64,000 nucleotides of DNA from a virus. Its lineage: Duplodnaviria; Caudoviricetes. How positions within the stretch are numbered: position 1 is the stretch's first letter; the number at the start of each line of letters is the position of its first letter. The notes below the pieces were generated by a model, which saw only the letters and a program-made list of their open reading frames with translations, had not been told where the DNA came from and searched no databases. The position numbers and the translations under genes are program-made. The DNA is taken from IMG/VR virus record IMGVR_UViG_2974668079_000001, positions 12,351-76,350 of that record; one strand, given 5' to 3'. Positions 1 to 64,000 of this stretch are shown here, piece after piece.

Positions 1-573
1 CAGCCTAGAGATGATGAGTTCTTCTTCGAGCTAAACAACACTAAGGCGTATTCAATCCGTAACCCGTGGGATGCGAGCCAGCCGAAGGTCCCTACGGTGG
101 AAACCTGCGTTACCGCTTTCGGTGAGCTGTGCGCAGCTGCTGGCATTTTCCTAAACGAAACTGTGCAGGGTACGGAATTTGTGGGAGACGGTACTGGTAA
201 GTTCGATTTCCTAAAAATCCCAGTGCGCGGGGTGATCGTGGCTATCACGGTTATCGAAGCTCCATCCTCGCTTGGGGCTGTGCAAGTTATCGGTCAGACT
301 GCGGATCGTTGCTTTGCTCTGGTTACGGTCTACCGCGAAGACTCACAGATAAATAGTCAGGGCAATGAGTTCATCGCTCAGACTATGAATCTGAAGACTG
401 GCAAAGTACACACATGCCTGTTCCGTCTAGCTGTCGCTGAAGACCAAGACACGTTCCCAGTGTACGTTCCGAAGATGGTGTCAGTGAATGGCTACTACAA
501 CGCGCAGGAAGCCGTTGACAACCAAGCTGAAGACGTTAAGAATATGGTCCCAGTGGCTGACTTTACTGAGTAG
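1..573 (+). CDS. Hypothetical protein, 5'-truncated by the window edge
   Basis: Frame 1 is open from base 1 to TAG at 573 and is followed by a terminator; no motif recognised. Confidence 0.6.
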   Translation, partial: QPRDDEFFFELNNTKAYSIRNPWDASQPKVPTVETCVTAFGELCAAAGIFLNETVQGTEFVGDGTGKFDFLKIPVRGVIVAITVIEAPSSLGAVQVIGQTADRCFALVTVYREDSQINSQGNEFIAQTMNLKTGKVHTCLFRLAVAEDQDTFPVYVPKMVSVNGYYNAQEAVDNQAEDVKNMVPVADFTE

Positions 574-607
574 GTCACTAGGCGAACCGGACTTCCTTCG
601 GGAAACC

Positions 608-643
608 AAAGCCCTCACATCTAGCGGTGTGGGGGCTTTTTTT
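608..643 (+). terminator. Rho-independent terminator
   Basis: AAAGCCCTCACA...TGTGGGGGCTTT stem followed by a T-run. Confidence 0.8.
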
Positions 644-682
644 GTATCCTACGGCTGACAATTTACTTAACGAGGACTGCGT

Positions 683-1027
683 ATGGCAGACATAAAGGAG
701 GGCGTGCGTTCGAAACTAGACCTATATGAAGTGCAGCTAGGGCGCTGCTTTTACTGCTGTAAACCGATGTCTCCGGGCTCTTACCAACCGAGCGTCCGTG
801 CCAACGGCTTTACTAGGGACCACTTTATACCGAAGTGTGAGGGTGTTCCCGGATTTCACAATATTGTTTTAAGTTGTAAGTACTGCAACGAGAAGAAGGC
901 AGACAAGGAGCCTTCAAATAAGGCTCTGGCTAAATACGAGTTATTACTAAGAGTAAGGGCTGTGTTCCCTGACCATAATCACAAAGACTCGGTACGGCTT
1001 TCTCGTTGGAAGATTAAGTACTTTTAA
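683..1027 (+). CDS. HNH endonuclease
   Basis: CFYC, TRDHFIPK and NIVLSCKYCNEKK motifs; GAGG RBS; lies next to TerL. Confidence 0.85.
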   Translation: MADIKEGVRSKLDLYEVQLGRCFYCCKPMSPGSYQPSVRANGFTRDHFIPKCEGVPGFHNIVLSCKYCNEKKADKEPSNKALAKYELLLRVRAVFPDHNHKDSVRLSRWKIKYF

Positions 1028-1046
1028 GTTTAGTAAAGGAGACTAT

Positions 1047-2351
1047 ATGAGTTTCTGGCGTAAAGAAGAGCCAGTGATGGACGAGAACGGCAAACTGATC
1101 AAAGGCGGTATGTTTGCCCACCAACGCGAGTTTTGGGAATCAGAGAGTTTCATCACCGCGTTAGTAACCGGGTACGGTGGTGGGAAGACCTTTACCGCAG
1201 GCAAGATCAGTATCTCAATGGCACTGGAGAATCCCGGCATACCGTTTATGTGTGTGTCTCCGTCGTACAAGGTCGCTCGTAAGACGATGGTAATTACTAT
1301 CAAGGAACTGCTGCAAGGTAAGCAGTCTTTGCTAGAGGGCTTTAGTTGGAAGTACAACAAGGCGGATTGGGAGTTCTTGATCCGATACAAAGGTCGTGAG
1401 GGTATTATCTGGATCGGCTCAGGCGATGACCCGGACGCCCTTAAAGGTCCTAACTTGTGTGGGGCTCTGATTGACGAACCGTTCATCCAATCACGCGAGG
1501 TATTCGAGCAGATGCTTGCTCGTGTCCGTCACCCTAACGCCCGTACTAAACGGATCATGCTGACAGGCACCCCGGAGGACTTGAACTGGGGATACGACAT
1601 CACTGAGGGTGAGGAGAAGGAGAACTTCGACGTACACTTGGTGCAGGCATCTTCGAAAGAAAACAAAGCACTTGGTAAGGAGTACACGGAACGCCTTGAG
1701 CGTGGTCTTAGTGCTCAGGCTGCTGAGTCGTACGTTAGTGGTAAGTTCGTACCGCTGGCTAAGGGTCGTGTTTACTACGGCTTCACTCGTGAGCGTAACG
1801 TTATGGAGTTCCCGGAGATTCCTAAAGGAGCTAAGATTGGATTTGGTCTCGACTTTAACGTTAACCCGATGTCGGCGGCTATGTTCTGGTCTTTGAATGG
1901 ACACATCCACTTCTTTGACGAGATCTTACTACCGAACTCGGACACCTACGACATGTGTGAGACAATATTGGCTGAGTATGGACAGTACCGCCCTATCTGT
2001 TACCCGGATGCTACCGGGCGTAAGCGTCAGACTAACGCCGCTGGCGGTATGACCGACTTCCGTATAATTAGGGATGAGTACAAGATCAAGATTGACGTTG
2101 GTTCTACCAACCCGCCTAAGCGTGACCGATACAACATAGTAAATGGCAAGCTGAATCCTAAGAAGGGCTTGCCTACTATGACTATCTCACCGAAGTGCGT
2201 GAAGATGATCCGTTACTTAGAGTCGTACTCACACGAGAAAATGAAGCAACAAGAAGAGATGTCCCACATCTTGGATGCTATGGGCTACCCTGTAGCGAGG
2301 ATGTTCCCGCTACACATGCGTGCGGGCGTTACTAAACTTGCAGGTCACTAA
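1047..2351 (+). CDS. terL: Terminase large subunit
   Basis: Walker A GYGGGKT, Walker B LIDE, coupling motif TGTP, RNase H-like GLDFN, C-terminal HILDAMGY. Confidence 0.93.
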   Translation: MSFWRKEEPVMDENGKLIKGGMFAHQREFWESESFITALVTGYGGGKTFTAGKISISMALENPGIPFMCVSPSYKVARKTMVITIKELLQGKQSLLEGFSWKYNKADWEFLIRYKGREGIIWIGSGDDPDALKGPNLCGALIDEPFIQSREVFEQMLARVRHPNARTKRIMLTGTPEDLNWGYDITEGEEKENFDVHLVQASSKENKALGKEYTERLERGLSAQAAESYVSGKFVPLAKGRVYYGFTRERNVMEFPEIPKGAKIGFGLDFNVNPMSAAMFWSLNGHIHFFDEILLPNSDTYDMCETILAEYGQYRPICYPDATGRKRQTNAAGGMTDFRIIRDEYKIKIDVGSTNPPKRDRYNIVNGKLNPKKGLPTMTISPKCVKMIRYLESYSHEKMKQQEEMSHILDAMGYPVARMFPLHMRAGVTKLAGH

Positions 2352-2364
2352 GGAGATTTTACTA

Positions 2365-3933
2365 ATGGCTGAAGAAAACAAGAAGGCTGAGAAAGTTACA
2401 TTCACAGCTAAAGAGATTGAGCACAAGAATAAGATTTACACCCAGAAGATTAAACGCTGGGAGAAGAACCGCCTAGTGTGTGCTGGTACAGACGCTGTGA
2501 AGGAGGCTGGCGTTAAGCTGTTGCCTCAGTTGGAAGGTCAGTCAACCGACGAGTACGATGCTATGGTAGTTCGTGCTAACTTCTTCCCCGGAGCTCTACG
2601 TGCCCTGCACGGTACTAATGGCATGATCCACGCCAAGACTCCAACCATCACGTTCCCGGAAGGCAAGATGTCTTATTTAGATAACATCGGTCTATCGGGC
2701 TCATCTATCGCGGAAGTGGCAGAGGAAATTACCGAGGAGCAGATGCTCCAAGGCTGGGTGGGTATCTTTGCGTTCTACAACTCCGTTCCGGGTACAAGCG
2801 AGCTAAAGCCGTTCCTGTCAGTAATCCGCGCCGAGAACATCTGGGACTGGCGCTTCGGTGTGGTAAATGGCGTTAAGCAACTAACGTACGTCAAGTTCGT
2901 TGAATACGTCGAGTCCCCTGACTCCAACATGTTCCTATCCGTTGAGATTCCGCAAGTAACTCAGCTGTGGTTAGACAAGAATGGTAAGCTTAACTACCGC
3001 ATTGTGCAGAAGCAACCGGGCGAGCAGAAGGGTGAAGCTTCATGGGTCCAAAAACAGGGCGGTGCAGTTTTAGTAAGAGGTAAGGAAGTCGAGGGAGTTC
3101 CTTTCCGTTTGATCGGTGCTCGTAAGATGTCGGGTCGTCCAGAGGAAGCTCCTATTGAGCCTATCGTAGACGTCAACATCTCACACTACATCACCTCCGC
3201 CGACTTGGAGCAGGGTCGCCACTTTACCGCACTGCCAACACCGTACATCTGTTCCGCATCGTTAGACCCAGACAAGGACTTCCGCATCGGTGGTTACAAC
3301 TGCTGGATCATCCCGGAGAACGAAGCCAAGGTAGGTATGCTTGAGTACACCGGGCAAGGTCTGCTTTCACTGGAGAAAGCCGATACTGAGAAGAAATGGG
3401 AAATGGCAGTACTGGGTGCTCGTATGCTCCAGAACGACAAGAAAGCCAATGAGTCTAAAGACACGGTCCGACTACGCCAGACGGGTGAGAACAGTATCGT
3501 TACTAACGTTGCACGCCAGTGTTCCGTAGCACTAACCTACCTCCTTGGTAAATTCATTGCCCCGTGGACCCTCGTCTCTAGCGGTACGAAAGTAGGCTTC
3601 GTACTAACCACAGACTTCTTGACCATCGAGATCTCAACCGAGATGCTGAACTCAATGGCTGCGCTGGTGGCTACCGACAAGATGTCTATGGAAACATTCT
3701 TCTACAACTTGCAGCGTGGTGGTATCTACGAAGCTGGTACTACTCTTGAGAAAGAGATGCAGCGTATCGAGAAGCAGTTTGAAAAGCAGATGAAGCAACT
3801 TGGTCGTAAGAGTGACGTGGTGGACTTAGACGATGAAGAAGACGAGATCCCGGACGATGAGCAGGCTAAGAAGGACGAGAAGAAGACTGCGACTAATGAC
3901 CACGTAGACAATCAAGCTAAGAGTAAGGATTAG
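2365..3933 (+). CDS. Portal protein (DUF4055-like)
   Basis: Follows TerL, about 520 aa, with NISHY..SADLE.G.H.TALP motif; start taken at AGGAG-preceded ATG 2365. Confidence 0.85.
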   Translation: MAEENKKAEKVTFTAKEIEHKNKIYTQKIKRWEKNRLVCAGTDAVKEAGVKLLPQLEGQSTDEYDAMVVRANFFPGALRALHGTNGMIHAKTPTITFPEGKMSYLDNIGLSGSSIAEVAEEITEEQMLQGWVGIFAFYNSVPGTSELKPFLSVIRAENIWDWRFGVVNGVKQLTYVKFVEYVESPDSNMFLSVEIPQVTQLWLDKNGKLNYRIVQKQPGEQKGEASWVQKQGGAVLVRGKEVEGVPFRLIGARKMSGRPEEAPIEPIVDVNISHYITSADLEQGRHFTALPTPYICSASLDPDKDFRIGGYNCWIIPENEAKVGMLEYTGQGLLSLEKADTEKKWEMAVLGARMLQNDKKANESKDTVRLRQTGENSIVTNVARQCSVALTYLLGKFIAPWTLVSSGTKVGFVLTTDFLTIEISTEMLNSMAALVATDKMSMETFFYNLQRGGIYEAGTTLEKEMQRIEKQFEKQMKQLGRKSDVVDLDDEEDEIPDDEQAKKDEKKTATNDHVDNQAKSKD

Positions 3934-3936
3934 TAA

Positions 3937-5055
3937 ATGGCGAACTTTAGTGACAATCTGGCGGTAGTTTACGCAGACCACCAGATTGACCTATACCGCT
4001 ATGAAGCCAACCAGCGGCAAGACATTGCCGCTTTCCTACTGGCAATGGCGGACGAGATAAGAGAGGCGTTACTAAAAGCTGACTTCGGCTCACAGCCGTT
4101 TGTTACTAAACGTAAACTCAATGCGTTACTAAAAGAAATCGAAGCAATCATCAAGCAGTACTACAAAGACGCTCGTGACTACCAGCTAGGCGAGCTGAAG
4201 CAGTTAAGCGTAATCGAATACGCTTGGGCTATGTCTGCGATGAACAACACCATTGGTGCCAGCCTGTTCGAGACCTTCCTTACTAATCACTTCCTAGAGA
4301 GTGTCGTTAGTAATGTCCTGATTGAAGGTGCTCCGTCTAAAGAGTGGTGGGCTCGTCAGGCTACAGACACAATGGAGAAATTTGTAGACCAGATACGTAT
4401 GGGTGTAGCACTCGGTGAGACTAACGATCAGTTAATCGAACGGGTGAACGGCAAGTTCCTCCATAAGTTCGGCAAGCGTAAGATGTCTGATGGTAAGGTT
4501 AAACGCTACGGCTTGTACGAGGGTGGAATACTCAAGACATCGCGCTCTAACGCTGAGACTTTAGTAAGAAGTTCCGTGCAGGCTATTGCGAATGATGCTA
4601 AGATGCGAATGTACGCAGCTAACGACGACCTACTGCATGGTTATCAACAGCTATCGGTACTGGACTTAAAAACATCTGACATCTGTATCGCCAGAAGTGG
4701 TCTTGCGTGGACGGTAGAGGGTAAGCCGATTGGGAATCACAAGAAGCGTTTCCGAATCCCCCCTCTACACTGGAATTGCCGATCACTGCTGTTACCGATT
4801 CTGAAATCGTGGCAAGATATGCCGGGTAAAGTGCGTACTAGCCTTCCGGGAAGTATGCAGGCAAGTATGGATGGTCTAGTTAGTGCTGACCAAACGTACG
4901 AAGATATGCTCAAGCGTCGTACAGATGCTGAGATCAAGAAGAAGCTTGGACCGGGTAGATTCGAGTTGTGGAAACAGGGTAAACTAACACTACGCGATCT
5001 CACCGACCAAGATGATCGACCATTAACATTGAAAGAGTATCGAGAAAGTGCTTAA
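3937..5055 (+). CDS. Minor head morphogenesis protein (Mu F / SPP1 gp7-like)
   Basis: LDLKTSDIC and PPLHWNCRS motifs; position after portal. Confidence 0.85.
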   Translation: MANFSDNLAVVYADHQIDLYRYEANQRQDIAAFLLAMADEIREALLKADFGSQPFVTKRKLNALLKEIEAIIKQYYKDARDYQLGELKQLSVIEYAWAMSAMNNTIGASLFETFLTNHFLESVVSNVLIEGAPSKEWWARQATDTMEKFVDQIRMGVALGETNDQLIERVNGKFLHKFGKRKMSDGKVKRYGLYEGGILKTSRSNAETLVRSSVQAIANDAKMRMYAANDDLLHGYQQLSVLDLKTSDICIARSGLAWTVEGKPIGNHKKRFRIPPLHWNCRSLLLPILKSWQDMPGKVRTSLPGSMQASMDGLVSADQTYEDMLKRRTDAEIKKKLGPGRFELWKQGKLTLRDLTDQDDRPLTLKEYRESA

Positions 5056-5100
5056 AATACACCTCGATTTTACTAACAGTAACAGAAAGGAAATACAACC

Positions 5101-5892
5101 ATGCTTAAATTCCGTGTGCAGAAACTAGACGACGTACAAGAAGAGTTCCGCCACCTATACATCCAACAAGCTGACGGCTCTTTCCTACTCGGTGTAGAAG
5201 GTGCTGTGGACAAAGCTAAGGTAGACGAGTTCCGTAACTCAAATACCAACCTGCAATCTGCTAAAGAGCAGTTGGAGCAGCAACTGCAACAAATGGCTAG
5301 TAAGTTCGACGGTCTAGATCCAGAGCAAGCTAAAGAAGCGATGGAGATGATGAACAAGATCCGCGACCAGAAGCTAATCGAAGAAGGTAAGATCGAAGAA
5401 CTTATCGAAGCGCGTACTAAAGACATGCTTACTAACCACCAAACTCGTGAGCAAGAGCTTACGAAATCCATTAAGGACTGGGAAGGTAAGTTTAGCGGTC
5501 TTCAGTCAAACTACCGTAAGCTAAAGATCGGCTCGGACATCCTTGGTCAGCTAGACAAGATTGGTAAGGTTCACAGCTCATCCCGTGACATCATTACCGA
5601 CCTAGCTGCTCAGGTTTGGCAATTGAACGAGAAGGACGAGCTTGTGGCAATGAAAGGCGACCAGCCTGCATACAGCCCAGCCGACGCTACTAAACCACTA
5701 TCAGCTGAAGAGTGGTGTATGCAGCTAGCGAATGACCGTCCGTACCTGTTTGAGTCAACTACCTCGATCAGTTCTGGTCAAGGCGGTCAGGGTGGTCAAG
5801 GCGTTAAGGGTGTTATCAGCGGCGACGATATGGACGCATTCGAGAACAACCTTGAAGCAATTGCATCCGGTGAAGTTCAAGTAAACGTTTAA
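5101..5892 (+). CDS. Capsid scaffolding protein
   Basis: Coiled-coil, charged protein directly upstream of the major capsid gene; PYLFES..GQG motif. Confidence 0.7.
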   Translation: MLKFRVQKLDDVQEEFRHLYIQQADGSFLLGVEGAVDKAKVDEFRNSNTNLQSAKEQLEQQLQQMASKFDGLDPEQAKEAMEMMNKIRDQKLIEEGKIEELIEARTKDMLTNHQTREQELTKSIKDWEGKFSGLQSNYRKLKIGSDILGQLDKIGKVHSSSRDIITDLAAQVWQLNEKDELVAMKGDQPAYSPADATKPLSAEEWCMQLANDRPYLFESTTSISSGQGGQGGQGVKGVISGDDMDAFENNLEAIASGEVQVNV

Positions 5893-5918
5893 CTCTGAAT
5901 TTTAATTTTAGTAAACAT

Positions 5919-5942
5919 AAAGCCACCTTCGGGTGGCTTTTT
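5919..5942 (+). terminator. Rho-independent terminator
   Basis: AAAGCCACC-TTCG-GGTGGCTTT followed by T. Confidence 0.85.
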
Positions 5943-5962
5943 AGTTTTTATTAATAAGGGGG

Positions 5963-5993
5963 TTGACGAACTTAGTTGTTTGGGTTTTATAAT
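5963..5993 (+). promoter_or_regulatory. Sigma70-type promoter for the capsid gene
   Basis: TTGACG-N19-TATAAT; the spacer is longer than optimal. Confidence 0.5.
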
Positions 5994-6098
5994 GTAACCA
6001 ACAAAAGCAAACTTGTTTAGCGGCGGGGTCGCTTCTCAAGGGTTTCGGGGAAACCATGCGAAAGAACTTATCAAACGACAACACGAGGACTTAGCACT

Positions 6099-7226
6099 AT
6101 GGCTAATACTTTAGAAGCTGTCGCCCCGAAGCTGTTAGCTCAGGGCTTAATGGCACTTCGTGGCACGAACGTAATGCCGACTTTAGTAAACCGCGATTAT
6201 GATCGTGATCTTGCAGCCAAGGGTCTGACAGTGGATATTCCAATCCCTTCAGCGGTTCCTACTCAGGACGTTGCACCGGGCGCAACACCTCCTAACACTG
6301 GCGACGTAGCGCCAACAGTAGCGAAAGTTACACTAGACAAGTGGAAAGAAGCACCTTTCTACCTAACGGATAAAGACGTTAAGCAATCAATGAACGGTAT
6401 CATCCCGCTTCAAGCGTCTGAAGCTGTTAAGTCTCTTGTAAACGACGTTAACGCGGACATCCTAGGCAAATACACTTCTGTATACGGCATGGTAGGTACT
6501 CCGGGCGTAACTCCATTCGGTTCAAACACCAAAGAAGCAACTGACGCTCGTACTAAGCTGAACATCCAGCTTGCACCGGGTCAAGATCGTCGTTTCGTTA
6601 TGGACCCATCTGCGGAAGGTAATGCACTTAACCTACGCGCATTCAACGACACTAACTTCGCTGTGACTGCTCAGCAAGTACGTGACGGTAAAATGGCTCG
6701 TAAACTAGGCTTCGATTGGGCGATGGATCAACAAGTACCTGTTCACGCTGCTGGTCTTTCGGCTGCGGCTGTTAACGGTGCTGGTCAAACAGGCAACCAA
6801 TTAGCCTTCGACGGTGGTGTAGACGCTGCTGACGGTGGTACTGGTGTTAAAGCTGGTGACATCTTCACTATTGCGGGTGACGCTCAGACTTACGCAGTTG
6901 TAGCAACTACTGGCGCTAAAGCTGGCACTATGACCGTGACTCCGGCGATCAAGAAAGCTCCAGCGGACGACGCTGTGATCACGTTCAAAGCTACTCACAC
7001 TGTTAACTTGGCATTCCACCGTGACGCGTTTGCATTCGCATCTCGTCCTCTGGCTGACCAAACTAACGGCTTGGGCAACATCATCCGTACTGCAACTGAC
7101 CCGGTAACTGGTCTAGCACTACGTCTTGAAATCAGCCGTGAGCACAAACGTACTCGTTTCTCGTACGACCTACTATGGGGTTCATCTCTAGTACGTCCAG
7201 AACTGGCAGTGCGTGTAGCGGGCTAA
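6099..7226 (+). CDS. Major capsid protein (P22 coat-like with insertion domain)
   Basis: NRDYD..G.TV.IP.P, LAFHRDAFAFASRPL and RYDLLWG-type end motifs; strongly biased codons. Confidence 0.88.
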   Translation: MANTLEAVAPKLLAQGLMALRGTNVMPTLVNRDYDRDLAAKGLTVDIPIPSAVPTQDVAPGATPPNTGDVAPTVAKVTLDKWKEAPFYLTDKDVKQSMNGIIPLQASEAVKSLVNDVNADILGKYTSVYGMVGTPGVTPFGSNTKEATDARTKLNIQLAPGQDRRFVMDPSAEGNALNLRAFNDTNFAVTAQQVRDGKMARKLGFDWAMDQQVPVHAAGLSAAAVNGAGQTGNQLAFDGGVDAADGGTGVKAGDIFTIAGDAQTYAVVATTGAKAGTMTVTPAIKKAPADDAVITFKATHTVNLAFHRDAFAFASRPLADQTNGLGNIIRTATDPVTGLALRLEISREHKRTRFSYDLLWGSSLVRPELAVRVAG

Positions 7227-7241
7227 TCCCGTATAGGTCAT

Positions 7242-7274
7242 GGGAGGTAGGGTTATCCCGCCTCCCTATTTTTT
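7242..7274 (+). terminator. Rho-independent terminator
   Basis: GGGAGG...CCTCCC stem followed by a T-run after the capsid gene. Confidence 0.7.
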
Positions 7275-7301
7275 AAGTTTAGTAAACTGAGAGTACGAAT
7301 T

Positions 7302-7772
7302 ATGAGTCAAATTGACCCGCAAGAGATGCTTAAGCAAATCTTAGCTGCATCTGATAACCCAGCAGAACTACTACGTGGTGCGATCCAAGAAGCTACAAGC
7401 GGTGAGAACGGCGGCAACGCTCTTCAACAGCTTGAATTACTTCTAGCATCTGACCCTAACCTAAAACACCACCTACGCTCTGGTATGCCTGCATCCGTGC
7501 AAGAACACCTACGTTACGTACCTACAATGATTGTTACGTTTACTACTGGTGCTTTCGGCGGCAAACCAATGGTGATCAACAAGTCGGACTTCGACGCTGA
7601 CCTTCACGAAGAAGTTGACGTTGCTAAAGCTGTTAAAGCGGCTGCTGCTTCTGCTGCTAAGCAAGAAGAGCCTACCGTCGATGAAGGCGCTGGCGAAGAC
7701 GCTACAGGCGAAACGGAAGATCAGACCGAAGACGCTCCTAAGCAGGGTCGTAGCCGTAACCGCCGTAGCTAA
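7302..7772 (+). CDS. Hypothetical head-region protein
   Basis: 156-aa ORF with biased codons, acidic C-terminal half and GRSRNRRS tail. Confidence 0.7.
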   Translation: MSQIDPQEMLKQILAASDNPAELLRGAIQEATSGENGGNALQQLELLLASDPNLKHHLRSGMPASVQEHLRYVPTMIVTFTTGAFGGKPMVINKSDFDADLHEEVDVAKAVKAAAASAAKQEEPTVDEGAGEDATGETEDQTEDAPKQGRSRNRRS

Positions 7773-7856
7773 TTAGTAATACCTATTACTAACGTTACTG
7801 TTGATTGGAAGGAGGAGGCTTAGGCTTCCTCTTTTTTGTTTCTGGAGATTACTAAA

Positions 7857-8399
7857 ATGGCAATCACATTAACCGTACAGACTGGAATCTACCCGGTACG
7901 CAATGCCAACGCGTTCGCGTCTGTAGAGCAGGCTGACAATTACCATGCGCAGCGTGGTAATACAGAGTGGGCAGGCTTCGACGCCGACAAGAAGAAAGCT
8001 GCACTGATCAAGGGTGCAGACTTCATCGCTCAAGAGTTCAATTTCCGTGGTCGTCCGATGTACAGCGAAGAAGACCCAACTAACCCACAGTTCCTACCGT
8101 TCCCCCGCCATGACTTCGTAGACAAGGCTGGTCGTTCTATTACTGGCACGCCGGAAGGCGTTGTTCGTGCTAACATGGAGCTGGCATTGTTTGCCGGACG
8201 TGGGGACCTTTACCCTAACCAGACCACATTACTAAAACCGGGTGGTGCTGTGACTAAGGTTAGTAAGAAGACGGGTCCATTGACTACTACGTACGAGTAC
8301 GCAAACCCTGTAGCCGTTCTGCACTCAACACCACACTACAAGAAGGTGAGCAGCTGGCTTAAGGACTACGTATACACTACCGGGCGTATTCACCGATAG
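7857..8399 (+). CDS. Head-tail adaptor (DnaT-like phage family)
   Basis: NAFASVEQADNYHAQRG..W..KKAALIKGADFI pattern; position in the neck module. Confidence 0.7.
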   Translation: MAITLTVQTGIYPVRNANAFASVEQADNYHAQRGNTEWAGFDADKKKAALIKGADFIAQEFNFRGRPMYSEEDPTNPQFLPFPRHDFVDKAGRSITGTPEGVVRANMELALFAGRGDLYPNQTTLLKPGGAVTKVSKKTGPLTTTYEYANPVAVLHSTPHYKKVSSWLKDYVYTTGRIHR

Positions 8400-8411
8400 G
8401 GGATTACTAAA

Positions 8412-8807
8412 ATGGCTAACGCATACCAAGAGCAGATCGACGACGCTCTGGAAAGTATCAAGGAAGCAGGCAAGCAGTTCGACTTCGCGCTTACTACAGT
8501 GGGCAACAACCCGGATAAGCCGTGGCTAGGTGGTACAACCACAACAACCGATGTCAAGCTGTGGGCTTGTGTCTTTCCGGTTAGCAGTGCTCCTTCTGCA
8601 CTACGTGAGCCGATGCTCAAACAGGGCACCATGATCGAAACTCAAATGCGCTACGTGCTAGCAGCTGGTGAAGGCAGAACTACACACCCAAACACAGGTG
8701 ACGTGCTAAAGTCATTTGAGGGGAACGACTGGGCAATCATGGCATGTGCGCCTCTTACCGTTAACGGGGAGGCTGCGATCATTTACGAGATGGTAGTTAA
8801 ACGATGA
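8412..8807 (+). CDS. Head closure / stopper protein
   Basis: Size, synteny and IIYEMVVKR-type ending. Confidence 0.55.
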   Translation: MANAYQEQIDDALESIKEAGKQFDFALTTVGNNPDKPWLGGTTTTTDVKLWACVFPVSSAPSALREPMLKQGTMIETQMRYVLAAGEGRTTHPNTGDVLKSFEGNDWAIMACAPLTVNGEAAIIYEMVVKR

Positions 8808-9217
8808 ACGACATAGAAGCACGAGAACGCATTAACCAAGAACTTACTAACGGCTGGGCGACCCATTCTGCCACGGTTGATATTGCCTACGAGGGCGATG
8901 GTTACAAACCACAACCGGGCAAGGCTTATATCGAAGTTATTTTCAGTGTAGAATCCACTTCAAGCCAGTCGCTGGGTGATGAGGGTAATCGCTCCTTTAT
9001 CCGCGATGGTGTTGTACACGTCAACGTGTACACTCCGGCTAACAACGGCAACGCCTTCGCAGCTCACATCTACGCTATGGCTGTACGTGATATTTTCGAA
9101 GGTAAGCATTTCGGGGACCTTTGGTTCTGGGAGTGTAAAGCAAGTCCTGCCGGGAACGATGGGACATACAACGTAGCGTACGCAAATTGTGCGTTCCGCT
9201 TTCAGCAAATCAAGTAG
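8804..9217 (+). CDS. Tail terminator protein
   Basis: GVVHVNVYTPANNG motif; directly before the tail tube gene. Confidence 0.6.
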   Translation: MNDIEARERINQELTNGWATHSATVDIAYEGDGYKPQPGKAYIEVIFSVESTSSQSLGDEGNRSFIRDGVVHVNVYTPANNGNAFAAHIYAMAVRDIFEGKHFGDLWFWECKASPAGNDGTYNVAYANCAFRFQQIK

Positions 9218-9228
9218 GAGAATTACTA

Positions 9229-10671
9229 ATGAGTGATACTAACCGCGTACGTCTTGCCATTGTGGAAGAGACTACACCGGGGACTGTCCCTAACAACCCT
9301 AAGTTGGTACGCCAGCGCGTTACTAACATGCCGTCTCTAGCGGTAACGCCGGAGACTATCGAATCGGAAGAACTGGACCCGTCCATGCAGACAACAGACC
9401 TCATCAAAGTAGGTCAGGCTGTTGGTGGTGAGTTCGGTATGGAGTTCAGCTACGACGCTCAGAAGCAATCAATGATCGGCATCATGCGTAACAGCTGGAA
9501 CTCGTTCACGCAGTACAAGGGTGATGAAGTTGGCGCTATCTCAGCTGGCAAAGTTGCTGTTACTAACGTAGGCGCTGCGCTACCTGTTGGTGCGCTGGTT
9601 CTGTTCAAGAACTTCAACAACTCTGCTAACAACGGTGTTAAGCCTGTTACGGCTGCGACCACCACAGATATTACAGCTACGGGCTTAGTAGCCGACGCGT
9701 CTAAGACGGGTAAGGAAGCCATTCACGTAGTTGGTCTGCAAGGTGGCTCTGGTCATCTGACTGTCACCGCAAACACGCTTGAAGCTACGTCAGGGTCGAA
9801 CATCGACTTTACTAACTTTAAGCTACGTCCGGGCTCCTTGATCAAGCTGGGTGGTAAGGACGCGGCTAACCGCTTCGCTACGGCTAACGTGAACGCTATG
9901 GTGCGCGTTACTAAAATTGAAGCCAAGAAGCTTACGCTAGCTGACCTACCTACTGGATGGGCTGCTGACAACGGTGCTGGTAAGACTATTCAAGTCTGGT
10001 TGCCAGAGGACGACATTGTGAACGGAGTGGCTACCAAGTCATTCACGTTCCTGCAATCATTCTTGGACCACAACCCGGTAACACACCAGATCTTCAATGG
10101 TATGCGTATCGGTACTATGAACATGGAGATGCGTTCTAAGCAGATCGTTACGTTCAGCATCAACGCTCAGGGTACTAAGGGTGCTATCGACGAGACGGGT
10201 GTGGCGGGTGCTACTATCCTGCCAGCGTCTACAGACGTGGTAATCAACACCTCGTCTAACGTTGCGGAGCTACGCGAAGCTGGTCGTAAGATTGAAGGTC
10301 CGAACTACGTGACAGGCGTTACACTGGCGCTGAACAACAACCCACGTAACGACGACGCAATCGGCTACGAGTCTCCGGTTAACATCGGTGGTGGTACGTT
10401 CCAGCTGACAGGCACGCTAAACACGTACTTTGGCAACAAGTCGCTAGTTGAGAAGGTGATCAACAACTCGACAACGTCACTGCTCCTAAACTTCAAAGAC
10501 GGTGAAGGTCAGCACGTGGTGTTCGATATGCCACGCGTTAAGTACTCTAGCGGCTCTCCGGCGGTATCAGGCAAGAACGCGGCTAATACCGCAGACCTTG
10601 GCTACACGGCTCTGAAACACCTAGACTACGGCTACACGCTAGGCATTCAGAAGTTCCGTTACATGGAGTAA
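9229..10671 (+). CDS. Major tail tube protein
   Basis: VTPETIESEEL, GGEFGMEFS and LTGTLNTYF motifs; synteny. Confidence 0.8.
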   Translation: MSDTNRVRLAIVEETTPGTVPNNPKLVRQRVTNMPSLAVTPETIESEELDPSMQTTDLIKVGQAVGGEFGMEFSYDAQKQSMIGIMRNSWNSFTQYKGDEVGAISAGKVAVTNVGAALPVGALVLFKNFNNSANNGVKPVTAATTTDITATGLVADASKTGKEAIHVVGLQGGSGHLTVTANTLEATSGSNIDFTNFKLRPGSLIKLGGKDAANRFATANVNAMVRVTKIEAKKLTLADLPTGWAADNGAGKTIQVWLPEDDIVNGVATKSFTFLQSFLDHNPVTHQIFNGMRIGTMNMEMRSKQIVTFSINAQGTKGAIDETGVAGATILPASTDVVINTSSNVAELREAGRKIEGPNYVTGVTLALNNNPRNDDAIGYESPVNIGGGTFQLTGTLNTYFGNKSLVEKVINNSTTSLLLNFKDGEGQHVVFDMPRVKYSSGSPAVSGKNAANTADLGYTALKHLDYGYTLGIQKFRYME

Positions 10672-10761
10672 ATCGAAGCACTTGCGTCGAGGCACAACCT
10701 AGAATAAGATCAAAGCGTCCAATACGGGCGCTTTTTTAATATTAGTAAACAAGGAAATCCC

Positions 10762-11214
10762 ATGAAGAAGACTAACCCTTTCGCTCTATTCCGCACCTCT
10801 ACTAACGACGAAGTGAACGGCGTAGTGGTAAACTACGGCTCATTCCGCGTTACAGTGGCGTACGCTGGCGGCGCTAACACAGACTACAACCGTCTGCTTA
10901 TGAAACTTGGTAAGCCGTACTTGAAACTAATAAAGTCAGGCAACCTGCCAGAAGAAGTTACGAAAGAGATCGATGAGAAGCTTTACACGCAGACCATCAT
11001 CAAGAACTTTGAAGTAGACGTAGCTGAAGAAGGTGCAGAAGCTCCAGTGTGGAAACGCGGCATTCCAACTGAAGAAGGTGAAGTCCTAGACTACAACGAA
11101 GAGAACTTAGTAAGCCTACTACGCTCCCTTCCACACCTATTCGAAGACATTAAGTCATTCGCTCAGGATATGTCGAACTACAAACCTGATCTGGAAGTAG
11201 CTAAGGGAAACTAA
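10762..11214 (+). CDS. Tail assembly chaperone (gpG-like)
   Basis: Follows the tube gene; ends in the slippery heptamer G GGA AAC. Confidence 0.8.
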   Translation: MKKTNPFALFRTSTNDEVNGVVVNYGSFRVTVAYAGGANTDYNRLLMKLGKPYLKLIKSGNLPEEVTKEIDEKLYTQTIIKNFEVDVAEEGAEAPVWKRGIPTEEGEVLDYNEENLVSLLRSLPHLFEDIKSFAQDMSNYKPDLEVAKGN

Positions 11215-11606
11215 TAGAGTTTCTAAAGCATGAGCTGGAATACGGGGACGATGATTTCACGTTTATCATTGAAGCCGCAATCGAAGCCGGAGACCCACTT
11301 CCGGCTTTTGCTTCAGAAGCGCCGAAACTCCTAGACCCATTAGTACCAACCTATAACATGTTCTGGGATATATACCGATACAGACGTGTTATCGCCAGAA
11401 ATGATTTTGTCCCTTGGGAAGTCCTTGAACGGTTCGCCGCTAAGTACGGGATTGAAGAGCTGGGAGAGTTTCAAGAGTTCTGTGAGTTGTTCCGCGAGAT
11501 GGAGAAAGTTTACTTAGACCACCTAGTAGAACAGTACGAACAGGAACAGAAGCAGGACCAGAATCAACAAGGGGGACAGCATGGCGAATTTCTCGGACAT
11601 ACCTAA
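11205..11606 (+). CDS. Tail assembly chaperone extension (gpGT-like) reached by a -1 frameshift
   Basis: The -1 frame is open from GGGAAAC (11205) to 11606 and includes the 11358 ORF. Confidence 0.75.
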   Translation, partial: GKLIEFLKHELEYGDDDFTFIIEAAIEAGDPLPAFASEAPKLLDPLVPTYNMFWDIYRYRRVIARNDFVPWEVLERFAAKYGIEELGEFQEFCELFREMEKVYLDHLVEQYEQEQKQDQNQQGGQHGEFLGHT

Positions 11607-12036
11607 AGATCTAAAGCACTTCGCTTTCACCCTCCAAGCTAATACCGAAACAAGGCAGCGTGAAGTTGCCTTGACCATTACCAGAGAGCTTATGCAGCGA
11701 AACCCTAAGAAGACGGGTCGTTCTGCTGGCAACTGGCAGGTCGGTATGAATCGCCCCAAACTAATTGCACAGGCTCCTCCGGTAGCGGAGAGGGCTTCGG
11801 ATGAAGAACTTAGTAAAAGTTCTAAACTGTTCGTGCAGAAACAACTTAGTAAAGCGATTAACGATATTACTAAGGGAACTCTACGCGGGGATGACCCGGT
11901 AATCTATATTAGTAATACCATCAACTATGTAGTTTACCTAAACACCACCCGACCATCACCACAGGCTGCTCCGGGTTGGATTGAAGCATCGATCCGATTT
12001 GGCGCAGATAGCACTAAGGGAGTGAAACTTACGTAA
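11581..12036 (+). CDS. HK97 gp10-like tail/neck protein
   Basis: NPKKTGRSAGNWQV, IYISNTINYVVYLN and QAAPGWI motifs. Confidence 0.7.
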   Translation: MANFSDIPKDLKHFAFTLQANTETRQREVALTITRELMQRNPKKTGRSAGNWQVGMNRPKLIAQAPPVAERASDEELSKSSKLFVQKQLSKAINDITKGTLRGDDPVIYISNTINYVVYLNTTRPSPQAAPGWIEASIRFGADSTKGVKLT

Positions 12037-14882
12037 TGGCTGGTGAAAGTTACATTATCAAGGTACGGCAACACGGTGCGCGGGAGGTCAAACGATCACT
12101 CGATGACATCGGTGCTAGTGCTAAACAGACCACGAGCACACTGGAGGGGATGCGTAAGGGCTTGAACCTCCTACTTGGTCTCTACGGTCTAACAGCACTA
12201 CAGCAGTATGCCGACGAATATCAAAACTTGGATGCGAAGCTTAAGATCGCAACGCATAGTACAGAGGAGCTGGCTCGTGCAGAGGACCAGCTTTTCCGCA
12301 TTGCGAACAGAACGTATTCCTCATTCTCAAGTACCGTTGACCTATACGCACGTTTTGAGCGTTCTACACGGAGTCTTAAGATCTCGCAGGATAACCTCCT
12401 ACAGATCACAGAGACGGTGAACAAAGCCATTGCCTTATCCGGTGCAAGTACTCAGGCTGCTAACGCGGCTATCTTGCAGTTAGGTCAGGGTATGGCGGCA
12501 GGCACACTCCGTGGTGACGAACTTAACTCAGTTCTCGAACAAGCACCACGTCTAGCCGAGGCAATTGCTTCCGGTATGGGCGTTGCTGTTGGTAACTTGA
12601 AGCGTCTTGGTGAGCAGGGACTTATCACAACGGAAGAAGTACTCAACGCACTTGCGTCTCAGGGTGCTGCTATCGACAAGGAGTTCCTAAACGTAAACCT
12701 TACTATTGGTAAAGCAATGGAGGTTCTGAATAACCAGATCCTACGTGCCATTGGTCAGCTAGATAGTAAACTAGGCATCTCGTCTACCATCGCTAAGTCT
12801 ATTGTAACGTTGAGCCAAAACCTCGACCAAGTTGCAGGTGCGGCTCTTGGCGCTGCTGCTGGTCTTGCAGTAATGTACGCGCCAGCTTTACTAAAAGGTC
12901 TGGTAACTGTTACGCGATTAGTAAAAGGGTTAACTCTTGCGATGGTTTCTAACCCGTTGGGTGCGATGGCGGTAGCTGCTGCCACCCTTATCGGCTATTT
13001 GACCATTATGGGCGACCAGATTAAGCCTCTGAGCGATAGTTTCGCTACTGTGGCGGACTTCGCTACTGCTGGCTTCGATATGGCGTCAGAATCGCTCTCA
13101 GGGCTTTACAGCTTAATTGAGGATGATGTCAATTCTGCACTAAGCACCATGCGTACCACAGCAGACGAGCTGTTTACTAAGATGGGACCGTTAATCGACC
13201 AAGCAATGTCTATTGGTTATGACGCTATCAACAAAGTGATCGGGGCGTTCGTTATCGCTCGTAAGGTCGGCGCTCAACTGTTCGAATTAGTACTACAGGG
13301 TGCTTCCGGTCTATGGGAAGGTCTAACAGCATTCTACGACTTCTCTGTAGGCTTGGCTAAGTCGATGTTCCAGACTGTCGGCGGTATTGCAAACACAGTG
13401 TCGAAGAGCACGGGTATTACACTGGAGTCGCTGGCACAAGGCTTCAAGCAGGTTCTTAACATCGCTATCGGTGTGTTCACGTTAATTCCGCGCCTAGCAT
13501 TTACTATGGCGAAGAACGTAGCGAAGAACTTCGAGGCACTGTTTGCAGATATTACTAATATGGGCTCGGCTACAATGGAGGCTCTAAAAGTAGCGTTCTC
13601 AGGCGGTGACTTTACTGAAGCGTTCAGCAAGATCCGAGCTCAGTCTAATGGCGCTATTGACGGTATGGGCGACGACATCTCTAGCGTTCTTAAGGACACG
13701 TTCAACCAAGACTATGTTGGCGACCTTATTGCTAAGACTGTCGAGTTGAAAGAGCAGTTCATGGACACGTTCGGTGATGACCTTGCCCAAGACTACCTGA
13801 GTGACGCTCAGCAATCTCTAAGCGAGTTCTACAAGGAGTTCAAGACACGTGCTGAAGATGCAGCTACTGCCCGCCTAGCGGCTGAGCAGGAAGTTACTAA
13901 AGAGTACGAGAAGCAGAACAAGATTGTAGGCGGTGGGGATGCTTTCAGTTCTGACCAGATTGATAAGTTTACTAAGAAGCTTAACGCTATGCGTGAGACT
14001 CTTAACGGACTCGACCCAACTTGGGAACGCTCAACTGAGATCATCAACATCTGGCGTGATACAGCCCTTAACGCGGTAGACAAGAACTGGGAGCGTTACG
14101 AAGAGTACGCGAACATGGTTGAGGAAGTTACACGCGAGAAGATCAACAAAGCCTACTGGGAGCACATGGACCAATCTGAGGCTGCTTTCGACGGCATGAT
14201 CTCAGCCGCGCATAAGATGCAGAAGGAGTACGACAACTCTGCTGAACTCATGAAGAAAGGCATGGGCACGGTGATTGACGGTCTTACTAACCAGTTCATG
14301 CGATTTGCTATGACTGGTAAGTTTAGCTTCAAAGAGCTGGCTGCTGGCGTTGCTGCTTCTATCGCTGAGATGATGATGCGTATGCTCGTCATGCGTGCGG
14401 TTCTGGCGGCGTTGAACGTCATTCCGGGCTTTGCTGCTGCTATGGCTGGTGCCGACGTTGCTGGTCAGGCTGCAACCGCTGGCGGTGCTGCTGCCAACTT
14501 CGCCACATCCACGGCTGTACTACAGCAGGGTATGGGTCAGGCGCAGGCTGCTAACTCGAAGATGTACGCTAAGGGCGGTGCTTTCAGTCGCGGTGTTGAG
14601 ATGTTTGCTAACGGTGGTGCCTTTACTAACAGTGTGGTATCTCGACCTACAAACTTCGCAATGGCTGGCGGTCTTGGTATGATGGGTGAAGCGGGACCAG
14701 AGGCTATTATGCCGCTATCGCGTGGATCTGACGGTAAGTTGGGTGTTCAAGCAAGCGGAGCCGCTTCTCCAGAGGTTAACGTGTACTTTGTACAAAGCGC
14801 CGATGAAGCTGCGGAACTAATGGCTCAAAACCCGAAAGCGATTAACAAATTAGTAAGGGCTATTGACGAGGCTAAAGGATAA
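12036..14882 (+). CDS. Tape measure protein
   Basis: 948 aa, Ala-rich and helical; QLGQGMAAGTLRGDELNSVLEQAP tape-measure domain; C-terminal GEAGPEAIMPL. Confidence 0.93.
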   Translation: MAGESYIIKVRQHGAREVKRSLDDIGASAKQTTSTLEGMRKGLNLLLGLYGLTALQQYADEYQNLDAKLKIATHSTEELARAEDQLFRIANRTYSSFSSTVDLYARFERSTRSLKISQDNLLQITETVNKAIALSGASTQAANAAILQLGQGMAAGTLRGDELNSVLEQAPRLAEAIASGMGVAVGNLKRLGEQGLITTEEVLNALASQGAAIDKEFLNVNLTIGKAMEVLNNQILRAIGQLDSKLGISSTIAKSIVTLSQNLDQVAGAALGAAAGLAVMYAPALLKGLVTVTRLVKGLTLAMVSNPLGAMAVAAATLIGYLTIMGDQIKPLSDSFATVADFATAGFDMASESLSGLYSLIEDDVNSALSTMRTTADELFTKMGPLIDQAMSIGYDAINKVIGAFVIARKVGAQLFELVLQGASGLWEGLTAFYDFSVGLAKSMFQTVGGIANTVSKSTGITLESLAQGFKQVLNIAIGVFTLIPRLAFTMAKNVAKNFEALFADITNMGSATMEALKVAFSGGDFTEAFSKIRAQSNGAIDGMGDDISSVLKDTFNQDYVGDLIAKTVELKEQFMDTFGDDLAQDYLSDAQQSLSEFYKEFKTRAEDAATARLAAEQEVTKEYEKQNKIVGGGDAFSSDQIDKFTKKLNAMRETLNGLDPTWERSTEIINIWRDTALNAVDKNWERYEEYANMVEEVTREKINKAYWEHMDQSEAAFDGMISAAHKMQKEYDNSAELMKKGMGTVIDGLTNQFMRFAMTGKFSFKELAAGVAASIAEMMMRMLVMRAVLAALNVIPGFAAAMAGADVAGQAATAGGAAANFATSTAVLQQGMGQAQAANSKMYAKGGAFSRGVEMFANGGAFTNSVVSRPTNFAMAGGLGMMGEAGPEAIMPLSRGSDGKLGVQASGAASPEVNVYFVQSADEAAELMAQNPKAINKLVRAIDEAKG

Positions 14883-14884
14883 AT

Positions 14885-15712
14885 ATGGCATATCAAAAAG
14901 GTACTGCTAACAGTCATACAGACCTGTTAGTAAAACTCCACACGTTCGCTACGGCGAACGGGTGGACATCACAGAAGAACGAGGAGTCCGGGGGCGAGCG
15001 AGAGATCGTTCTCAAGTCCACAGGTACAGGTGGAAACGATTCAATTGTACTGGCGTTTCGAGCTAACACCCTACAAGCGTCTGATACATATAACATACGC
15101 TGTCGTGTGTCTGCTGCGTACGTTACGTCTGCGTTTGACAACATAACGGGTGCGTCGCCGGAGTCAGTACTATACGCGTGGAACGCAGATATGGAATACT
15201 ACTTTATTGTTAGTAAAGAGCGGATCATGATTCTGTTTACAGTATCTGGCGTATCTCAGTACTACTACGGCGGTAACATGCAGGTGTACACGTCTCGTGG
15301 GCACTGGGTAAGTCCACTCTGCTGCTTCGGGGTAGGGACCAGCACTACAGCTCGCTGGTCTGAGCAGGGCAACGACTTCTCCGGGTGGCAGTACATCCGT
15401 GGTTCTAACCCCAACCACATATTGGGTGACACAGGCGCATGGACTAAACCAGATTACTTTTTCCCGAATATGGATACGGCTCTTACTAATAAGCTGCGTG
15501 CCTACGACAACGGGGACATCCCGCTCCTACCAATGTTCGTAAGGACAGCCGCTCGCGGCATAGTGGGGGAGCTCCACGGTGCCTTCGGATGTGGTGGGTT
15601 TGGTGTTTCTCACGGGCAGGAACTAGCACACTCATCTGGTAGACGTTTTGTAATCCTTCAGAACGTATACCGGGCGGGAACTACAGACTACATGGCAATG
15701 GAGCTAGCATAA
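14885..15712 (+). CDS. Virion structural tail protein
   Basis: Directly after the tape measure gene; tightly coupled; beta-rich. Confidence 0.65.
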   Translation: MAYQKGTANSHTDLLVKLHTFATANGWTSQKNEESGGEREIVLKSTGTGGNDSIVLAFRANTLQASDTYNIRCRVSAAYVTSAFDNITGASPESVLYAWNADMEYYFIVSKERIMILFTVSGVSQYYYGGNMQVYTSRGHWVSPLCCFGVGTSTTARWSEQGNDFSGWQYIRGSNPNHILGDTGAWTKPDYFFPNMDTALTNKLRAYDNGDIPLLPMFVRTAARGIVGELHGAFGCGGFGVSHGQELAHSSGRRFVILQNVYRAGTTDYMAMELA

Positions 15713-16704
15713 TGGGATACGAGAATGCTACTTACAACTCAAGGGTAGAGCTTGGGCAGAAGTTTGCCACCGCTATTACTAATCTGGGTGGGACTGTCAA
15801 GCGGCAGTACCAGAACACTATCAACGGAGAGCCCGCATACCAAGTTATTGTGCAGGTGGCGTCGGATGTGTTTATGCACTATGACTTCCGCTGGCACCGA
15901 TGGTACTCGCGTAGAGGAACGTACCGCTATCGAGAGGGGATGTTTACTAAAATGGGAACTGCATACGTTGACGGAGCTGACACGGTCAGTGGGGAAGTCA
16001 GCAGCAACTTTGGTCCCGGTGGTGGCGGTCAGGTATCTACTAACTGGGATCACATCCACCAGTACCTACCCATTCCCGGAAAGGTACATGTTGCGCGCAA
16101 CAGCGCTACCGGGGAATTTGTACTCTGTATGGAGAATCCAGCCGACTCTAAATCAGTGCTGCATGGGGTAGGGCGTATCATAATGCAGGACACCACTTTC
16201 GGCCCCGTACCCCAGTGGTGGTTTGATGGTGAGTACCATTATCGAGATGCCAACTCAGTCGACGGTGTTTATTTCATGGAGAATACTGACGGGACTGGTC
16301 GTTCTGCTAGGTGGACGGGGCAACTACAGCAGCGCGATAGTGCTGGCACTGTAACCGGATATGAGGCGATGGGTGCCGCAGATAAAGCTTGGCAACGCCC
16401 TATGACCGGGTATCAGCCACTAGGTAGGTTAGGTCTGTACAGTGCAATTGTTGGGAACCTAAGCTTTGAACCGTCCTTAACAAGTATCTTCCTGCCCGCC
16501 CTGTGGTGTGGTGTCAAGGGGACGGATTACACGATCCGAGCACCTAGAGGTGATCGTCCTACGTTCAAGATTTGCAATATGCGCTACCTAGGTGTTGGGC
16601 AGGAGATTATCTACAACAACCAGTCGTACCGAGTGTTCCCGTGCTTAGGTAAGGGTGGTGAGAGCACTCCGGGGATCGCATTCTTAGTAGGAGCAGCATC
16701 GTGA
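15712..16704 (+). CDS. Virion structural tail protein
   Basis: Coupled to the previous gene, with similar N- and C-terminal patterns (possible paralogue). Confidence 0.6.
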   Translation: MGYENATYNSRVELGQKFATAITNLGGTVKRQYQNTINGEPAYQVIVQVASDVFMHYDFRWHRWYSRRGTYRYREGMFTKMGTAYVDGADTVSGEVSSNFGPGGGGQVSTNWDHIHQYLPIPGKVHVARNSATGEFVLCMENPADSKSVLHGVGRIIMQDTTFGPVPQWWFDGEYHYRDANSVDGVYFMENTDGTGRSARWTGQLQQRDSAGTVTGYEAMGAADKAWQRPMTGYQPLGRLGLYSAIVGNLSFEPSLTSIFLPALWCGVKGTDYTIRAPRGDRPTFKICNMRYLGVGQEIIYNNQSYRVFPCLGKGGESTPGIAFLVGAAS

Positions 16705-18374
16705 GTAATGCAGTACTTTTTAGTAATGCGTTCGGATACACACTGAAGGCAGATCCACCGCCTAAAGTTAATACGCCTGTTTATATGGCTCCCTCCTACC
16801 TTCGGGTAGGAGTTCCGAATGCACGAGGTCCTTGGCTAAAATCTAAGGCAGCGGTGGTGGGTGTTCCATACGGAGGCTTCTGGGAATCCTTTAAGAACTC
16901 CCTATTCATCCAGCCAAACAAGATAGATTTAGGGCTTGTACTTAGCCCTAGTACGCATTTCATCCGTGTTTGGAGTTCTCATGAGCAGTCGATCACTGCC
17001 CCTAACATCGTGGCTACAGGCAACGGAGGCATGGCGCTTACAGGGACCACCTCGAATATCACGCTGGACGCATTCGGCGGATACAAGGACTATACGCTGA
17101 GCGTGTCTCTGTCTGTGGCGGGCGTAATTGACGCGAAGTATTCATGGAACTTCCCCGGACTCCCTGAGTCTGTGAAATTACTAAACGTGATAGGACAGCG
17201 GATTGTCGTGTTTGGCATCCCACCACAAAAAAGAATGGTGGAGAAGCTTAGTTGGAAGACCGATGTTATACGTACCCTAGATGGTGCTGAGCAGCGCATA
17301 CGTATTCGTGAGAATCCGATGTCTATCATCCGTTACAAGTCAGTCACAGGCTATTTGGATACGGCAGGCGCGGAGGCTTTGACCTATCGGTTAGGTCACG
17401 ATGACGTGGCGATCCCACTATGGCATGAGGGCGTGCGTTATCCGGGGGTGTTAGCTGCTGGCGTCAGCCGGATTGACGTAAGCACTGAAGCTTCGTCCTT
17501 TGCGGTTGACGATCTAGTAATACTCTGGAAAGACTTTTTCACGTACGAGACGGCTACAATTGCCACTGTAGCAGCCGACCATATAACCCTTAAGAAACCG
17601 CTTGTGGGTACTTGGGACCGACCACTGGTAGCCCCTCTAGCCTATGGTCTGATTGATAGTGTTACTTTTAGTAAATACAAGATCAACGTGTCTGAGAATA
17701 ACGTGGAGTACACCCGAAACTCTACCGTGAGTATAGCTGGGTCTGCCACGTACCCACTCTACGATGGAATCCCAGTGTACGGTAAGTTGCTGTACATGAG
17801 CGGCAAGTCATCACCAGCTGCTTATACACCCTCGGTGGACTCACTGGATTATGGCATTAAGCCTAGATCCCAGAAGAAGCGGTACGACTTCCCAGACGTA
17901 ACACGAGACATATTAGTAAAAATGTACAGTCCGCTAGAGGTAATGAACTTCAAGAAGTTCTTGACCTACTTGGGCGGGAAGCAGAAGCCATTCTGGTACG
18001 TCAGCGATTGGTGGGATTTCAACCCAGTGGGTAACACGCCTACCACTGAGACCGTGATACGCATACAGGACATGGGATTCCTAGAGTACTACGCAGGTGC
18101 GGTTAACCGTAAGTGGCTAGCCATTAAGCCGAAGGGTGGTGCTTGGGTGTACCGTCAGGTATCCTCAGTTGCGAAAGGCGCGGACATTCCGGGCGAGCCT
18201 AAGAACGAAGCTATCACAATAGACACAGCCTTACCCTTTACTTTTAGTAAAGACACGGTTGAGAAGATTAGCTTGATGGTCCCAGTTCGACTCCAGCAAG
18301 ATGAGGTTACTTTCAATTGGGATGGTATGGAGCATATAACAGCCAGCCTTCGGGTTGTGGAGGTTACTAAATAA
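16701..18374 (+). CDS. Tail / distal tail structural protein
   Basis: EKLSWKTDVIRTLDGAEQRIRIR motif seen in siphovirus tail-tip modules. Confidence 0.65.
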   Translation: MSNAVLFSNAFGYTLKADPPPKVNTPVYMAPSYLRVGVPNARGPWLKSKAAVVGVPYGGFWESFKNSLFIQPNKIDLGLVLSPSTHFIRVWSSHEQSITAPNIVATGNGGMALTGTTSNITLDAFGGYKDYTLSVSLSVAGVIDAKYSWNFPGLPESVKLLNVIGQRIVVFGIPPQKRMVEKLSWKTDVIRTLDGAEQRIRIRENPMSIIRYKSVTGYLDTAGAEALTYRLGHDDVAIPLWHEGVRYPGVLAAGVSRIDVSTEASSFAVDDLVILWKDFFTYETATIATVAADHITLKKPLVGTWDRPLVAPLAYGLIDSVTFSKYKINVSENNVEYTRNSTVSIAGSATYPLYDGIPVYGKLLYMSGKSSPAAYTPSVDSLDYGIKPRSQKKRYDFPDVTRDILVKMYSPLEVMNFKKFLTYLGGKQKPFWYVSDWWDFNPVGNTPTTETVIRIQDMGFLEYYAGAVNRKWLAIKPKGGAWVYRQVSSVAKGADIPGEPKNEAITIDTALPFTFSKDTVEKISLMVPVRLQQDEVTFNWDGMEHITASLRVVEVTK

Positions 18375-19180
18375 TGAGCTACACAGATAAAGAGGATAGC
18401 TTGTACGACGGTAGACCAGTAACGGTCTACCACTTCAACTATGGCAACGAGGACTACTGGTACACATCTTCCGACGAGGACATACTGTCCCCCGGCGGTA
18501 CGGCTACCAGCATCCATATTAAGCACGGGACTATGAAAGAGACTACAGAGGATAAGAGATCCACTGTTAAGATTGAGATAGATGCCAACGTACCTCTTTC
18601 TAAAGCTCTTCGCATAAATCCGGCGGACTCGGTTTGCCGCGTGAACATCCTACGCGGGCATCGAAATGACACTGATAGACAGTGGGTGTACTACTGGCGT
18701 GGTACGGTATCCGTCGTGGGGAGAGAGGAAGCCTCTCAGTTAAGTTTAGAGTGTACGCACATGCTAGCTACTCTGGCGTCAGGTGGTCTACGGTCTCGGT
18801 TTAGCTACACGTGCCCGCACGCCCTGTACGGACCGAGTTGTAGGGCTACACGCTCAGCGGACAAACTGAGGACAGCAACTGTTACTGCGATCTCCGGCGC
18901 TAAGGTATCACTGTCTGGGTGGAGTACTACGACTTGGTGGAATGGTGGGCAGATGACCTTCGTGAATAACAAGTACCGTCGGTATATAATGTCCTCCGAT
19001 GCTACGGGGATACTGCTGGACGCAGTACCTATCGGTCTTGCCGTGGGTATGGAAGTGTCGTTAGTAGCCGGGTGTGACCGGACTAAGGCAACGTGCCAGT
19101 CCAAGTTCAATAACCTAGCCAACTATGGCGGCTACTTAGCAGTGCCCACTAAAAACCCGTTCCAAGACGGAATTGCTTAA
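18374..19180 (+). CDS. Tail tip assembly protein (gpL / DUF2163-BR0599-like)
   Basis: CPHALYGPSC and GCDRTKATCQSKFNNLANYGG Cys motifs. Confidence 0.8.
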   Translation: MSYTDKEDSLYDGRPVTVYHFNYGNEDYWYTSSDEDILSPGGTATSIHIKHGTMKETTEDKRSTVKIEIDANVPLSKALRINPADSVCRVNILRGHRNDTDRQWVYYWRGTVSVVGREEASQLSLECTHMLATLASGGLRSRFSYTCPHALYGPSCRATRSADKLRTATVTAISGAKVSLSGWSTTTWWNGGQMTFVNNKYRRYIMSSDATGILLDAVPIGLAVGMEVSLVAGCDRTKATCQSKFNNLANYGGYLAVPTKNPFQDGIA

Positions 19181-19200
19181 TATTAGTAAAAGGAGTAATT

Positions 19201-19443
19201 ATGGCTGTTCAGCTACTCTGGTACGCAGTAATACTTATCGTATCAGTGATCGTGTCTGTAGCCTTAGCGCCGAAGCCTCCGAAGCCTGACTCCCCTCAGA
19301 CTAAGGATATTAACGCGCCTACAGCTTCAGAGAATGAGTTTATCCCGGTAGCCTTCGGCACCACGTGGCTGCAAAAGCCAAACGTATGCTGGTACGGTAA
19401 TACGGGCACCGATGAGATTCGTAAGAGTGGAGGTAAGAAGTAA
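19201..19443 (+). CDS. Small tail assembly protein
   Basis: N-terminal hydrophobic helix, then IPVAFGT..LQKPNVCWYG. Confidence 0.7.
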   Translation: MAVQLLWYAVILIVSVIVSVALAPKPPKPDSPQTKDINAPTASENEFIPVAFGTTWLQKPNVCWYGNTGTDEIRKSGGKK

Positions 19444-19688
19444 TGTCCGATAGGGTGGAACTACTCCCCGGCGAAGAGGACTTTAGACTTTACATATCGG
19501 ACTTCGATCAGGAGTCCGTTAAGCAGTTCAATTGCCATAGCGGGATGCGTGCCAAAGGCAAAGCCTACGGCTTAGATTGGTGGGATTTTCTTACTAATGG
19601 AATTATGTTCTCAGAGCTGGCAGCTCTTGAGGATGGTCAGATTAACCGATGCTTAGTGGAGATTTTAAATGGGCGGAGGCGGAAGTAA
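19443..19688 (+). CDS. Small tail assembly protein
   Basis: CHSGMR..GLDWWDFLTNGI motif; translationally coupled. Confidence 0.65.
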   Translation: MSDRVELLPGEEDFRLYISDFDQESVKQFNCHSGMRAKGKAYGLDWWDFLTNGIMFSELAALEDGQINRCLVEILNGRRRK

Positions 19689-22224
19689 GAGCCAAGTCGT
19701 CGGGTACAAGTACTGGGGTGCTATGCAGCTGGTACTTTGCCACCGAGGGCTTGAGTCGATTGATAGAATACGCGTAGGCGACAAGGTGGTATCCAGCGAG
19801 GTGATCACCCAGTCCAACTGCCTAAAGTACATCGACAAGTGGAACACGTTCGGAGGGGATAAGCGTGAGGGTGGTCCTGTGGGATTCGCCCGGTTCTTCT
19901 TCGGCAGTGACGACCAGCCAGTGAGCTCGTTGACTGAGAGTATGTATCAGAGCGGTACTGCTTTCCGTGGTGTGGTCAGCGTCTCCCTACCGAAGATGTA
20001 CTTCTCAGCAAACAACCCGTACATCAAGCCTTGGTCGTTTCGGGTGAGGTCTTACCCTGACACTCCGGGGTTAGCTCGTACGCACGTCAAGATCGATGCT
20101 GGTAACGGTATCGTGAATATGAACCCAGCACACATTATATACGCCTGTTTAGTAAGTCGTAGTGACCGCTGGGGTCTAGGTCTCGACTACACGAAGGACA
20201 TCGACGTTCCTTCATTTGCTTCGGCTGCTTCGGCGCTCTATGCAGAGAAGTTCGGTATCGGTATAGCGTGGGAGAACAACTCCGGCGTTGATGACTTCAT
20301 CAAAGAGATTCTACGCCACATAGACGGGGCTATATACGTTGACCAAGTGTCCGGCAAGCTTAAGCTAAAGTTGTTCCGTGGTGACTACACTGTTAGTGAT
20401 TTACCAGTTCTTGATAAGACTGTAGTAAAAGACCTTGAGAAGTTTGAGTACCCCCAGTGGGGTAACATCACCACTCAGGTAACTGTGAGTTACGTGGATG
20501 CTGTAGAGGGTAAGGAGAAGCCTGTTACCGTGCATAACATGGCTGCTCGTGATGTGCAGGGTAGGGACGTTCCAGTGGAGATAGACTTCCCCGGAATTAA
20601 CACACGCTGGCTAGCTTCTCGCGTTGCTTCCCGCGAACTTAACCAACTGTCACGTCGTTTAGTAAACGGTGTTCTGATCTGCAACCGCAAAGCCTCTAAG
20701 CACAATATTGGCGATGTGGTTCTCGTGGATCTACCTGACCGCGAGTTGGATAAGCGTATCATGCGTGTCGTGGAGAAGAGCTACGGATCGGAGCTTAAGG
20801 AAGAGATCCGCCTTACGGTGATCGAAGATACCTTTAAGACTGTGGACCCGTTAGTAATCGACACTGGCGACTCTGACTGGACAAGCCCAGATAGTCCACC
20901 ACAGCCCGTCGATTATCAGAAGCTAGTTGAGGCTACGTACTGGGAGGTGTCTACCTTCATCGGTGACACGCCTATCGACTGGAACACGCTGGGTGACAGC
21001 TACGGGTTTATCCGGGATTTGGCAGTCAGTGATGTAGGCTTCGGATACGACATCTACGCAACCACTGGAGGGGCTAGTGGCACTTACACAGATGTTGCCG
21101 ACGGTCAGTTTACTAACCGAGCGCAGCTGGACGGCGCTTTGGGTATGCCTACCGGGGCGGACTCTACTGTTAAGATCAAGGGTGTGCAAGACTATAGCTT
21201 AGTAATGCTCAACTCGCCTGTCCTAATAGGTGGGGAGCTGTGCTGGCTTAAGAGTGTAGACGTAGCGGCGAGTACGATTACTGCGACACGCGGTATTGTA
21301 GACACGGTGCCAACAACACACAGTGACGGTACTGAGGTTTGGTTCTACCGAGACACACGCACCTCGTTCGATGACACTAAGTACACTATCGGTCAGACGG
21401 TACACCATAAGCTGCTTACTAAGACTCCTAATGGGATTCTCCCAGAAAACCAAGCGTCGGCAATAAGCTTTACGATCACCGGACGTGCCCATAGACCTTA
21501 CCCGCCAGCACGACTACGCATCAACAACACGTACCTAGGGACGTCCTCTGGTCGTAATATGCGTATCGAGTGGGCACACCGAAACCGCTTAATGCAATCC
21601 GATAAGGTGCCTATGCCACAAACGTCGTCAAGTATCGCCGTAGAGCCGGGGACTAAGTACGAGCTGAAAGTGGTGGGGGCTTCTAGTGGAAACGTAGTCC
21701 TTGACAAGACTGGTATCGAGGGGACTCTGGAGACGTTGGACCAGAACGACCACTTGTACAAACTCAACCGTGCAGATAGCAGTGTTCGGATCGAGTTGCA
21801 GTCGAGAAGACCACATGGCAACACCACCCTGACGTCGTTTACTAAATGGAACCACACCGTAGCTTGGGCTGCTCCTGAGACTGAGACTGTCACGCCAGCT
21901 GGCGGCGCTCCGTACACACTAGGAGACCGAGTAAATGACATTATGATGCAGTATCGCGACTCGTTTGTAGAGTACAAGTTTGACATCTCAGCGGATAGAG
22001 CCGCGAATAATGCTCTTGAGGTCGAGGTCCGCAAGCTAAACATGCAGGGGGAGATGATCCAAGTAGAAGTATTCCGTGACAATAGCCGTGTGCATAACAG
22101 TACGAAGCAGGTTGGTAGTATCTGGCGTGTGAGCTCTCTTGCAGAAGGAGCATACCGGATCAAGCTGAGTAACAGGTCTACTGTGACGAATGTCAACATG
22201 CTGGCGAGGATTGTACCAGCGTAA
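19669..22224 (+). CDS. Central tail / host-specificity protein (gpJ-like)
   Basis: 851 aa; VVGYKYWGAMQLVLCH, NPAHIIY and ILRHIDG motifs; last gene of the tail module. Confidence 0.8.
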   Translation: MGGGGSKSQVVGYKYWGAMQLVLCHRGLESIDRIRVGDKVVSSEVITQSNCLKYIDKWNTFGGDKREGGPVGFARFFFGSDDQPVSSLTESMYQSGTAFRGVVSVSLPKMYFSANNPYIKPWSFRVRSYPDTPGLARTHVKIDAGNGIVNMNPAHIIYACLVSRSDRWGLGLDYTKDIDVPSFASAASALYAEKFGIGIAWENNSGVDDFIKEILRHIDGAIYVDQVSGKLKLKLFRGDYTVSDLPVLDKTVVKDLEKFEYPQWGNITTQVTVSYVDAVEGKEKPVTVHNMAARDVQGRDVPVEIDFPGINTRWLASRVASRELNQLSRRLVNGVLICNRKASKHNIGDVVLVDLPDRELDKRIMRVVEKSYGSELKEEIRLTVIEDTFKTVDPLVIDTGDSDWTSPDSPPQPVDYQKLVEATYWEVSTFIGDTPIDWNTLGDSYGFIRDLAVSDVGFGYDIYATTGGASGTYTDVADGQFTNRAQLDGALGMPTGADSTVKIKGVQDYSLVMLNSPVLIGGELCWLKSVDVAASTITATRGIVDTVPTTHSDGTEVWFYRDTRTSFDDTKYTIGQTVHHKLLTKTPNGILPENQASAISFTITGRAHRPYPPARLRINNTYLGTSSGRNMRIEWAHRNRLMQSDKVPMPQTSSSIAVEPGTKYELKVVGASSGNVVLDKTGIEGTLETLDQNDHLYKLNRADSSVRIELQSRRPHGNTTLTSFTKWNHTVAWAAPETETVTPAGGAPYTLGDRVNDIMMQYRDSFVEYKFDISADRAANNALEVEVRKLNMQGEMIQVEVFRDNSRVHNSTKQVGSIWRVSSLAEGAYRIKLSNRSTVTNVNMLARIVPA

Positions 22225-22231
22225 AACTAAT

Positions 22232-22260
22232 GCTCACGTACTAGGCGCGTGAGCCTTTTC
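22232..22260 (+). terminator. Probable terminator
   Basis: GCTCACG...CGTGAGC stem followed by TTTT. Confidence 0.55.
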
Positions 22261-22282
22261 TGCAACTAATTGAGGTGATACT

Positions 22283-22705
22283 ATGAACGCCGCTGTTAAT
22301 AGTAAGGGTCGGGATGACCCGAACGTGGTTAAAATGTGTCCGAAAGGGCAGGGTACGAAGGGGGACGGCGATGTGCCAAACGACACCAGTAAGCACATAG
22401 CTGCGGTACTCGTCCTGATAGTTGCCGGGGCGATCACATGGGCTGGCTTCCAGCTTAGTAATAACAACGCAGCACTTATGGCTCAGGCGGCAGTCTCGCA
22501 AAGCCAGAATGACCTTTTAAAGCAACTAAGTTCCGATGTCAGGATCATCCAATCTGGATTAGCGCAGCAAAACGGGGATCTGGGCGTTCTACGAGCAGAC
22601 CTCAACAACACGATGAGACGAGTTACCGGAGTGGAGGACCGACAGCAGCTCCTCGACAAGCAGGTACTACAAGCTCTTATCAATGGCAAACAAGCAAAGG
22701 GGTAA
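22283..22705 (+). CDS. Single-TM coiled-coil membrane protein of the lysis cassette
   Basis: One hydrophobic segment (HIAAVLVLIVAGAITWAGF) followed by a coiled coil. Confidence 0.6.
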   Translation: MNAAVNSKGRDDPNVVKMCPKGQGTKGDGDVPNDTSKHIAAVLVLIVAGAITWAGFQLSNNNAALMAQAAVSQSQNDLLKQLSSDVRIIQSGLAQQNGDLGVLRADLNNTMRRVTGVEDRQQLLDKQVLQALINGKQAKG

Positions 22706-22712
22706 AATCAAT

Positions 22713-22997
22713 ATGACTAAGATGCGCGAGTTTATCTTGCTCGCGCTATCCGTCGTGATAGCGTTAGCCGTAGTAGTGGGAATGGCAGACCCAATGGTAT
22801 TCGGTTTACTATTAGTAAAAACTGCCAAGGCGGTAGTGGCACTGGTCGCGGTTCGAGTCGCAGTCCACTACTTGGATAAGGTAATCGGAGTCAACTTCCG
22901 AGAGCATGTGCGGGGGTGGGATGGTCAAGCAATGGCTATTTACATGGGTGCTCGCTTTATTGGTGCTGCCGTTCTCTTCGGCTGCATCTTTAGTTAG
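22713..22997 (+). CDS. Putative holin
   Basis: About 94 aa with three hydrophobic segments; directly upstream of the endolysin. Confidence 0.6.
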   Translation: MTKMREFILLALSVVIALAVVVGMADPMVFGLLLVKTAKAVVALVAVRVAVHYLDKVIGVNFREHVRGWDGQAMAIYMGARFIGAAVLFGCIFS

Positions 22998-23511
22998 CAA
23001 CACCCAGTACGACAAGTACATCTACAAGGCATGGGAAGAGTACGTACCAGAGACACAATGCTGGTTATGGCTGAAGGCGCAATACTACCAAGAGAGTTTG
23101 CTGGACCCGGAAGCTACTAGCCATGTGGGAGCGATGGGATTAGCTCAGATCATGCCGGGAACGTGGATAGATGTTAGTAAGAAACTTAAGTTCAATCCGA
23201 GAGCATCACCGTACGACCCGAAGCTCTCTATCGAAGCCGGAGCGTTCTACTTACGCTACCAGTGGTCACAGTGGAGAGCCAAGCGGACCTTTGAGGATAG
23301 AATCAGTTTAGCCTTTGCCGGATACAACGCTGGCTTAGGCAACATACTAAAAGCACAGCGCCTGTCAGGGGGTCGGGCAGACTGGAAGTCGATTAGTTAC
23401 TTTCTACCGGAGGTCACGGGAGAGAACAGCAAAGAGACTATCCAATACGTTGAGCGTATCTTTCGCTGGAAAAAGCAACTGGACGAACGCCGAAGTTGTG
23501 CAGTTTACTAA
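22921..23511 (+). CDS. Endolysin, soluble lytic transglycosylase (SLT) with a probable signal peptide
   Basis: QESLLDPEATSHVGAMGLAQIMPGT, AGYNAG and ETIQYV motifs; start uncertain. Confidence 0.85.
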   Translation: MVKQWLFTWVLALLVLPFSSAASLVSNTQYDKYIYKAWEEYVPETQCWLWLKAQYYQESLLDPEATSHVGAMGLAQIMPGTWIDVSKKLKFNPRASPYDPKLSIEAGAFYLRYQWSQWRAKRTFEDRISLAFAGYNAGLGNILKAQRLSGGRADWKSISYFLPEVTGENSKETIQYVERIFRWKKQLDERRSCAVY

Positions 23512-23519
23512 AATGATAA

Positions 23520-23546
23520 TGGGGAGCTTCGGCTCCCCTTGTTTTT
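23520..23546 (+). terminator. Terminator of the recurrent GGGAGC-TTCG-GCTCCC type
   Basis: The same hairpin recurs near 34758, 51261 and 52886. Confidence 0.75.
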
Positions 23547-23566
23547 ACTAAGAGGGAATTACTAAA

Positions 23567-24058
23567 ATGTTTATTCGTTTACTAAGCATGGGCGGTACAT
23601 TACTAAAAGGACTATCTGCGTTCTGGAACCGATACAAATTACTAATTGTTATCACCCTCGTCGCAGGAGCTCTCTACCGCGCCTATTCCATCGGATATGA
23701 CCTAGGGTCTACCTACGAGCGTAACAAGGCTGTGGTAGCCGTTCTGGAAGCCACAACCAAGGCTCGCACGGAGGAGTTCCAGTACTATAAGAAGCAACTG
23801 CGACTTATGACCGAAAAACACAACAAAGAGCTAACACTGGAGAGAGAAAATGCTCGGATACAAGCAACCATCGACAACAAGCAACTTACTAAACAACCAG
23901 CCTGCAAAATTAGTAAAGACGATGATGCTAAGCCTGTTCTTACTAATGGGTACGTCGAGCTGTACAACGACGCAGTTCGAGCCGCAAATCGAGCCACCCA
24001 AGAAGGAGATACCGGAGGAATTACTAAAACGATGCCCACCGCTGAAAACGGTGGATAG
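23567..24058 (+). CDS. i-spanin (Rz-like)
   Basis: N-terminal TM segment plus coiled coil, after the endolysin. Confidence 0.7.
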   Translation: MFIRLLSMGGTLLKGLSAFWNRYKLLIVITLVAGALYRAYSIGYDLGSTYERNKAVVAVLEATTKARTEEFQYYKKQLRLMTEKHNKELTLERENARIQATIDNKQLTKQPACKISKDDDAKPVLTNGYVELYNDAVRAANRATQEGDTGGITKTMPTAENGG

Positions 24059-24182
24059 TAACGACCCGTGGGTTTTACTAAAAGTAGCCACGGAGAATAT
24101 AGGAACAGCAGCAGTCTGTATCCTTAACTACCACACCCTCCAAGACACTGTATCCGACAGTGGCGAAAAAGACAGCAACTAA
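23922..24182 (+). CDS. o-spanin lipoprotein (Rz1-like)
   Basis: MMLSLFLLMGTSS-C lipobox; Pro-rich; overlaps the 3' end of Rz in another frame. Confidence 0.75.
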   Translation: MMLSLFLLMGTSSCTTTQFEPQIEPPKKEIPEELLKRCPPLKTVDSNDPWVLLKVATENIGTAAVCILNYHTLQDTVSDSGEKDSN

Positions 24183-24188
24183 AAACTA

Positions 24189-24218
24189 TTGACAGCCATA
24201 CTACAGTTCGTGTAGTAT
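24189..24218 (+). promoter_or_regulatory. Sigma70-type promoter of the replication block with an overlapping inverted repeat
   Basis: TTGACA-N18-TAGTAT; ATACTACA-N5-TGTAGTAT palindrome. Confidence 0.65.
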
Positions 24219-24252
24219 GGCTTCCGAACCATATCCAACTGGAGATAACATA

Positions 24253-24570
24253 ATGCTTATAAAACCTGAGACGCTATCAGTTCGCCTAGACGTAACCCGC
24301 GTCCTATCACCCCGCTGCGCTATCCTGCTGGCGATAATACAGCACACGTACGACCACAGCTGTGCGTCCCACAATGACTGTCGGATGCACGAAGGCAAGC
24401 GTTGGGTACGAATCAGTAACTCTGAGTTCCGAGAGCTAACAAGCTTTAGTCCAACCACGATTACTAAAAGTATCCAATCCCTAGTGTCGTTCAGTATGAT
24501 CGAGACTAAGACTCTTACTAAAGATAAAGGTGATGTGGCTAACTGGTTCACAGTCAACAAGGAGGAGTAG
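24253..24570 (+). CDS. Stand-alone winged-helix protein paralogous to the initiator N-terminus
   Basis: AILLAII..EGKRWVRIS..FSPTTITKSIQSLV..ANWFTVN pattern is shared with the next gene. Confidence 0.6.
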   Translation: MLIKPETLSVRLDVTRVLSPRCAILLAIIQHTYDHSCASHNDCRMHEGKRWVRISNSEFRELTSFSPTTITKSIQSLVSFSMIETKTLTKDKGDVANWFTVNKEE

Positions 24571-24572
24571 TC

Positions 24573-25592
24573 ATGCGAGCCTTCCGACTTCCCGATATTC
24601 TGCAATCGGACACCACGAGCTTTAACACAGACCTAGCGGTAAAGATTGGGATAACGCCCGCTATCATATTGGGAAGTGTTGCTTACTCGATAGAAGCTCT
24701 CTACGAGAGTGGGACCGCTAAGGAGTATGATGGGAGCTACTGGGCTAGGGTATCCACACGCAAGCTAGCCGAGCGATTCCCGTTCCTGTCTACCCGCACG
24801 ATAGAACGCGCCAAGAAGCATCTAGTAGATTTGGGATTAGTAAGAATTGACTTTATTGGATCTGAGATGATGGATGTTAAAGTTGATAACACATCGTGGT
24901 GGTCCATAAACGAAGATTCTATTAGTAAACTGTCCAGTTTAGGGGATACCGACAAAATGGCGGATACCCCCTCAGACCGACAAAATGACGTAGTAGGGTC
25001 TCCGCCAGAATGTCGGGGGGATCACCGTCAAAGTGGCGGACAATATAAGAGTAATATAAAAGAGAGTAAAGAATCTTCTACCGAAGATTCTACCCTATCT
25101 AAGCGTACGCGTAGGACTCGTAAGCAGAGAACTAAGGACTTTGGCATTAGTAAGGGTAACTTACCGCAGCGTAGAAAGAGAACTGCGAAGAAAGAACCTG
25201 AGCTTACTAAACACACTTTCGTTCTTGAGAAGCTGGGAGGTGAAAAGTACGTTCTTACTAAAGCTGGCTTTGATAAGCTACTTGAGTTTATTAAGCGCCA
25301 AGACATCCAGCTTAGTGAAGAAGAGCTCAACGCATGGATTGAACTCAACAAGTCCAGCTTAGGGCTGAGAATCACCTCGAAGACGCAGGTAGTCAAGACC
25401 ATCCAGAACTGGCTAGCTAGATTCAACGAGAGTGACCGCTGGAGGCTTGATAAGCAGTTGGGTAAGGGTAACGACCCGGCTAGTGGTCGAAACCGCCCAC
25501 AGAGGCTTAACGGGAATATCAGCGACAAGCACACGGAAAGTGAAATACGCGTACCAAAACACTTACAAAGATTAGTAAATAAGGAGTCTTAG
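24573..25592 (+). CDS. Replication initiator protein (lambda O-like organisation)
   Basis: N-terminal wHTH (AIILG..DGSYWAR..STRTIERAKKHLVDLGLV), internal iterons, IQNWL near the C-terminus, followed by a DnaC-like gene. Confidence 0.75.
   Translation: MRAFRLPDILQSDTTSFNTDLAVKIGITPAIILGSVAYSIEALYESGTAKEYDGSYWARVSTRKLAERFPFLSTRTIERAKKHLVDLGLVRIDFIGSEMMDVKVDNTSWWSINEDSISKLSSLGDTDKMADTPSDRQNDVVGSPPECRGDHRQSGGQYKSNIKESKESSTEDSTLSKRTRRTRKQRTKDFGISKGNLPQRRKRTAKKEPELTKHTFVLEKLGGEKYVLTKAGFDKLLEFIKRQDIQLSEEELNAWIELNKSSLGLRITSKTQVVKTIQNWLARFNESDRWRLDKQLGKGNDPASGRNRPQRLNGNISDKHTESEIRVPKHLQRLVNKES
24949..25080. repeat. Putative replication origin: four 15-bp palindromic iterons plus an AT-rich tract
   Basis: CCGACAAAATGGCGG 24949, CCGACAAAATGACGT 24977, CCGCCAGAATGTCGG 25002, CCGTCAAAGTGGCGG 25025. 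Confidence 0.7.
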
Positions 25593-25596
25593 TAAA

Positions 25597-26433
25597 ATGA
25601 ATGAACTAAACAAGTTACGCTCCTTGGCAGACCGAATTAGTATTGGTCAGTTAAAGGAGCGTCGAGGGGAGTTCCCAGAAATCCTCCGTAAACTTGCCGA
25701 GGCTGGGGACGATGTCTCTGCGTACATGAAGCCGCGATTCCACCCACGTGTGAACAAGATGAGAACTCGCGGCATCCCACAGCTGCACAGACGTAGCACG
25801 TTCAGCTCGTTCGAAGCCAAGGGCAGTCTTGCTGGCAAGCGTGATATGGTCCGCGCTTACGCAGAGAACTTCACGGAGATGTTCGAGGAGGGAACGGACC
25901 TCGTGCTTATCGGTGGTAACGGGACCGGGAAGACACACCTAGCCAGTGCGCTAGGTCTGACGCTTGGGGTGCGTACCTGCATGATTGCTGAAGCCCGATC
26001 CTTGTACAAGGAACTCAGTGAGGACGACCAACGATACTTCGAGCTGTTCGGTGATGTAATCCCGCCGTTCAAGTTCGTGAACATCGAGCGCGTCATGCAA
26101 GGGCTTATGAGCGCATTCGATGCCAAGGTCAATCATTGGGACAACGGTGAGGAGTTCCGCGCCAAGGAGGAGGAGTTCCAGAACTTGGTAGAGCTGAACG
26201 GTTTACTAATCTTGGATGAGTATGCCGCTACCAAAGTCAACCCGATGTGCTTGAACTTCCTTAACCGACTGGCTACGTACCGATACGATAATCGACTACC
26301 GACGTGCGTTATTACTAACCGAACGGAAGAAGAGCTTCGAGAGTACGACTCAACGGCAGCAAGCAGGTTCTTATCCAGCGATGGTTTAGTAATTCGCTTT
26401 GACGAGGGAGACTACCGTGCAAAAGGTCGATAG
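25597..26433 (+). CDS. DnaC/IstB-like AAA+ helicase loader
   Basis: GGNGTGKTHLA Walker A, LLILDE Walker B, RYDNRLPTCVITN, SRF. Confidence 0.85.
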   Translation: MNELNKLRSLADRISIGQLKERRGEFPEILRKLAEAGDDVSAYMKPRFHPRVNKMRTRGIPQLHRRSTFSSFEAKGSLAGKRDMVRAYAENFTEMFEEGTDLVLIGGNGTGKTHLASALGLTLGVRTCMIAEARSLYKELSEDDQRYFELFGDVIPPFKFVNIERVMQGLMSAFDAKVNHWDNGEEFRAKEEEFQNLVELNGLLILDEYAATKVNPMCLNFLNRLATYRYDNRLPTCVITNRTEEELREYDSTAASRFLSSDGLVIRFDEGDYRAKGR

Positions 26434-26839
26434 ACTTCGACAAGACTTCAAGCGTCTTACTAATCAGGAGAAGAATCAATTCCTGTTCTGGCTGGGGCTT
26501 TCTTCGCAGGAAGCCTCAGAACGCTTTTCAGAGCGTAAGATATACGAATGCCTTAAGAGCTCACTCTCCAAGCTGTCAGCAGCCGGAGATTTGCAATTTG
26601 AGGCGGTTAAATCGGGTCAGACTGGTGAACACTTCCAAAAAGTAGTTGAGAAGGTGAATACCGCAGCTGAAACGCTCCAGCCTAATGAGCGAGAGCGTTT
26701 CTTAGTAAAATACTGCGCTACTGCTGTTGGTCGTCTGGTTGTTCTGGACTCACCCTTACAACTTCCACATTTACTAAGAATGATTGCCCGTCATCACGAG
26801 CAGATCATGGGGGACTTAAAACGTGAGCTTTCTTACTAA
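26417..26839 (+). CDS. Hypothetical protein
   Basis: Fills the gap between the loader and the exonuclease; GTG start after GGAG is inferred. Confidence 0.55.
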   Translation: MQKVDRLRQDFKRLTNQEKNQFLFWLGLSSQEASERFSERKIYECLKSSLSKLSAAGDLQFEAVKSGQTGEHFQKVVEKVNTAAETLQPNERERFLVKYCATAVGRLVVLDSPLQLPHLLRMIARHHEQIMGDLKRELSY

Positions 26840-27677
26840 GAATAAACGAGTACTACTCCTCGTTGATGTATCGAACATAATGTATAAGGCTATGCACATC
26901 CATAAGAATCTTACTAAAGATGGTAAGTTCACGGGTGGCATTTACGGTTTTATGGCGCAAGTAAGCACGGCTATCCGTGAGAACGAGGCTACGCATATTG
27001 TGTTCTGTTTTGACCGCAAGCCGTACTTCCGTGAAGAAGGGCTGAGCATTGACTACAAAGCAGGTCGTGAGAAGTCGCCAGAGACTGAGGACCGACTAGC
27101 CCAGACTGAAGACGCCGTACACGACCTTACTGGTCATTTCACTAAGTGGGAGTTCGATGGTTTGGAAGCCGACGACTTGATCGCCTACGCAGTAAAACGC
27201 TACTACCACCGATTCGACAAGATCATAGTTCAGACCAGCGACACCGACCCTTATCAACTGTTCCGCGAAGCTGACACTAAGCTGGGCTTTTGGAAGAACC
27301 AGAAGGACGGTCTATTTACCTACGCTGACTTCATCGAAACATCTGGGTTCACTATGGGTGACGAGTGGTTGGCACTGGACGCTATCACTGGCGGTCACAA
27401 TGGTATGGGTAAGGGCATCGTAGGGTACGGTCCTAAGAAAGCCACGGACCTGATCCAGAAGCGTTCGAGCACCGTACGCGACTTGCTCTACATCTACCCG
27501 GATGCGGGGTACAACTACACAGTCATGCAGCTACCGCACGAAGGAATCCACCAATACGACGGGGAAATACGCCTAGGTCTTAAGAGCATGTCTCGTAAGG
27601 ACCTTACTAAATTCTGCGCAGCGTATGGAATTAAAATGCCTCCGGCATGGGTAGAAACTTTTACTAAGGTTAAATAA
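26823..27677 (+). CDS. 5'-3' exonuclease / flap endonuclease (PolA N-terminal-like)
   Basis: LLVDVSN, VFCFD, DYKAGR, EADDLIA, TSDTD and GIVGYGPKKA motifs. Confidence 0.88.
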   Translation: MSFLTKNKRVLLLVDVSNIMYKAMHIHKNLTKDGKFTGGIYGFMAQVSTAIRENEATHIVFCFDRKPYFREEGLSIDYKAGREKSPETEDRLAQTEDAVHDLTGHFTKWEFDGLEADDLIAYAVKRYYHRFDKIIVQTSDTDPYQLFREADTKLGFWKNQKDGLFTYADFIETSGFTMGDEWLALDAITGGHNGMGKGIVGYGPKKATDLIQKRSSTVRDLLYIYPDAGYNYTVMQLPHEGIHQYDGEIRLGLKSMSRKDLTKFCAAYGIKMPPAWVETFTKVK

Positions 27678-29287
27678 TGGCTAAGAACAAGAACATGATG
27701 AGTATCCCGGATGCTCAGGACATCGTGACGCTGGCATGTTTCGACGAGAAGTGTGCTCCGCAGATGTTCGCCTCGGTGACGCTCAAGCATTTGCCTAACG
27801 ACAAGCTCCGTGAAGTGTTCTCGCGTGCGAAGGACTACTTCGATGAGTACGGGATGCCTATCGGCTCTCACCTAACCAACGAGTTCGCTGACGAGCTGAA
27901 TGACCGCAAGCAGCGTGCGCGTGCTAATGGCTACAGAGAGCTGTTAGAAGGTTTGATGGAGAACTACGAGGTAGTCAACCCACAGTACGTTCTAAAGGGG
28001 CTGAAGGACTTCCTATTCGTGCAGGAGATGCGCGGTAATATTCCGAAGCTGGTTGAGCACTTAGAAGACAACAAACTGGAAGAGGTAGAGAAGGTTCTTA
28101 CTAAACTGGCGTCCAGTAAGCAGGAAGAAGACTTCAACTACATCTGGGCTTCAGACATGGAGCAAGTCTACCACGGAATCTTCAACCGTGAGGTGGGCGA
28201 GAGTCTTGAGATCGGCATCAAGGAACTGGATGAGAACAACGTCCGACCTACCAAGAAAGAGCTGTTAGTAATGCTGGCACCTCCTAAGCGTGGTAAATCA
28301 TGGTTCGGTGTGCAGTGCTTGCGAGCAGGCATCCAGAACAAGAAGAAGAAATGGAAGACTTTACTAATTACGCTGGAAATGGCACACGTTAAGTTCGGTG
28401 AGCGTTTTGTGCAGAACCTATGGGGTCGCTGTTTGGGCGAGCCTCAGACAGTGTCGAGCACCATCATTCATACCGACGAGTTTGGGCACGTCCAAAACAT
28501 TGACAATCAGCCGCGTTATGAGTGCAAGTCTATTCTGGACGAGTTCGCAGACGAGAAGCACGCAGCGCGAGAGACTGCTCAATGGTTTGAGAAGCACTCG
28601 ACAGAGCGTCCATTCGTGTTAGCGCAGTTCCCAACGGGTTCTTTTACTATGCGTAAACTGAGAGCGTTCGTGGACTGGCTTGATAAGGTAGAGGGATGGC
28701 ATCCAGACCAGATTATCCTAGACTATCCGGGTATCATGAAGCTGGACATTAACAACAAGCGCCAAGCTATGAACCAACTCTATCAGGACTTACGTGGCTT
28801 TGGTGTTAGTAATAACATCGCTATGGTAGCATTCCACCAATCGAACCGTGACGGTGCGCGTGAGCAGACAGTGGACGACGTGATCGATGAGACTAACGCA
28901 GGTGAAGACTTCTCGGTAACACAGCACGCTGATTACTTGATCACGTACAACCAGTCGCCGGAAGAGCGTGAGCTTAACTTGGCACGTTTGTTCGTACCAC
29001 TAAACCGTAACGGTAAGGACAAGTACCAGATCGTTATTAGTCAAAACTATGCCACGGGACAATTCTGCTTAACCAGTGGATACCGTGACAGTCGATATAA
29101 GGATATGGTAGTTGAGGATTCGGACGAAGCTGGAGAAAATCCAACAAGGGAGAGGGCAGGGGTGGAGCCGCCTGCGGGATACCAAATTGATGAGTACGGG
29201 AACTGGTTCGACCCAGAAACCGGAGAGTCGTGGACAGGAGCAAGAGTCGATGCCAACAGTTCGGGATTTCTTAAACAGACGCCTTGA
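27677..29287 (+). CDS. Replicative DNA helicase (DnaB-like)
   Basis: APPKRGKS Walker A, LITLEM, IILDY, FHQSNR, QHAD, LNRNG. Confidence 0.85.
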   Translation: MAKNKNMMSIPDAQDIVTLACFDEKCAPQMFASVTLKHLPNDKLREVFSRAKDYFDEYGMPIGSHLTNEFADELNDRKQRARANGYRELLEGLMENYEVVNPQYVLKGLKDFLFVQEMRGNIPKLVEHLEDNKLEEVEKVLTKLASSKQEEDFNYIWASDMEQVYHGIFNREVGESLEIGIKELDENNVRPTKKELLVMLAPPKRGKSWFGVQCLRAGIQNKKKKWKTLLITLEMAHVKFGERFVQNLWGRCLGEPQTVSSTIIHTDEFGHVQNIDNQPRYECKSILDEFADEKHAARETAQWFEKHSTERPFVLAQFPTGSFTMRKLRAFVDWLDKVEGWHPDQIILDYPGIMKLDINNKRQAMNQLYQDLRGFGVSNNIAMVAFHQSNRDGAREQTVDDVIDETNAGEDFSVTQHADYLITYNQSPEERELNLARLFVPLNRNGKDKYQIVISQNYATGQFCLTSGYRDSRYKDMVVEDSDEAGENPTRERAGVEPPAGYQIDEYGNWFDPETGESWTGARVDANSSGFLKQTP

Positions 29288-30800
29288 TGACTGGCGCTGG
29301 TTAAAAGACCTAGATGACGATACCGTTATCTACAATGAATTAGTAAACATGCCTGTACGTCCGCAGTTTGAGTACAGACCTTACATGTGTCAATTAGTCT
29401 GCCACTGGATAGGAATCTGCCGAGATTCCTTCCTCTTCTTCCTGCCGTTGTCGGCAGGTAAGACCAAGTTGATACTGGACATCTACAACTACCGCCTGCG
29501 TGAAGATGGGGACTTGCGCGGGCTTGTTCTCGTTCCACGTGTTGCGAACATAAAGACGTGGTTGGATCAGGTGGAGGAGCATACACCTCATCTGCACGCT
29601 ATCCCTATTCTGGGTAGCACTGAGGAGAAGCGTCGAGCACTATTCTCAGAAGCGGACTTGTACATCGCCTGCTACACAGACCTACAGTTCTTAATGGCAG
29701 ATTTGCAGCAAGTGTCAGGTAAGAAGAAGCAGAAGCGTAAGCCTAACGAGCGAATGTGCCGTGAGGTTCAGAAGCGCATAAACTTCGTGGCTTGTGATGA
29801 GATCCATAAAGCGGGCAACCACGAGTCCCTGATCTACAGACTGCTTAAGCGTCTTACTAAGACTGCGCGATACCGCTACGGTATAACCGCTACACCGTTC
29901 AGCCGTAAGGTGGAAAGGCTGTGGGCGATCTTCAACTTGATAGACCACGGCGAGACCTTCGGATCAACCCTAACTCAGTTCCGTGAGGTGTTTTTTACTA
30001 AGAAGAGAAACGTATGGTCCGGGTTCTTCGAGCACAAGTTTGACGACAGCATGAAGAGCGAGTTACACCGCTTGATGCAGAACCGCTCGATACGCTACGA
30101 GAACCACGAGGTTAAAGAACTTCCTCCGAAGGTTCCACGTGTTGAAGAGTTGTCAATGAGTCCTAAGCAGCTGGAGATGTACCGCGATGCTCGTAAGGGT
30201 CTGGTCGATTGTGGTAGTGGCGCTAAGGAAGAGTTAGAAGCCGCGTACATACGCTCACGTCAGGCTCTTTCTGGCTACGTCGAGTGGAAGGACGAGAACC
30301 GTAAAACACAGGGCATCTACCTCGATAGCGACGCTAAGCTGGAATGGCTGCAATCCTTCTTGGAGGACACGGAAGAGAAGTTTGTGATCTTCTACAAGTA
30401 CACGAGTAGTGCTAAGCGCATTACTAAGATGCTCAAGAAGGAGAAGTGCAAACACTCTTGGATCTGGTCCGGGTGCAAGAACGCAGTTAAAGCCTATGAT
30501 GACTTCCGCAAAAAGGACGACATCCAAGGCATGGTGATCAACCTCGCCTCCGGGGACGCGGGACTACAGTTCGAAATGGCTCGATACTGTATCTTCTACG
30601 AATCACCAGAAGACCCGGTAACACGTGAGCAGGCGGAAGGTCGTGTAGCCCGTGACGGACCAACAGCTACCGACAGCACGTACGTCATTGACCTTGTTAC
30701 TAAGAAGTCGTTCGAGGGTAAATTACTAAAATCTCTGGAAGAAGGTATCAACTTCCAAGAGGAGGTACTATCCGGGCGTATACAGGACTGGGAGGATTAG
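29250..30800 (+). CDS. SNF2/SF2 DNA helicase
   Basis: LSAGKT, CDEIH, ITATP and EQAEGRVAR motifs; start at AGGAG-preceded ATG 29250. Confidence 0.85.
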   Translation: MPTVRDFLNRRLDDWRWLKDLDDDTVIYNELVNMPVRPQFEYRPYMCQLVCHWIGICRDSFLFFLPLSAGKTKLILDIYNYRLREDGDLRGLVLVPRVANIKTWLDQVEEHTPHLHAIPILGSTEEKRRALFSEADLYIACYTDLQFLMADLQQVSGKKKQKRKPNERMCREVQKRINFVACDEIHKAGNHESLIYRLLKRLTKTARYRYGITATPFSRKVERLWAIFNLIDHGETFGSTLTQFREVFFTKKRNVWSGFFEHKFDDSMKSELHRLMQNRSIRYENHEVKELPPKVPRVEELSMSPKQLEMYRDARKGLVDCGSGAKEELEAAYIRSRQALSGYVEWKDENRKTQGIYLDSDAKLEWLQSFLEDTEEKFVIFYKYTSSAKRITKMLKKEKCKHSWIWSGCKNAVKAYDDFRKKDDIQGMVINLASGDAGLQFEMARYCIFYESPEDPVTREQAEGRVARDGPTATDSTYVIDLVTKKSFEGKLLKSLEEGINFQEEVLSGRIQDWED

Positions 30801-31418
30801 ATGGTAATGCTTCGTAAGCGGGTTGTTCACGAGCGTACGAAGGGTGGCAGGCTCCGGGCTAAGATAGTTCGTGAGCCTGTTACGCATAGTAAACCGCAAC
30901 CGCGAAAACGCAAGAAACGAAACCTAAAGGACTCGGAGCATAGCCAGCTCTGCTTGTTAGCCAAGAAGTGGATTCTTAAGAACGGGTTTGGGGTAGCGAT
31001 TGATGACCGGATGAAAGCAGCCTGCGATACCGGGGAGCAGCCCGACGCTATGGGGTGGAATGCTTCCGTTAGCATCGTGATCGAGGTTAAAACATCTCGG
31101 TCTGATTTCCTCGCAGACAAGAACAAGAAGTTCAGAGCAAACCCAAGGCTTGGTATGGGAGACTGGAGATTCTATCTGTGTCCAAAGGGTCTGATTAGTA
31201 AAGATGAGGTCCCCGAAGGATGGGGGCTCCTGTACTACCACGAAGGCAAGATCCGCCGGGTGCATGGCGGTCCTAAATCCAACGGGTGGTCGTTCGACGG
31301 TATCCCCTTTGTAGGCAACAAAGACTGCGAGATGTCGTACATGTATAGCGCACTTAGACGTATGGTTGTGCGTGGACACTTAGAGTCGATGTACTCAATG
31401 GATGGTATTAAGAAATGA
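30801..31418 (+). CDS. PD-(D/E)XK nuclease-like protein (MmcB-like)
   Basis: EQPDAMG..IEVKTSRSDFLAD..GDWRFYLCP..WGLL. Confidence 0.6.
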   Translation: MVMLRKRVVHERTKGGRLRAKIVREPVTHSKPQPRKRKKRNLKDSEHSQLCLLAKKWILKNGFGVAIDDRMKAACDTGEQPDAMGWNASVSIVIEVKTSRSDFLADKNKKFRANPRLGMGDWRFYLCPKGLISKDEVPEGWGLLYYHEGKIRRVHGGPKSNGWSFDGIPFVGNKDCEMSYMYSALRRMVVRGHLESMYSMDGIKK

Positions 31419-32470
31419 GTATTTTCAAACGCAGAGGAACAGATGCTTGGATTGAGATCTTTCACAAGCACAGTATCACTTACGCGACAAAGCATAAGAA
31501 CTGTAAGCGCGGTAACATAGTAATAGACTGCCCTTTCTGTGCAAACTCAGAAGGCAAGTTCCACATGGGTGTGGACAAACATGGTCGCTTCGGTTGCTGG
31601 AAGAACCAAGAGCACCGGGGGCACTCACCGCACAAGCTACTTGTCGCCTTACTAAAAATATCTCCAGCCGAAGCTACACGCCTAGTCGGTGCAGACGAAG
31701 GTCAGGTGGACGAGGACGAGTGGAACTCGCTGCTACGAGGTCTTAAGTCGTGGGAGGAAGAAGAAGGCTTATGGGACGACGAGGAAGAGGAAGAAGAGCC
31801 AGCTAAGGTGATCGGTATGAAGATGCCAAAGCAGTTCATCCCAATAACCCCGAACGGTCCGGCGACAGACTACTTCTACTACTTGATGGACCGTGGGTTC
31901 CCACGCAAGGACGTTCGCAAATTAGTAAAACACTTCAACCTACGCTGCTGTGATGTGTGGGATCGTGTTGCTGACAAGATATGGTACGAGCGCATCATCA
32001 CACCCGTGTACCTAGAAGGTGAGCTTATGTGTTGGGGTAGTCGTACTATTAACCCTGACGACGAGCTGCGTTATATGTCGCTGCCAGCGGACGAGAGTGT
32101 GATCCCGGTTAAAGAGCTGGTATACAACTATGACAACTGTATGGAGGGTGGTAAGATACTGCTCCTAGTAGAAGGTCAGGTGGACGTATGGAAACTAGAC
32201 TTCTATGGCAAGCAGCACGGGATACGCGCAGCTGGTCTTTTTAGTAAGTCTATTGTTCCTAGTCAGGTAGATTTAGTAAATGAGCTGAAGAAGCAGTACG
32301 ACCACACATTCCTACTGCTCGATGCCCACGAGGAAGCTTACGGGCTCTCATTATGTGATTTACTAAACGGGTACGGTAAGCGCGTTAAGACCATCATGTG
32401 GGATGGTAACGACGAAGACCCCGGAGCGGCTACTTTAAAAGAGCTAGAAACTTTTTTTAAAAATTACTAA
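31415..32470 (+). CDS. DNA primase (Zn finger plus TOPRIM)
   Basis: CPFC..FGCW Zn motif, LLVEGQVD, LLLDAHE, DEDPG. Confidence 0.85.
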   Translation: MSIFKRRGTDAWIEIFHKHSITYATKHKNCKRGNIVIDCPFCANSEGKFHMGVDKHGRFGCWKNQEHRGHSPHKLLVALLKISPAEATRLVGADEGQVDEDEWNSLLRGLKSWEEEEGLWDDEEEEEEPAKVIGMKMPKQFIPITPNGPATDYFYYLMDRGFPRKDVRKLVKHFNLRCCDVWDRVADKIWYERIITPVYLEGELMCWGSRTINPDDELRYMSLPADESVIPVKELVYNYDNCMEGGKILLLVEGQVDVWKLDFYGKQHGIRAAGLFSKSIVPSQVDLVNELKKQYDHTFLLLDAHEEAYGLSLCDLLNGYGKRVKTIMWDGNDEDPGAATLKELETFFKNY

Positions 32471-32477
32471 AAAAGAC

Positions 32478-32506
32478 TTTACTAAAACGAACGAGGGAAG
32501 TACTAT
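32478..32506 (+). promoter_or_regulatory. Sigma70-type promoter
   Basis: TTTACT-N17-TACTAT; the -35 element overlaps a TTACTAA site. Confidence 0.6.
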
Positions 32507-32536
32507 TACCTCGTCCTCAACGAAGAGGGGCAAGAA

Positions 32537-33052
32537 ATGAATGAATACCACGCGAAATTAGTAAAATCTGATTTCCAAGGCGTTCGAGAGATTTGCAAGG
32601 TTCCGCATCCGGGAATTGCAGGGCAGTTCTTTACGTACTTTGATTTTGACGATGAGAACTTGTTGGGCGTTCGCGGACCGCAGGGACCACAAATCTTCAA
32701 CCCATCTACTTCTCACACTCACATGGGTGACGTGCTGATTAAATGGATGGAAACAGGTGACGAAGAAGTTTTTACTAAACTTAAACAGTTAGAGCAAAAA
32801 CCTCGACGTCGAAAACGTTTAAAAGTTGTCGAAGAAGAGTCAAAAACAACTCGGAAGCGACGTATAGTTAAGACAGGTGATGATGATGTCAATCCAAACC
32901 AACGTAGACCACGCCCAAGACCGCCACACGAAACCTTCCGAGCAGACTTGGAAGCCAGTATTCCACGGCGAAATCGAAGGGTACGTAATGAACTGGGTTC
33001 GCAACAACCACTGGAAAGTAAACCAGCAGCTTCCAGACGTCGAAGACGTTAA
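32537..33052 (+). CDS. Hypothetical protein with a basic C-terminal half
   Basis: RBS and promoter upstream; the 3' 176 nt overlap the next gene. Confidence 0.6.
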   Translation: MNEYHAKLVKSDFQGVREICKVPHPGIAGQFFTYFDFDDENLLGVRGPQGPQIFNPSTSHTHMGDVLIKWMETGDEEVFTKLKQLEQKPRRRKRLKVVEEESKTTRKRRIVKTGDDDVNPNQRRPRPRPPHETFRADLEASIPRRNRRVRNELGSQQPLESKPAASRRRRR

Positions 33053-33503
33053 GCAAGAAGCGTACTGCATTTTCCTTTACGTTGCGGATAAATACCCGAA
33101 CATTGATAATCCACGTTGGTTTATGGATATGTTCAAGAGAACTTTCGGTTGTCGTATGATTGATTGTTCTCGTAAGCAGATTCGCCACAAAGAACACTTC
33201 GCGGAAACTGACGTATTGTTTAGCGAAGGAGAAGAAAGCCTATCTCTTACTGAAATGATGGTAGGCGATCTTGAAACCTCGGCTATTGCTGAAAAGCTAA
33301 TGGAAGAGGCTGACGGGGAAGTTAAGCAAGTGCTTCGTACACTTCTAAACATGCCAGCTGAAGTCTTTACTATGGTTGAAGAAGCATGGACAAGTCGCGG
33401 AAAGCGTAAGGTTATGGGCAATCAAATGCTTTGCGCCTTACTTGGTAAAGACCCAACCAAGACCGATCTAGTGAAAAAAGTTGAAGAACACTTTATCGGT
33501 TAA
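32877..33503 (+). CDS. Sigma-factor-like / transcriptional regulator
   Basis: DVEDVKQEAY..F...F..MF..RMIDCSRK resembles sigma70 region 2; AGGTGA RBS. Confidence 0.5.
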   Translation: MMMMSIQTNVDHAQDRHTKPSEQTWKPVFHGEIEGYVMNWVRNNHWKVNQQLPDVEDVKQEAYCIFLYVADKYPNIDNPRWFMDMFKRTFGCRMIDCSRKQIRHKEHFAETDVLFSEGEESLSLTEMMVGDLETSAIAEKLMEEADGEVKQVLRTLLNMPAEVFTMVEEAWTSRGKRKVMGNQMLCALLGKDPTKTDLVKKVEEHFIG

Positions 33504-33574
33504 CTAAAATTGTTCGTATAGACACTGTACATACGAAATTAACTCAGTTAACATTACTAAAGAAGGTAAAGACT

Positions 33575-34729
33575 ATGTCATTGACTAAAGAAATCCTACA
33601 AGAACTTATCGAAGCGACTAACACTCCACGTGCTAAGCGTGACTCGCACGAGAAGCACTTGCAGAAAATCATCAAGGCAGTTGGCGCTCTGGACGACGAC
33701 CAATGGGACGCTCTTTCGGACGAAGCTGCTGAGTGGTACAATGACGCGGTTAACGCAATCAACGATGGTCAAGACATTCCGGGTTCTGATAAAGACCCAA
33801 TGGAAGAGACCGAAGAAAAACCAGCGCGTTCACGCCGTGGACGTAACACAGAAACTGACGAAACGGAAAACAAACCAATGAAAAAAGTTCTAGTAGCAAT
33901 CGCACTTGCAGAAGTAGTTAAAGGCATCACAGTAACAGTAGTTTGCGGTGACGATACTTTTGAAGGCGAAGTAATCGACGTTACTAAAAAAGGTCGCGGC
34001 AAAGCAGCTAAAGTTGAAGAGTTCACTCTGAAGACTGCGGACGGCGAAGAAGTGTTCGGCGCTGAAGATCTAATCTTCGACGAAGGTGACAAGATCGAAC
34101 GTCACGACGAAGTAGCTGAAGAAGAGAAAAAGCCTGCTCGTTCTCGTCGCGGTGCTAAGAAAGACGAGCCAGAAGCTGAAGAAAAACCAGCTGGTCGCGG
34201 TTCTCGTCGCGGTGCTAAGAAAGAAGAGCCGAAAGCGGAGCCAGTAGAAGTTGAAACCGAGATCGCGTTCAACGACATCGCTAAAGACGACAAGCTGAAG
34301 CTTCAAGTCGAAGACGACGCTTTCGAAGGTACTGTTAAAGCGGTTAAGAAAACTGGTCGCGGCAAGAACGCTAAAGTAGCTGAGTTCACTTTAGTAACAG
34401 CAGACGGTGAAGAAGTTTTCGAAGCGGACCACATTGTGGTTGAAGAAGGCGATAAGATCATCCGTATCACTATGGAAGAGCAAGCGCCAGCTAAAGAAGA
34501 AAAAGCAGCGGGTGGTCGTCGTGGTCGCGGTGCTAAATCTGGTAGCGCACCTTCAGCAGCTCACCAAGTTCGCCAGCTTATCTGTGAGAACCTAGACTCA
34601 GACAAGAAAGCGATTGAAGAGCTAATGGCTGAAAAAGGCATCGACATGAAACCGTCAACGTTCGATGTACTTTACAGCGAAGCGCACAGCCTAGTAGCAG
34701 TAATGCGTGAACTAGACATGCTAGCGTAA
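33575..34729 (+). CDS. Highly charged protein with an internally duplicated about 60-aa domain
   Basis: Two copies of FEG.V..V.K.GRGK.AKV.EFTL.TADGEEVF..GDKI; RSRRG linkers; strongly biased codons. Confidence 0.8.
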   Translation: MSLTKEILQELIEATNTPRAKRDSHEKHLQKIIKAVGALDDDQWDALSDEAAEWYNDAVNAINDGQDIPGSDKDPMEETEEKPARSRRGRNTETDETENKPMKKVLVAIALAEVVKGITVTVVCGDDTFEGEVIDVTKKGRGKAAKVEEFTLKTADGEEVFGAEDLIFDEGDKIERHDEVAEEEKKPARSRRGAKKDEPEAEEKPAGRGSRRGAKKEEPKAEPVEVETEIAFNDIAKDDKLKLQVEDDAFEGTVKAVKKTGRGKNAKVAEFTLVTADGEEVFEADHIVVEEGDKIIRITMEEQAPAKEEKAAGGRRGRGAKSGSAPSAAHQVRQLICENLDSDKKAIEELMAEKGIDMKPSTFDVLYSEAHSLVAVMRELDMLA

Positions 34730-34757
34730 TTCGGTACAGTGTAGCCGGATAGAGATT

Positions 34758-34781
34758 GGGGAGCTTCGGCTCCCCTTTTTC
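34758..34781 (+). terminator. Rho-independent terminator
   Basis: GGGGAGC-TTCG-GCTCCCC followed by a T-run. Confidence 0.85.
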
Positions 34782-34807
34782 GTATTAGTAAGACGAGGTT
34801 TAGTAAA

Positions 34808-35209
34808 ATGGAACAAGAGAAATTCATAGACCTTCCAGAGCTGCGTATGCTGGCAAAGTCGAAAGCACAACACACGCTACACAGAGGTTTAACTTTAGTA
34901 AACCATAAAGGGCATACAGCCCACGTATTCGGGTTCACTACGCTGGACCTACTAGCAGCTTCAATCTTCGCACAAGAAGCCAACCTGCTCTTAGCATCCC
35001 AGCCATACAGGACTACCAACGACCATATCCTGTTCTTTACACCAACAAGCCGCCTAGAGCTCGCGGACATAATCGTTGGGTTCAAGTACGACGACAACAA
35101 TAACCCCAGCAACGTCCGACAGCAGTATTCGGTCCTCAATATGGATGTTTGCCCGACAATGGTCCAGCTGACACCTCCGGGAACAGACTGGAAGCCTTGC
35201 TGGGAATAG
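34808..35209 (+). CDS. Hypothetical protein
   Basis: 133-aa ORF between a terminator and a promoter. Confidence 0.6.
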   Translation: MEQEKFIDLPELRMLAKSKAQHTLHRGLTLVNHKGHTAHVFGFTTLDLLAASIFAQEANLLLASQPYRTTNDHILFFTPTSRLELADIIVGFKYDDNNNPSNVRQQYSVLNMDVCPTMVQLTPPGTDWKPCWE

Positions 35210-35212
35210 GGC

Positions 35213-35241
35213 TTGCACTACGGACCAAGACTTAGTATAGT
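35213..35241 (+). promoter_or_regulatory. Sigma70-type promoter
   Basis: TTGCAC-N17-TATAGT. Confidence 0.65.
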
Positions 35242-35245
35242 TACT

Positions 35246-35330
35246 TCCGGCAATGTTAATCTCATCCGTTGGATCTTGTAACGTCTTGGCTTGTTACACT
35301 AGGGAGGCTATTATAGTCTCCCTTTCTTTT
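35246..35330 (+). ncRNA. Candidate small RNA or attenuator leader
   Basis: About 85 nt between the promoter and the GGGAGGCT..AGTCTCCC-T terminator; internal TGTAAC..GTTACA hairpin. Confidence 0.35.
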
Positions 35331-35371
35331 GTCTGCCGTATAGGTTCGGACAACCAACCAAGGAGAATAAC

Positions 35372-36433
35372 ATGGCTACACTAGAGAAAGCCCAACTACA
35401 GCGCGTATTGAACTTCATCAAGCCTGCGCTATCCCCTCATGATTTCGTTCCGGTACTATCACACTTCTGTTTTACGGAAGAAGGTGACGTGTACGCTTAC
35501 AACGACCTAGTAGGCGTTACTGTACGTGAGCACGACTTCGGGATCGTGGGTGCTCTTCCCGGTAAGGATTTACTAAAAGTAATAGGCTCCTTTGGCAAGG
35601 CTGAAGTTAGTATCGCAGAGATTGACGACGGTGCTGGGGTGCTTATTAAATCTGGGCGTTCAAAGACTAAATTAGTAATGCTACCGGACGATGACTTCGT
35701 TTACGAGCCCGTTACTAACACAGACCAGAAACCTCGTGTAGAGTTTGAACTGGACGAAGAGTTCTTAACTGCATTCAAGAAGTGTATCTCTGGTATCGGT
35801 GATGACCCTACCAGCCCTGCACAGATGGGTATCACGATCACGGACAGTTTCTTGTTCTCTACAGACAACGTCACAATCACCGCGTACGAGCTTCCAGACC
35901 CAATTGAGGGGATTGGTCAAGTGATACTGCCAAAACCGTTCTGTGAGCTTGTGGTAGAGCTTTCTAAGTACAATAAGTCGGAGATTATCACTATGTCGTT
36001 CTACGACGACAACGTGACGGCTATTCTGGAGGATGAGTCGGTAGAAATTACTACACGCATCCTAGAAGACGACGAGCCGTTCGACTTTGAAGCAGTACTC
36101 GATCCGTTCCTAGAAGATACCGACGCTTTAGTAAAAATACCGAACGAGTTTAAAGACATGTTCGCACGCGCTGAAGCGGTCCTAGGAAAAGGCGACGAAG
36201 CCATACTAGACATCGCAGTAGAAGGGGACGTTCTGTTTATCTCGGCTAAGTCCGGTAAGATGGAGCTCGACGATGAGTGCGACTTTGACTCCGACGACGT
36301 TAAGTTCTACGCAGATGCAGGCATGATTGCCCGTGCTTGCCAATTTACAACACACGCAGCCCTGCTCCCAGCAGCAATGTTCTTCAGCGACGGAGGGGCG
36401 TTCTACCACCTAATCAGCCACTGTGAGGAATAA
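35372..36433 (+). CDS. dnaN: DNA polymerase sliding clamp (beta subunit-like)
   Basis: About 350 aa, acidic; PVLSHFCF..YAYND, FSTDN and ILPKPF patterns of DnaN. Confidence 0.75.
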   Translation: MATLEKAQLQRVLNFIKPALSPHDFVPVLSHFCFTEEGDVYAYNDLVGVTVREHDFGIVGALPGKDLLKVIGSFGKAEVSIAEIDDGAGVLIKSGRSKTKLVMLPDDDFVYEPVTNTDQKPRVEFELDEEFLTAFKKCISGIGDDPTSPAQMGITITDSFLFSTDNVTITAYELPDPIEGIGQVILPKPFCELVVELSKYNKSEIITMSFYDDNVTAILEDESVEITTRILEDDEPFDFEAVLDPFLEDTDALVKIPNEFKDMFARAEAVLGKGDEAILDIAVEGDVLFISAKSGKMELDDECDFDSDDVKFYADAGMIARACQFTTHAALLPAAMFFSDGGAFYHLISHCEE

Positions 36434-36435
36434 CG

Positions 36436-39090
36436 ATGGGATTCTTTCATACTAAGGGAGCCAAAGGCGGCTCCCGACGTTTAACTGGTAAGCAGCAGGC
36501 ATTCGAGCAGCAGAAGCATTTACTAAAATCAGTGGGTGCTAAGAAATTCGAAGGCGTAGGCGTGCAGCCTGCCGGGTCTGATAATCCGTTTGTGTACATC
36601 CTAGGGCTTACACCAACGCCTAACCAACTGCGCAGAAACGACCTTACTAAAGGTGAGACCGCACAGGTTATGCGTAAGTACTTTGGTCGTGACTTCTACT
36701 ACAACGACTGCCGTCACGGAGCTGTAGTACGCGAGACGTTTGCTGAGCTGGACGAAGTGATCGACGACGTGGTGATAGAGCAGTGGCGTGGTATTACCGA
36801 GCAGGACATCGAAGAGACTAAGCCAGCGGTAGTTGTCGCTCTGGGTGCTGGAGCTTTACGCTTCTTCACTGGCAGTGCTGACATCCACGGTATGCACGGC
36901 AGAATGCTACCCCACAAAGTGGGTAATCACACGTTCTGGCTACTCCCGGTGTTTGACCCACGTTGGGTTATTAGTAAAGACCACGACTTCTTCGTGAACG
37001 AGTACGAGATCTGCGTTAAGACGCAGGTCAGTCGCTTGATGGACCTGATCGAAACCGGGAGCCTACCGGAGCCTGTTGTTTACGACAGTAACTACGACGA
37101 TGGTATCGAGATCATCATGGGTGAGGGCGTGGCAGATGTACATCGCGTAGAAGATGTACTGCATGACATGCTCAAAGAGCCGTTGGTATCGGTGGACTAC
37201 GAGACGCAAAACCTGCGCCCGTACCTAGAAGACTCACGCTTACTAACTACCGCCGTGGGAACGTTTGACCGTACCGTGGCGTTCCCGGTAGACCACCCTA
37301 GGGCTTGGAACAATAAGACTCGCCGTCAGGTGGTCGGTCTGTGGGGTGAGTACTTGTGTCAGGCTCCTCGCGCTATCGTTTACAACGCTACGATGGAGCA
37401 AGAGTGGACAGCTCACTACTACGGTTTTAGTAATCTGCGTAAAACCCAGTGGGAAGACCTAATGGCAGCAGCCTACTGTCTGGACTCACGTAAGGGGCAT
37501 TTATCGTTAGATGACTTCATCAAGTACAACTGTGGCTTCGACCTCAAGAAGCTGTCAGGCAAGATGAATAAAGCTAACATGGTGAATGAGAAACTTGACC
37601 GCGTGCTTATGTACAACGGACGAGACGTTAAGTGGACCTTCAAGGGATTCGAGATCGCCCAGCAGCGTTTAGAGCTGGAGGGAGAAGAACGTCCTTACCA
37701 TACTAAGGTTCGTAACTCTGCCGCTCTGACCGGGATGCAAATGCGTGGTATGCCACGTAACGAGGAGGGATTGATTGAACTGCGAGACATCCTTACTAAA
37801 GACATCGCGGATACCGAGCAGGAGCTGATCAAGACGCCGGAGGTTCGTAAGTTCGAGCGCATGAACGATATGGACTTTAACCCGTCGTCACCAGAGCATA
37901 ACGTCACGCTATTCCGCGACATCCTCAAGCGCAAGGAGGGTAAGAAGGAAGGTAAGGACAAGAAGGGCAACCAGAAGTACAGTACCGACGAAGCGGCGCT
38001 TAGTGCCATGCCCGCCGATGAGTGTCCTTCAGCGCCTCTTATTCTGAAACTACGTGGTTTTACTAAACTTAAATCGACGTATGTTGACGGTCTTCTAACT
38101 CCGATCACAGAGTTCATCGGGGACGAGAAGAAGCGTAAGGGTTTGGTGTACCCGGATGGACTACTGCACCCGAATTACAACGGGATGTTCACAGCCACAG
38201 GGCGCTTATCTTCGGACGAGCCGAACGCGCAGAACTTCCCTAAGCGTAAGAACCGCCACATCCGTAAGCCAATAGCACCACCTCCGGGCTTCCGGGTAGT
38301 CTCACTCGACTTTGGTCAGATTGAGGCGCGTGTATTCGGTATGGCGTCACGAGACCCTAACTTCTGTAATGCACTGTGGAACAACCTAGATGTTCACTTT
38401 GACTGGGCTGTTAAAATTAGTAACGAGTATCCGGGGATTCTGGATCGAATCTACGACGAGTACTACGACAAGATCATCAAGATGGTCGATGGTGGTAAAT
38501 CAGAGTACGACTCGATCATTAAGTGTCTTCGTGGTGACGTTAAGAACCAGTGGGTGTTCCCGCAGTTCTTCGGAGCAGGCTTCAAGTCTTGTGCTCAGAG
38601 CCTACACATCCCGGACGAGAACGCAGAAAACCTACGAGCTATGTTCTGGGAAGAGTTTGCTGGGGTGCAGGAGTGGCAGAATGAAACGCTGGAGCGTGCT
38701 TACCGAGACGGGTACGTGAGAACTCTAAACGGGTTTAAGCGTTCCTTCCCTATGAGTAAGCAGGAGATCATCAACACACCGATACAAGGCACCGCAGCCG
38801 AGGTAGTACTGGAGGGTCTGTGCTTACTAAGTGAGGAATCCGCTCTGCTGGAAGACGTGTACATGCACCCTATCATGCAGATACACGATGACCTGACGTT
38901 CATCATGCCGGAGGATGGTATGGACGAGCGTATAATGCACGTAGCGGAGATCATGACGGGCGTGTACAAGACGTTTGACTTTGTAAACGTCCCATTGCTT
39001 ATCGAAGCCGAGGAAGGACCTAACTGGTGTGACCAAAAGGTTTACGGTGAGTACTCATCTACCCAGTTCGGGCATATCCGCGCTGACTAA
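36436..39090 (+). CDS. Family A DNA polymerase with N-terminal UDG-fold and 3'-5' exonuclease domains
   Basis: ExoI VDYET, ExoIII YNGRD, TGRLSSDEPNAQN, motif A LDFGQIEAR, motif C QIHDD; KPAVVVALGAGA UDG-fold segment. Confidence 0.92.
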   Translation: MGFFHTKGAKGGSRRLTGKQQAFEQQKHLLKSVGAKKFEGVGVQPAGSDNPFVYILGLTPTPNQLRRNDLTKGETAQVMRKYFGRDFYYNDCRHGAVVRETFAELDEVIDDVVIEQWRGITEQDIEETKPAVVVALGAGALRFFTGSADIHGMHGRMLPHKVGNHTFWLLPVFDPRWVISKDHDFFVNEYEICVKTQVSRLMDLIETGSLPEPVVYDSNYDDGIEIIMGEGVADVHRVEDVLHDMLKEPLVSVDYETQNLRPYLEDSRLLTTAVGTFDRTVAFPVDHPRAWNNKTRRQVVGLWGEYLCQAPRAIVYNATMEQEWTAHYYGFSNLRKTQWEDLMAAAYCLDSRKGHLSLDDFIKYNCGFDLKKLSGKMNKANMVNEKLDRVLMYNGRDVKWTFKGFEIAQQRLELEGEERPYHTKVRNSAALTGMQMRGMPRNEEGLIELRDILTKDIADTEQELIKTPEVRKFERMNDMDFNPSSPEHNVTLFRDILKRKEGKKEGKDKKGNQKYSTDEAALSAMPADECPSAPLILKLRGFTKLKSTYVDGLLTPITEFIGDEKKRKGLVYPDGLLHPNYNGMFTATGRLSSDEPNAQNFPKRKNRHIRKPIAPPPGFRVVSLDFGQIEARVFGMASRDPNFCNALWNNLDVHFDWAVKISNEYPGILDRIYDEYYDKIIKMVDGGKSEYDSIIKCLRGDVKNQWVFPQFFGAGFKSCAQSLHIPDENAENLRAMFWEEFAGVQEWQNETLERAYRDGYVRTLNGFKRSFPMSKQEIINTPIQGTAAEVVLEGLCLLSEESALLEDVYMHPIMQIHDDLTFIMPEDGMDERIMHVAEIMTGVYKTFDFVNVPLLIEAEEGPNWCDQKVYGEYSSTQFGHIRAD

Positions 39091-39138
39091 TCAAAGCCTC
39101 CCTAGGGAGGCTATTTTACTAATAGTAACGAGGTAACA

Positions 39139-39990
39139 ATGAAACAGTATCTAGCACTTGCTGAGCGTATCGTCTCTGAGGGCGAGTGGATCGAGAATGA
39201 GCGCACGGGCAAAAAGTGCCTTACCGTGATCAACGCGGACTTAGAGTACGATGTGGGAGCAAACCAGTTCCCATTAGTAACAACTAGAAAGAGCTTCTGG
39301 AAAGCTGCGGTAGCTGAACTGCTGGGATACATCCGTGGCTACAGCAGTGCTGCTGACTTCCGCAAACTGGGGACCAAGACTTGGGATGCTAATGCCAATC
39401 TAAACGAGGCGTGGCTAAGTAACCCGCACCGCGAAGGCTACGACGATATGGGTCGTGTGTACGGTGTGCAGGGTCGTGCTTGGACAGGCTCGGACGGCAC
39501 TGTGGTAGACCAACTCCGCAAGATCGTGGACGATATTACTAAGGGTGTGGATGACCGTGGGGAGATCCTTAACTTCTACAATCCGGGAGAGTTCCACCTA
39601 GGATGCCTACGACCTTGCATGTATAGCCACCACTTCTCGCTACTGGGAGACACGCTTTACTTAAACAGCACTCAGCGGAGCTGTGACGTACCCTTGGGTC
39701 TTAACTTCAATATGGTGCAGGTCTACGTGTTCCTAGCAATTATGGCTCAGATTACCGGGAAGAAGGCAGGTAAGGCTTACCACAAGATTGTTAACGCTCA
39801 TATCTACGAAGACCAACTAGAACTCATGCGCGACGTACAGTTAAAGCGTGAACCACTACCACTACCTACGCTTTGGATTAACCCAGACATAAAGACGCTG
39901 GAAGACCTAGAGACTTGGGTAACAGTGGACGACTTCCGTGTGGACGACTACCGTCACCACGACCCAATCAAATATCCATTCTCAGTTTAG
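39139..39990 (+). CDS. thyA: Thymidylate synthase
   Basis: 283 aa; [36 protein letters not shown] and AHIYEDQ motifs. Confidence 0.97.
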
Positions 39991-40004
39991 TAAGGAGAAC
40001 AGCA

Positions 40005-40940
40005 ATGGAAACAAGACCACTACACGTATCACTACGCCCACAGACCTTTGGCGAGATCATCGGTCACGACGCTGTAGTAAAAGACGTGCAGAATCAGCTC
40101 GATAACAACAACCAACGCTGCTACCTATTCATGGGTCCCGCAGGCTGTGGTAAGACTACTTTTGGTAACGTTATTGCACGCCACGTAGAGTCTAAGAACA
40201 TCATCGAAGTAGACGCGGGTAGCACGAGTAAAGCAGAGCAGATCCGCGAGCTGGTAGATAAGGCTAAGTACCGGGGGTTTGGTGAGAACCCTATCCGTGT
40301 TTACATCTTGAATGAGGTGCAGGCTCTTAGTAAGGCTGCTTGGGATGCCATGCTGGACATCATGGAGAACCCACCGCAACACGTGTACTTCATCCTGACC
40401 ACGACGGAATCCCCGAAGGTGCCTAAAGCTGTGAAGACTCGCTGTGCGTCGTACGAGCTTAAGCCGCTTAGTAAGAAGGCTATTAATGACCTCATCGACA
40501 TGGTGATGGATGAAGCCGATATGGACATCCCGGATGAGTTCCTAGACGTGGTGGCTGACAAGTGTGAGGGCTCTCCACGCCAGTGTATCCAGATGCTGCT
40601 TAAGGCAGAGTCCGCTAAGAACCGATCTGAACTGAATACGTTACTTGATGAAGCCGAGAGCGACAACCAGATTATAGACCTTGCCCGAACACTCGCTTTT
40701 ACTAAAGGTAAAAAATGGGGTAAAGTGCAGACGATCTTGAAGGACCTCAAGGACACACCACCGGAGAGCATCCGTATTGTAGTAACTACGTACATTGCTG
40801 GGTGTATGCTCAATGCGAAGACAGAAGCAGACGCAGAGCGACTACACCACATCTTGGATGCCTTCTCTACACCATGTAACCCTACCGACAAGCTAGCACC
40901 GATCTTACTAGCATGTGGTGACATCTGCTTCGGGGAGTAG
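40005..40940 (+). CDS. dnaX: Clamp loader (DNA Pol III gamma/tau-like)
   Basis: LRPQTFGEIIGH, GPAGCGKTT, ILNE (DE variant), FILTTTE, TRC, GSPR. Confidence 0.85.
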   Translation: METRPLHVSLRPQTFGEIIGHDAVVKDVQNQLDNNNQRCYLFMGPAGCGKTTFGNVIARHVESKNIIEVDAGSTSKAEQIRELVDKAKYRGFGENPIRVYILNEVQALSKAAWDAMLDIMENPPQHVYFILTTTESPKVPKAVKTRCASYELKPLSKKAINDLIDMVMDEADMDIPDEFLDVVADKCEGSPRQCIQMLLKAESAKNRSELNTLLDEAESDNQIIDLARTLAFTKGKKWGKVQTILKDLKDTPPESIRIVVTTYIAGCMLNAKTEADAERLHHILDAFSTPCNPTDKLAPILLACGDICFGE

Positions 40941-40943
40941 TAA

Positions 40944-41435
40944 ATGGCATACGATGTAGGTGAGCAAGCTATCCGCTCGTTTAAGAACCGTCTACGTATA
41001 GATAAGAACGATTTGGACAACGAGCTGGTAGAGCAATCACACCTCTTCTTCGAAGTATCTGAGCGCCTTACTTGGGCTAAAGCAGAACGTGATGAAGTTA
41101 AGCGCGAGTGTGATGAGCTAGCCGGGGAACTTAAAGCGGACCTATTCGCAGAAAACCCTAAGCTCGCTGACACTAAAGCTACAGCTATCGTGAAAAAAGA
41201 TCCTGACTATCAGGAACGTTACCGCGAAAAATCTGACGCGGACCGTATAGTTGGAGCATGGGAGGCATTAGTCGAAGCGTTTAAATCACGCGGCTACATG
41301 CTTAGACAATTAGCAGACCTCTATGTGGCTAACTACTACTCTCCGATTAGTGGTGGTGAGTCTCAGGACGATAAGCGTCGCAAGCGTGCGGAACGTGATG
41401 ACCGCAGCAACCGACGTAGAACGCGGAGAACTTAA
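40944..41435 (+). CDS. Coiled-coil protein, possibly a UvsY-like recombination mediator
   Basis: Helical protein; EAFKSRGYMLRQL motif; lies next to SSB and RecA. Confidence 0.5.
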   Translation: MAYDVGEQAIRSFKNRLRIDKNDLDNELVEQSHLFFEVSERLTWAKAERDEVKRECDELAGELKADLFAENPKLADTKATAIVKKDPDYQERYREKSDADRIVGAWEALVEAFKSRGYMLRQLADLYVANYYSPISGGESQDDKRRKRAERDDRSNRRRTRRT

Positions 41436-41436
41436 C

Positions 41437-41577
41437 ATGGGTGATAATTTGCAGCTGGCAGCAGCAATTATGGTATTATTCCCGATTGGAGCGTATGTAT
41501 TAGCTCGCATGGCAACAAAGGCTTACTTTTTTAGCAAGCTAGAATTTCTTACTAAAGTTAAACAGAAAGGATGGTAA
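41437..41577 (+). CDS. Small membrane protein (46 aa)
   Basis: GGAG RBS; one TM segment. Confidence 0.55.
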   Translation: MGDNLQLAAAIMVLFPIGAYVLARMATKAYFFSKLEFLTKVKQKGW

Positions 41578-41579
41578 AC

Positions 41580-42719
41580 ATGTCACGACGTAATCGTAAC
41601 AGCGGCGGTCGTAAAGGCTTCGAGTACAAGAAGCGTTCTAAAGAACAGGTGCAGAAGCGTGCCGAACAGCAGTCAGGCGACTTTAAGTCAATCTTCAAAG
41701 AAGGCATCAAGATGTACAAGCCTAAGAAGGGTGACAACGCAATCCGCATCCTTCCGGCTACTTGGGAAGACCCGGATCACTACGCACTAGATGTACACAT
41801 CCACTACGGTGTTGGTGCTGACGAAGAGCGTGTGCTGGCACTCCACGAGATGCTAGGTGAAGACGACCCAATCCGTGAGATGCGCATGGAGTACGAAGCC
41901 GACGGCAATAAAGAAATGGCTAAGGCTTGTCGTCCGGGTCGCGCTTGTGCAATGTGGATCGTCGATATGGACAACGAGGCGGAAGGTCCTCAGATGTACC
42001 TAGCACCACCAACGGTTGACGCTGGTATCGCTCAGGTTAGTATCGACAAACGCTCTGGTGAGATGTTCGACATTGACGACCCTGAGAACGGATACGAAGT
42101 CTACTTTACTAAACAGGGCGAAGGTATGAATACCAAGTACGTAGGCTTCCAGCTTGCACGTACTCCGTCTGAAGTAGATGAAGAACACTTAGATTACGCA
42201 ATCGACAACCCGATCCCGGACTGCCTAGTTTACCTAGAGTACGAAGAGATTGAGAAGATGATTGCGGGTTGGACTCCAACACCTCGTGGCAAGGGTGGTA
42301 AAGATGACAAGGGCAAAGAAAAGCAGAAGTCATACCGTGGGCGAGATCGTGACCGCAATGATGGTGACGACGATGATCGTGATTCTAAGTCTGGTGGTGA
42401 TCGCGGTGATAGCGATTACAACTACGATGATGTACTTAAAGCGGATTGGGACGAGCTTGAAGACATCATTGAGCTGGAAGAGCTGGACATCGACCCTAAC
42501 GACTTCGACGAAGACGACACGGAAGGCTGTGCTAAAGCAATCCTTGAAGAACTGGGCATTGAGAAACCTAAGCCTGCTCGCTCTTCTCGCGGCGGGCGTG
42601 GTAGTCGCCGTGGTGGTGATAGTGATGATGGTGATTCTCGATCTTCCCGCCGTCGTGGTCGTGGCGGTGACGATGATGACCGTAGCGAACGTGTTCGCGG
42701 TATGCGTCGAAATCGTTAA
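41580..42719 (+). CDS. Single-stranded DNA-binding protein (T4 gp32-like)
   Basis: KPKKGDNAIRILP, HYGVG and GEGMNTKY motifs; long Asp/Arg/Gly tail. Confidence 0.75.
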   Translation: MSRRNRNSGGRKGFEYKKRSKEQVQKRAEQQSGDFKSIFKEGIKMYKPKKGDNAIRILPATWEDPDHYALDVHIHYGVGADEERVLALHEMLGEDDPIREMRMEYEADGNKEMAKACRPGRACAMWIVDMDNEAEGPQMYLAPPTVDAGIAQVSIDKRSGEMFDIDDPENGYEVYFTKQGEGMNTKYVGFQLARTPSEVDEEHLDYAIDNPIPDCLVYLEYEEIEKMIAGWTPTPRGKGGKDDKGKEKQKSYRGRDRDRNDGDDDDRDSKSGGDRGDSDYNYDDVLKADWDELEDIIELEELDIDPNDFDEDDTEGCAKAILEELGIEKPKPARSSRGGRGSRRGGDSDDGDSRSSRRRGRGGDDDDRSERVRGMRRNR

Positions 42720-42798
42720 GAAGTATCCAAGTGATATAGTTTAGTAAACCAAGGGGGCATATTCATGTCCCCTTTATTCAGTTAAGGAGATTAGTAAA

Positions 42799-43434
42799 AT
42801 GAGCCGAGGTATTATTGTAGCTGTAGAAGGCTTTGACGGTTCTGGCAAATCCACTTTAGTAAAGCTGCTGGTAGAAGAGTTAGCCAACTACGAAGTGAAG
42901 GTGGTTCAAACACGTCAGCCCGGAGGCACGCCTTACGCAGAGAAGATCCGCGACCTGCTAATGTCTGGGGACCGTGACCGCAGTCAAGCCGTAGAAGCAC
43001 ACTTGTTCTTAGCCGCCCGCCAAGACCTATGCGATAAGCTGGTAGCGCCTGCGGTAGAAGAGGGGGCTATCGTGGTGTGTGACCGACATTACCTATCGTC
43101 ACTTGCAAATCAACCACAGTGCCGATCTCTGTTCTTAGAAAACCGAGTGTTTGACCCGGACGTTTGGATCATGGCTCGATGTCCGTTCCCGGTTTGCATC
43201 CAACGCAGTGAGCAGCGTGGTGACGACGATGCGTTTAGTAATGACGAGCTCCGCGAGAAGCGTGCCCAGTATGACCGCTACCAGCATGGTATCAAAGACA
43301 TTCTACCGTTCACGGCGGGGGACTCACTGTTCACGGTGGACACCGACTTAGGTCTTACAAGTGCGCGTGAGCAGATCAAGAAAGTAGCCAGCTACTTAGT
43401 AAGCTTAAATAAACAACTCCCGTATAATTCATAG
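42799..43434 (+). CDS. tmk: Thymidylate kinase
   Basis: VEGFDGSGKST, TRQPGGT, LFLAAR, VCDRHYLSSLA. Confidence 0.92.
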   Translation: MSRGIIVAVEGFDGSGKSTLVKLLVEELANYEVKVVQTRQPGGTPYAEKIRDLLMSGDRDRSQAVEAHLFLAARQDLCDKLVAPAVEEGAIVVCDRHYLSSLANQPQCRSLFLENRVFDPDVWIMARCPFPVCIQRSEQRGDDDAFSNDELREKRAQYDRYQHGIKDILPFTAGDSLFTVDTDLGLTSAREQIKKVASYLVSLNKQLPYNS

Positions 43435-43461
43435 TGTTCCACTCACTTTAAGGTTAGTAAA

Positions 43462-44565
43462 ATGGCAGAGACAAGACGTAGACGTACTAAGGCAGCTGAG
43501 AAAGAAGAGGCTCCTAAGTCACGTTCACGCCGTACACGTTCCACGGAGGCTGAGAAGCCTAAAGAACGTGCTAACGCCTACTTTGTATCGACAGAGAAGG
43601 GAGTAGAAGGCTTCAGTACCGGGTGTTGTCTGTTTGACCAAGCCCTAGGTGGTATTGGGTGGGCTACCAAGCGTATCATCAACATAGTAGGCGATAAGTC
43701 CACAGGTAAGACCCTCCTCGCTATCGAGGGGATGATCAACTTCCATCGCACGTTCATCGACCAAAACCCACGCATTATTTACAAAGAGTGTGAGTCTGCG
43801 TTCGATGAGCCATACGCAGAAGCTCTGGGCTTACCACTCGACGACATTGAGGTAGACGACGACCTTGATACCGTAGAAGACATGTACGAAGACATTGAGC
43901 GTATCGTACAAGAAGCAGAGCGGGACCCACGCCCTATCTTGTACATCGTGGACAGCTTAGATGGTCTTAGTGATAGAGCCGAGCAGGGTCGTAAGATTGA
44001 CGAAGCCAGCTACGGGCAGGATAAAGCCAAGAAGTTATCAGAGTTCTTCCGCAAGAAGAAAAAGGTAATGGCTAAGGCTAACATTACTTTACTAATTATC
44101 AGCCAGATCCGTGATAATATCAACGCGGCTGCGTTCGGTAAGAAGTCTAAACGCTCTGGTGGTAAGGCTTTGGACTTTTACTGTAGTCAAGTTGTGTGGC
44201 TAGCCAACTTAGGTAAAGTTACTAAAGCTGTTAAGGGCAAGAAGCGTATCGTTGGTGTTGACATCCGTGCAGCCATTGAGAAGAACAAGGTGGGCAACCC
44301 GTTCCGCACAGCTGACTACCCGATAATTTTTGGTTATGGGGTGGATGACATCTACGCCTCTGTAGAGTGGCTACAGTCGAACGTAGGATGGGATGTTCTT
44401 GAGGACCTAGGATTCAAGAAGACAACCTACAAGGCTATGTGCGCTAAGATCCGTGACAAGGGTGGTCCCGAAGCCAAGGAGATGCGTGAAGCTCTTAATA
44501 AGTTAGTAATCCACCACTGGCAGGACATCGAGCTAGACTTGATGCCTAAGACTGGTAAGTATTAG
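43462..44565 (+). CDS. recA: RecA/UvsX-like recombinase
   Basis: GDKSTGKT, IVDSLD, ISQIRD, SGGKALDFY, KNKVGNPFR. Confidence 0.92.
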   Translation: MAETRRRRTKAAEKEEAPKSRSRRTRSTEAEKPKERANAYFVSTEKGVEGFSTGCCLFDQALGGIGWATKRIINIVGDKSTGKTLLAIEGMINFHRTFIDQNPRIIYKECESAFDEPYAEALGLPLDDIEVDDDLDTVEDMYEDIERIVQEAERDPRPILYIVDSLDGLSDRAEQGRKIDEASYGQDKAKKLSEFFRKKKKVMAKANITLLIISQIRDNINAAAFGKKSKRSGGKALDFYCSQVVWLANLGKVTKAVKGKKRIVGVDIRAAIEKNKVGNPFRTADYPIIFGYGVDDIYASVEWLQSNVGWDVLEDLGFKKTTYKAMCAKIRDKGGPEAKEMREALNKLVIHHWQDIELDLMPKTGKY

Positions 44566-44578
44566 TAAAGGAGGCAGT

Positions 44579-45106
44579 ATGCCTGTAATCCAAGCAGCCA
44601 GAAAACCCACTACGCTATCCTGCATTCGTTGGGAGGGTGATAACCTACGTGAAGTACTTGAGTTCACCGGGAAGCACTTTAAGTTTGACAAGTGGTTCGC
44701 CAGCTTCGAGGAGTACGAAGCCCATGTACGATCTGAGGGTAACATCTTCAAGGTATTCACCCGAAACGGTGTTACTGAAGCAGCCGTAGGTGATTACATT
44801 ATCCGTGGGGTAGAGGGTGAGCACTATCCATGCAAACCAGACATCTTTGACGAGATCTACGATACCAGTGGGCGTGTGTTTGTGCCTATGGCAGACGCTA
44901 GCACGCAGGAGTTAGCGGCGCGTCTGGAAAAATGCAAGGGGTACGAACCCTACATGCTTAACTGGATCTGCGTGTCGTACAAAGAGTGTGGTATTTCCCG
45001 CATCCCAGTCTACGAGTGCTACCACCCGGACCACACCGTGTTCTACGCAAGCTCAGAGTTGCAGCAGGCAGTAGACGCATTTAGTAACTACCCCTACCTA
45101 GGGTAG
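44579..45106 (+). CDS. Conserved phage protein (PGDYG-like domain)
   Basis: VGDYIIRGVEGEHYPCKPDIF..Y motif. Confidence 0.65.
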   Translation: MPVIQAARKPTTLSCIRWEGDNLREVLEFTGKHFKFDKWFASFEEYEAHVRSEGNIFKVFTRNGVTEAAVGDYIIRGVEGEHYPCKPDIFDEIYDTSGRVFVPMADASTQELAARLEKCKGYEPYMLNWICVSYKECGISRIPVYECYHPDHTVFYASSELQQAVDAFSNYPYLG

Positions 45107-45155
45107 TGCATCGTAACTAGGGGGCTTCGGTCCCCTTCTTCAATTGGAGACCAAT

Positions 45156-45746
45156 ATGATCAACGAAGACCTGTACATGGGGCTAGACTGCTCCCTCAAC
45201 AACTCAGGCATAGTGGTCTTTGGTAAAACTACTGGATACATTTATGAAAGCATTAAGCCGAAGTGTAAGGGGTATGAGCGCCTTGCTTATATCCACGATA
45301 GTCTTACTAAAATACTCGCTAAATACCCAAACATCAAAGGCGCTAACATCGAGCGGTATGCCTACAACAAAGGTGGTAATGACAAGTCCAACGCCGGGAT
45401 GGTATTTAACATCGGTGAAGGCGGTGGAGTCGTGCGACTGGCGTTATTTTCGGCTGGCATACCTGTCCTGCTCACTAGCCCAAACACTGGGAAGAAGTAC
45501 GCAACTGGAAAGGGTGTTGGGGGCAAGGAGATAATTCTCAAGGAAGTGTACAAACGCTTCGGTGAAGACCTCGACGACGACAACTTAGCCGATGCTTTGG
45601 TAATGGCTCGTATAGCTTACCACTGGTTCACAGACGACTACGAAGGACTTACTAAGGCTCAGATAGAAGCGGTTAAAGCAGCCTCTCTTGAGCATGAGCC
45701 CCCTAAGCCTACTAGCCGTCGTAAACGGAGAGTAAAACGCAAATGA
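45156..45746 (+). CDS. Holliday junction resolvase (RuvC-like)
   Basis: MGLDCSLNNSG, IERY, KKYATGKG..K and DNLADA motifs. Confidence 0.85.
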   Translation: MINEDLYMGLDCSLNNSGIVVFGKTTGYIYESIKPKCKGYERLAYIHDSLTKILAKYPNIKGANIERYAYNKGGNDKSNAGMVFNIGEGGGVVRLALFSAGIPVLLTSPNTGKKYATGKGVGGKEIILKEVYKRFGEDLDDDNLADALVMARIAYHWFTDDYEGLTKAQIEAVKAASLEHEPPKPTSRRKRRVKRK

Positions 45747-46732
45747 ATCGTTTGATTGCTGCGGATACCCACTTCACACCCAAGCCCCTAGACGAGTACC
45801 GTTGGGGGCTTTTTGGCTATCTGAAGGACTGGGCTATCAAGTACGACGTTGACGAGATCTGGATACTGGGAGACCTTACCGATGCTAAGGAAGGTCACTC
45901 CGCTGAGTTCGTCAATAGATTAGTAAACCACATCACCGAGCTATCGGAGGTAGCCCCGGTGTTTATTTTAAGAGGAAACCACGACTATGCTAGGGAACAT
46001 GTCGCCTTCTTTGAGTTTTTACGTAAGCTGCCTAATGTGTATTGGATTGACCGCCCTACTACTGTCTATGGCGTCCGTGCTTTTCCACATAGCAAGAACC
46101 CTGCGGAAGATTGGGCAACACTACTCGACGATCTGGACGAGTATGAGTACGCGTTTTTCCACCAATGTTTCGTGGGTTCGCGCTCAAGTATGGGGCATAT
46201 CCTCGACGGAACGGACTTAGACCTTACTAAACTTAAAAAGTGTAAGGTGTACGCCGGGGACATCCACCTACCTCAAACCGTCCGTGGGATTGAGTATGTG
46301 GGAAGTCCCTACCCGACGACGTACGGGGACCGATTCCTAGGACGCTGCTTACTAGAGACACCAGAAGGGCGTACCCAGCTGCACTACCCTACGATCCAGA
46401 AATGCACGCTAGTGGTAGAGTCAGTCTCGGAAATTTATGACGCCCATGTGTATCCGGGAGACCAAGTCAAGATCCGCTACAAGATTAGTAAAAAGGACCG
46501 GGCGGAGTGGACAAACATCAAAAACGCCATAAAATCTGCCTGCGATGACTTGGGAGTGGTGCTGGGTGGAACGGAGCTTGTCACAGACGTGGTCGAAAAG
46601 GCTGAGCTGAAGGATTCCACCACTAAGGTGACTAAAACCTCTGAGAAAGCCATTCTGACGCAATTCGCCCATAAGGAAGATTTGCCAGATGACTACCTTG
46701 ACGTAGCCCTTACTATTCTGAAGGAGGAGTGA
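45743..46732 (+). CDS. SbcD/Mre11-like metallophosphoesterase nuclease
   Basis: ADTH, LGDL, GNHD, GDIH, YVGSP. Confidence 0.88.
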   Translation: MNRLIAADTHFTPKPLDEYRWGLFGYLKDWAIKYDVDEIWILGDLTDAKEGHSAEFVNRLVNHITELSEVAPVFILRGNHDYAREHVAFFEFLRKLPNVYWIDRPTTVYGVRAFPHSKNPAEDWATLLDDLDEYEYAFFHQCFVGSRSSMGHILDGTDLDLTKLKKCKVYAGDIHLPQTVRGIEYVGSPYPTTYGDRFLGRCLLETPEGRTQLHYPTIQKCTLVVESVSEIYDAHVYPGDQVKIRYKISKKDRAEWTNIKNAIKSACDDLGVVLGGTELVTDVVEKAELKDSTTKVTKTSEKAILTQFAHKEDLPDDYLDVALTILKEE

Positions 46733-48579
46733 TGGACTTTATAGGCATTCGTGGGGAGAAGTTTAAGAGCTTCGTGGAGCCCTTTGACTTCACCCTAAAC
46801 AAACCGCCGGGACTGTACTTACTAAAAGGCGATAACGTAGCCGAGCCAAGCCTAGGTGGTAATGGTGTGGGTAAGTCCACCATTTGGGATGCACTGTTCT
46901 GGTGCCTGACCGGGACTACTTTGCGTAAGCTGAAAAACACCGACGTTAAACCGTGGGGAACTTCAGGCAGTACATGGGTGGAGGTCATGATCGCACTGGA
47001 TGAGGATTTACTAACAGTGCGCCGACAAACTAACCCGAACGCCCTAACGCTAGAGTCTGATATGCACCAGACAGGACCGCAGGACATCTCGACAGAGGAA
47101 CTACTCCAGTTCTTTAACGTGGACGAGACCCAGCTACTCCACTCGCTGATCGTAGGGCAGTTTGGTACGTTCTTCTTCGACATGCTCCCAGCCAAGAAGC
47201 AGGAGTTATTCTCCTCGATACTATCGCTGGACGTGTGGCTCACACGTAGTAAGACAGCCGCACAAATGGTGAAGGTTCTTAAGATTGGTCTACAAGAGGC
47301 GGAGCTTGAGTACGGGCGACTGGAGTCGTCACTTGAGATGCTTCGGGCTGTAGCCTATGACGGAGACTCTGAAGACTGGGAGAAACGCCACGCCGAGGAC
47401 TTAGCAGAGTGTCAGGATAGAATATCTGATATTACTAAAGAGTTAGAAGGTATCGACGTGTCAGCCCTTGAGTCTGATCGGGACTGGACGGAGCAGCTGC
47501 TGAACGATACTGAGGCTACGATGCGTGAACTGGTCAAAGAGATCGACGCTATCAAAGAATACATTCGGGAAGTTGAGAACGATAAGCGCGATGCAGACAA
47601 CGCTATCGACGACTTGCTAGAGGACTTCGAGGATACTCTTAGTAAAGGCACGTGTAATTACTGTGGTCATGAGGTATCTGACAGGGAGCTGGACCGCTTA
47701 GAGGCTTCGACTAAGGTTAAGGTGGATGGTTTAGAGGACAAGATAGACGAGTATAACGACGAGCTTGCTGACCTTAAATCCGACCTAGCGCCTAAGAAGG
47801 AGTACCTAGAGGACAGGAAGAGTGAAGCCGCTGGTTTGAGCGATAAGCTTAGTAAGCTGGATTCTGACATTCGAATGGCTCTCAAGGACCGTAAGAGTTT
47901 ATCCCGCGACCTTAGCCGTGCAGAAGACGTCTACAAGAAGTTAGAGCGAGAGACTAACCCTTGGGCTAAGCTGCGTGACTCGAACGAGTCCGATGCTATT
48001 GAGATGGGTGCGAAGCTGGTAGACGCTAACGAGACGATTAGTAATCTGAACACGGCTATTGAGCGTACCAACTACTGGATCAAGGGCTTTAAAGACGTAC
48101 GGCTCTTTATGATCGACAACTACCTAGTAGACTTAGAGGTGGAGGTTAACAACTCCATTAAGCAGCTAGGTTTAGACGGCTGGCGTATAGAGTTCTCTGT
48201 AGACCGTGAAACGCAGCGTGGTACGGTCAAGAAGGGCTTCGAGGTTTACGTGTACTCTCCTCGAAATACTAAGCCTGTTAAGTGGGAGTGTTGGTCCGGT
48301 GGGGAGTCCTCCCGTCTTAAGCTGGCAGGTGAGCTGGGGCTTATGGAGATGATCTTCACGGCTACCGGGCAGGAGCCTAATATCGAGGTGTTTGACGAGC
48401 CCACTAGCTTTATGTCCCAAGAGGGTATCGAGGACCTGCTGGAACTACTAAGGGACCGTGCCTTACTAAAACAAAAGTGCATTTACATCATCGACCACCA
48501 CTCAGTCAGCTTCGGCGGCTTTGAGGGAGTCATTACCATTCAACGCGACAACTTAGGAAGTCGCATACTGGAGAAGTAA
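46729..48579 (+). CDS. SbcC/Rad50-like ATPase
   Basis: GNGVGKST, coiled coil with CNYC hook, WSGGE signature, VFDEP, IDH. Confidence 0.92.
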   Translation: MMDFIGIRGEKFKSFVEPFDFTLNKPPGLYLLKGDNVAEPSLGGNGVGKSTIWDALFWCLTGTTLRKLKNTDVKPWGTSGSTWVEVMIALDEDLLTVRRQTNPNALTLESDMHQTGPQDISTEELLQFFNVDETQLLHSLIVGQFGTFFFDMLPAKKQELFSSILSLDVWLTRSKTAAQMVKVLKIGLQEAELEYGRLESSLEMLRAVAYDGDSEDWEKRHAEDLAECQDRISDITKELEGIDVSALESDRDWTEQLLNDTEATMRELVKEIDAIKEYIREVENDKRDADNAIDDLLEDFEDTLSKGTCNYCGHEVSDRELDRLEASTKVKVDGLEDKIDEYNDELADLKSDLAPKKEYLEDRKSEAAGLSDKLSKLDSDIRMALKDRKSLSRDLSRAEDVYKKLERETNPWAKLRDSNESDAIEMGAKLVDANETISNLNTAIERTNYWIKGFKDVRLFMIDNYLVDLEVEVNNSIKQLGLDGWRIEFSVDRETQRGTVKKGFEVYVYSPRNTKPVKWECWSGGESSRLKLAGELGLMEMIFTATGQEPNIEVFDEPTSFMSQEGIEDLLELLRDRALLKQKCIYIIDHHSVSFGGFEGVITIQRDNLGSRILEK

Positions 48580-48580
48580 C

Positions 48581-49198
48581 ATGATTCATTTTACTGTTAG
48601 TAAAAACGCAACACTAGCCCACGCTTGGGTTCGCAACGTCCTGTCCGCAGAGGGACAGATTCCATTCAGCACTATGATGCTTGATGTGGAGTTCAGCTTC
48701 CATGCCGAGTCGCTATCAGACTCCGACGATGTAGCCCCGCACGAGTACCTAGCTGTGTACGCTGGGCAAGTGCTGGAACTGTTTGACGGCGTACACATCC
48801 TGTGGGACAAGGACGAGCGTGCTCAAGTGGTAACAGCTGAAATTCACGAGTACTACGGTGGGGTGCGGTCACTAAGTACACCCTACAACCCAACACTTGA
48901 GCACGTGTCCGGTATGATCTACGCGGTAATGCACCGCATCCTCTGTGCGAGTAACTTTACTAACTCAGAAGACCCGGAGCTGGAGCTTGTTTGCGTAAAA
49001 GTGTCGGACCGAGTTACTAACACTACCGTGACCTATGATTCCCTAGCATTCGAAGGGCGCTTAGCCCTAAACGCTACCACCTTCCGCTGGAGCTCTTCAG
49101 TACTGGAAACAGCCGCGCTTGATGTGGTATCTCTGTTTTCTGAGGACGTCCGTATAGATGTTCCAGTGGCAGAGAAAACGGTAGACAAGTATGAGTAA
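48581..49198 (+). CDS. QueD/PTPS-like protein with a degenerate active site
   Basis: LAHAWVRN, LFDGVHILWDKD, NPTLE and ELVCVKV match long-form QueD; the C..HGH and FDH histidines are missing. Confidence 0.55.
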   Translation: MIHFTVSKNATLAHAWVRNVLSAEGQIPFSTMMLDVEFSFHAESLSDSDDVAPHEYLAVYAGQVLELFDGVHILWDKDERAQVVTAEIHEYYGGVRSLSTPYNPTLEHVSGMIYAVMHRILCASNFTNSEDPELELVCVKVSDRVTNTTVTYDSLAFEGRLALNATTFRWSSSVLETAALDVVSLFSEDVRIDVPVAEKTVDKYE

Positions 49199-49559
49199 CA
49201 CGGAATTAGGAATCGGTGATACCGTGGAGGTGATTGTCACTGCCAATCACTTCCTAGAGAAATTTTGTAGAGTGGGTCGTATTACTAAGAAGCATGGCTC
49301 ATTCTACTGGGTAAAGTTCAAGTTTAACTTTAGTAACGACAATAAGCATTTGCACTGTTACGACCAGATTGACTTCGGACCATTTAGCATCAACCAATTA
49401 AAACTGTTGGAGAAAAATACCAATGACACAAGCAGCGAAGAAAGTACTAAGCCTAACGGACATCATCGGAAAGTTCGCAGGCAGCGTAATCGAGTTGAAC
49501 CAGAACAAATTTCCCGCAAACCTAGAAAGCGTCGTGCAAGACTTAGCACACCACTTTAA
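49191..49559 (+). CDS. Hypothetical protein (KOW/SH3-like N-terminus)
   Basis: IGDTVEV..VGRITK; the 3' end overlaps the next gene. Confidence 0.5.
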   Translation: MSNTELGIGDTVEVIVTANHFLEKFCRVGRITKKHGSFYWVKFKFNFSNDNKHLHCYDQIDFGPFSINQLKLLEKNTNDTSSEESTKPNGHHRKVRRQRNRVEPEQISRKPRKRRARLSTPL

Positions 49560-50607
49560 GTTCTTCTCACAAAACCTAGGCGGCGTAGATATGGTGGACT
49601 ACAGCCGTGGTGAGTTTTACGACTTACTACACGAGTACATCATGGCAGACGTCCGCTGTGAAGAGTGGAATCGCCCCGACGGTGAAGGGCACTTTATCGA
49701 CCTAGTTGCACTTGTGCAGAACGTGACTTACGCCCTCTATGGTCCGCTAAGCGTTGTCCATGAAGTACCACCAGAGAATGATTACTCACGCTTGGATTCA
49801 TTCGATAGTAAGAAGCAGGTGCGTGCAGCGGTGATCGCATCGTACTCGATTGAAGACTGTGAAGTGACTGTCCACGTGGAAGGCGACGACCAGTACCCAC
49901 TAGAGACAATCAAAGTAACCCACGACTTCTTCGCCCGTGCTGTACCAGTGGCGGACCAGTCAGTTTTAGTAATCTACGAGAACGGCTATCAGTCGCACAG
50001 CCCACTCGATGTATTCAAAGCTGGTCACGTACGTTCATTCGCTATCAAAGACCCGGCGTCTACAATGCCTCCGGCAGCGTACATGGACAGCTGTGAGATG
50101 ACGCTATCGGAACAGTACTTTGAGCCTGACGCTACGATCATTAACTGCATGAAAGAGTTCATCGTTAGTGGTAACGTTCTGGATGGGTTCAAGAAGTCTA
50201 TCTACTACGGCAAAGAAGCCCCGGTAGTTGACTTGATGGAAAAGCTAGAGCTAACAGACATCGCAGACTGGCGAGCACTAAACCCACACGAGCAGAAGAT
50301 CCTACATGCCGTTCTGGGTATGGCTACGGAGAGCACCGAGTTAGTCGAGCAAATCTACGGCTACATGTTCCAAGGTAAGGAACTGGACCTTAAGAACTTG
50401 TACGAAGAAGTAGGCGACAACTTATTCTACGTAAGCACTATGCTCAAGTGCCTAGGTGTTTCTTACGAGCAGGCAATGTACGACAACCACATGAAACGCA
50501 TGAAGCGTTACGCAGGTGGTAAGTTCTCCCCAGAAGCGGCAATCAACCGCGATGTGGAAGCGGAGTTGCAACAGCTTACTAAGAGTGGTAATCTAGCTGG
50601 GCAGTAA
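49423..50607 (+). CDS. Multidomain protein with a C-terminal MazG-like NTP pyrophosphohydrolase
   Basis: HAVLGMATESTEL..EEVGDNLFY..NHMKRMKRY; middle domain YENGYQSHSPLDVF. Confidence 0.75.
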   Translation: MTQAAKKVLSLTDIIGKFAGSVIELNQNKFPANLESVVQDLAHHFKFFSQNLGGVDMVDYSRGEFYDLLHEYIMADVRCEEWNRPDGEGHFIDLVALVQNVTYALYGPLSVVHEVPPENDYSRLDSFDSKKQVRAAVIASYSIEDCEVTVHVEGDDQYPLETIKVTHDFFARAVPVADQSVLVIYENGYQSHSPLDVFKAGHVRSFAIKDPASTMPPAAYMDSCEMTLSEQYFEPDATIINCMKEFIVSGNVLDGFKKSIYYGKEAPVVDLMEKLELTDIADWRALNPHEQKILHAVLGMATESTELVEQIYGYMFQGKELDLKNLYEEVGDNLFYVSTMLKCLGVSYEQAMYDNHMKRMKRYAGGKFSPEAAINRDVEAELQQLTKSGNLAGQ

Positions 50608-50659
50608 AGTAAATCAGCTTCCATAACTCTATGTAGGTTCCGGGCTTGGACCACATGTT

Positions 50660-50689
50660 TGAGGTCTCCGAAAGGGGACCTCTTTTTTT
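50660..50689 (+). terminator. Rho-independent terminator
   Basis: GAGGTCTCC-GAAA-GGGGACCTC followed by a T-run. Confidence 0.85.
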
Positions 50690-50749
50690 ATCTGTAGAAT
50701 GTAGGTATCCTATCCCCGGTAAATAGCACTTTAGTTGACGGGGAGCCCT

Positions 50750-51244
50750 ATGTCAGAACAAGCAGAAGAGAAGCCACGCAGACGTCGCCAGCGCAAGCAG
50801 ATATTGAGCGTTGCCCAGCGTCGTCTCCAGCGCACGTGGAAGCTGGATGAAGAGACGAAAGAGAAATTCATCGAAGCGATCCTAAAGGGCATGAGCGAAG
50901 AGCGTGCCTGTATGTTAGTAAGAATCAACAAGCTGCACTACTTCGAGAAGAAGAAGAAAGTACACGAGTACTTGAACTCAGGTATTGAGCCTACGGGTGG
51001 GGACGACCCACGCAGTAATATCGACGAGTGGGCTATGTTCATTGAAGAGGTCGAGGCGGCAGTAGCCGAGCATGAGCTAAACCTAATCGACGACGCCTTA
51101 GACATTGATTCTGAGTCGAAGAACAAGAACTACTGGGCGCGTAACATGACAATCCTTGAACGTCGTAACCGTACAGACTGGGGTCGTCAGGAATCTATCA
51201 CACACAGCATCGGGCACTACGACCCGGATGACAGATTCCTTTAA
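50750..51244 (+). CDS. terS: Probable terminase small subunit
   Basis: N-terminal HTH (EKFIEAILKGMSEERACMLV) and W...ILERR....WGR C-terminal motif. Confidence 0.6.
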   Translation: MSEQAEEKPRRRRQRKQILSVAQRRLQRTWKLDEETKEKFIEAILKGMSEERACMLVRINKLHYFEKKKKVHEYLNSGIEPTGGDDPRSNIDEWAMFIEEVEAAVAEHELNLIDDALDIDSESKNKNYWARNMTILERRNRTDWGRQESITHSIGHYDPDDRFL

Positions 51245-51260
51245 TCTTAGTAAACAACCT

Positions 51261-51285
51261 AGGGAGCTTCGGCTCCCTTTTCTTT
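51261..51285 (+). terminator. Rho-independent terminator
   Basis: GGGAGC-TTCG-GCTCCC followed by a T-run. Confidence 0.8.
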
Positions 51286-51336
51286 TGGGCGTCGTATAGG
51301 TGATCGTCACCAACAAAGCCTAGGAGGAATGGCATA

Positions 51337-52023
51337 GTGAAAGAACGTTACCGTGACGAGCTCACGTGGTGGGAGAAGCGACTAGGTGTTTGGCGAGTTA
51401 ACAAGGACTCATACGACACAACTTGGGGCTACTTCGCACCGCGCTGGGCTCTGGAGTTCAAGGTCAATGCAGGCGGGTACTTTAGTAACCAGTGCTCGCT
51501 AGATGTGGGGTTCATCTGGGGACTGTTTCACATTAAGCTGCCGATACGTCTTAAGAATCACGAGGAGAGCTGTGAGTGGAACGACTACGGCTTTATGTGG
51601 TACGAGAACCAATGGGTATTCAAATGGGGCGAGAAGTCTAAGTGGTGGGATGTTCCATTTATCTCGTGGACCTTTGACTTCCATCATGTAATGCACAAAG
51701 ACGGGCATTGGGTAAATGGCGACCAAGCGTGGAAGAACGAGGAGATTGAAAAAGAAATCTTTGATTACACGTATGTATTAGAGTCCGGGGAAGTTCAGCA
51801 CCGCAAGGCAACTTGCTACCGTGAGCGACGCCAGTGGCACCGTAAGTGGCTTCCGTTCCTAAAGCGTACAGTTACTTCGATTAGTATCGAGTTTGATGAC
51901 GAGGTGGGAGAGCGTAGCGGTACTTGGAAAGGCGGTACTATGGGATGCGGTTGGGACCTACTGCCTAACGAGACAATCGAGCAGTGCTTACGCCGTATGG
52001 AAAAAGAACGCAAGTTCACCTAA
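51337..52023 (+). CDS. Hypothetical Trp-rich protein
   Basis: AGGAGG RBS with GTG start; 228 aa. Confidence 0.7.
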   Translation: MKERYRDELTWWEKRLGVWRVNKDSYDTTWGYFAPRWALEFKVNAGGYFSNQCSLDVGFIWGLFHIKLPIRLKNHEESCEWNDYGFMWYENQWVFKWGEKSKWWDVPFISWTFDFHHVMHKDGHWVNGDQAWKNEEIEKEIFDYTYVLESGEVQHRKATCYRERRQWHRKWLPFLKRTVTSISIEFDDEVGERSGTWKGGTMGCGWDLLPNETIEQCLRRMEKERKFT

Positions 52024-52095
52024 ACAACTTTTTAACCACGTATAATTAACAGCAACCGGGAATAATCCCTTAACTTTAGTAAAAAGGAAACTCTA

Positions 52096-52815
52096 ATGAG
52101 TAAGAAACTATTAGTACCATCATTTGCAACTGCGCTTGTAGCATTCAAAGACGAATTACTACAGCGTGCAGCTGAAGTGAAGCAGAAAGCGGGTGAAATG
52201 GCTTTTGACATCCTAACAGGTGGTTCAACTACCGTAGACACTGAGAAGGCAATCTCGAATGCTCAGGGCGCTGTGGGTGCCTACGAGTTTGCACATGAGG
52301 CGGTACAAGCCTTACTACAACACTTCGGTGTAGATGGTGCGATCCATCTGGTCATTGCCGGGGACTTAGACTCAATTGTGATCGGGAAGCCTAAGAACGT
52401 TCCTACCATGACCTTGATTACGTCACGCGACCTACACCTAGTAGAAGGTGGTCACGTATTCGTGCAGGATAAGGCAGGCGAGTTCTACGTGCAGATCCAG
52501 AGTATTACTAAGACTGAAGGCACCGCCGATGTTTCTCCAGAGTTTACCTACGTGGCTAAAATCCTAGGTACTTTGACTCCGGGGTACGTCGAGGCTACTC
52601 CAGCAACGTCTACAGGTCGTAGTTCAGCACGCAAGCCAGCTGCCGCTAACAAGCCTAAGCCGGGTAACAAAACTGCAAGCAAGCCAGCGGCTAAGAACCC
52701 ACCACGCTCACGTAAGCCACGTGGTCAGAAGCCAGAAACAAAGCCAGCGGAAAAGGCTGCGGAGAACGGCTCAAAAAACGCGGAAGCGGCAAGCAGTCAG
52801 GAAGGCGCAAACTAA
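52096..52815 (+). CDS. Hypothetical protein with a Lys/Pro/Ala-rich tail
   Basis: AAGGA RBS; histone-like KPAA repeats at the C-terminus. Confidence 0.7.
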   Translation: MSKKLLVPSFATALVAFKDELLQRAAEVKQKAGEMAFDILTGGSTTVDTEKAISNAQGAVGAYEFAHEAVQALLQHFGVDGAIHLVIAGDLDSIVIGKPKNVPTMTLITSRDLHLVEGGHVFVQDKAGEFYVQIQSITKTEGTADVSPEFTYVAKILGTLTPGYVEATPATSTGRSSARKPAAANKPKPGNKTASKPAAKNPPRSRKPRGQKPETKPAEKAAENGSKNAEAASSQEGAN

Positions 52816-52885
52816 CCAAAGCTGACTTGCCAGTGGACCGCTGGAGAGTAGCATTCGATTTGATGAGTGCCAATTAGTAAAACCT

Positions 52886-52907
52886 AGGGAGCTTCGGCTC
52901 CCTTTTT
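52886..52907 (+). terminator. Rho-independent terminator
   Basis: GGGAGC-TTCG-GCTCCC followed by TTTTT. Confidence 0.8.
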
Positions 52908-52911
52908 CGTG

Positions 52912-52971
52912 CCTAAGTGCCTAGGTGTTTTCGACCTAAGTGCCTAGGTAGTTTGAGCCTAAGTGCCTAGG
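52912..52971. repeat. Tandem array A: 3 x CCTAAGTGCCTAGG, 23-bp period
   Basis: Copies at 52912, 52935 and 52958. Confidence 0.95.
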
Positions 52972-53102
52972 CTGTTTAGTAAAAACCACCCGATGTCGGG
53001 ATTCCCGTGATCGGGCAGGAAGCCCCGCCCCGTACAGCTTTCCGCTGAATTTACACCCTTTTGGTGATCACCCCCGGAACTGAAAAATAGTTCAAAAAAC
53101 TG

Positions 53103-53130
53103 TTTACTATTAGTAAAAACCGCGTATAGT
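53103..53130 (+). promoter_or_regulatory. Sigma70-type promoter
   Basis: TTTACT-N16-TATAGT with TTAGTAA in the spacer. Confidence 0.55.
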
Positions 53131-53158
53131 TAACCGGGTAGACAAGGAGCACGCAACA

Positions 53159-53266
53159 ATGCACAAACTACTTGAAGGCTTCACGCTATTACTCGCCTCT
53201 ATACTAATTATGGGCGGTGATTCAATAATAGACTTAGCCTATAACTTTTTTAGTAATTTATTTTAG
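53159..53266 (+). CDS. 35-aa hydrophobic peptide (not in the ORF track)
   Basis: AAGGAG RBS; MHKLLEGFTLLLASILIMGGDSIIDLAYNFFSNLF. Confidence 0.6.
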   Translation: MHKLLEGFTLLLASILIMGGDSIIDLAYNFFSNLF

Positions 53267-53274
53267 TAAAGGTG

Positions 53275-53303
53275 TTGACTCACTAAAAACAGTTTAGTAA
53301 AGT
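53275..53303 (+). promoter_or_regulatory. Sigma70-type promoter for parB
   Basis: TTGACT-N17-TAAAGT; TTAGTAA overlaps the -10 element. Confidence 0.65.
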
Positions 53304-53348
53304 CAGCAACCAGAAACACGGTCACTCATTAGTAAGAGGAAAACGGAA

Positions 53349-54395
53349 ATGACTAAACGAGCTTCAGAACTTGCCAAAAACACTGCTTTTAACGATTTGT
53401 TCGCTTCAAGCAAAACGGGCTTCAACGTTGCCGAAATGAAAGACGGCGACAAGGTTAAGAAAGACTTCCGCACGTATGTAATCCACCCGTCGGCAATTCG
53501 TGTAATTGACGGCTTTAACTCCCGCATGGATTACGGCGATATTGAAGAGCTGGCGATGAGTCTTAAAGCCGAGCACGAAAACACCGGGCAGGCACTTATC
53601 CAACCGTTGATCTTGATGTCGGTTAAGGGCGAGAAAGACACTTACGATCTTATCGCTGGGCACCGTAGAATTATGGCGGTGCAGTGGTTGTGGGAGAATC
53701 TACAGTATGACGTGGGCGGCTTGATGGCTCGCATCTACAAGTACGATACGCCTTACCACCACATGATCGGCGTTAACATGCGCGAGAATGACCAAAAGCC
53801 ACTGTTACCGATTGAAGAGGCGATCAACTTCAAGCGCCTTAAAGATGCAGATTACACGCTGGAGCAGATCCGAGATCTTAGTGGTCGATCAATCTGTCAT
53901 ATTAGTAAGCGTTTAACGCTTCTAACTGGTGCGGACGAAGTTGTGGACGCGGTAGCATCCGGGGAACTTCAATCACAAATGGCGGCTGAAATTGTCGTAC
54001 GTCGTAAGGGTGACATCGAAGGACAAAAGGAGCTTGTCAAGAAAGCCACGGAAAGCAAGGAAGGCAACCGCGCTGTACGCCAGCAACTTAAGGCGGAAAT
54101 GAACTCAACCGGACGCAAGAAACGCGCTAAGAAAGCGGAGAAGACCGGGGACAAAGGCGACGTTAAAAACAAGCGCCTAACTCAAAAAGAGCATGACGAA
54201 TTAGTAACATCTCATGCGATGTGGGCGGCTGACTTTGTGAAGACGTACGGTATCCCGGTTGATCAGGTCGAAGTCATGAAAAAGGCGGGAGAGTTACGCG
54301 CTGAAGGTGACGCCGGGTATCGTAAGCTTACTAAGATGCTTCAAGAATTTGGAAAGATTGACGGAATCGCGCTTGTGCTAGGCATCGACTTATAA
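53349..54395 (+). CDS. ParB/Spo0J-family protein (CTPase domain plus HTH)
   Basis: FNSR, LIQPL, LIAGHRRIMA, RENDQKPLLPIEEA and TLEQIRDLSGRS..HISKRLTLL motifs. Confidence 0.88.
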   Translation: MTKRASELAKNTAFNDLFASSKTGFNVAEMKDGDKVKKDFRTYVIHPSAIRVIDGFNSRMDYGDIEELAMSLKAEHENTGQALIQPLILMSVKGEKDTYDLIAGHRRIMAVQWLWENLQYDVGGLMARIYKYDTPYHHMIGVNMRENDQKPLLPIEEAINFKRLKDADYTLEQIRDLSGRSICHISKRLTLLTGADEVVDAVASGELQSQMAAEIVVRRKGDIEGQKELVKKATESKEGNRAVRQQLKAEMNSTGRKKRAKKAEKTGDKGDVKNKRLTQKEHDELVTSHAMWAADFVKTYGIPVDQVEVMKKAGELRAEGDAGYRKLTKMLQEFGKIDGIALVLGIDL

Positions 54396-54405
54396 GGTGC
54401 AAGTT

Positions 54406-54572
54406 TAACCGGGTAATTTCGGTAGGGAGCTCCCCCTTATTAGCTCCCCTTTTTAAAGGGCTTCCGTGTGGAGTCTTTTAGAAAGATATACCACTGCTAG
54501 CCGGGTAATTACGGCAGGGCTACCTTACAGCCCACTTTTTAAAGCGCATTTAGTAAAGTGCGTTTTAACAAG
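54406..54572 (+). ncRNA. Two tandem copies of a three-hairpin structured element
   Basis: 54406-54485 and 54498-54572 share their layout and show compensatory base changes. Confidence 0.5.
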
Positions 54573-54594
54573 TACAACAATCGGAGTCAGATAA

Positions 54595-55056
54595 ATGCTA
54601 CTAGCAAAAAACCTACAGCGTGCGCCTTACCTTAAGACTTTAGGCGATACCCTTTTCGCTCACTGCGTGCAGGATCTACCATTCACGGCGCTTGATACCG
54701 CGCCAGCCTTCACCCTTACTATTACTAAGGGCGGGGACCTAGCAACAGCTCACACGCTGGCAATCCGCGATGTGGAGGAGGTCCACGATATAGCCCGCCA
54801 CTTTAAGACCGGGGCTAAACGCCTACACGGAATCCAGATCTTTAATGACCCGCTTGCTATCTTTGAGCAGCACGGCGGTCACACGTGGACCGGGAAGGCG
54901 ATTTATAACGCGTTTATTGCCAACAGCTCAACACTGGGCAAGAAATGGATCAAGCAAGCGAGCGCGTACGATATTATGAAAACTGTCAATACCGTCAATG
55001 ATCGTGCGTTTAGTGTATGGGTAGAGGAATTATGCGCAAAGGTGGAGGAATGCTAA
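54595..55056 (+). CDS. Hypothetical protein
   Basis: 153-aa ORF with GGAG RBS. Confidence 0.65.
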   Translation: MLLAKNLQRAPYLKTLGDTLFAHCVQDLPFTALDTAPAFTLTITKGGDLATAHTLAIRDVEEVHDIARHFKTGAKRLHGIQIFNDPLAIFEQHGGHTWTGKAIYNAFIANSSTLGKKWIKQASAYDIMKTVNTVNDRAFSVWVEELCAKVEEC

Positions 55057-55388
55057 AACGCTCTATAATCGCCGCTGTGCTGTTTTTCAGTGCTAACATG
55101 GCTCATGGTGCCACTGACTGGCAAAACGTTCAATCTGACGCGTTTGCGGCGCGATTTGCGGTACAGTCAATGATTCCTTCTCGCTGTATTTACCCGGAAC
55201 GCTTCAACCGCTTCTATAAATCGGTGAAGGCTGACGGTTTTGATACTGCTTTGCTGAAGGATGATAAATTCCTTACTAAGATTAAGCGCGAGAAAGCTAG
55301 TCTTAAAAAGTGGCTGGGTACAACTGACGACGGTTGTGCAATCATTAGCAAGCAATTCCCTAACCAGTATTACAAGGGATTCTTTTAA
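55050..55388 (+). CDS. Secreted/periplasmic protein
   Basis: GGAGG RBS; signal peptide MLKRSIIAAVLFFSANMAHG; two Cys. Confidence 0.65.
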   Translation: MLKRSIIAAVLFFSANMAHGATDWQNVQSDAFAARFAVQSMIPSRCIYPERFNRFYKSVKADGFDTALLKDDKFLTKIKREKASLKKWLGTTDDGCAIISKQFPNQYYKGFF

Positions 55389-55417
55389 ACTATTTTACTA
55401 ATTCGGAGACTCGAATC

Positions 55418-55738
55418 ATGGCAGAACTACAACTTCCTAACACAATCGCGGCGGCGGCTAAGAACCTACCAAACGAAGCGCGTGCAATCCTATTGCAGAA
55501 GTACCGCGACCAAGCTAAGAGCAAGGGCTTGAACTGGGTATGCTGGCTGTTTGGTCTACAGCACTTCTACCAAGGCAAGATCGGAACGGGCATCCTCTTC
55601 CTTTGTCTTATCCCGGTAGGTGTCAGCTTTGTGTGGTGGATTATTGAAGCCTTCCGCAATAACAAGCAGATTGACCGCTATAACGACACGCTGGCAATGG
55701 AGCTGTTCGCAGAGTCTAAGCTGCTAGCAAGCGACTAG
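55418..55738 (+). CDS. TM2-domain membrane protein
   Basis: WLFGLQHFYQGKIGTGILFL..WWIIE motif. Confidence 0.8.
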   Translation: MAELQLPNTIAAAAKNLPNEARAILLQKYRDQAKSKGLNWVCWLFGLQHFYQGKIGTGILFLCLIPVGVSFVWWIIEAFRNNKQIDRYNDTLAMELFAESKLLASD

Positions 55739-55766
55739 CTGAAAAGCCTAAGCACTTATTACTAAT

Positions 55767-55795
55767 AAGCCTCGGAATGTTCCGGGGCTTTTTTG
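55767..55795 (+). terminator. Rho-independent terminator
   Basis: AAGCCTCGGAA-TG-TTCCGGGGCTT followed by a T-run. Confidence 0.8.
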
Positions 55796-55805
55796 ATCGG
55801 GGATG

Positions 55806-55910
55806 CCTAGGCACTTTGAAAAATTTTACCTAGGCACTTTGAAAAATTTTACCTAGGCACTTTGAAAAATTTTACCTAGGAGGTTTGAAAAATTTTGCCT
55901 AGGAGGTTTG
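55806..55910. repeat. Tandem array B: 5 x 23 bp CCTAGG(CAC/AGG)TTTGAAAAATTTTA
   Basis: Copies at 55806, 55829, 55852, 55875 and 55898; the core is the reverse complement of array A. Confidence 0.95.
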
Positions 55911-56311
55911 GGATTCTGGTGGGATTTCGGACCGGGTAGGTGTCAAACCACTTGAGAAGATTTTACATCTTTTCACTTGACTTGAGATCTTTTTATATCT
56001 TTTTAGGTTTTCTTCCGGGCATAGCATAGCCGGGATCGTTAGTAAACCCTTTTTAGTAAATTTTATGTTTTCCACTTCCACCGGGAAGCGGTCCCGGCGT
56101 GGAAGGCGTCGCCAGTTGGACCGGGAACCCGGCAACCGGGCAACCGGGAAGGCGTCCCCGTTGTGGTGCCTATTACCACAAATTGCGGATCAACTACCAA
56201 ACACTTTTTAATAGTTTTTAGTAATAAGCATATAACAATTTAATTTACTAAAATTATTGAAGTTGCCCGCCGTTTTTAGTAAACGCGTGCGCCCGGTCTA
56301 TTTACCATTAG

Positions 56312-56374
56312 TAAAAAAATAATTGTTGAAAGTTTAAAAAAGGTATTGTAACCGGGAACGGGTTTTAGTAAGAT
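56312..56374 (+). promoter_or_regulatory. Early promoter 1
   Basis: AAAAATAATTGTTGAAAGTT UP-like element; TTGTAA-N17-TAAGAT. Confidence 0.75.
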
Positions 56375-56431
56375 GTATCACAAGGAAGGCGGGAAGGGTT
56401 CCCGGCTATGGCAAACAATGGAGCGCCGATC

Positions 56432-56536
56432 ATGTTTATAGATTTGAACAAAGTTGCACTACTTCCCAACTTTGATTGGATGTTTTGGACCGGGATCGCG
56501 TGCGCCGCTTATATCGTTTGGAAATTCTCAAAATGA
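56432..56536 (+). CDS. 34-aa membrane peptide (not in the ORF track)
   Basis: GGAG RBS; MFIDLNKVALLPNFDWMFWTGIACAAYIVWKFSK; ATGA overlap with the next gene. Confidence 0.55.
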   Translation: MFIDLNKVALLPNFDWMFWTGIACAAYIVWKFSK

Positions 56537-56685
56537 AAATATTACTAATTTGTGCCGTTATCGCTGGCGGTCTAGTATCATGCGATCAAGTTATGACAGC
56601 TAAAGCCGTGAAAACGTGCGAGGCTAAAAAGCAAGCCGGGGGATTGTCCGCACCTTTTAACAATTGTGATATTTTGAAATTTTAG
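56533..56685 (+). CDS. Small lipoprotein (50 aa)
   Basis: MKILLICAVIAGGLVS-C lipobox; two further Cys. Confidence 0.65.
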   Translation: MKILLICAVIAGGLVSCDQVMTAKAVKTCEAKKQAGGLSAPFNNCDILKF

Positions 56686-56746
56686 TAAAAATAATTGTTG
56701 AAAGTTGGTTTTTCCTATTGTACCCGGACCGGGTTTTTAGTAATAT
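56686..56746 (+). promoter_or_regulatory. Early promoter 2
   Basis: Same UP-like element; TTGTAC-N17-TAATAT. Confidence 0.75.
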
Positions 56747-56776
56747 AACCATATCGAAGCAAACAAACATTTAAGG

Positions 56777-57178
56777 ATGTCACTTATGTTTAACCGTCAA
56801 ACTCAAAAACAAAAGATCTTTTCGTTAGCGTGGGACAATGCTCGCCACGCTGCAAACTTCCACGGCGGCGAGCCCCGCGAATATTTCGCGGAATCTCTAA
56901 AGCTTGCTTACCGTGGCGTAAAACTGGCAAACGTAAAACCACGATCTGAAGTTTTCACACTGGATCTAGTTAGCGCGGTTTTGTGTGGCATCCTTGCAAT
57001 TGCAATAATTCTCTTTTCAATCTGGATCGGTCATCCAGCGGCTATTCTATCCGCGCTTATCGGTTTGGCAATCGGTGCCGCTGGTTGGTCTGATTTCGAA
57101 CTGCACTTGCAAGAAATTGCAGAAAACAAACGAATCAATAAAAATACTAATTTTAACCGTCTAGTAATTGACTTTTAA
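56777..57178 (+). CDS. Hypothetical membrane protein
   Basis: N-terminal AW..A....GG..REYFAESLKLAY phage motif plus two TM segments. Confidence 0.65.
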   Translation: MSLMFNRQTQKQKIFSLAWDNARHAANFHGGEPREYFAESLKLAYRGVKLANVKPRSEVFTLDLVSAVLCGILAIAIILFSIWIGHPAAILSALIGLAIGAAGWSDFELHLQEIAENKRINKNTNFNRLVIDF

Positions 57179-57191
57179 GTAAGGGCATACC

Positions 57192-57680
57192 ATGCGCAAT
57201 CTAAACAACTATTTTTCTATTGAACAAAAACTTACTAACCGCACTGAAGCGGTAAACACTGCAAACCGTTTTATTAACGAAGTTGCGCCCGTTCTGATCG
57301 CTCGACTATCTGAAGGCTTTAAGATCAAAACCACATCAAACGATTTCTTTAAAAAGGATCACGAAGACTTGAGATCAATTCTCGACAACGCAGCGATGGC
57401 GGACAAAATCCATCAAGCTTTTTTAGATGTCACTGACACCGTGATCCGCGTTCGCGTGAAAACAACGTTTACAGTTAGTAACGTTGGTTGCTGTTACTAT
57501 GAGGATTTCGCTAATATTTGGAGCCGTGAAAAAGATCAGGCGTGGGACTTCCAGCCGCTGGAGATTATCCCGGTTGGAAAAGTGATCGAGGCACATCAAG
57601 CGATCAAGCCACTAGAAGATCAGATCCGCGAACTTAAAGCGAAACTATCTCAACTTAAATCAATTACGGGCGGGCTATAA
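57192..57680 (+). CDS. Hypothetical early protein
   Basis: TAAGGGC RBS; C-terminal coiled coil. Confidence 0.7.
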   Translation: MRNLNNYFSIEQKLTNRTEAVNTANRFINEVAPVLIARLSEGFKIKTTSNDFFKKDHEDLRSILDNAAMADKIHQAFLDVTDTVIRVRVKTTFTVSNVGCCYYEDFANIWSREKDQAWDFQPLEIIPVGKVIEAHQAIKPLEDQIRELKAKLSQLKSITGGL

Positions 57681-57682
57681 TT

Positions 57683-58087
57683 ATGGATCTATCAACTAAC
57701 ATCTATGCAGCGGATAACCGCTACCACTTTGCGGACCGTTATGACGAACACGGGACCTTAAACGATCTAGCGTGTGAGTACGCGGATAAGTTCCAGTCCG
57801 AATACTTGGAGCACATCAACGGCGAGACCGCCGATCCCGACGACGCTCAAACGTTAGCGCATGATTACGCCCGCGAAACTGTACTCGATGGAATGTGCCG
57901 TTTTAGTGTTCGCTTTTTCGCGGTCACTTACCCGGATCATGTTTTGACGCGTAAACCATTCGATACACTTGGAGCCGAAACACCGGATCAGCTAATCCGC
58001 CGAAATATTGAAGAAGTTGTGACCGCCGCCGCCAACGTCCTGATCGAAGAAATGCGCGAGCGTGGAGATCTTGACCGTGACGAATAG
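57683..58087 (+). CDS. Acidic early protein, possible Ocr-like DNA mimic
   Basis: About 30 D/E versus about 13 K/R in 134 aa; DPDDAQTLAHDYARETV segment. Confidence 0.6.
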   Translation: MDLSTNIYAADNRYHFADRYDEHGTLNDLACEYADKFQSEYLEHINGETADPDDAQTLAHDYARETVLDGMCRFSVRFFAVTYPDHVLTRKPFDTLGAETPDQLIRRNIEEVVTAAANVLIEEMRERGDLDRDE

Positions 58088-58304
58088 CATTGAAGCATTG
58101 ACGGATCGCGGATACCTTCCAGCCGGGGAGTTTAACCCGGCTATTCATAAAAAGGTTAGTAAATGCGATTTGGGCGGGATACCTTGCCGCGTGGTTAGCG
58201 GTCCCGGCTTGGAGCGCGGGATCATGCCATACCACACAACAAAGATGATCGGCGGCTTCCCGGTAGTGGTAGACAATAAAACATATTTTGTAAAATCGAA
58301 TTAG
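58062..58304 (+). CDS. Hypothetical early protein
   Basis: Fills the gap between neighbours; start uncertain. Confidence 0.5.
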   Translation: MEILTVTNSIEALTDRGYLPAGEFNPAIHKKVSKCDLGGIPCRVVSGPGLERGIMPYHTTKMIGGFPVVVDNKTYFVKSN

Positions 58305-58317
58305 TAAGGGCGTTACT

Positions 58318-58695
58318 ATGAAAAAGGTTAATAAACCACAATCAAACCGATTCTTTGAAGGCGTGCGAGATCTTGACAGCCTGATCGGGCGTTCGACTCA
58401 CAACGGCGAATACTCAAACAATGTGATCCGTTTAGGGTTCACACATTTAAACGGTCAAGTGTTGGAAGGTTGCCCGGTTTATATCACCGGGGAATTGTTC
58501 GACAAAATCGGCGGGATGGTTTACGGCAACGGCGGCGAACTAAACAAGCGTTACCGCTTGGAGATGGTTTACACAATGGGCGGCGAATATCATCTTTTTG
58601 TCAAGTACCAGCACATTAACGGATCGCGTCGTGTTTGTGCAATATCCCCGGATAGCGTCCAGCGATGGATCGACACGCAACCGAAAAGCAATTAA
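58318..58695 (+). CDS. Hypothetical early protein
   Basis: TAAGGGC RBS. Confidence 0.7.
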   Translation: MKKVNKPQSNRFFEGVRDLDSLIGRSTHNGEYSNNVIRLGFTHLNGQVLEGCPVYITGELFDKIGGMVYGNGGELNKRYRLEMVYTMGGEYHLFVKYQHINGSRRVCAISPDSVQRWIDTQPKSN

Positions 58696-58699
58696 TTTA

Positions 58700-59010
58700 A
58701 ATTATATTAGTAAGGGCGCATTTTGCGCCCTTTTTTGTACCCGGTAAGCTGTACAGCTTTATTACTAATATTTAGCTTTTTGCTGTACGTGCAGCGGCGA
58801 TCTAGGGCGATTTTTCAATTTGGCGCGAAACGAAGCTTTTAATACCATAGCAAGGCTTTTACTAAAAACCGCTTACAACGCCATACAGCGCGAATTTGGG
58901 GCATATTACTAAAACGTGTTTTAGTAATTACTATTAGTAAAAAGAGTTATAAAAATAATTGTTGAAAGTTGCATTTTCCTATTGTACCCGGACCGGGTTT
59001 TTAGTAATAT
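58700..59010 (+). repeat. About 310-bp direct repeat, copy 1 (terminator, spacer, early promoter 3)
   Basis: Aligns with 60190-60500; AAGGGCGCA-TTT-TGCGCCCTTTTTT terminator; TTGTAC-N17-TAATAT at 58982-59010. Confidence 0.92.
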
Positions 59011-59064
59011 GTATCACAAGGAAGGCGGGAAGGGTTCCCGGCTAGATTGTGTGGAGTGCTCGCA

Positions 59065-59343
59065 ATGGCATCACAAAAACTTGATATTTTCCCGGCTCGC
59101 TTGGGTTTACCGTCGCAACTAAACAAGGCTTTTAAAAAGGCGGGTTTATCCGTTGTCATATTGGATAAGCATCCACGCGGATCAGTTGCTAGCCGTGGCG
59201 ATCAAAATTTCGTTTGCTACCGTGTTGATTTTCAATCGGTTAGTAAATGTGGCGATGGTTCCGACGCTCGCCCGGCTTCAATGGCATTCACTCACAACAC
59301 AAAAACGCACCGCGTGACGTTAACAGAAATCGACTATCTTTAA
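59065..59343 (+). CDS. Hypothetical early protein
   Basis: GGAG RBS; first gene after promoter 3. Confidence 0.65.
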   Translation: MASQKLDIFPARLGLPSQLNKAFKKAGLSVVILDKHPRGSVASRGDQNFVCYRVDFQSVSKCGDGSDARPASMAFTHNTKTHRVTLTEIDYL

Positions 59344-59372
59344 TTTATATTTTTATCAGTAAGGGCTTTACA

Positions 59373-59699
59373 ATGACAGTTACTAAACTAGAAGCATTAA
59401 AAACAACTTTCGATCAAGCGGCAAACGCGGCAATCGACGCGGGCGCAACTCATTACATTATCAATAAAACGCTGTACGCGGGACAATGGATCACGTTCTC
59501 TTATAGTTTTGTTAATTGCGACAAAAAGAAACTTAATCAAGTTTTTGAAGTTGGGACGTATATCAAAGAGATGAAAACATACACACCAACGGATCGTTGG
59601 ATGTCTGACAAGTGGATCGGGCATAACCTAGACGGGCGAGACCGCCACGGAATGATCAATTCTGAATTGTTCCAGCTGGATCGCGGTATTATTAAGTAA
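59373..59699 (+). CDS. Hypothetical early protein
   Basis: TAAGGGC RBS before ATG 59373. Confidence 0.7.
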   Translation: MTVTKLEALKTTFDQAANAAIDAGATHYIINKTLYAGQWITFSYSFVNCDKKKLNQVFEVGTYIKEMKTYTPTDRWMSDKWIGHNLDGRDRHGMINSELFQLDRGIIK

Positions 59700-59744
59700 T
59701 CACACAATAACAACTATTCACACATTTATTAGTAAGGGCTTATT

Positions 59745-60185
59745 ATGAAAACTATTTGTAAAGTTATCGCGGGATCATTCGCTGGCGAGTTTGGTCGCCT
59801 TCATTCTAAATTCAGCACGGGCTTGATCATGCTGGAGGACCGCCACGGCGATCAGTTGTCTGTCACTGAAAAGCAGATCGAACGCTTGGAAGTGCGCACG
59901 GCTAACCTAAACAATCCAACTATTCAAGGTTTGATTGATATTGATGGATCTATCAAGTACGGCTTCAATAGTGGCGGCTACGAATCAAACGCGTACTTTA
60001 TCACGGCGGACGGCGGCACGCTGGCAATTAATACAGTTATCAGTGAGATCGATAAAGTTGATTTCTGCGACGACTGCGATCCGCAATGGCATATTGTACA
60101 CCACGGCGTAAACTATGAAGAGACGGATCTTTTAGACTCTCACACGGGCGAACCAATCCCGGCGGCGTACAGTGACGACGACTAA
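59745..60185 (+). CDS. Hypothetical early protein
   Basis: TAAGGGC RBS; GGY..YFITADGGTL..W.....NYE..L....G..I..AY domain; acidic. Confidence 0.7.
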   Translation: MKTICKVIAGSFAGEFGRLHSKFSTGLIMLEDRHGDQLSVTEKQIERLEVRTANLNNPTIQGLIDIDGSIKYGFNSGGYESNAYFITADGGTLAINTVISEIDKVDFCDDCDPQWHIVHHGVNYEETDLLDSHTGEPIPAAYSDDD

Positions 60186-60189
60186 AAAC

Positions 60190-60500
60190 AATTATATTAG
60201 TAAGGGCGCATTTTGCGCCCTTTTTTGTATCCGGGACTGCGTACAGCTTTATTAGTAAATAACTGCTTTTCGCTGTACGTACACCGGGGATCTAGGGCGA
60301 TTTTTCAATTTGGCGCGAAACGAAGCTTTTAATACCATAGCAAGGCTTTTACTAAAAACCGCTTAAAACGCCATACAGCGAGAATAAGAGCTATATTACT
60401 AAATCGCGTTTACCCGGTTTAATATTAGTAAAAACGTTCTAAAAATAATTGTTGAAAGTTGCATTTTCCTATTGTATCCGGTCCGCTAATTTAGTAATAT
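60190..60500 (+). repeat. About 310-bp direct repeat, copy 2 (terminator, spacer, early promoter 4)
   Basis: Offset 1490 bp from copy 1; TTGTAT-N17-TAATAT at 60472-60500. Confidence 0.92.
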
Positions 60501-60578
60501 ATTCACACGGTAAGAGATTACCAATATTAATCATTTTCCCCGGTGGATTTCCCCCGGTTTATTTAGTAAGGGCTTATT

Positions 60579-61358
60579 ATGAAAACTGTTAAAATTACTA
60601 ATTCTGATTTAGTGGCTATTCGTTCAAAGTTTGATCGCGAACTTCAAAAGCAAAAAGATCGCTACGCTGCAAACCCGGATTTGTACGGCAAGCAAACGGA
60701 AGAATCATTGATTCCACGTTGGATCGATAACGCTTATAGTAAAGCCGTGTTCCAACAATTGGAGCGCGACGGGTTAGCGTCTATCAATAAAGAATCTGAT
60801 CTTTTCTACTCATTCGCGGATCATGCTGGCGATTGCTTCGATCCTGAAGTTAATAAAGACATCGATCCGGCGGAATTGAAACGCCAGCGTAAAAACGAAT
60901 TAGCACGATTCAACCGTCAAGGCGTATACTACCATGAATTAATTGTGCTAGGCGAAACGCTAGGATCAATAGGCGGCTTTGTGGGGAATGACTTTTACGG
61001 ATCAGGCTACGACATTGATTTTTACAATACGGCGATCACTCACATTGCGAACGTGTACGGCGGCGACTTTATCCCAACACTTGACAAAATACAAAAAGCA
61101 ACCGCGCACACTGATTTAGTAACAACTTTCTTTTACTGCGATTACTCCAAAACAGTGCGCACAAAAGCGAATCATTGTGTACTAAACTTTTTTGAGCGTG
61201 ATCACCGCTGGATTGTTGATATTGATCGCGGCGTCCCGGTAGAAATCGCGGCACTTGTTTTTGAGTTGTTCCATACATCGCATGATTTTGTATGGTCCAA
61301 AACTGGCGAGCAAAAAGCGGAAATTCTAAATAAATACATCGCGGACAACTTGAAATAA
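60579..61358 (+). CDS. Hypothetical early protein
   Basis: 259 aa; TAAGGGC RBS. Confidence 0.75.
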   Translation: MKTVKITNSDLVAIRSKFDRELQKQKDRYAANPDLYGKQTEESLIPRWIDNAYSKAVFQQLERDGLASINKESDLFYSFADHAGDCFDPEVNKDIDPAELKRQRKNELARFNRQGVYYHELIVLGETLGSIGGFVGNDFYGSGYDIDFYNTAITHIANVYGGDFIPTLDKIQKATAHTDLVTTFFYCDYSKTVRTKANHCVLNFFERDHRWIVDIDRGVPVEIAALVFELFHTSHDFVWSKTGEQKAEILNKYIADNLK

Positions 61359-61373
61359 TCGGGAGTTACTAAA

Positions 61374-61556
61374 ATGCAAAATGTTTACGGTTATATCTAT
61401 ATGTCTGTTTTTTGTGAAACTGGTTTAAGCGAACGCGGTGCAAAAATTGCCGCGTCCCGTGTGGGCGCTTCCCAAGTGGGCTATCGTTCACCGATCAATA
61501 ACATGTATATTCAAACGGCGGTAAAGAATGCCGCCGGAAAATGGGAGGCGCGCTAA
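61374..61556 (+). CDS. Small hypothetical protein
   Basis: GGGAG RBS; 60 aa. Confidence 0.65.
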   Translation: MQNVYGYIYMSVFCETGLSERGAKIAASRVGASQVGYRSPINNMYIQTAVKNAAGKWEAR

Positions 61557-61557
61557 A

Positions 61558-61779
61558 ATGGAGGTTAAGATCACCGGGCAAAATCCAATACATAAACACG
61601 TGTATTCTACTTTCTACCGTGGCAAACGCTTCGACGTGAACACGCTAACAAATAGCGTTACTATTGCGACTTTTAACGATAAGACGGGATCGCGCTTCCT
61701 CCCGGTTAAATCTTCAGTTACTAAAAACAAAGTATTGAGCGCCGTACTACAACACATCGCAGGCAATAAGGATCAATAA
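61558..61779 (+). CDS. Small hypothetical protein
   Basis: GGGAGG RBS; coupled to neighbours. Confidence 0.6.
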   Translation: MEVKITGQNPIHKHVYSTFYRGKRFDVNTLTNSVTIATFNDKTGSRFLPVKSSVTKNKVLSAVLQHIAGNKDQ

Positions 61780-61780
61780 A

Positions 61781-61996
61781 ATGTCATTACGTGGAATTGC
61801 ACAGACTGAAATCGAATCGTACAACGCGCTGATCGTTCTAATCGAAAACGGCGAACACTCAAAAGCGCGTGCAATGTTTTGCGATTGGGACCAATCAAAA
61901 CAAAGTCGTTTTATCCGTGCGCTTGGAGATCTTGAAGGCGTGACACTTGAATTACATCTTGAAACATTAAAGCAATTGATTGTTTTGTATGTTTAG
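61781..61996 (+). CDS. Small hypothetical protein
   Basis: AAGGA RBS; coupled to the previous gene. Confidence 0.6.
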   Translation: MSLRGIAQTEIESYNALIVLIENGEHSKARAMFCDWDQSKQSRFIRALGDLEGVTLELHLETLKQLIVLYV

Positions 61997-62051
61997 TAGA
62001 TTTACACTGTAAACCATTATTTATCATTTTATTAGTAAGGAAAAAGTTATC

Positions 62052-62555
62052 ATGTTTAATCAAGTTATTGTTGAAATTCCAGCGGGCGAGATCATCACGG
62101 TTGAAACTTATAACACGCCATATCAGGCACGCGGGATCGCTCGCTGCATTCAAGCGGTTGCGGGTACTGATTACCAACCGGGCAAAAACTATTTTGTTCA
62201 CGTCCCAAGTTCACAAATTAACCGCGAGGCGTTCGAATACATCACGTCTATTGATTTAGCAATTATTGTTAGTGTTGCTAATAGTAATCCGGCGGGCGTC
62301 ACTGCAATTGATGCCGAGCATCAGGAAACCGTTAATAGTTTTATCAATTGGAACAACGATCACCGTCTAGCCGTTGAAGCGGATAAGCGCGAATCAACAC
62401 TTGAAACACGCTTACACAAATCTAAATGCTATCAGCAAGCGGTTTACTTTTGGCGTAACCTTCCACTAAGTGAGAAAAATAATATTAGTAAAGTATTTCC
62501 AGCACTGGCGGACGGCTACCCGCTTGAATCGCATTTCGGCGGTATTGATAAGTAA
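62052..62555 (+). CDS. Hypothetical early protein
   Basis: TAAGGA RBS; 167 aa. Confidence 0.7.
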   Translation: MFNQVIVEIPAGEIITVETYNTPYQARGIARCIQAVAGTDYQPGKNYFVHVPSSQINREAFEYITSIDLAIIVSVANSNPAGVTAIDAEHQETVNSFINWNNDHRLAVEADKRESTLETRLHKSKCYQQAVYFWRNLPLSEKNNISKVFPALADGYPLESHFGGIDK

Positions 62556-62604
62556 CTCAATACCACTTTACACTGTAAATTACTTAGTAAGAGATAATCA
62601 CACT

Positions 62605-62784
62605 ATGAGTATCATGATTGAAATACACAAGGCGGAAAATCTAGATCCAGAAAGTTTCCCGTTATGCCCTTATTGCGACCAACCGATCCAAAACGTACAC
62701 GACGCAACGATAATATATAACGGTATGTTTTCCGTTTTGGCACTAGCGCATAAAACATGCCAGCAAGAAAACGAATCACAATAA
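62605..62784 (+). CDS. Small Zn-finger-like protein
   Basis: CPYC...HKTC; start at ATG 62605. Confidence 0.55.
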   Translation: MSIMIEIHKAENLDPESFPLCPYCDQPIQNVHDATIIYNGMFSVLALAHKTCQQENESQ

Positions 62785-62800
62785 TATCAATAGTGACTAC

Positions 62801-62827
62801 GCCCGGTTTAATCGCCGGGCTTTTTAT
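62801..62827 (+). terminator. Rho-independent terminator
   Basis: GCCCGG..CCGGGC followed by a T-run. Confidence 0.75.
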
Positions 62828-63423
62828 TGTCTATCGTTTACTAATAACACATTACTAAATAGTATCATTTCCCCGGTTGCCCTTCCCGGTTGTATCCGCC
62901 CGCCAGCTATCCACACGCCGCCATTTTTTCACCTCGACATAAACGCGCCGCGCAATCATATATAATGATAAATCTGTATATAACAATTCTCCCTAGTGTG
63001 TAAATACTCATTATCCTATATAGGTAGTTACCCGTGTATATTCTTTATATTATGTTATTTGTTATTAGTGTATTTATAGTTTTATTCTTAGTAAAACATT
63101 ATTCCCTTTTTGCCTATATTCCCCATCTACTGAAGAGTAAAAAGATAGTAAGCATTATATCAATAAGAAAGTGGGCGAAATCGGGGCGCAAACGGGCTAT
63201 ATCCGGGCGATTGGGCATTAACCCATATCATCGCACCACTACCACACGCAAACGGGCGCACACGGCTTTACAGCGATGCAATATATTGAGCATTCTATTA
63301 TTAGTTGTTTGCTCTTACTAAAACATTGAACAACTGGCAACAATAAATTATAATCTATACACGGTAGGGAATCGGGTTTTCCCTATATACGGAAATTCAC
63401 TATATACACATTAGGCGGTCACT

Positions 63424-63507
63424 ATGTCAGATATATACTACGGTTCGTTTTGCGCGGGCTTGTTTGCTCTTATGGTTTACGGTTGCCAACTAATGGGGGC
63501 GATGTAA
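63424..63507 (+). CDS. 27-aa hydrophobic peptide
   Basis: MSDIYYGSFCAGLFALMVYGCQLMGAM; TAATG overlap with the next ORF. Confidence 0.4.
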   Translation: MSDIYYGSFCAGLFALMVYGCQLMGAM

Positions 63508-63665
63508 TGTTATACTCATTAGTAATCATTCTATTACTGAACGGCGAGCCGCAATATCATATCGAAGATTACAATCTATCATTTGAGGATTGTCAGCACG
63601 CGCTATCACACATCGATCAGTCTATCCCGGCGATGTGTGTATCACAATCAGGTAATGAGCTATAA
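63507..63665 (+). CDS. Small secreted/membrane protein (52 aa)
   Basis: MLYSLVIILLLNGEP...C...C; followed by a terminator. Confidence 0.5.
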   Translation: MLYSLVIILLLNGEPQYHIEDYNLSFEDCQHALSHIDQSIPAMCVSQSGNEL

Positions 63666-63699
63666 CACAATAACTATTTACTAAACACTCATTACTAAA

Positions 63700-63727
63700 T
63701 GCCCGGTTCACGTCCGGGCTTTTTTAT
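63700..63727 (+). terminator. Rho-independent terminator
   Basis: GCCCGG-TTCACGT-CCGGGC followed by a T-run. Confidence 0.75.
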
Positions 63728-64000
63728 ATCTGCAATTCACTATATACAATCCTATCAATAACGCCACGCCTACCCGGACCGATTGACCGGGACCAACCGA
63801 CCAACACGCAAACGCAATGATACAACTATCAATAGACTATTGAGCATTGCATCATTACCCATTCCCTATTGAGCAATCGCACTATAAACAAATCTATTAG
63901 TAAACAATTCTATCAGTTGCGCAATTGATAATAGTGTCATTGAGTAATCTGTCAGTTGCGCAATTGAGTAATCTATCAATAAGGGGGTCCGAACCCCCCA

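Follow-up and report, generated by a model that had tools for sequence, protein, structure and literature searches.

A hyper-abundant palindrome, TTASTAA, in a Mardecavirus genome and a candidate orphan methyltransferase for it

In E. coli, the Dam target GATC occurs at about one site per 250 bp, and the density of sites matters for strand discrimination by the Dam system. This density argument has been presented in the literature (PMC4390886). Hyper-abundant palindromes of greater length are known from the chromosomes of cyanobacteria. There, HIP1 and alternate HIPs are found together with orphan methyltransferases cognate to them (PMC4390886), and selection conserves the sites of HIP1 (PMC5861425). 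Decades of work, hindered partly by large genomes with thousands of sites, have not settled what these palindromes do, and the function of HIP1 is still unsolved (PMC4390886, PMC5861425). The same kind of phenomenon is reported here in a 76-kb lytic phage grown by many laboratories for aquaculture biocontrol. As the phage case comprises 300 sites, one candidate enzyme, motif-free sisters and a motif-poor host, the question becomes directly testable. No published description of hyper-abundant TTASTAA in a phage was found in the literature, in agreement with a previous reading of the sequence alone (hereafter the sequence-only reading), which knew of no matching phage motif.

Abundance and distribution of TTASTAA

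The analysis was performed on the 76,350-bp linear genome of a lytic Mardecavirus (Vibrio phage), of which 64,000 bp constitute the window, that is, the whole stretch of DNA considered in the sequence-only reading. The window contains 243 exact copies of the motif on the plus strand, 121 as TTAGTAA and 122 as TTACTAA:

1..64000, unstranded: TTASTAA field, on average one site per 263 bp, in nearly all genes and intergenic spacers

These values agree with the approximately 240 copies, about one per 270 bp, that had been counted manually. Dinucleotide shuffling of the window yields 10.6±3.3 sites (maximum 22) and the GC content is 48.6%, close to the 10 expected copies and the GC near 48% estimated earlier. 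The whole genome holds 300 sites (about 4 per kb), and the palindrome z score of TTASTAA in the Mardecavirus genome is 52. The ratio of observed to expected copies (O/E) is 29 by base composition, versus 3 for the runner-up interrupted palindrome, and TTASTAA thereby reaches the at least 15-fold over-representation taken as the threshold for a highly iterated palindrome. GATC is present in the phage at a normal frequency (316 copies).

All 21 one-mismatch variants are found at background level (1-14 copies each), TTAWTAA totals 11 copies, and deviants at inner positions are likewise at background. Deviants at the outer base (VTASTAA) display an O/E of about 1.5 in this phage and in MAR10 and of about 3 in the ERZ lineage. 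The flanks are T-biased on the 5' side and A-biased on the 3' side, with W at about 65-70% on each side, which bears out the frequent extension to WTTASTAAW noted previously. The claimed excess persists when codons are preserved: 212 sites are seen in genes, versus 27.7±5.0 (maximum 41) after synonymous-codon shuffling and 8.7±2.9 after shuffling of codon order. It also persists under an order-2 Markov model, which predicts 7.9 sites over 40 kb where 155 are seen, and shuffled intergenic DNA retains 1.5±1.2 sites versus 71 in the actual sequence.

Hyper-abundance of TTASTAA is restricted to one phage lineage. The ERZ25067872 contig contains 105 sites in the 31.9 kb examined, and a motif-rich contig of 2.5 kb contains 8 sites versus 0.4 expected. 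Syntenic sister phages (TerL 50-59%) do not display the hyper-abundance, the nearest motif-free sister having been compared over 21.3 kb. Genomes G001 and G002 possess neither hyper-abundant TTASTAA nor the gene of P0121, the candidate enzyme described below, and their proteomes have only a structural and replication core in common with this phage. Three Vibrio host genomes contain 576-643 sites per 5-5.7 Mb (about 0.1 per kb), and a reversed control word is counted 1166-1279 times in the same genomes, about twice the number of TTASTAA; the density in the phage is about 37 times that of the host. A scan of IMG/VR for three clustered TTASTAA returned, among the matches listed, mostly AT-rich chance matches.

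Position and conservation of the sites

The 300 sites of the genome are distributed as 212 coding sites, 17 sites overlapping stop codons and 71 intergenic sites, the intergenic density being four times the coding density. In the window, 68 sites are located in 1-23000 (about 30 per 10 kb) and 63 in 52001-64000 (about 52 per 10 kb), as had been described for the structural region and for the denser segment past 52 kb. The genes all lie on one strand, on which both forms of the motif are equally enriched, and the coding sites use both stop-free frames and no other. The codon readings proposed earlier hold in that both orientations occur within genes; the third residue of TTA-STA-Axx, given as K or N, requires only a codon starting with A. 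The sites are spaced more evenly than a Poisson process predicts (CV 0.83 versus 0.99±0.06; largest gap 1,168 bp), and no helical phasing was found between neighbouring sites. TTASTAA stands exactly 1 nt ahead of the start codon in 12 genes; a TTACTAA at 23559-23565, for example, ends 1 nt before the ATG at 23567. Particular arrangements are listed below:

3930..3936, plus strand: TTAG/TAA as tandem stop at the end of the portal gene
23505..23645, unstranded: dense cluster of six TTACTAA, running from the end of one gene through a terminator hairpin into the start of the next
52874..53335, unstranded: intergenic region 5' of parB, seven TTAGTAA of uniform centre orientation, interspersed with sigma70-like promoters
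58707..59007, unstranded: direct repeat copy 1, diverged, seven sites, TTACTAA at 58762
60197..60497, unstranded: direct repeat copy 2, six sites at paralogous positions, TTAGTAA at 60252

The two copies of the direct repeat are 72% identical and six of the seven sites of copy 1 have a counterpart in copy 2, including the swapped centre to which the sequence-only reading had drawn attention.

TTASTAA is kept by strong selection, which has even altered phage proteins. In MAR10, which displays 78% DNA identity, 78% of the sites are kept versus 24% of random 7-mers; in comparison with R12Z, 2.4-3.1% of the sites differ, the neutral expectation being 17.8%. The motif is thus retained above neutrality in related phages. 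The centres of 184 conserved sites show 14 swaps between G and C and not a single change from S to W, yet the latter type of change is about three times more frequent genome-wide: the S centre is under selection and the choice between G and C is neutral. Both orientations are equally enriched and swaps between G and C are the only centre changes observed among these sites; the data support TTASTAA behaving as a two-fold symmetric recognition site on double-stranded DNA throughout the genome. The density of sites is constant between relatives while their positions turn over, and selection acts on number and spacing of the motif, not on single positions. Synonymous opportunities for TTASTAA are nearly saturated (118/148 and 75/133). 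Motif-compatible tripeptides are found 247 times in the phage proteins versus 150±13, without any excess in the motif-free orthologues; with about 100 extra tripeptides of this kind, selection on a DNA word can override viral protein sequence.

Candidate methyltransferase and rival explanations

A single DNA-modifying enzyme was found among the approximately 60 phage proteins scanned:

Genome 10186-10839, strand not given: P0121, predicted orphan gamma-class N6-adenine methyltransferase of 217 aa, about 1.5 kb upstream of the window start

P0121 matches PHROG 799 'DNA methyltransferase' (E=1.4e-53) and contains motif I (ILEPCCG) followed by motif IV (NPPY), with N96, P97 and P98 invariant among 40 family members and a D-x-Y-x-T-P motif located upstream. 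Its structural model (pLDDT 91) displays a class I AdoMet-dependent Rossmann fold that resembles the catalytic domain of M.TaqI (Z 15.5, rmsd 2.6 A, 161 residues) and also matches HsdM, PacII, BseCI and CamA. The rRNA adenine methyltransferases score close to M.TaqI (Z about 14.5), and an RNA substrate is therefore possible. P0121 has no separate target-recognition domain: it aligns only to residues 21-228 of M.TaqI, without a counterpart of the TaqI C-terminal domain, and two variable loops of the family differ in the Mardecavirus clade. Judged by these features, the gene to which many GenBank records give the name "conjugal transfer protein" is a DNA methyltransferase; in practical terms, this annotation mislabels the predicted enzyme in the records of therapeutic-candidate phages.

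All orthologues of P0121 with an identity of 62% or more lie on DNA rich in the motif, namely this genome, MAR10, 37/37 Mardecavirus records, ERZ25067872 and the 2.5-kb contig. Of the early genes, that of P0121 is the most strongly conserved between the motif-rich lineages (83%, 62%). The closest sister without the motif has a P0121 relative of 29% identity, versus about 59% for TerL and the major capsid protein; this relative retains an intact NPPF. Six other phages with enzymes of the P0121 family have no hyper-abundant palindrome (top z 5-12); these phages and the motif-free sister indicate that the enzyme family alone does not create such motifs. No restriction endonuclease was found beside P0121. 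Its neighbours are small ORFs without homology across lineages: in ERZ and L214 the ORF is DUF7265, and in this phage it has 132 aa and is unrelated. As the downstream gene is not conserved between lineages, P0121 has no adjacent partner. The genes that co-vary with TTASTAA across the testable lineages include PadR, a Tad2-like protein and a 271-aa HNH protein. The last was rejected as a partner, being located 9 kb from P0121 and one of the many members of a mobile HNH family that shows no specific association with TTASTAA. In the PadR promoter region, TTASTAA sites flank an ordinary TTGACA-17-TACTAT promoter, an arrangement that does not resemble an operator.

The explanation that we tentatively prefer is that TTASTAA is to this phage what HIP1 is to cyanobacteria: a 'highly iterated palindrome' carried by a virus, recognised symmetrically on the DNA duplex and serving as a dense methylation mark of 'self'. 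Its most likely reader or writer would be the phage's own P0121, which would place up to about 600 m6A per genome at about one site per 250 bp. With only about 0.1 site per kb in the DNA of the host, a mark of this kind would distinguish phage DNA as 'self'; it may aid the discrimination of strands or molecules in recombination-dependent replication and repair, spare phage DNA from a nuclease, or serve packaging. A compact palindrome of odd length with an S centre and seven sharp positions has the form of a Type II methyltransferase target, which counts in favour of P0121. The methylation mark is further suggested by the even spacing, by the constant density despite turnover of positions, by the co-distribution of P0121 with the motif and by the cyanobacterial precedent. 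The specificity of P0121 for TTASTAA is called into question by its lack of a target-recognition domain and by the example of EcoGII and Hia5, small phage-derived adenine methyltransferases that are non-specific (PMC7735760). The enzyme thus favours, without proving it, the 'modifying enzyme' branch of the idea put forward in the sequence-only reading. Methylation alone gives no reason why more sites should be better. A more specific proposal, which we regard as speculative and rather unlikely, is that in Mardecaviruses a minimal methyltransferase writes m6A on a palindrome spaced by about 250 bp, for which the genome was remodelled, amino-acid changes included, and that a reader of density then tells phage DNA from that of the host or of a competitor. 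The reader of this epigenetic barcode would be a nuclease or a repair, replication or packaging factor. No MutH-, Vsr- or DpnI-like reader of a mark was found in the phage, and no methylome of these phages was found in the literature.

It is also possible, although somewhat doubtful, that TTASTAA forms an array of sites bound by a dimeric protein whose gene belongs to the phage or, with lower probability, to the host, and which coats or organises the whole genome as a nucleoid-like scaffold, as a roadblock or shield against translocating defence nucleases, or as an aid to packaging or ejection; the methyltransferase would then be unrelated and devoted to ordinary anti-restriction only. Symmetric recognition, selection on density, even spacing and the 37-fold higher density in the phage than in the host are all compatible with such a protein, as is the presence of the methyltransferase family in other phages without such motifs. 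Many small early and late phage proteins belong to no recognisable family, and dimers can read compact 7-bp pseudo-palindromes, the site of the yeast bZIP protein Yap1 being identical. Contiguous 7-bp sites are nevertheless rare for bacterial HTH dimers and typical for Type II enzymes, PadR-type regulators normally read longer, spaced half-sites, and no candidate protein was found in the phage. The proteins named as partners in the sequence-only reading received no support. The duplicated-domain protein (33575) and the KPAA-tailed protein (52096) display no informative homology, and the candidate proteins of 384 aa and 239 aa returned nothing from the Protein Atlas. ParB probably has a repeat array of its own:

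52900..52975, plus strand: three repeats, each about 23 bp long and sharing the core AAGTGCCTAGG, beside parB
53349..54395, plus strand: ParB-like protein with HTH_ParB and ParB_N domains

As the AAGTGCCTAGG array adjoins parB and TTASTAA is spread genome-wide, ParB is a poor candidate reader of the motif; the repeats are more likely than TTASTAA to be parS, the ParB target.

We consider it unlikely that TTASTAA is a functionless by-product of molecular drive, in which biased very-short-patch repair or gene conversion, perhaps guided by methylation as Elhai proposes in the HIP ratchet (PMC4390886), would turn near-cognates into TTASTAA within the heteroduplexes of recombination-dependent replication. 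Drive would fit the near saturation of synonymous opportunities, the amino-acid sequences altered to suit the motif, the constant density despite turnover and the highest density in unconstrained intergenic DNA, and the phage encodes RecA/UvsX-like, SbcCD-like and RuvC-like proteins. Individual sites are nonetheless kept far above neutral expectation, which Xu et al. take as a sign of selection and not of replenishment (PMC5861425), and their spacing is more even than random. Furthermore, an efficient converter might push one-mismatch sites below background, and no such depletion is seen; nor was any mismatch-specific nuclease recognised in the phage.

A Chi-like or nuclease-modulating signal, read by a recombination nuclease of host or phage that protects or processes the linear phage DNA, is highly improbable. 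The motif is certainly dense on a linear genome equipped with its own recombination machinery, and the logic of 'self' resembles that of Chi and DNA uptake sequences. A cell whose nuclease reads Chi, however, carries this word in excess and with a strand bias, whereas TTASTAA is at about half the reversed-control count in all three hosts. The motif shows no strand or orientation bias (121:122), and a signal read from a single strand, as Chi is, would not be expected to be exactly reverse-complement symmetric. Finally, a coding, translational or RNA artefact (codon or dicodon bias, rare-codon pairs or an RNA motif), suggested by the TTA, CTA, GTA, ACT and AGT codons within the motif and by the location of all genes on one strand, is effectively refuted by shuffles that leave 28 and 9 sites versus 212, by the use of both available frames, by the fourfold excess in non-coding DNA and by the equal enrichment of complementary forms on a single transcribed strand.

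Comparison with known systems

The yeast AP-1 (Yap1) element TTA(C/G)TAA is identical in sequence and is read by a symmetric bZIP dimer; Yap1 being a eukaryotic transcription factor with no evolutionary tie to the phage, it shows only that a dimer can read such a 7-mer. In cluster A mycobacteriophages, the stoperators are sites for a phage-encoded protein dispersed through the phage genome. They are asymmetric sequences of about 13 bp, present in about 25-35 mostly intergenic and orientation-dependent copies, in contrast to 300 symmetric TTASTAA located mostly in genes. Chi and DNA uptake sequences are, like TTASTAA, short words over-represented genome-wide, which let a machine tell its own DNA from foreign DNA, but they are asymmetric, strand-biased and enriched in the cell, whereas TTASTAA is symmetric, unbiased and not enriched in the host.

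Closer is the Dam/GATC system of gamma-proteobacteria, with which the putative TTASTAA mark would share a palindromic adenine-methylation target at about one site per 250 bp. A 4-mer such as GATC attains this density by chance, whereas the 7-mer TTASTAA requires an enrichment of about 30-fold; Dam is served by MutH and SeqA, and no phage protein resembling either of these readers was found.

The closest resemblance is to HIP1 (GCGATCGC) and the alternate HIPs, which are also short palindromes, over-represented 15- to 300-fold within and between genes. HIP1 and TTASTAA are alike in being conserved past neutral expectation in genomes that encode an orphan DNA methyltransferase, and the bias of HIP1 deviants to the outermost positions may have a parallel in the O/E of about 3 for outer deviants in the ERZ lineage. 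HIP1 belongs to cellular genomes and TTASTAA to a virus; the latter is AT-rich, of odd length and S-centred, and reaches about 4 sites per kb versus roughly 1 per kb for HIP1. The HIP1 enzymes are of m5C or Dam type, the candidate enzyme for TTASTAA being an N6-adenine methyltransferase, and HIP1 displays a periodicity of 10-90 kb, a scale too large for the 76-kb phage genome. If the barcode proposal is correct, it would represent the first functional 'highly iterated palindrome' system in a virus, and the phage would provide a tractable model in which to approach the HIP1 problem, unsolved for about three decades.

Abundance and placement of the motif

The palindrome TTASTAA (TTAGTAA or TTACTAA), which the sequence-only reading had put at about 240 copies, is present in 243 copies in the window (121 TTAGTAA and 122 TTACTAA) and in 300 copies in the whole genome. 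Dinucleotide shuffles of the window contain 10.6±3.3 sites, with a maximum of 22. The two sequences are by far the commonest 7-mers, while all 21 single-mismatch variants, TTAWTAA included, are present at background level (1 to 14 copies each). T is favoured on the 5' flank of the sites and A on the 3' flank. Controls akin to those proposed along with that reading were also run. Synonymous shuffling of codons within genes yielded 27.7±5.0 sites (maximum 41) against 212 observed, and a Markov model of order 2 predicts 7.9 sites for the initial 40 kb against 155 observed. Shuffling of the codon order left 8.7 sites in genes against the same 212. The anomaly is strong and clean, and the original observation is fully confirmed.

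In the corrected gene model, coding sequences hold 212 of the sites; a further 17 overlap stop codons and the other 71 are intergenic. The density is 12.4 per kb in intergenic DNA versus 3.0 per kb in genes, and intergenic shuffles predict 1.5±1.2 sites instead of the 71 observed. Coding sites use only the two frames devoid of an in-frame stop. Saturation is high, the motif being present in 118 of the 148 [FLIV][ST][KN] contexts; it also occupies 75 of the 133 contexts where L[VL] is followed by a codon starting with A. The motif is located exactly 1 nt 5' of the start codon in 12 genes, and 11 genes end in it as TTAG|TAA. These 11 genes account in part for the share of TAG among stop codons (37 of 122, 30%); TGA is used only 11 times.

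The pressure for TTASTAA extends to the protein sequences. Amino-acid shuffling predicts 150±13 motif-compatible tripeptides for the phage, which has 247; for the related Mardecavirus phage MAR10, 153 are predicted and 264 present. This excess is absent from the aligned orthologues of motif-free phages (29 versus 31, 67 versus 57 and 28 versus 36). Many of the protein differences are conservative replacements of one residue, for example of D, Q or R by N or K.

Conservation, turnover and distribution among relatives

The genome (76,350 bp, of which bases 12351–76350 form the window) carries nearly all its genes on the + strand and is 96–99% identical to Mardecavirus Vibrio siphophages (BH21-A1, R12Z, KF5, KF6 and SSP002-like phages), whose hosts are V. 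parahaemolyticus, V. alginolyticus and V. campbellii. For TerL, polymerase and ParB, isolated phages offer no relatives in the identity range from about 85–90% down to about 30%, a gap that metagenome sequences fill in part. The thymidylate synthase gene that R12Z and MAR10 carry at the position of window about 39090–39915 has no tblastn match across the whole genome, and this interval contains no long + strand ORF. A Pfam and PHROGs scan of about 60 proteins recognised a T4-like recombination and replication gene set, together with PadR and ParB. The anti-defence genes are the following:

Window 49423–50607: fusion of Tad5 (Thoeris inhibitor) and MazG
Window 51337–52023: Acb3 CBASS inhibitor (E=5e-80)
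L124:4815–5597 (genome coordinates): Tad2-like domain protein

MAR10, at 78% DNA identity, contains 294 sites and retains 184 of the 236 aligned ones (78%, versus 24% for random 7-mers). With respect to R12Z (97.2% identity), 2.4–3.1% of the sites differ where 17.8% would be expected under neutrality. Among sites whose six bases around the centre are conserved, 170 keep the centre base and 14 swap it between G and C, and in none does it become A or T; genome-wide, 16.3% of G/C positions change to A/T and only 5.7% swap between G and C. Such a pattern characterises dsDNA recognition with two-fold symmetry, where S is required and its orientation is free. The centre difference noticed earlier between the copies of a direct repeat (58762 versus 60252) is one such swap, and lies within a duplication whose copies, compared over 483 bp, are 72% identical and keep motif sites at paralogous positions:

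Window 58300–61400: about 1.5 kb, including two or three small genes, duplicated in tandem and since diverged (offset 1,490 bp)

Coding sites are largely shared with MAR10 (123 common, 59 and 61 lineage-specific), and only 11 are common with the more distant ERZ lineage (25 and 20 lineage-specific); over deeper time the site count stays constant while positions turn over. The sites are spaced more evenly than under a Poisson model (CV 0.83 versus 0.99±0.06); the largest gap measures 1,168 bp, and neighbouring sites are always at least 13 bp apart. Turnover of positions at constant count and even spacing favour a requirement for density over site-specific roles.

The ERZ contig (ERZ25067872, 80 kb, ENA; TerL 79% identity) is rich in the motif, as 105 sites were counted over 31.9 kb. 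A syntenic 71-kb contig (SRR33471287; TerL 59%) displays 1 site in 21 kb, and in relatives whose TerL is near 50% identical the count per 66 kb is 8 and 1, versus 7 and 6 in the reversed control, or zero. Three Vibrio genomes contain 576–643 sites in 5–5.7 Mb, about half of the reversed-control count, and the density in the phage is about 37 times that of the host. Given the motif-free sisters and unenriched hosts, the motif is derived within the phage lineage and is not a host feature.

Classical restriction palindromes are extremely depleted in the whole genome. As many as 26 of the 64 six-bp palindromes are present in at most one copy, each versus about 16–19 expected, including the sites of EcoRI, BamHI, PstI, XhoI, KpnI, NcoI, NdeI, SmaI, SacII and PvuI. 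GGCC occurs once versus 171–268 expected, is absent from MAR10 and from the ERZ lineage (0 versus 95 expected), and is found 46 times in the motif-free sister contig L121 and 251 times in the motif-free phage G001; the purge therefore co-occurs with TTASTAA. The frequency of GATC is normal in the phage genome.

Candidate readers of the motif

There is good support for TTASTAA being a symmetric dsDNA recognition site that selection keeps dense, and the sequence-only idea of a dsDNA site acting on the whole genome stands in this respect. Of the partners named with that idea, the three considered gained no support. The duplicated-domain and KPAA-tailed proteins were uninformative, and ParB is a poor candidate because a different array adjoins its gene, which may be parS-like and serve this orphan ParB:

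Window 52900–52975: three repeats of about 23 bp, core AAGTGCCTAGG, between a terminator and parB

The sole DNA-modifying enzyme recognised among the proteins scanned is encoded upstream of the window:

Genome 10186–10839, about 1.5 kb 5' of the window: P0121, 217 aa, PHROG 799 "DNA methyltransferase" (E=1.4e-53)

P0121 possesses motif I (ILEPCCG), an invariant NPPY and D-x-Y-x-T-P. Its model (pLDDT 91) fits the catalytic domain of M.TaqI (Z 15.5, rmsd 2.6 Å, 161 residues) and lacks a separate recognition domain when compared to M.TaqI; no endonuclease partner adjoins the gene. Many Mardecavirus GenBank records (KF6, PG288, OTA22, SD15, R12Z and others) label this gene "conjugal transfer protein". 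Its product is a predicted DNA amino-methyltransferase, as judged from NPPY, PHROG 799 and the M.TaqI-like fold of the model.

This orphan methyltransferase would target TTASTAA and thereby produce a dense epigenetic self-mark, a reading that we put forward as tentative. P0121 is the best-conserved early gene across motif-rich lineages. Orthologues of at least 62% identity are found in motif-rich contigs only, including a 2.5-kb contig with 8 sites; beyond these, relatives reach no more than 35% identity. In the motif-free sister the relative of P0121 has dropped to 29% identity while core genes are still at about 59%; as a caveat, this paralogue is intact. In addition, the fold of rRNA adenine methyltransferases is almost as good a match, and six other phages carrying family members are devoid of a hyper-abundant palindrome. 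Non-specific enzymes exist among minimal phage adenine methyltransferases (PMC7735760). PadR, the Tad2-like protein and an HNH protein likewise co-vary with the motif in the 31.9-kb part of the ERZ contig.

In the unrelated Vibrio phage K473 (OZ196311.1, 22283–62873), which carries a member of the family, an 11-bp interrupted palindrome that likewise has an S centre, GGTCTSAGACC, is repeated 13 times over 40 kb. This is a far smaller scale than that of TTASTAA, and the element may be regulatory or a terminator.

Somewhat less likely is a reading of TTASTAA by another DNA-binding protein. A product of repair or gene-conversion drive appears improbable. A Chi-like signal was rejected because the host is unenriched and strand bias is absent, and an RNA or codon artefact was rejected as well.

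Comparison with HIP palindromes

The closest known phenomenon is that of HIP1 and the alternate HIPs of cyanobacteria, palindromes that are 15- to 300-fold over-represented, conserved by selection and co-occurring with cognate orphan methyltransferases, and whose function is still unknown (PMC4390886, PMC5861425). In one model, methyl-directed repair favours the build-up of sites to a useful density (PMC4390886, PMC5861425). TTASTAA shares their over-representation, their placement both within and between genes, and their conservation above the neutral expectation. It differs in being viral, AT-rich, of odd length and denser, and in being linked at best to an N6-adenine enzyme. No publication mentioning the motif was found in the literature searched. 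As far as could be found, TTASTAA is the first HIP-like system in a virus, and its mechanism is open to direct testing.

What the first reader, a model, noticed from the sequence alone, without database searches (positions are those of the whole stretch)
54406..54572. Tandem structured RNA motif with covariation, resembling a tRNA 5' half fused to a long hairpin
Seen: copy 1 reads TA-ACCG-GGTAATTT-CGGT-A-GGGAGCT-loop-AGCTCCC-C, then a hairpin of about 16 bp (CTTTTTAAAG...CTTTTAGAAAG). Copy 2 reads TA-GCCG-GGTAATTA-CGGC-A-GGGCT-ACCTTAC-AGCCC-A, then CTTTTTAAAG...GTTTTAACAAG. The first stem switches A-T to G-C, and the other stems differ in sequence but still pair, which indicates selection on RNA structure. 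The TA, 4-bp stem, A, stem layout mimics a tRNA D-arm plus anticodon arm, but there is no acceptor stem or T-arm. Inference: a novel ncRNA, RNase III processing signal, antitermination element or decoy for tRNA-targeting defences.
Basis: partly seen in the sequence, partly recalled or inferred. Interest (0 to 1): 0.7.

Follow-up and report, generated by a model that had tools for sequence, protein, structure and literature searches.

The report
Tandem folded RNA between phage genes
Between the parB-like gene and the next gene of this Vibrio phage lie two copies of a conserved three-hairpin RNA fold that most likely acts within the messenger RNA to cut, cap or partly stop it; it is a real, uncatalogued element but of a familiar kind, and it is not related to tRNA.

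Summary
The 199-nt gap 54396-54594 lies between a parB-like gene and a 153-codon ORF of a Mardecavirus (Vibrio siphophage, SSP002/KF5 type). It holds two tandem units of about 92 nt. Each unit folds on the sense strand into three abutting hairpins. hp1 has 4 bp and a conserved 8-nt loop GGUAAUUN. hp2 has 5-7 G+C-rich bp followed by CUUUUU. hp3 has 15-17 A/U-rich bp with an invariant lower stem.

The + strand folds far better than shuffles (z -4.8). The complement does not (z -0.6). The gap is more conserved than third codon positions of the flanking genes. A covariance model built from copy 1 alone finds copy 2 at full length and no third copy in the genome. No tRNA or Rfam family matches, so the tRNA resemblance is only a matter of layout.

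The element occurs only in the 37 Mardecavirus records. These form about three lineages, so covariation among orthologues is thin.

Best reading (0.45): a cis-acting intercistronic mRNA module with a weak terminator or 3'-cap hairpin, an RNase III-sized hairpin and a conserved linker. It would uncouple parB from the downstream genes. Cleavage, termination and any hp1-binding factor are inferred, not shown. Earlier notes of this scan describe similar intercistronic phage hairpins on other DNA.

The parts
53349..54395 (+). parB-like gene (348 aa) directly upstream; its stop codon lies 10 nt before unit 1
   Evidence: ORF list. Pfam gives HTH_ParB at 8.9e-7 and ParB_N at 9e-5, which is under the curated cut-off. 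PHROG 32069 matches.
54405..54496 (+). Unit 1 of the tandem element (hp1, hp2, hp3 and linker)
   Evidence: Unit folds. Model R1 scores 108 bits here.
54408..54423 (+). hp1 of unit 1: 4-bp core ACCG/CGGU with loop GGUAAUUU
   Evidence: The outer pair is A-U here and G-C in R01/MAR10 and in every copy 2 (pair 4-19: AU 6, GC 5).
54425..54448 (+). hp2 of unit 1: 7-bp G+C-rich stem with a 10-nt C-rich loop, followed by CUUUUU
   Evidence: Pair 4 is A-U here and C-G in R01/MAR10. Its terminator score is negative.
54449..54485 (+). hp3 of unit 1: 16 continuous bp with 4 G-U pairs; the lower stem CUUUUUAAAG / CUUUUAGAAAG has a conserved sequence and the upper stem varies
54486..54499 (+). Single-stranded linker between the units; AGAUAUACC is conserved in all lineages apart from a 1-nt insertion in VP06/VneS_S3 (GAUAAUACC)
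   Evidence: Alignment A1; folds.
54497..54577 (+). Unit 2 of the tandem element
   Evidence: Model R1, built from copy 1 only, matches at full length with 47.3 bits and E 1.5e-7.
54500..54515 (+). hp1 of unit 2: GCCG/CGGC with loop GGUAAUUA
54517..54533 (+). hp2 of unit 2: 5-bp stem with the 7-nt loop ACCUUAC, followed by ACUUUUU
   Evidence: In R01/MAR10 the stem has slid by one pair (CGGGC/GCCCG).
54534..54573 (+). hp3 of unit 2: 4+13 bp with a 1x1 internal loop; the apex holds one of the genome-wide TTASTAA sites
   Evidence: A C-G to U-A double change occurs in R01/MAR10 (pair 51-68).
54559..54571 (+). Stretch matching 11 of 13 positions of the E. coli rrn boxA; it lies inside the 3' arm of hp3 of unit 2
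   Evidence: It is the only match of 11/13 or better on the + strand of the window. Unit 1 has no good counterpart (8/13).
54583..54597 (+). Shine-Dalgarno GGAG and the ATG of the downstream 153-codon ORF (54595-55056), 10 nt after hp3 of unit 2
   Evidence: The ORF belongs to PHROG 30538, of unknown function.
53275..53303 (+). Nearest upstream sigma-70-like promoter (TTGACT-17-TAAAGT). None was found inside the gap, so the element should be transcribed with parB.
   Evidence: The promoter is conserved in relatives.
55767..55790 (+). First canonical intrinsic terminator downstream (10-bp stem, tetraloop, U-run); probable end of the parB operon
   Evidence: positive terminator score.

Best explanation
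The two units are cis-acting RNA structures inside the parB operon mRNA. They form an intercistronic punctuation module. In each unit, hp2 plus its U5 run acts as a weak terminator. After cleavage it also acts as a terminator-like 3' cap. The abutting 15-17-bp A/U-rich hp3 is a double-stranded RNA target of the size that RNase III cuts. The conserved single-stranded linker is a possible RNase E site. The outcome would be a stable, hairpin-capped parB message, with separately set and probably lower levels of the three small downstream genes.

Shown: the fold, its strand, its conservation, its position inside a transcription unit and the poor terminator quality of the hairpins. Inferred: cleavage, partial termination and the effect on expression. 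The conserved hp1 loop is unexplained. It suggests that a protein or a loop-loop contact recognises it.
For: The structure is on the sense RNA strand. The + strand has z = -4.8 against -0.6 for the complement, and each hp3 has 2-4 G-U pairs.

There is purifying selection. Gap identity to VP06, R01 and MAR10 is 0.90, 0.75 and 0.74. Third codon positions of parB and orf153 are 0.52-0.68 identical.

Stems are kept through compensatory changes.

No sigma-70-like promoter lies in the gap. All genes run on the + strand and no phage RNA polymerase is annotated.

Contigs of three RNA libraries from one study run unbroken from parB through the element to 55738 (records 9, 19 and 27).

hp2 and hp3 score -7 to -79 on a hairpin/U-tail terminator index. 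Five canonical terminators of the same genome score +7 to +47. Read-through is therefore expected.

hp3 has 15-17 bp. T7 early RNase III sites folded with the same program have about 17-21 paired positions. R1.3 folds as 4+13 bp with a 1x1 loop, like hp3 of unit 2.

The lower stem of hp3 is invariant in sequence while the upper stem covaries. This is what is expected if an enzyme reads the lower stem.

The 42-codon ORF annotated across unit 2 in one relative is not conserved.
Against: No RNA ends were mapped. The laid runs are contigs and cannot show starts, ends or levels, and RNA libraries can contain DNA.

The terminator index formula was recalled from memory, so only the comparison within this genome counts.

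hp3 lacks the asymmetric internal loop and the sequence consensus of T7 sites.

The model explains neither the strictly conserved hp1 loop nor why both copies are kept.

Only about three independent lineages exist, so orthologue covariation alone is not significant.

The element is unique in the genome. Phages that punctuate operons with RNase III sites usually carry several.
Confidence: 0.45

Rival explanations
1. It is a factor-dependent or RNA-autonomous antitermination or attenuation site, working like lambda nut, rrn boxB-boxA or HK022 put. hp1 with its conserved loop would bind a phage or host protein, or the stacked hairpins would bind RNA polymerase directly. The polymerase would then read through hp2/hp3 and the terminator at 55767 into the early region.
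For: The hp1 loop GGUAAUUN is conserved in both copies and all lineages while its closing pair covaries. This is typical of a recognised hairpin. The hairpins are separated by 0-1 nt, as in put (from memory). Each hp1 sits directly before a hairpin with a U-run. A stretch at 54559 matches 11 of 13 positions of the E. coli rrn boxA read from the rrsH leader. It is the only such + strand match in 64 kb. The genome is transcribed in one direction by host polymerase through many terminators.
Against: The boxA-like stretch is buried in the 3' arm of a -15.6 kcal/mol hairpin. Its variable position covaries with the opposite arm rather than following boxA. Unit 1 has no counterpart, at 8/13. hp1 has an 8-nt loop, not a boxB-type pentaloop. 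hp2 and hp3 are poor terminators anyway. No N-, Q- or LoaP-like protein was identified. Rfam gave nothing.
Confidence: 0.15
2. It is the source of one or two stable small RNAs that act in trans or as a sponge or decoy. One example would be the roughly 60-90-nt piece from the linker through hp1-hp2-U5 of unit 2. It would be released by cuts in the two hp3 stems or by termination at hp2, and would use the linker or the hp1 loop as a seed or protein-binding site.
For: A product ending in hp2 plus a U-run, with a conserved single-stranded 5' part (AGAUAUACC), has the shape of an Hfq-type sRNA derived from a 3' UTR. Two copies are kept in all 37 records. The neighbourhood holds anti-defence genes such as an Acb3 homologue at 51337-52020.
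Against: No promoter lies in the gap. The U-run has only 5 U. No convincing conserved target was found. The two perfect 10-nt complements of the hp2 loop (5953 and 63978) lie in a promoter upstream region and in a terminator, and that loop varies in length between isolates. The hp1 motif was found in no bacterial species genome apart from 7 scattered matches in unrelated taxa. No RNA abundance data are available.
Confidence: 0.15
3. It is a DNA-level site. It could be a centromere or operator for the adjacent ParB-like protein, as with P1 parS downstream of parB. It could also be a single-strand initiation or packaging signal that uses hairpins in single-stranded DNA.
For: The position immediately downstream of parB is the classical position of plasmid and P1 centromeres (established knowledge). 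hp1 contains a short inverted repeat, RCCG-N8-CGGY.
Against: Folding is strongly strand-asymmetric with many G-U pairs. The upper stems keep their pairing but not their sequence, which a protein-binding duplex would not require. The asymmetric 8-nt spacer of hp1 is the conserved part. Better ParB-site candidates flank the module as 23-bp arrays sharing the core AAGTGCCTAGG in opposite orientation.
Confidence: 0.07
4. It is a tRNA-derived relic or tRNA mimic (D arm plus anticodon arm) that serves as a decoy for tRNA-targeting defence nucleases or as a substrate for tRNA-processing enzymes.
For: Unit 2 has the layout UA, 4-bp stem, 8-nt loop, A, 5-bp stem, 7-nt loop.
Against: ARAGORN finds nothing in 64 kb. 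No Rfam hit, tRNA model included, reaches E <= 10. The hp2 loop is 7, 8, 9, 10, 13 or 14 nt in different copies and lineages. By inspection against the standard tRNA pattern, position 33 of the 7-nt loop is C and the hp1 loop lacks A14 and properly spaced G18G19. There is no T arm and no acceptor stem, and a 16-bp A/U hairpin follows instead.
Confidence: 0.03

Closest known systems
RNase III processing signals between genes of phage T7 early mRNA (R0.3, R0.5, R1, R1.1, R1.3)
   Same: Both are sense-strand hairpins of about 1.5-2 helical turns between cistrons of a host-polymerase transcript. Both have A-rich 5' and U-rich 3' flanks and would leave a hairpin-capped upstream message. Helix size is comparable: 15-17 bp here against about 17-21 paired positions in T7 sites folded.
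   Different: The element has no T7-type asymmetric internal loop and no shared sequence consensus. It occurs at one locus as two tandem copies rather than at many gene boundaries. Each long hairpin is preceded by two further conserved hairpins. Cleavage is untested.
E. coli rpsO-pnp intercistronic region (leaky terminator hairpin followed by a long RNase III hairpin), and REP/BIME stabilisers such as malE-malF
   Same: A G+C-rich hairpin with a U-run is followed directly by a long hairpin within an operon. The expected effect is upstream-message stabilisation and lower downstream expression. This comparison rests on established knowledge and was not tested here.
   Different: There is no sequence relation. 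The phage element is duplicated, has a conserved-loop hairpin in front, and its hp3 uses the U-run of hp2 as its own 5' arm.
Lambda nut / rrn boxB-boxA and HK022 put antitermination RNAs
   Same: All are small hairpins in a nascent transcript upstream of terminators. Two copies occur per genome, the hairpins are 0-1 nt apart, and one boxA-like 13-mer is present at 11/13.
   Different: The boxA-like stretch is base-paired and present in only one unit. The hp1 loop has 8 nt. The copies are tandem rather than behind two promoters. No cognate protein was identified.
tRNA
   Same: Only the order of a 4-bp stem, one unpaired A and a second stem is shared.
   Different: There is no acceptor stem or T arm. 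Loop lengths vary, conserved tRNA residues are missing, and ARAGORN and Rfam are negative.

Membership tests
tRNA / tRNA-like element | Cloverleaf with acceptor stem and T arm, detectable by tRNA finders | tested here: not met
   ARAGORN finds 0 genes in the window. Rfam cmscan with permissive filters gives no tRNA or tRNA-like hit at E <= 10.
tRNA / tRNA-like element | Anticodon arm of 5 bp with a 7-nt loop carrying U33; D loop with A14 and G18G19 | tested here: not met
   The hp2 loop is 7-14 nt across copies and lineages. The 7-nt loop reads ACCUUAC, with C at the second position. The hp1 loop reads GGUAAUUN. The comparison with the tRNA pattern is from established knowledge.
Any Rfam 15 family | Match to a curated covariance model | tested here: not met
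   The only hit in 53800-55200 is a chance HOTAIR fragment at E 6.2, outside the element.
Intrinsic (Rho-independent) terminator | Stable G+C-rich hairpin with a short loop, followed at once by a U-rich tract | tested here: inconclusive
   hp2 has a G+C-rich stem and U5. However, its loops are 7-14 nt, a C or AC spacer precedes the U-run, and dG is -6 to -12. Its index is -7 to -59 against +7 to +47 for five canonical terminators of this genome. The consensus scan lists only hp2 of unit 2, near the bottom of its list.
RNase III processing site | Double-stranded RNA helix of roughly 1.5-2 turns in a hairpin | tested here: met
   hp3 has 15-17 bp in all lineages. T7 sites folded the same way have about 17-21 paired positions.
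RNase III processing site | Lies within a polycistronic transcript | tested here: inconclusive
   No promoter lies in the gap. RNA-library contigs of one study bridge it. Contigs do not prove a single transcript.
RNase III processing site | Cut by RNase III in vivo or in vitro | not testable with these tools
   Only contigs could be laid. Run X3 has a hole at 54254-54569 and a contig that starts at 54570, which cannot be read as an RNA end.
T7-type RNase III site family | Conserved asymmetric internal loop and flanking consensus | tested here: not met
   hp3 is fully paired or has a single 1x1 mismatch and shares no consensus with the T7 sites.
nut / rrn antitermination site | Single-stranded boxA next to a boxB hairpin | tested here: inconclusive
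   There is an 11/13 match to E. coli rrn boxA at 54559. It lies within the hp3 stem, and unit 1 reaches only 8/13.
ParB centromere (parS) | Palindromic duplex site bound by ParB, with symmetric conservation | tested here: not met
   Only 4-bp arms are present, with an asymmetric conserved spacer. The folding signal is strand-specific. Binding itself is not testable here.

The most novel reading that the evidence does not exclude
The tandem units are not mere mRNA punctuation. They would be a dedicated riboregulator in which the invariant hp1 loop is a recognition site. One possibility is a polymerase-modifying antitermination RNA (put- or nut-like) that opens the early region to transcripts from the parB promoters. 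Another is an excised small RNA that sequesters a host or phage protein, for example a defence or RNA-decay factor. Either would be a new RNA family specific to Mardecavirus.
Probability: 0.15. Interest if true: 0.7.

Novelty: new member of a known kind. Interest (0 to 1): 0.35.

Why it matters
The phages of this genus are being developed for biocontrol of Vibrio parahaemolyticus, V. alginolyticus and V. campbellii in aquaculture, yet nothing is known of how they control their genes. This element is a clear, selectable RNA signal in the one operon that carries their ParB-like protein, and it sits at the border of the early region. If it is a processing or attenuation module, it adds a Vibrio siphophage to the T7 and SPO1 examples of host-RNase-dependent mRNA punctuation, and it gives a compact part for setting expression ratios. 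If the hp1 loop binds a factor, it would point to a new regulator. Either way it is a candidate new RNA family for Rfam, although known diversity is narrow.

Tried and rejected
1. Phage-specific promoter. The motif ends in TAGGGAG like a T7 promoter. It was rejected because there are only two copies in 76 kb and no phage RNA polymerase is annotated.

2. Wider homologues.
- An exact-pattern scan of IMG/VR gave only MAR10 plus chance hits.
- The species-genome scan gave 7 scattered chance hits and none in Vibrio.
- The metagenome scan gave 0.
- Protein-guided searches with ParB and orf153 found no relatives outside the 37 Mardecavirus records with the same module.

3. 16S rRNA 530-loop mimicry. 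The best local alignment of the element to E. coli 16S does fall there, but 52 of 500 shuffles score as well, the two matching pieces are not colinear, and the native 530-loop pairing differs.

4. Small protein. The 42-codon GTG ORF (54466-54594) annotated in phage 27Ua.3 is broken by stops in VP06, R01 and MAR10.

5. -1 frameshift signal (U UUA AAG plus hairpin). No open frame reaches it, because stops follow the parB stop.

6. CRISPR-repeat mimic, type III antitoxin repeats and VCR/attC. These were rejected on unit length (92 nt) and because the hp3 upper stem is not conserved in sequence between lineages. The comparison sequences were from memory only.

7. Trans targets. Complements of the loops and the linker in the phage genome gave nothing consistent.

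8. Loop-loop or pseudoknot pairing. Candidates were hp1 GGUA with an upstream U(A/G)CC, hp1 with the hp2 loop, and hp1 with hp1 through AAUU. All are possible on paper, but the registers differ between lineages, so nothing is claimed.

9. RNA-seq.
- Only contigs were available.
- Run X3 has no cover over 54254-54569 and a contig starting at 54570. This is not evidence of an RNA end.
- Contig depths cannot rank genes.

10. Function of the downstream gene. The Atlas gave no usable hit. The single-sequence AlphaFold model has pLDDT 35 and is unusable.

11. A window-wide scan for stable local hairpins was dominated by G+C-rich coding hairpins and was uninformative. A first version of the script was killed.

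12. No published transcriptome of a Mardecavirus was found.

Full report
WHERE IT IS

The window is 64 kb of a 76,350-bp Vibrio siphophage of the genus Mardecavirus (SSP002/KF5 type). Thirty-seven GenBank phage records match the region, at 77-100% identity over the gap and its flanks. The finding lies in the 199-nt gap 54396-54594. Upstream is a parB-like gene at 53349-54395 (HTH_ParB, ParB_N, PHROG 32069). Downstream is a 153-codon ORF of unknown function (54595-55056), followed by two further small genes. One of these encodes a TM2-domain protein.

All annotated genes of a closely related genome run on the + strand, and no phage RNA polymerase is annotated. The nearest sigma-70-like promoters on the + strand lie upstream of parB, at 53103-53130 and 53275-53303. 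None is found inside the gap. The next canonical terminator is at 55767-55790.

THE OBSERVATION

There are two tandem units, at 54405-54496 and 54497-54577. Each unit folds into three hairpins that abut with 0-1 nt between them.
- hp1 has a 4-bp core (RCCG/CGGY) and the loop GGUAAUUN.
- hp2 has 5-7 G+C-rich pairs and a loop of 7-14 nt that usually contains CCUUA. It is followed by (A)CUUUUU.
- hp3 has 15-17 pairs and is A/U-rich. Its 5' arm begins with that same U-run.

The 19-nt hp1 motif occurs twice against 0.05 expected, and nowhere else in the genome.

As RNA, the + strand of the gap folds at -70.4 kcal/mol (z = -4.8, 0 of 200 shuffles as good). The complement folds at -51.3 (z = -0.6). 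Each hp3 has 2-4 G-U pairs. The signal therefore belongs to the sense transcript, not to duplex DNA.

CONSERVATION AND COVARIATION

The relatives fall into about three lineages: the window type, VP06/KF3/KF4/S3, and MAR10/R01. All of them fold into the same six hairpins when each sequence is folded on its own.

Several changes preserve the structure:
- A-U to G-C at the base of hp1 in unit 1.
- A-U to C-G in hp2 of unit 1.
- A stem that slides by one pair in hp2 of unit 2.
- A deleted base pair plus several G-U to G-C changes in hp3 of unit 1.
- C-G to U-A in hp3 of unit 2.

The gap is 0.90, 0.75 and 0.74 identical to VP06, R01 and MAR10. Third codon positions of the flanking genes are only 0.52-0.68 identical. 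The gap is therefore under purifying selection.

A covariance model built only from copies of unit 1 finds every unit 2 at full length (47-54 bits, E about 1e-7 to 6e-9). It finds no third copy in the genome. On the model-fitted alignment of 11 distinct units, 96.9% of cells form standard pairs against 84.9% in shuffles (0/500). Ten pairs change on both sides (2/500). Slid controls fall to 36-62%.

Limits on this evidence:
- The alignment is fitted to the structure.
- Most both-sided changes separate the two paralogues.
- The orthologues of unit 2 alone (3 distinct sequences) give no significant signal (175/500).

The element is thus well supported as a conserved fold. The number of independent evolutionary events is nevertheless small.

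WHAT IS CONSERVED IN SEQUENCE

Four features never vary between paralogues and lineages:
- the CCG/CGG core and loop of hp1;
- the G/C ends of hp2;
- the lower nine pairs of hp3 (CUUUUUAAAG against (C)UUUUANAAAG);
- the linker AGAUAUACC, apart from a single-base insertion in VP06/VneS_S3.

The upper stem of hp3 and the inner part of hp2 are free to change as long as they pair. The poly-C tract in the hp2 loop of unit 1 varies from 5 to 9 C between isolates.

WHAT IT IS NOT

It is not a tRNA or a recognisable tRNA derivative. ARAGORN finds nothing in the window. No Rfam family, tRNA included, reaches E <= 10. The would-be anticodon loop ranges from 7 to 14 nt, and the conserved tRNA residues, T arm and acceptor stem are absent.

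It is not a protein-coding gene. The 42-codon ORF annotated in one relative is interrupted in other lineages.

It is not a phage promoter family, since there are only two copies and no phage polymerase.

It is unlikely to be the ParB centromere. The signal is strand-specific. Much better candidates flank the module at 52912-52980 and 55806-55920, as 23-bp arrays sharing the core AAGTGCCTAGG in opposite orientation.

A resemblance of hp1 to the 16S 530 loop is not above chance (52 of 500 shuffles).

ARE THE HAIRPINS TERMINATORS?

hp2 has the general look of a terminator, and its stem GGGAGC resembles the canonical terminators at 51261 and 52886. On a hairpin-energy/U-tail index, however, all hp2 and hp3 hairpins score negative (-7 to -79). 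Five canonical terminators of the same genome score +7 to +47. The formula was recalled from memory, so only this internal comparison counts. The consensus scan lists only hp2 of unit 2, and ranks it low.

With no promoter in the gap, the three downstream genes must be reached by read-through. Contigs from three RNA libraries of one study run unbroken from parB across the element to 55738. This agrees with read-through but does not prove it.

MOST LIKELY MECHANISM (INFERENCE; CONFIDENCE 0.45)

The module acts in cis in the parB operon mRNA. hp3 is a double-stranded helix of the size cut by RNase III. T7 early sites folded with the same program have about 17-21 paired positions, and R1.3 folds as 4+13 bp with a 1x1 loop, the same shape as hp3 of unit 2.

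The invariant A/U lower stem and the freely covarying upper stem fit an enzyme that reads the lower stem. A cut there would leave the upstream message ending in hp2 plus U residues. That is a terminator-like cap placed with zero spacing, which would explain why hp2 abuts hp3.

hp2 may also stop a fraction of polymerases. The conserved single-stranded linker between the units is a possible RNase E site. In that case unit 1 would cap the 3' end of the parB message and unit 2 would cap the 5' end of the downstream message. The net effect would be a stable parB mRNA and separately set levels of the downstream small genes.

This reading does not explain the invariant hp1 loop. That loop calls for a binding partner (protein, loop-loop contact or pseudoknot), and I could not establish one.

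RIVALS

A nut-, rrn- or put-like antitermination site remains possible (0.15). The hp1 loop looks like a recognition hairpin. A stretch at 54559 matches 11 of 13 positions of the E. coli rrn boxA, read from the rrsH leader, and it is the only such match on the + strand of the window. Against this, the stretch is buried in the hp3 stem, it covaries with the opposite arm, and unit 1 has no counterpart.

An excised or terminated small RNA or decoy is also possible (0.15). No promoter, target or abundance data support it.

A DNA-level role (0.07) and a tRNA mimic (0.03) are disfavoured for the reasons given above.

COMPARISON WITH KNOWN SYSTEMS, AND NOVELTY

The element works most like the RNase III punctuation of T7 early mRNA and like the rpsO-pnp intercistronic region. 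It is not a member of the T7 site family, because it has no internal loop and no shared consensus. It is not in Rfam. It is confined to one phage genus.

Earlier notes of this scan describe comparable intercistronic hairpins in other phages, and they reached the same closest-known system. Those notes are unchecked AI notes and are not evidence, but they show that this kind of element is not rare.

I rate it a new member of a known kind, of moderate interest. It is real, conserved and uncatalogued. Its architecture is unusual, with three hairpins, a tandem arrangement and an invariant loop. Its function has not been shown.

Noticed in passing
whole window: The palindrome family TTASTAA occurs at 243 sites against about 9 expected from base composition. 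One site forms the apex of hp3 in unit 2 (TTTAGTAAA at 54549-54557; TTTACTAAA in MAR10/R01). Another overlaps the -10 of the parB promoter.
   Followed up: partly
window 52912-52980 and 55806-55920: Two arrays with a 23-bp period share the core AAGTGCCTAGG in opposite orientation. They bracket the parB module, and each follows a canonical terminator. They are better candidates for ParB or regulator binding sites than the element studied here. The number of repeats differs between lineages.
   Followed up: partly
window 51337-52020: The gene two positions upstream of parB is a clear homologue of the CBASS inhibitor Acb3 (Pfam PF25187, E 5e-80). One relative annotates it only as hypothetical.
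   Followed up: partly
window 51261-51278 and 52886-52903: Two identical canonical terminators (7-bp GGGAGC stem, UUCG loop) are each preceded by TTAGTAAA..ACCTA. The hp2 stem of unit 1 uses the same GGGAGC/GCUCCC arms with a much larger loop.
   Followed up: no
window 56300-60500: The early region is built from repeated promoter-hairpin cassettes (TTGAAA-17-TATTGT, then ACCCGG..CCGGGT plus a U-run, then TTAGTAAT ATG). It includes a 222-nt direct repeat at 58700 and 60190.
   Followed up: no
L053 (OP547477.1) 15396-15524 = window 54466-54594: Phage 27Ua.3 annotates a 42-aa hypothetical protein across unit 2. The frame is not conserved in other lineages, so the call is probably spurious.
   Followed up: yes
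window 54432-54436 and relatives (L008, L009, L011): The C-run in the hp2 loop of unit 1 varies from 5 to 9 C between otherwise near-identical isolates. This may be homopolymer slippage or sequencing error. In two isolates it removes the innermost pair of the stem.
   Followed up: no
window 53131-53141: TTAACCGGGTA, which is shared with the start of unit 1, recurs at the predicted start site of the promoter at 53103-53130. Only ACCGGGTA is kept in relatives, so it is probably chance.
   Followed up: partly
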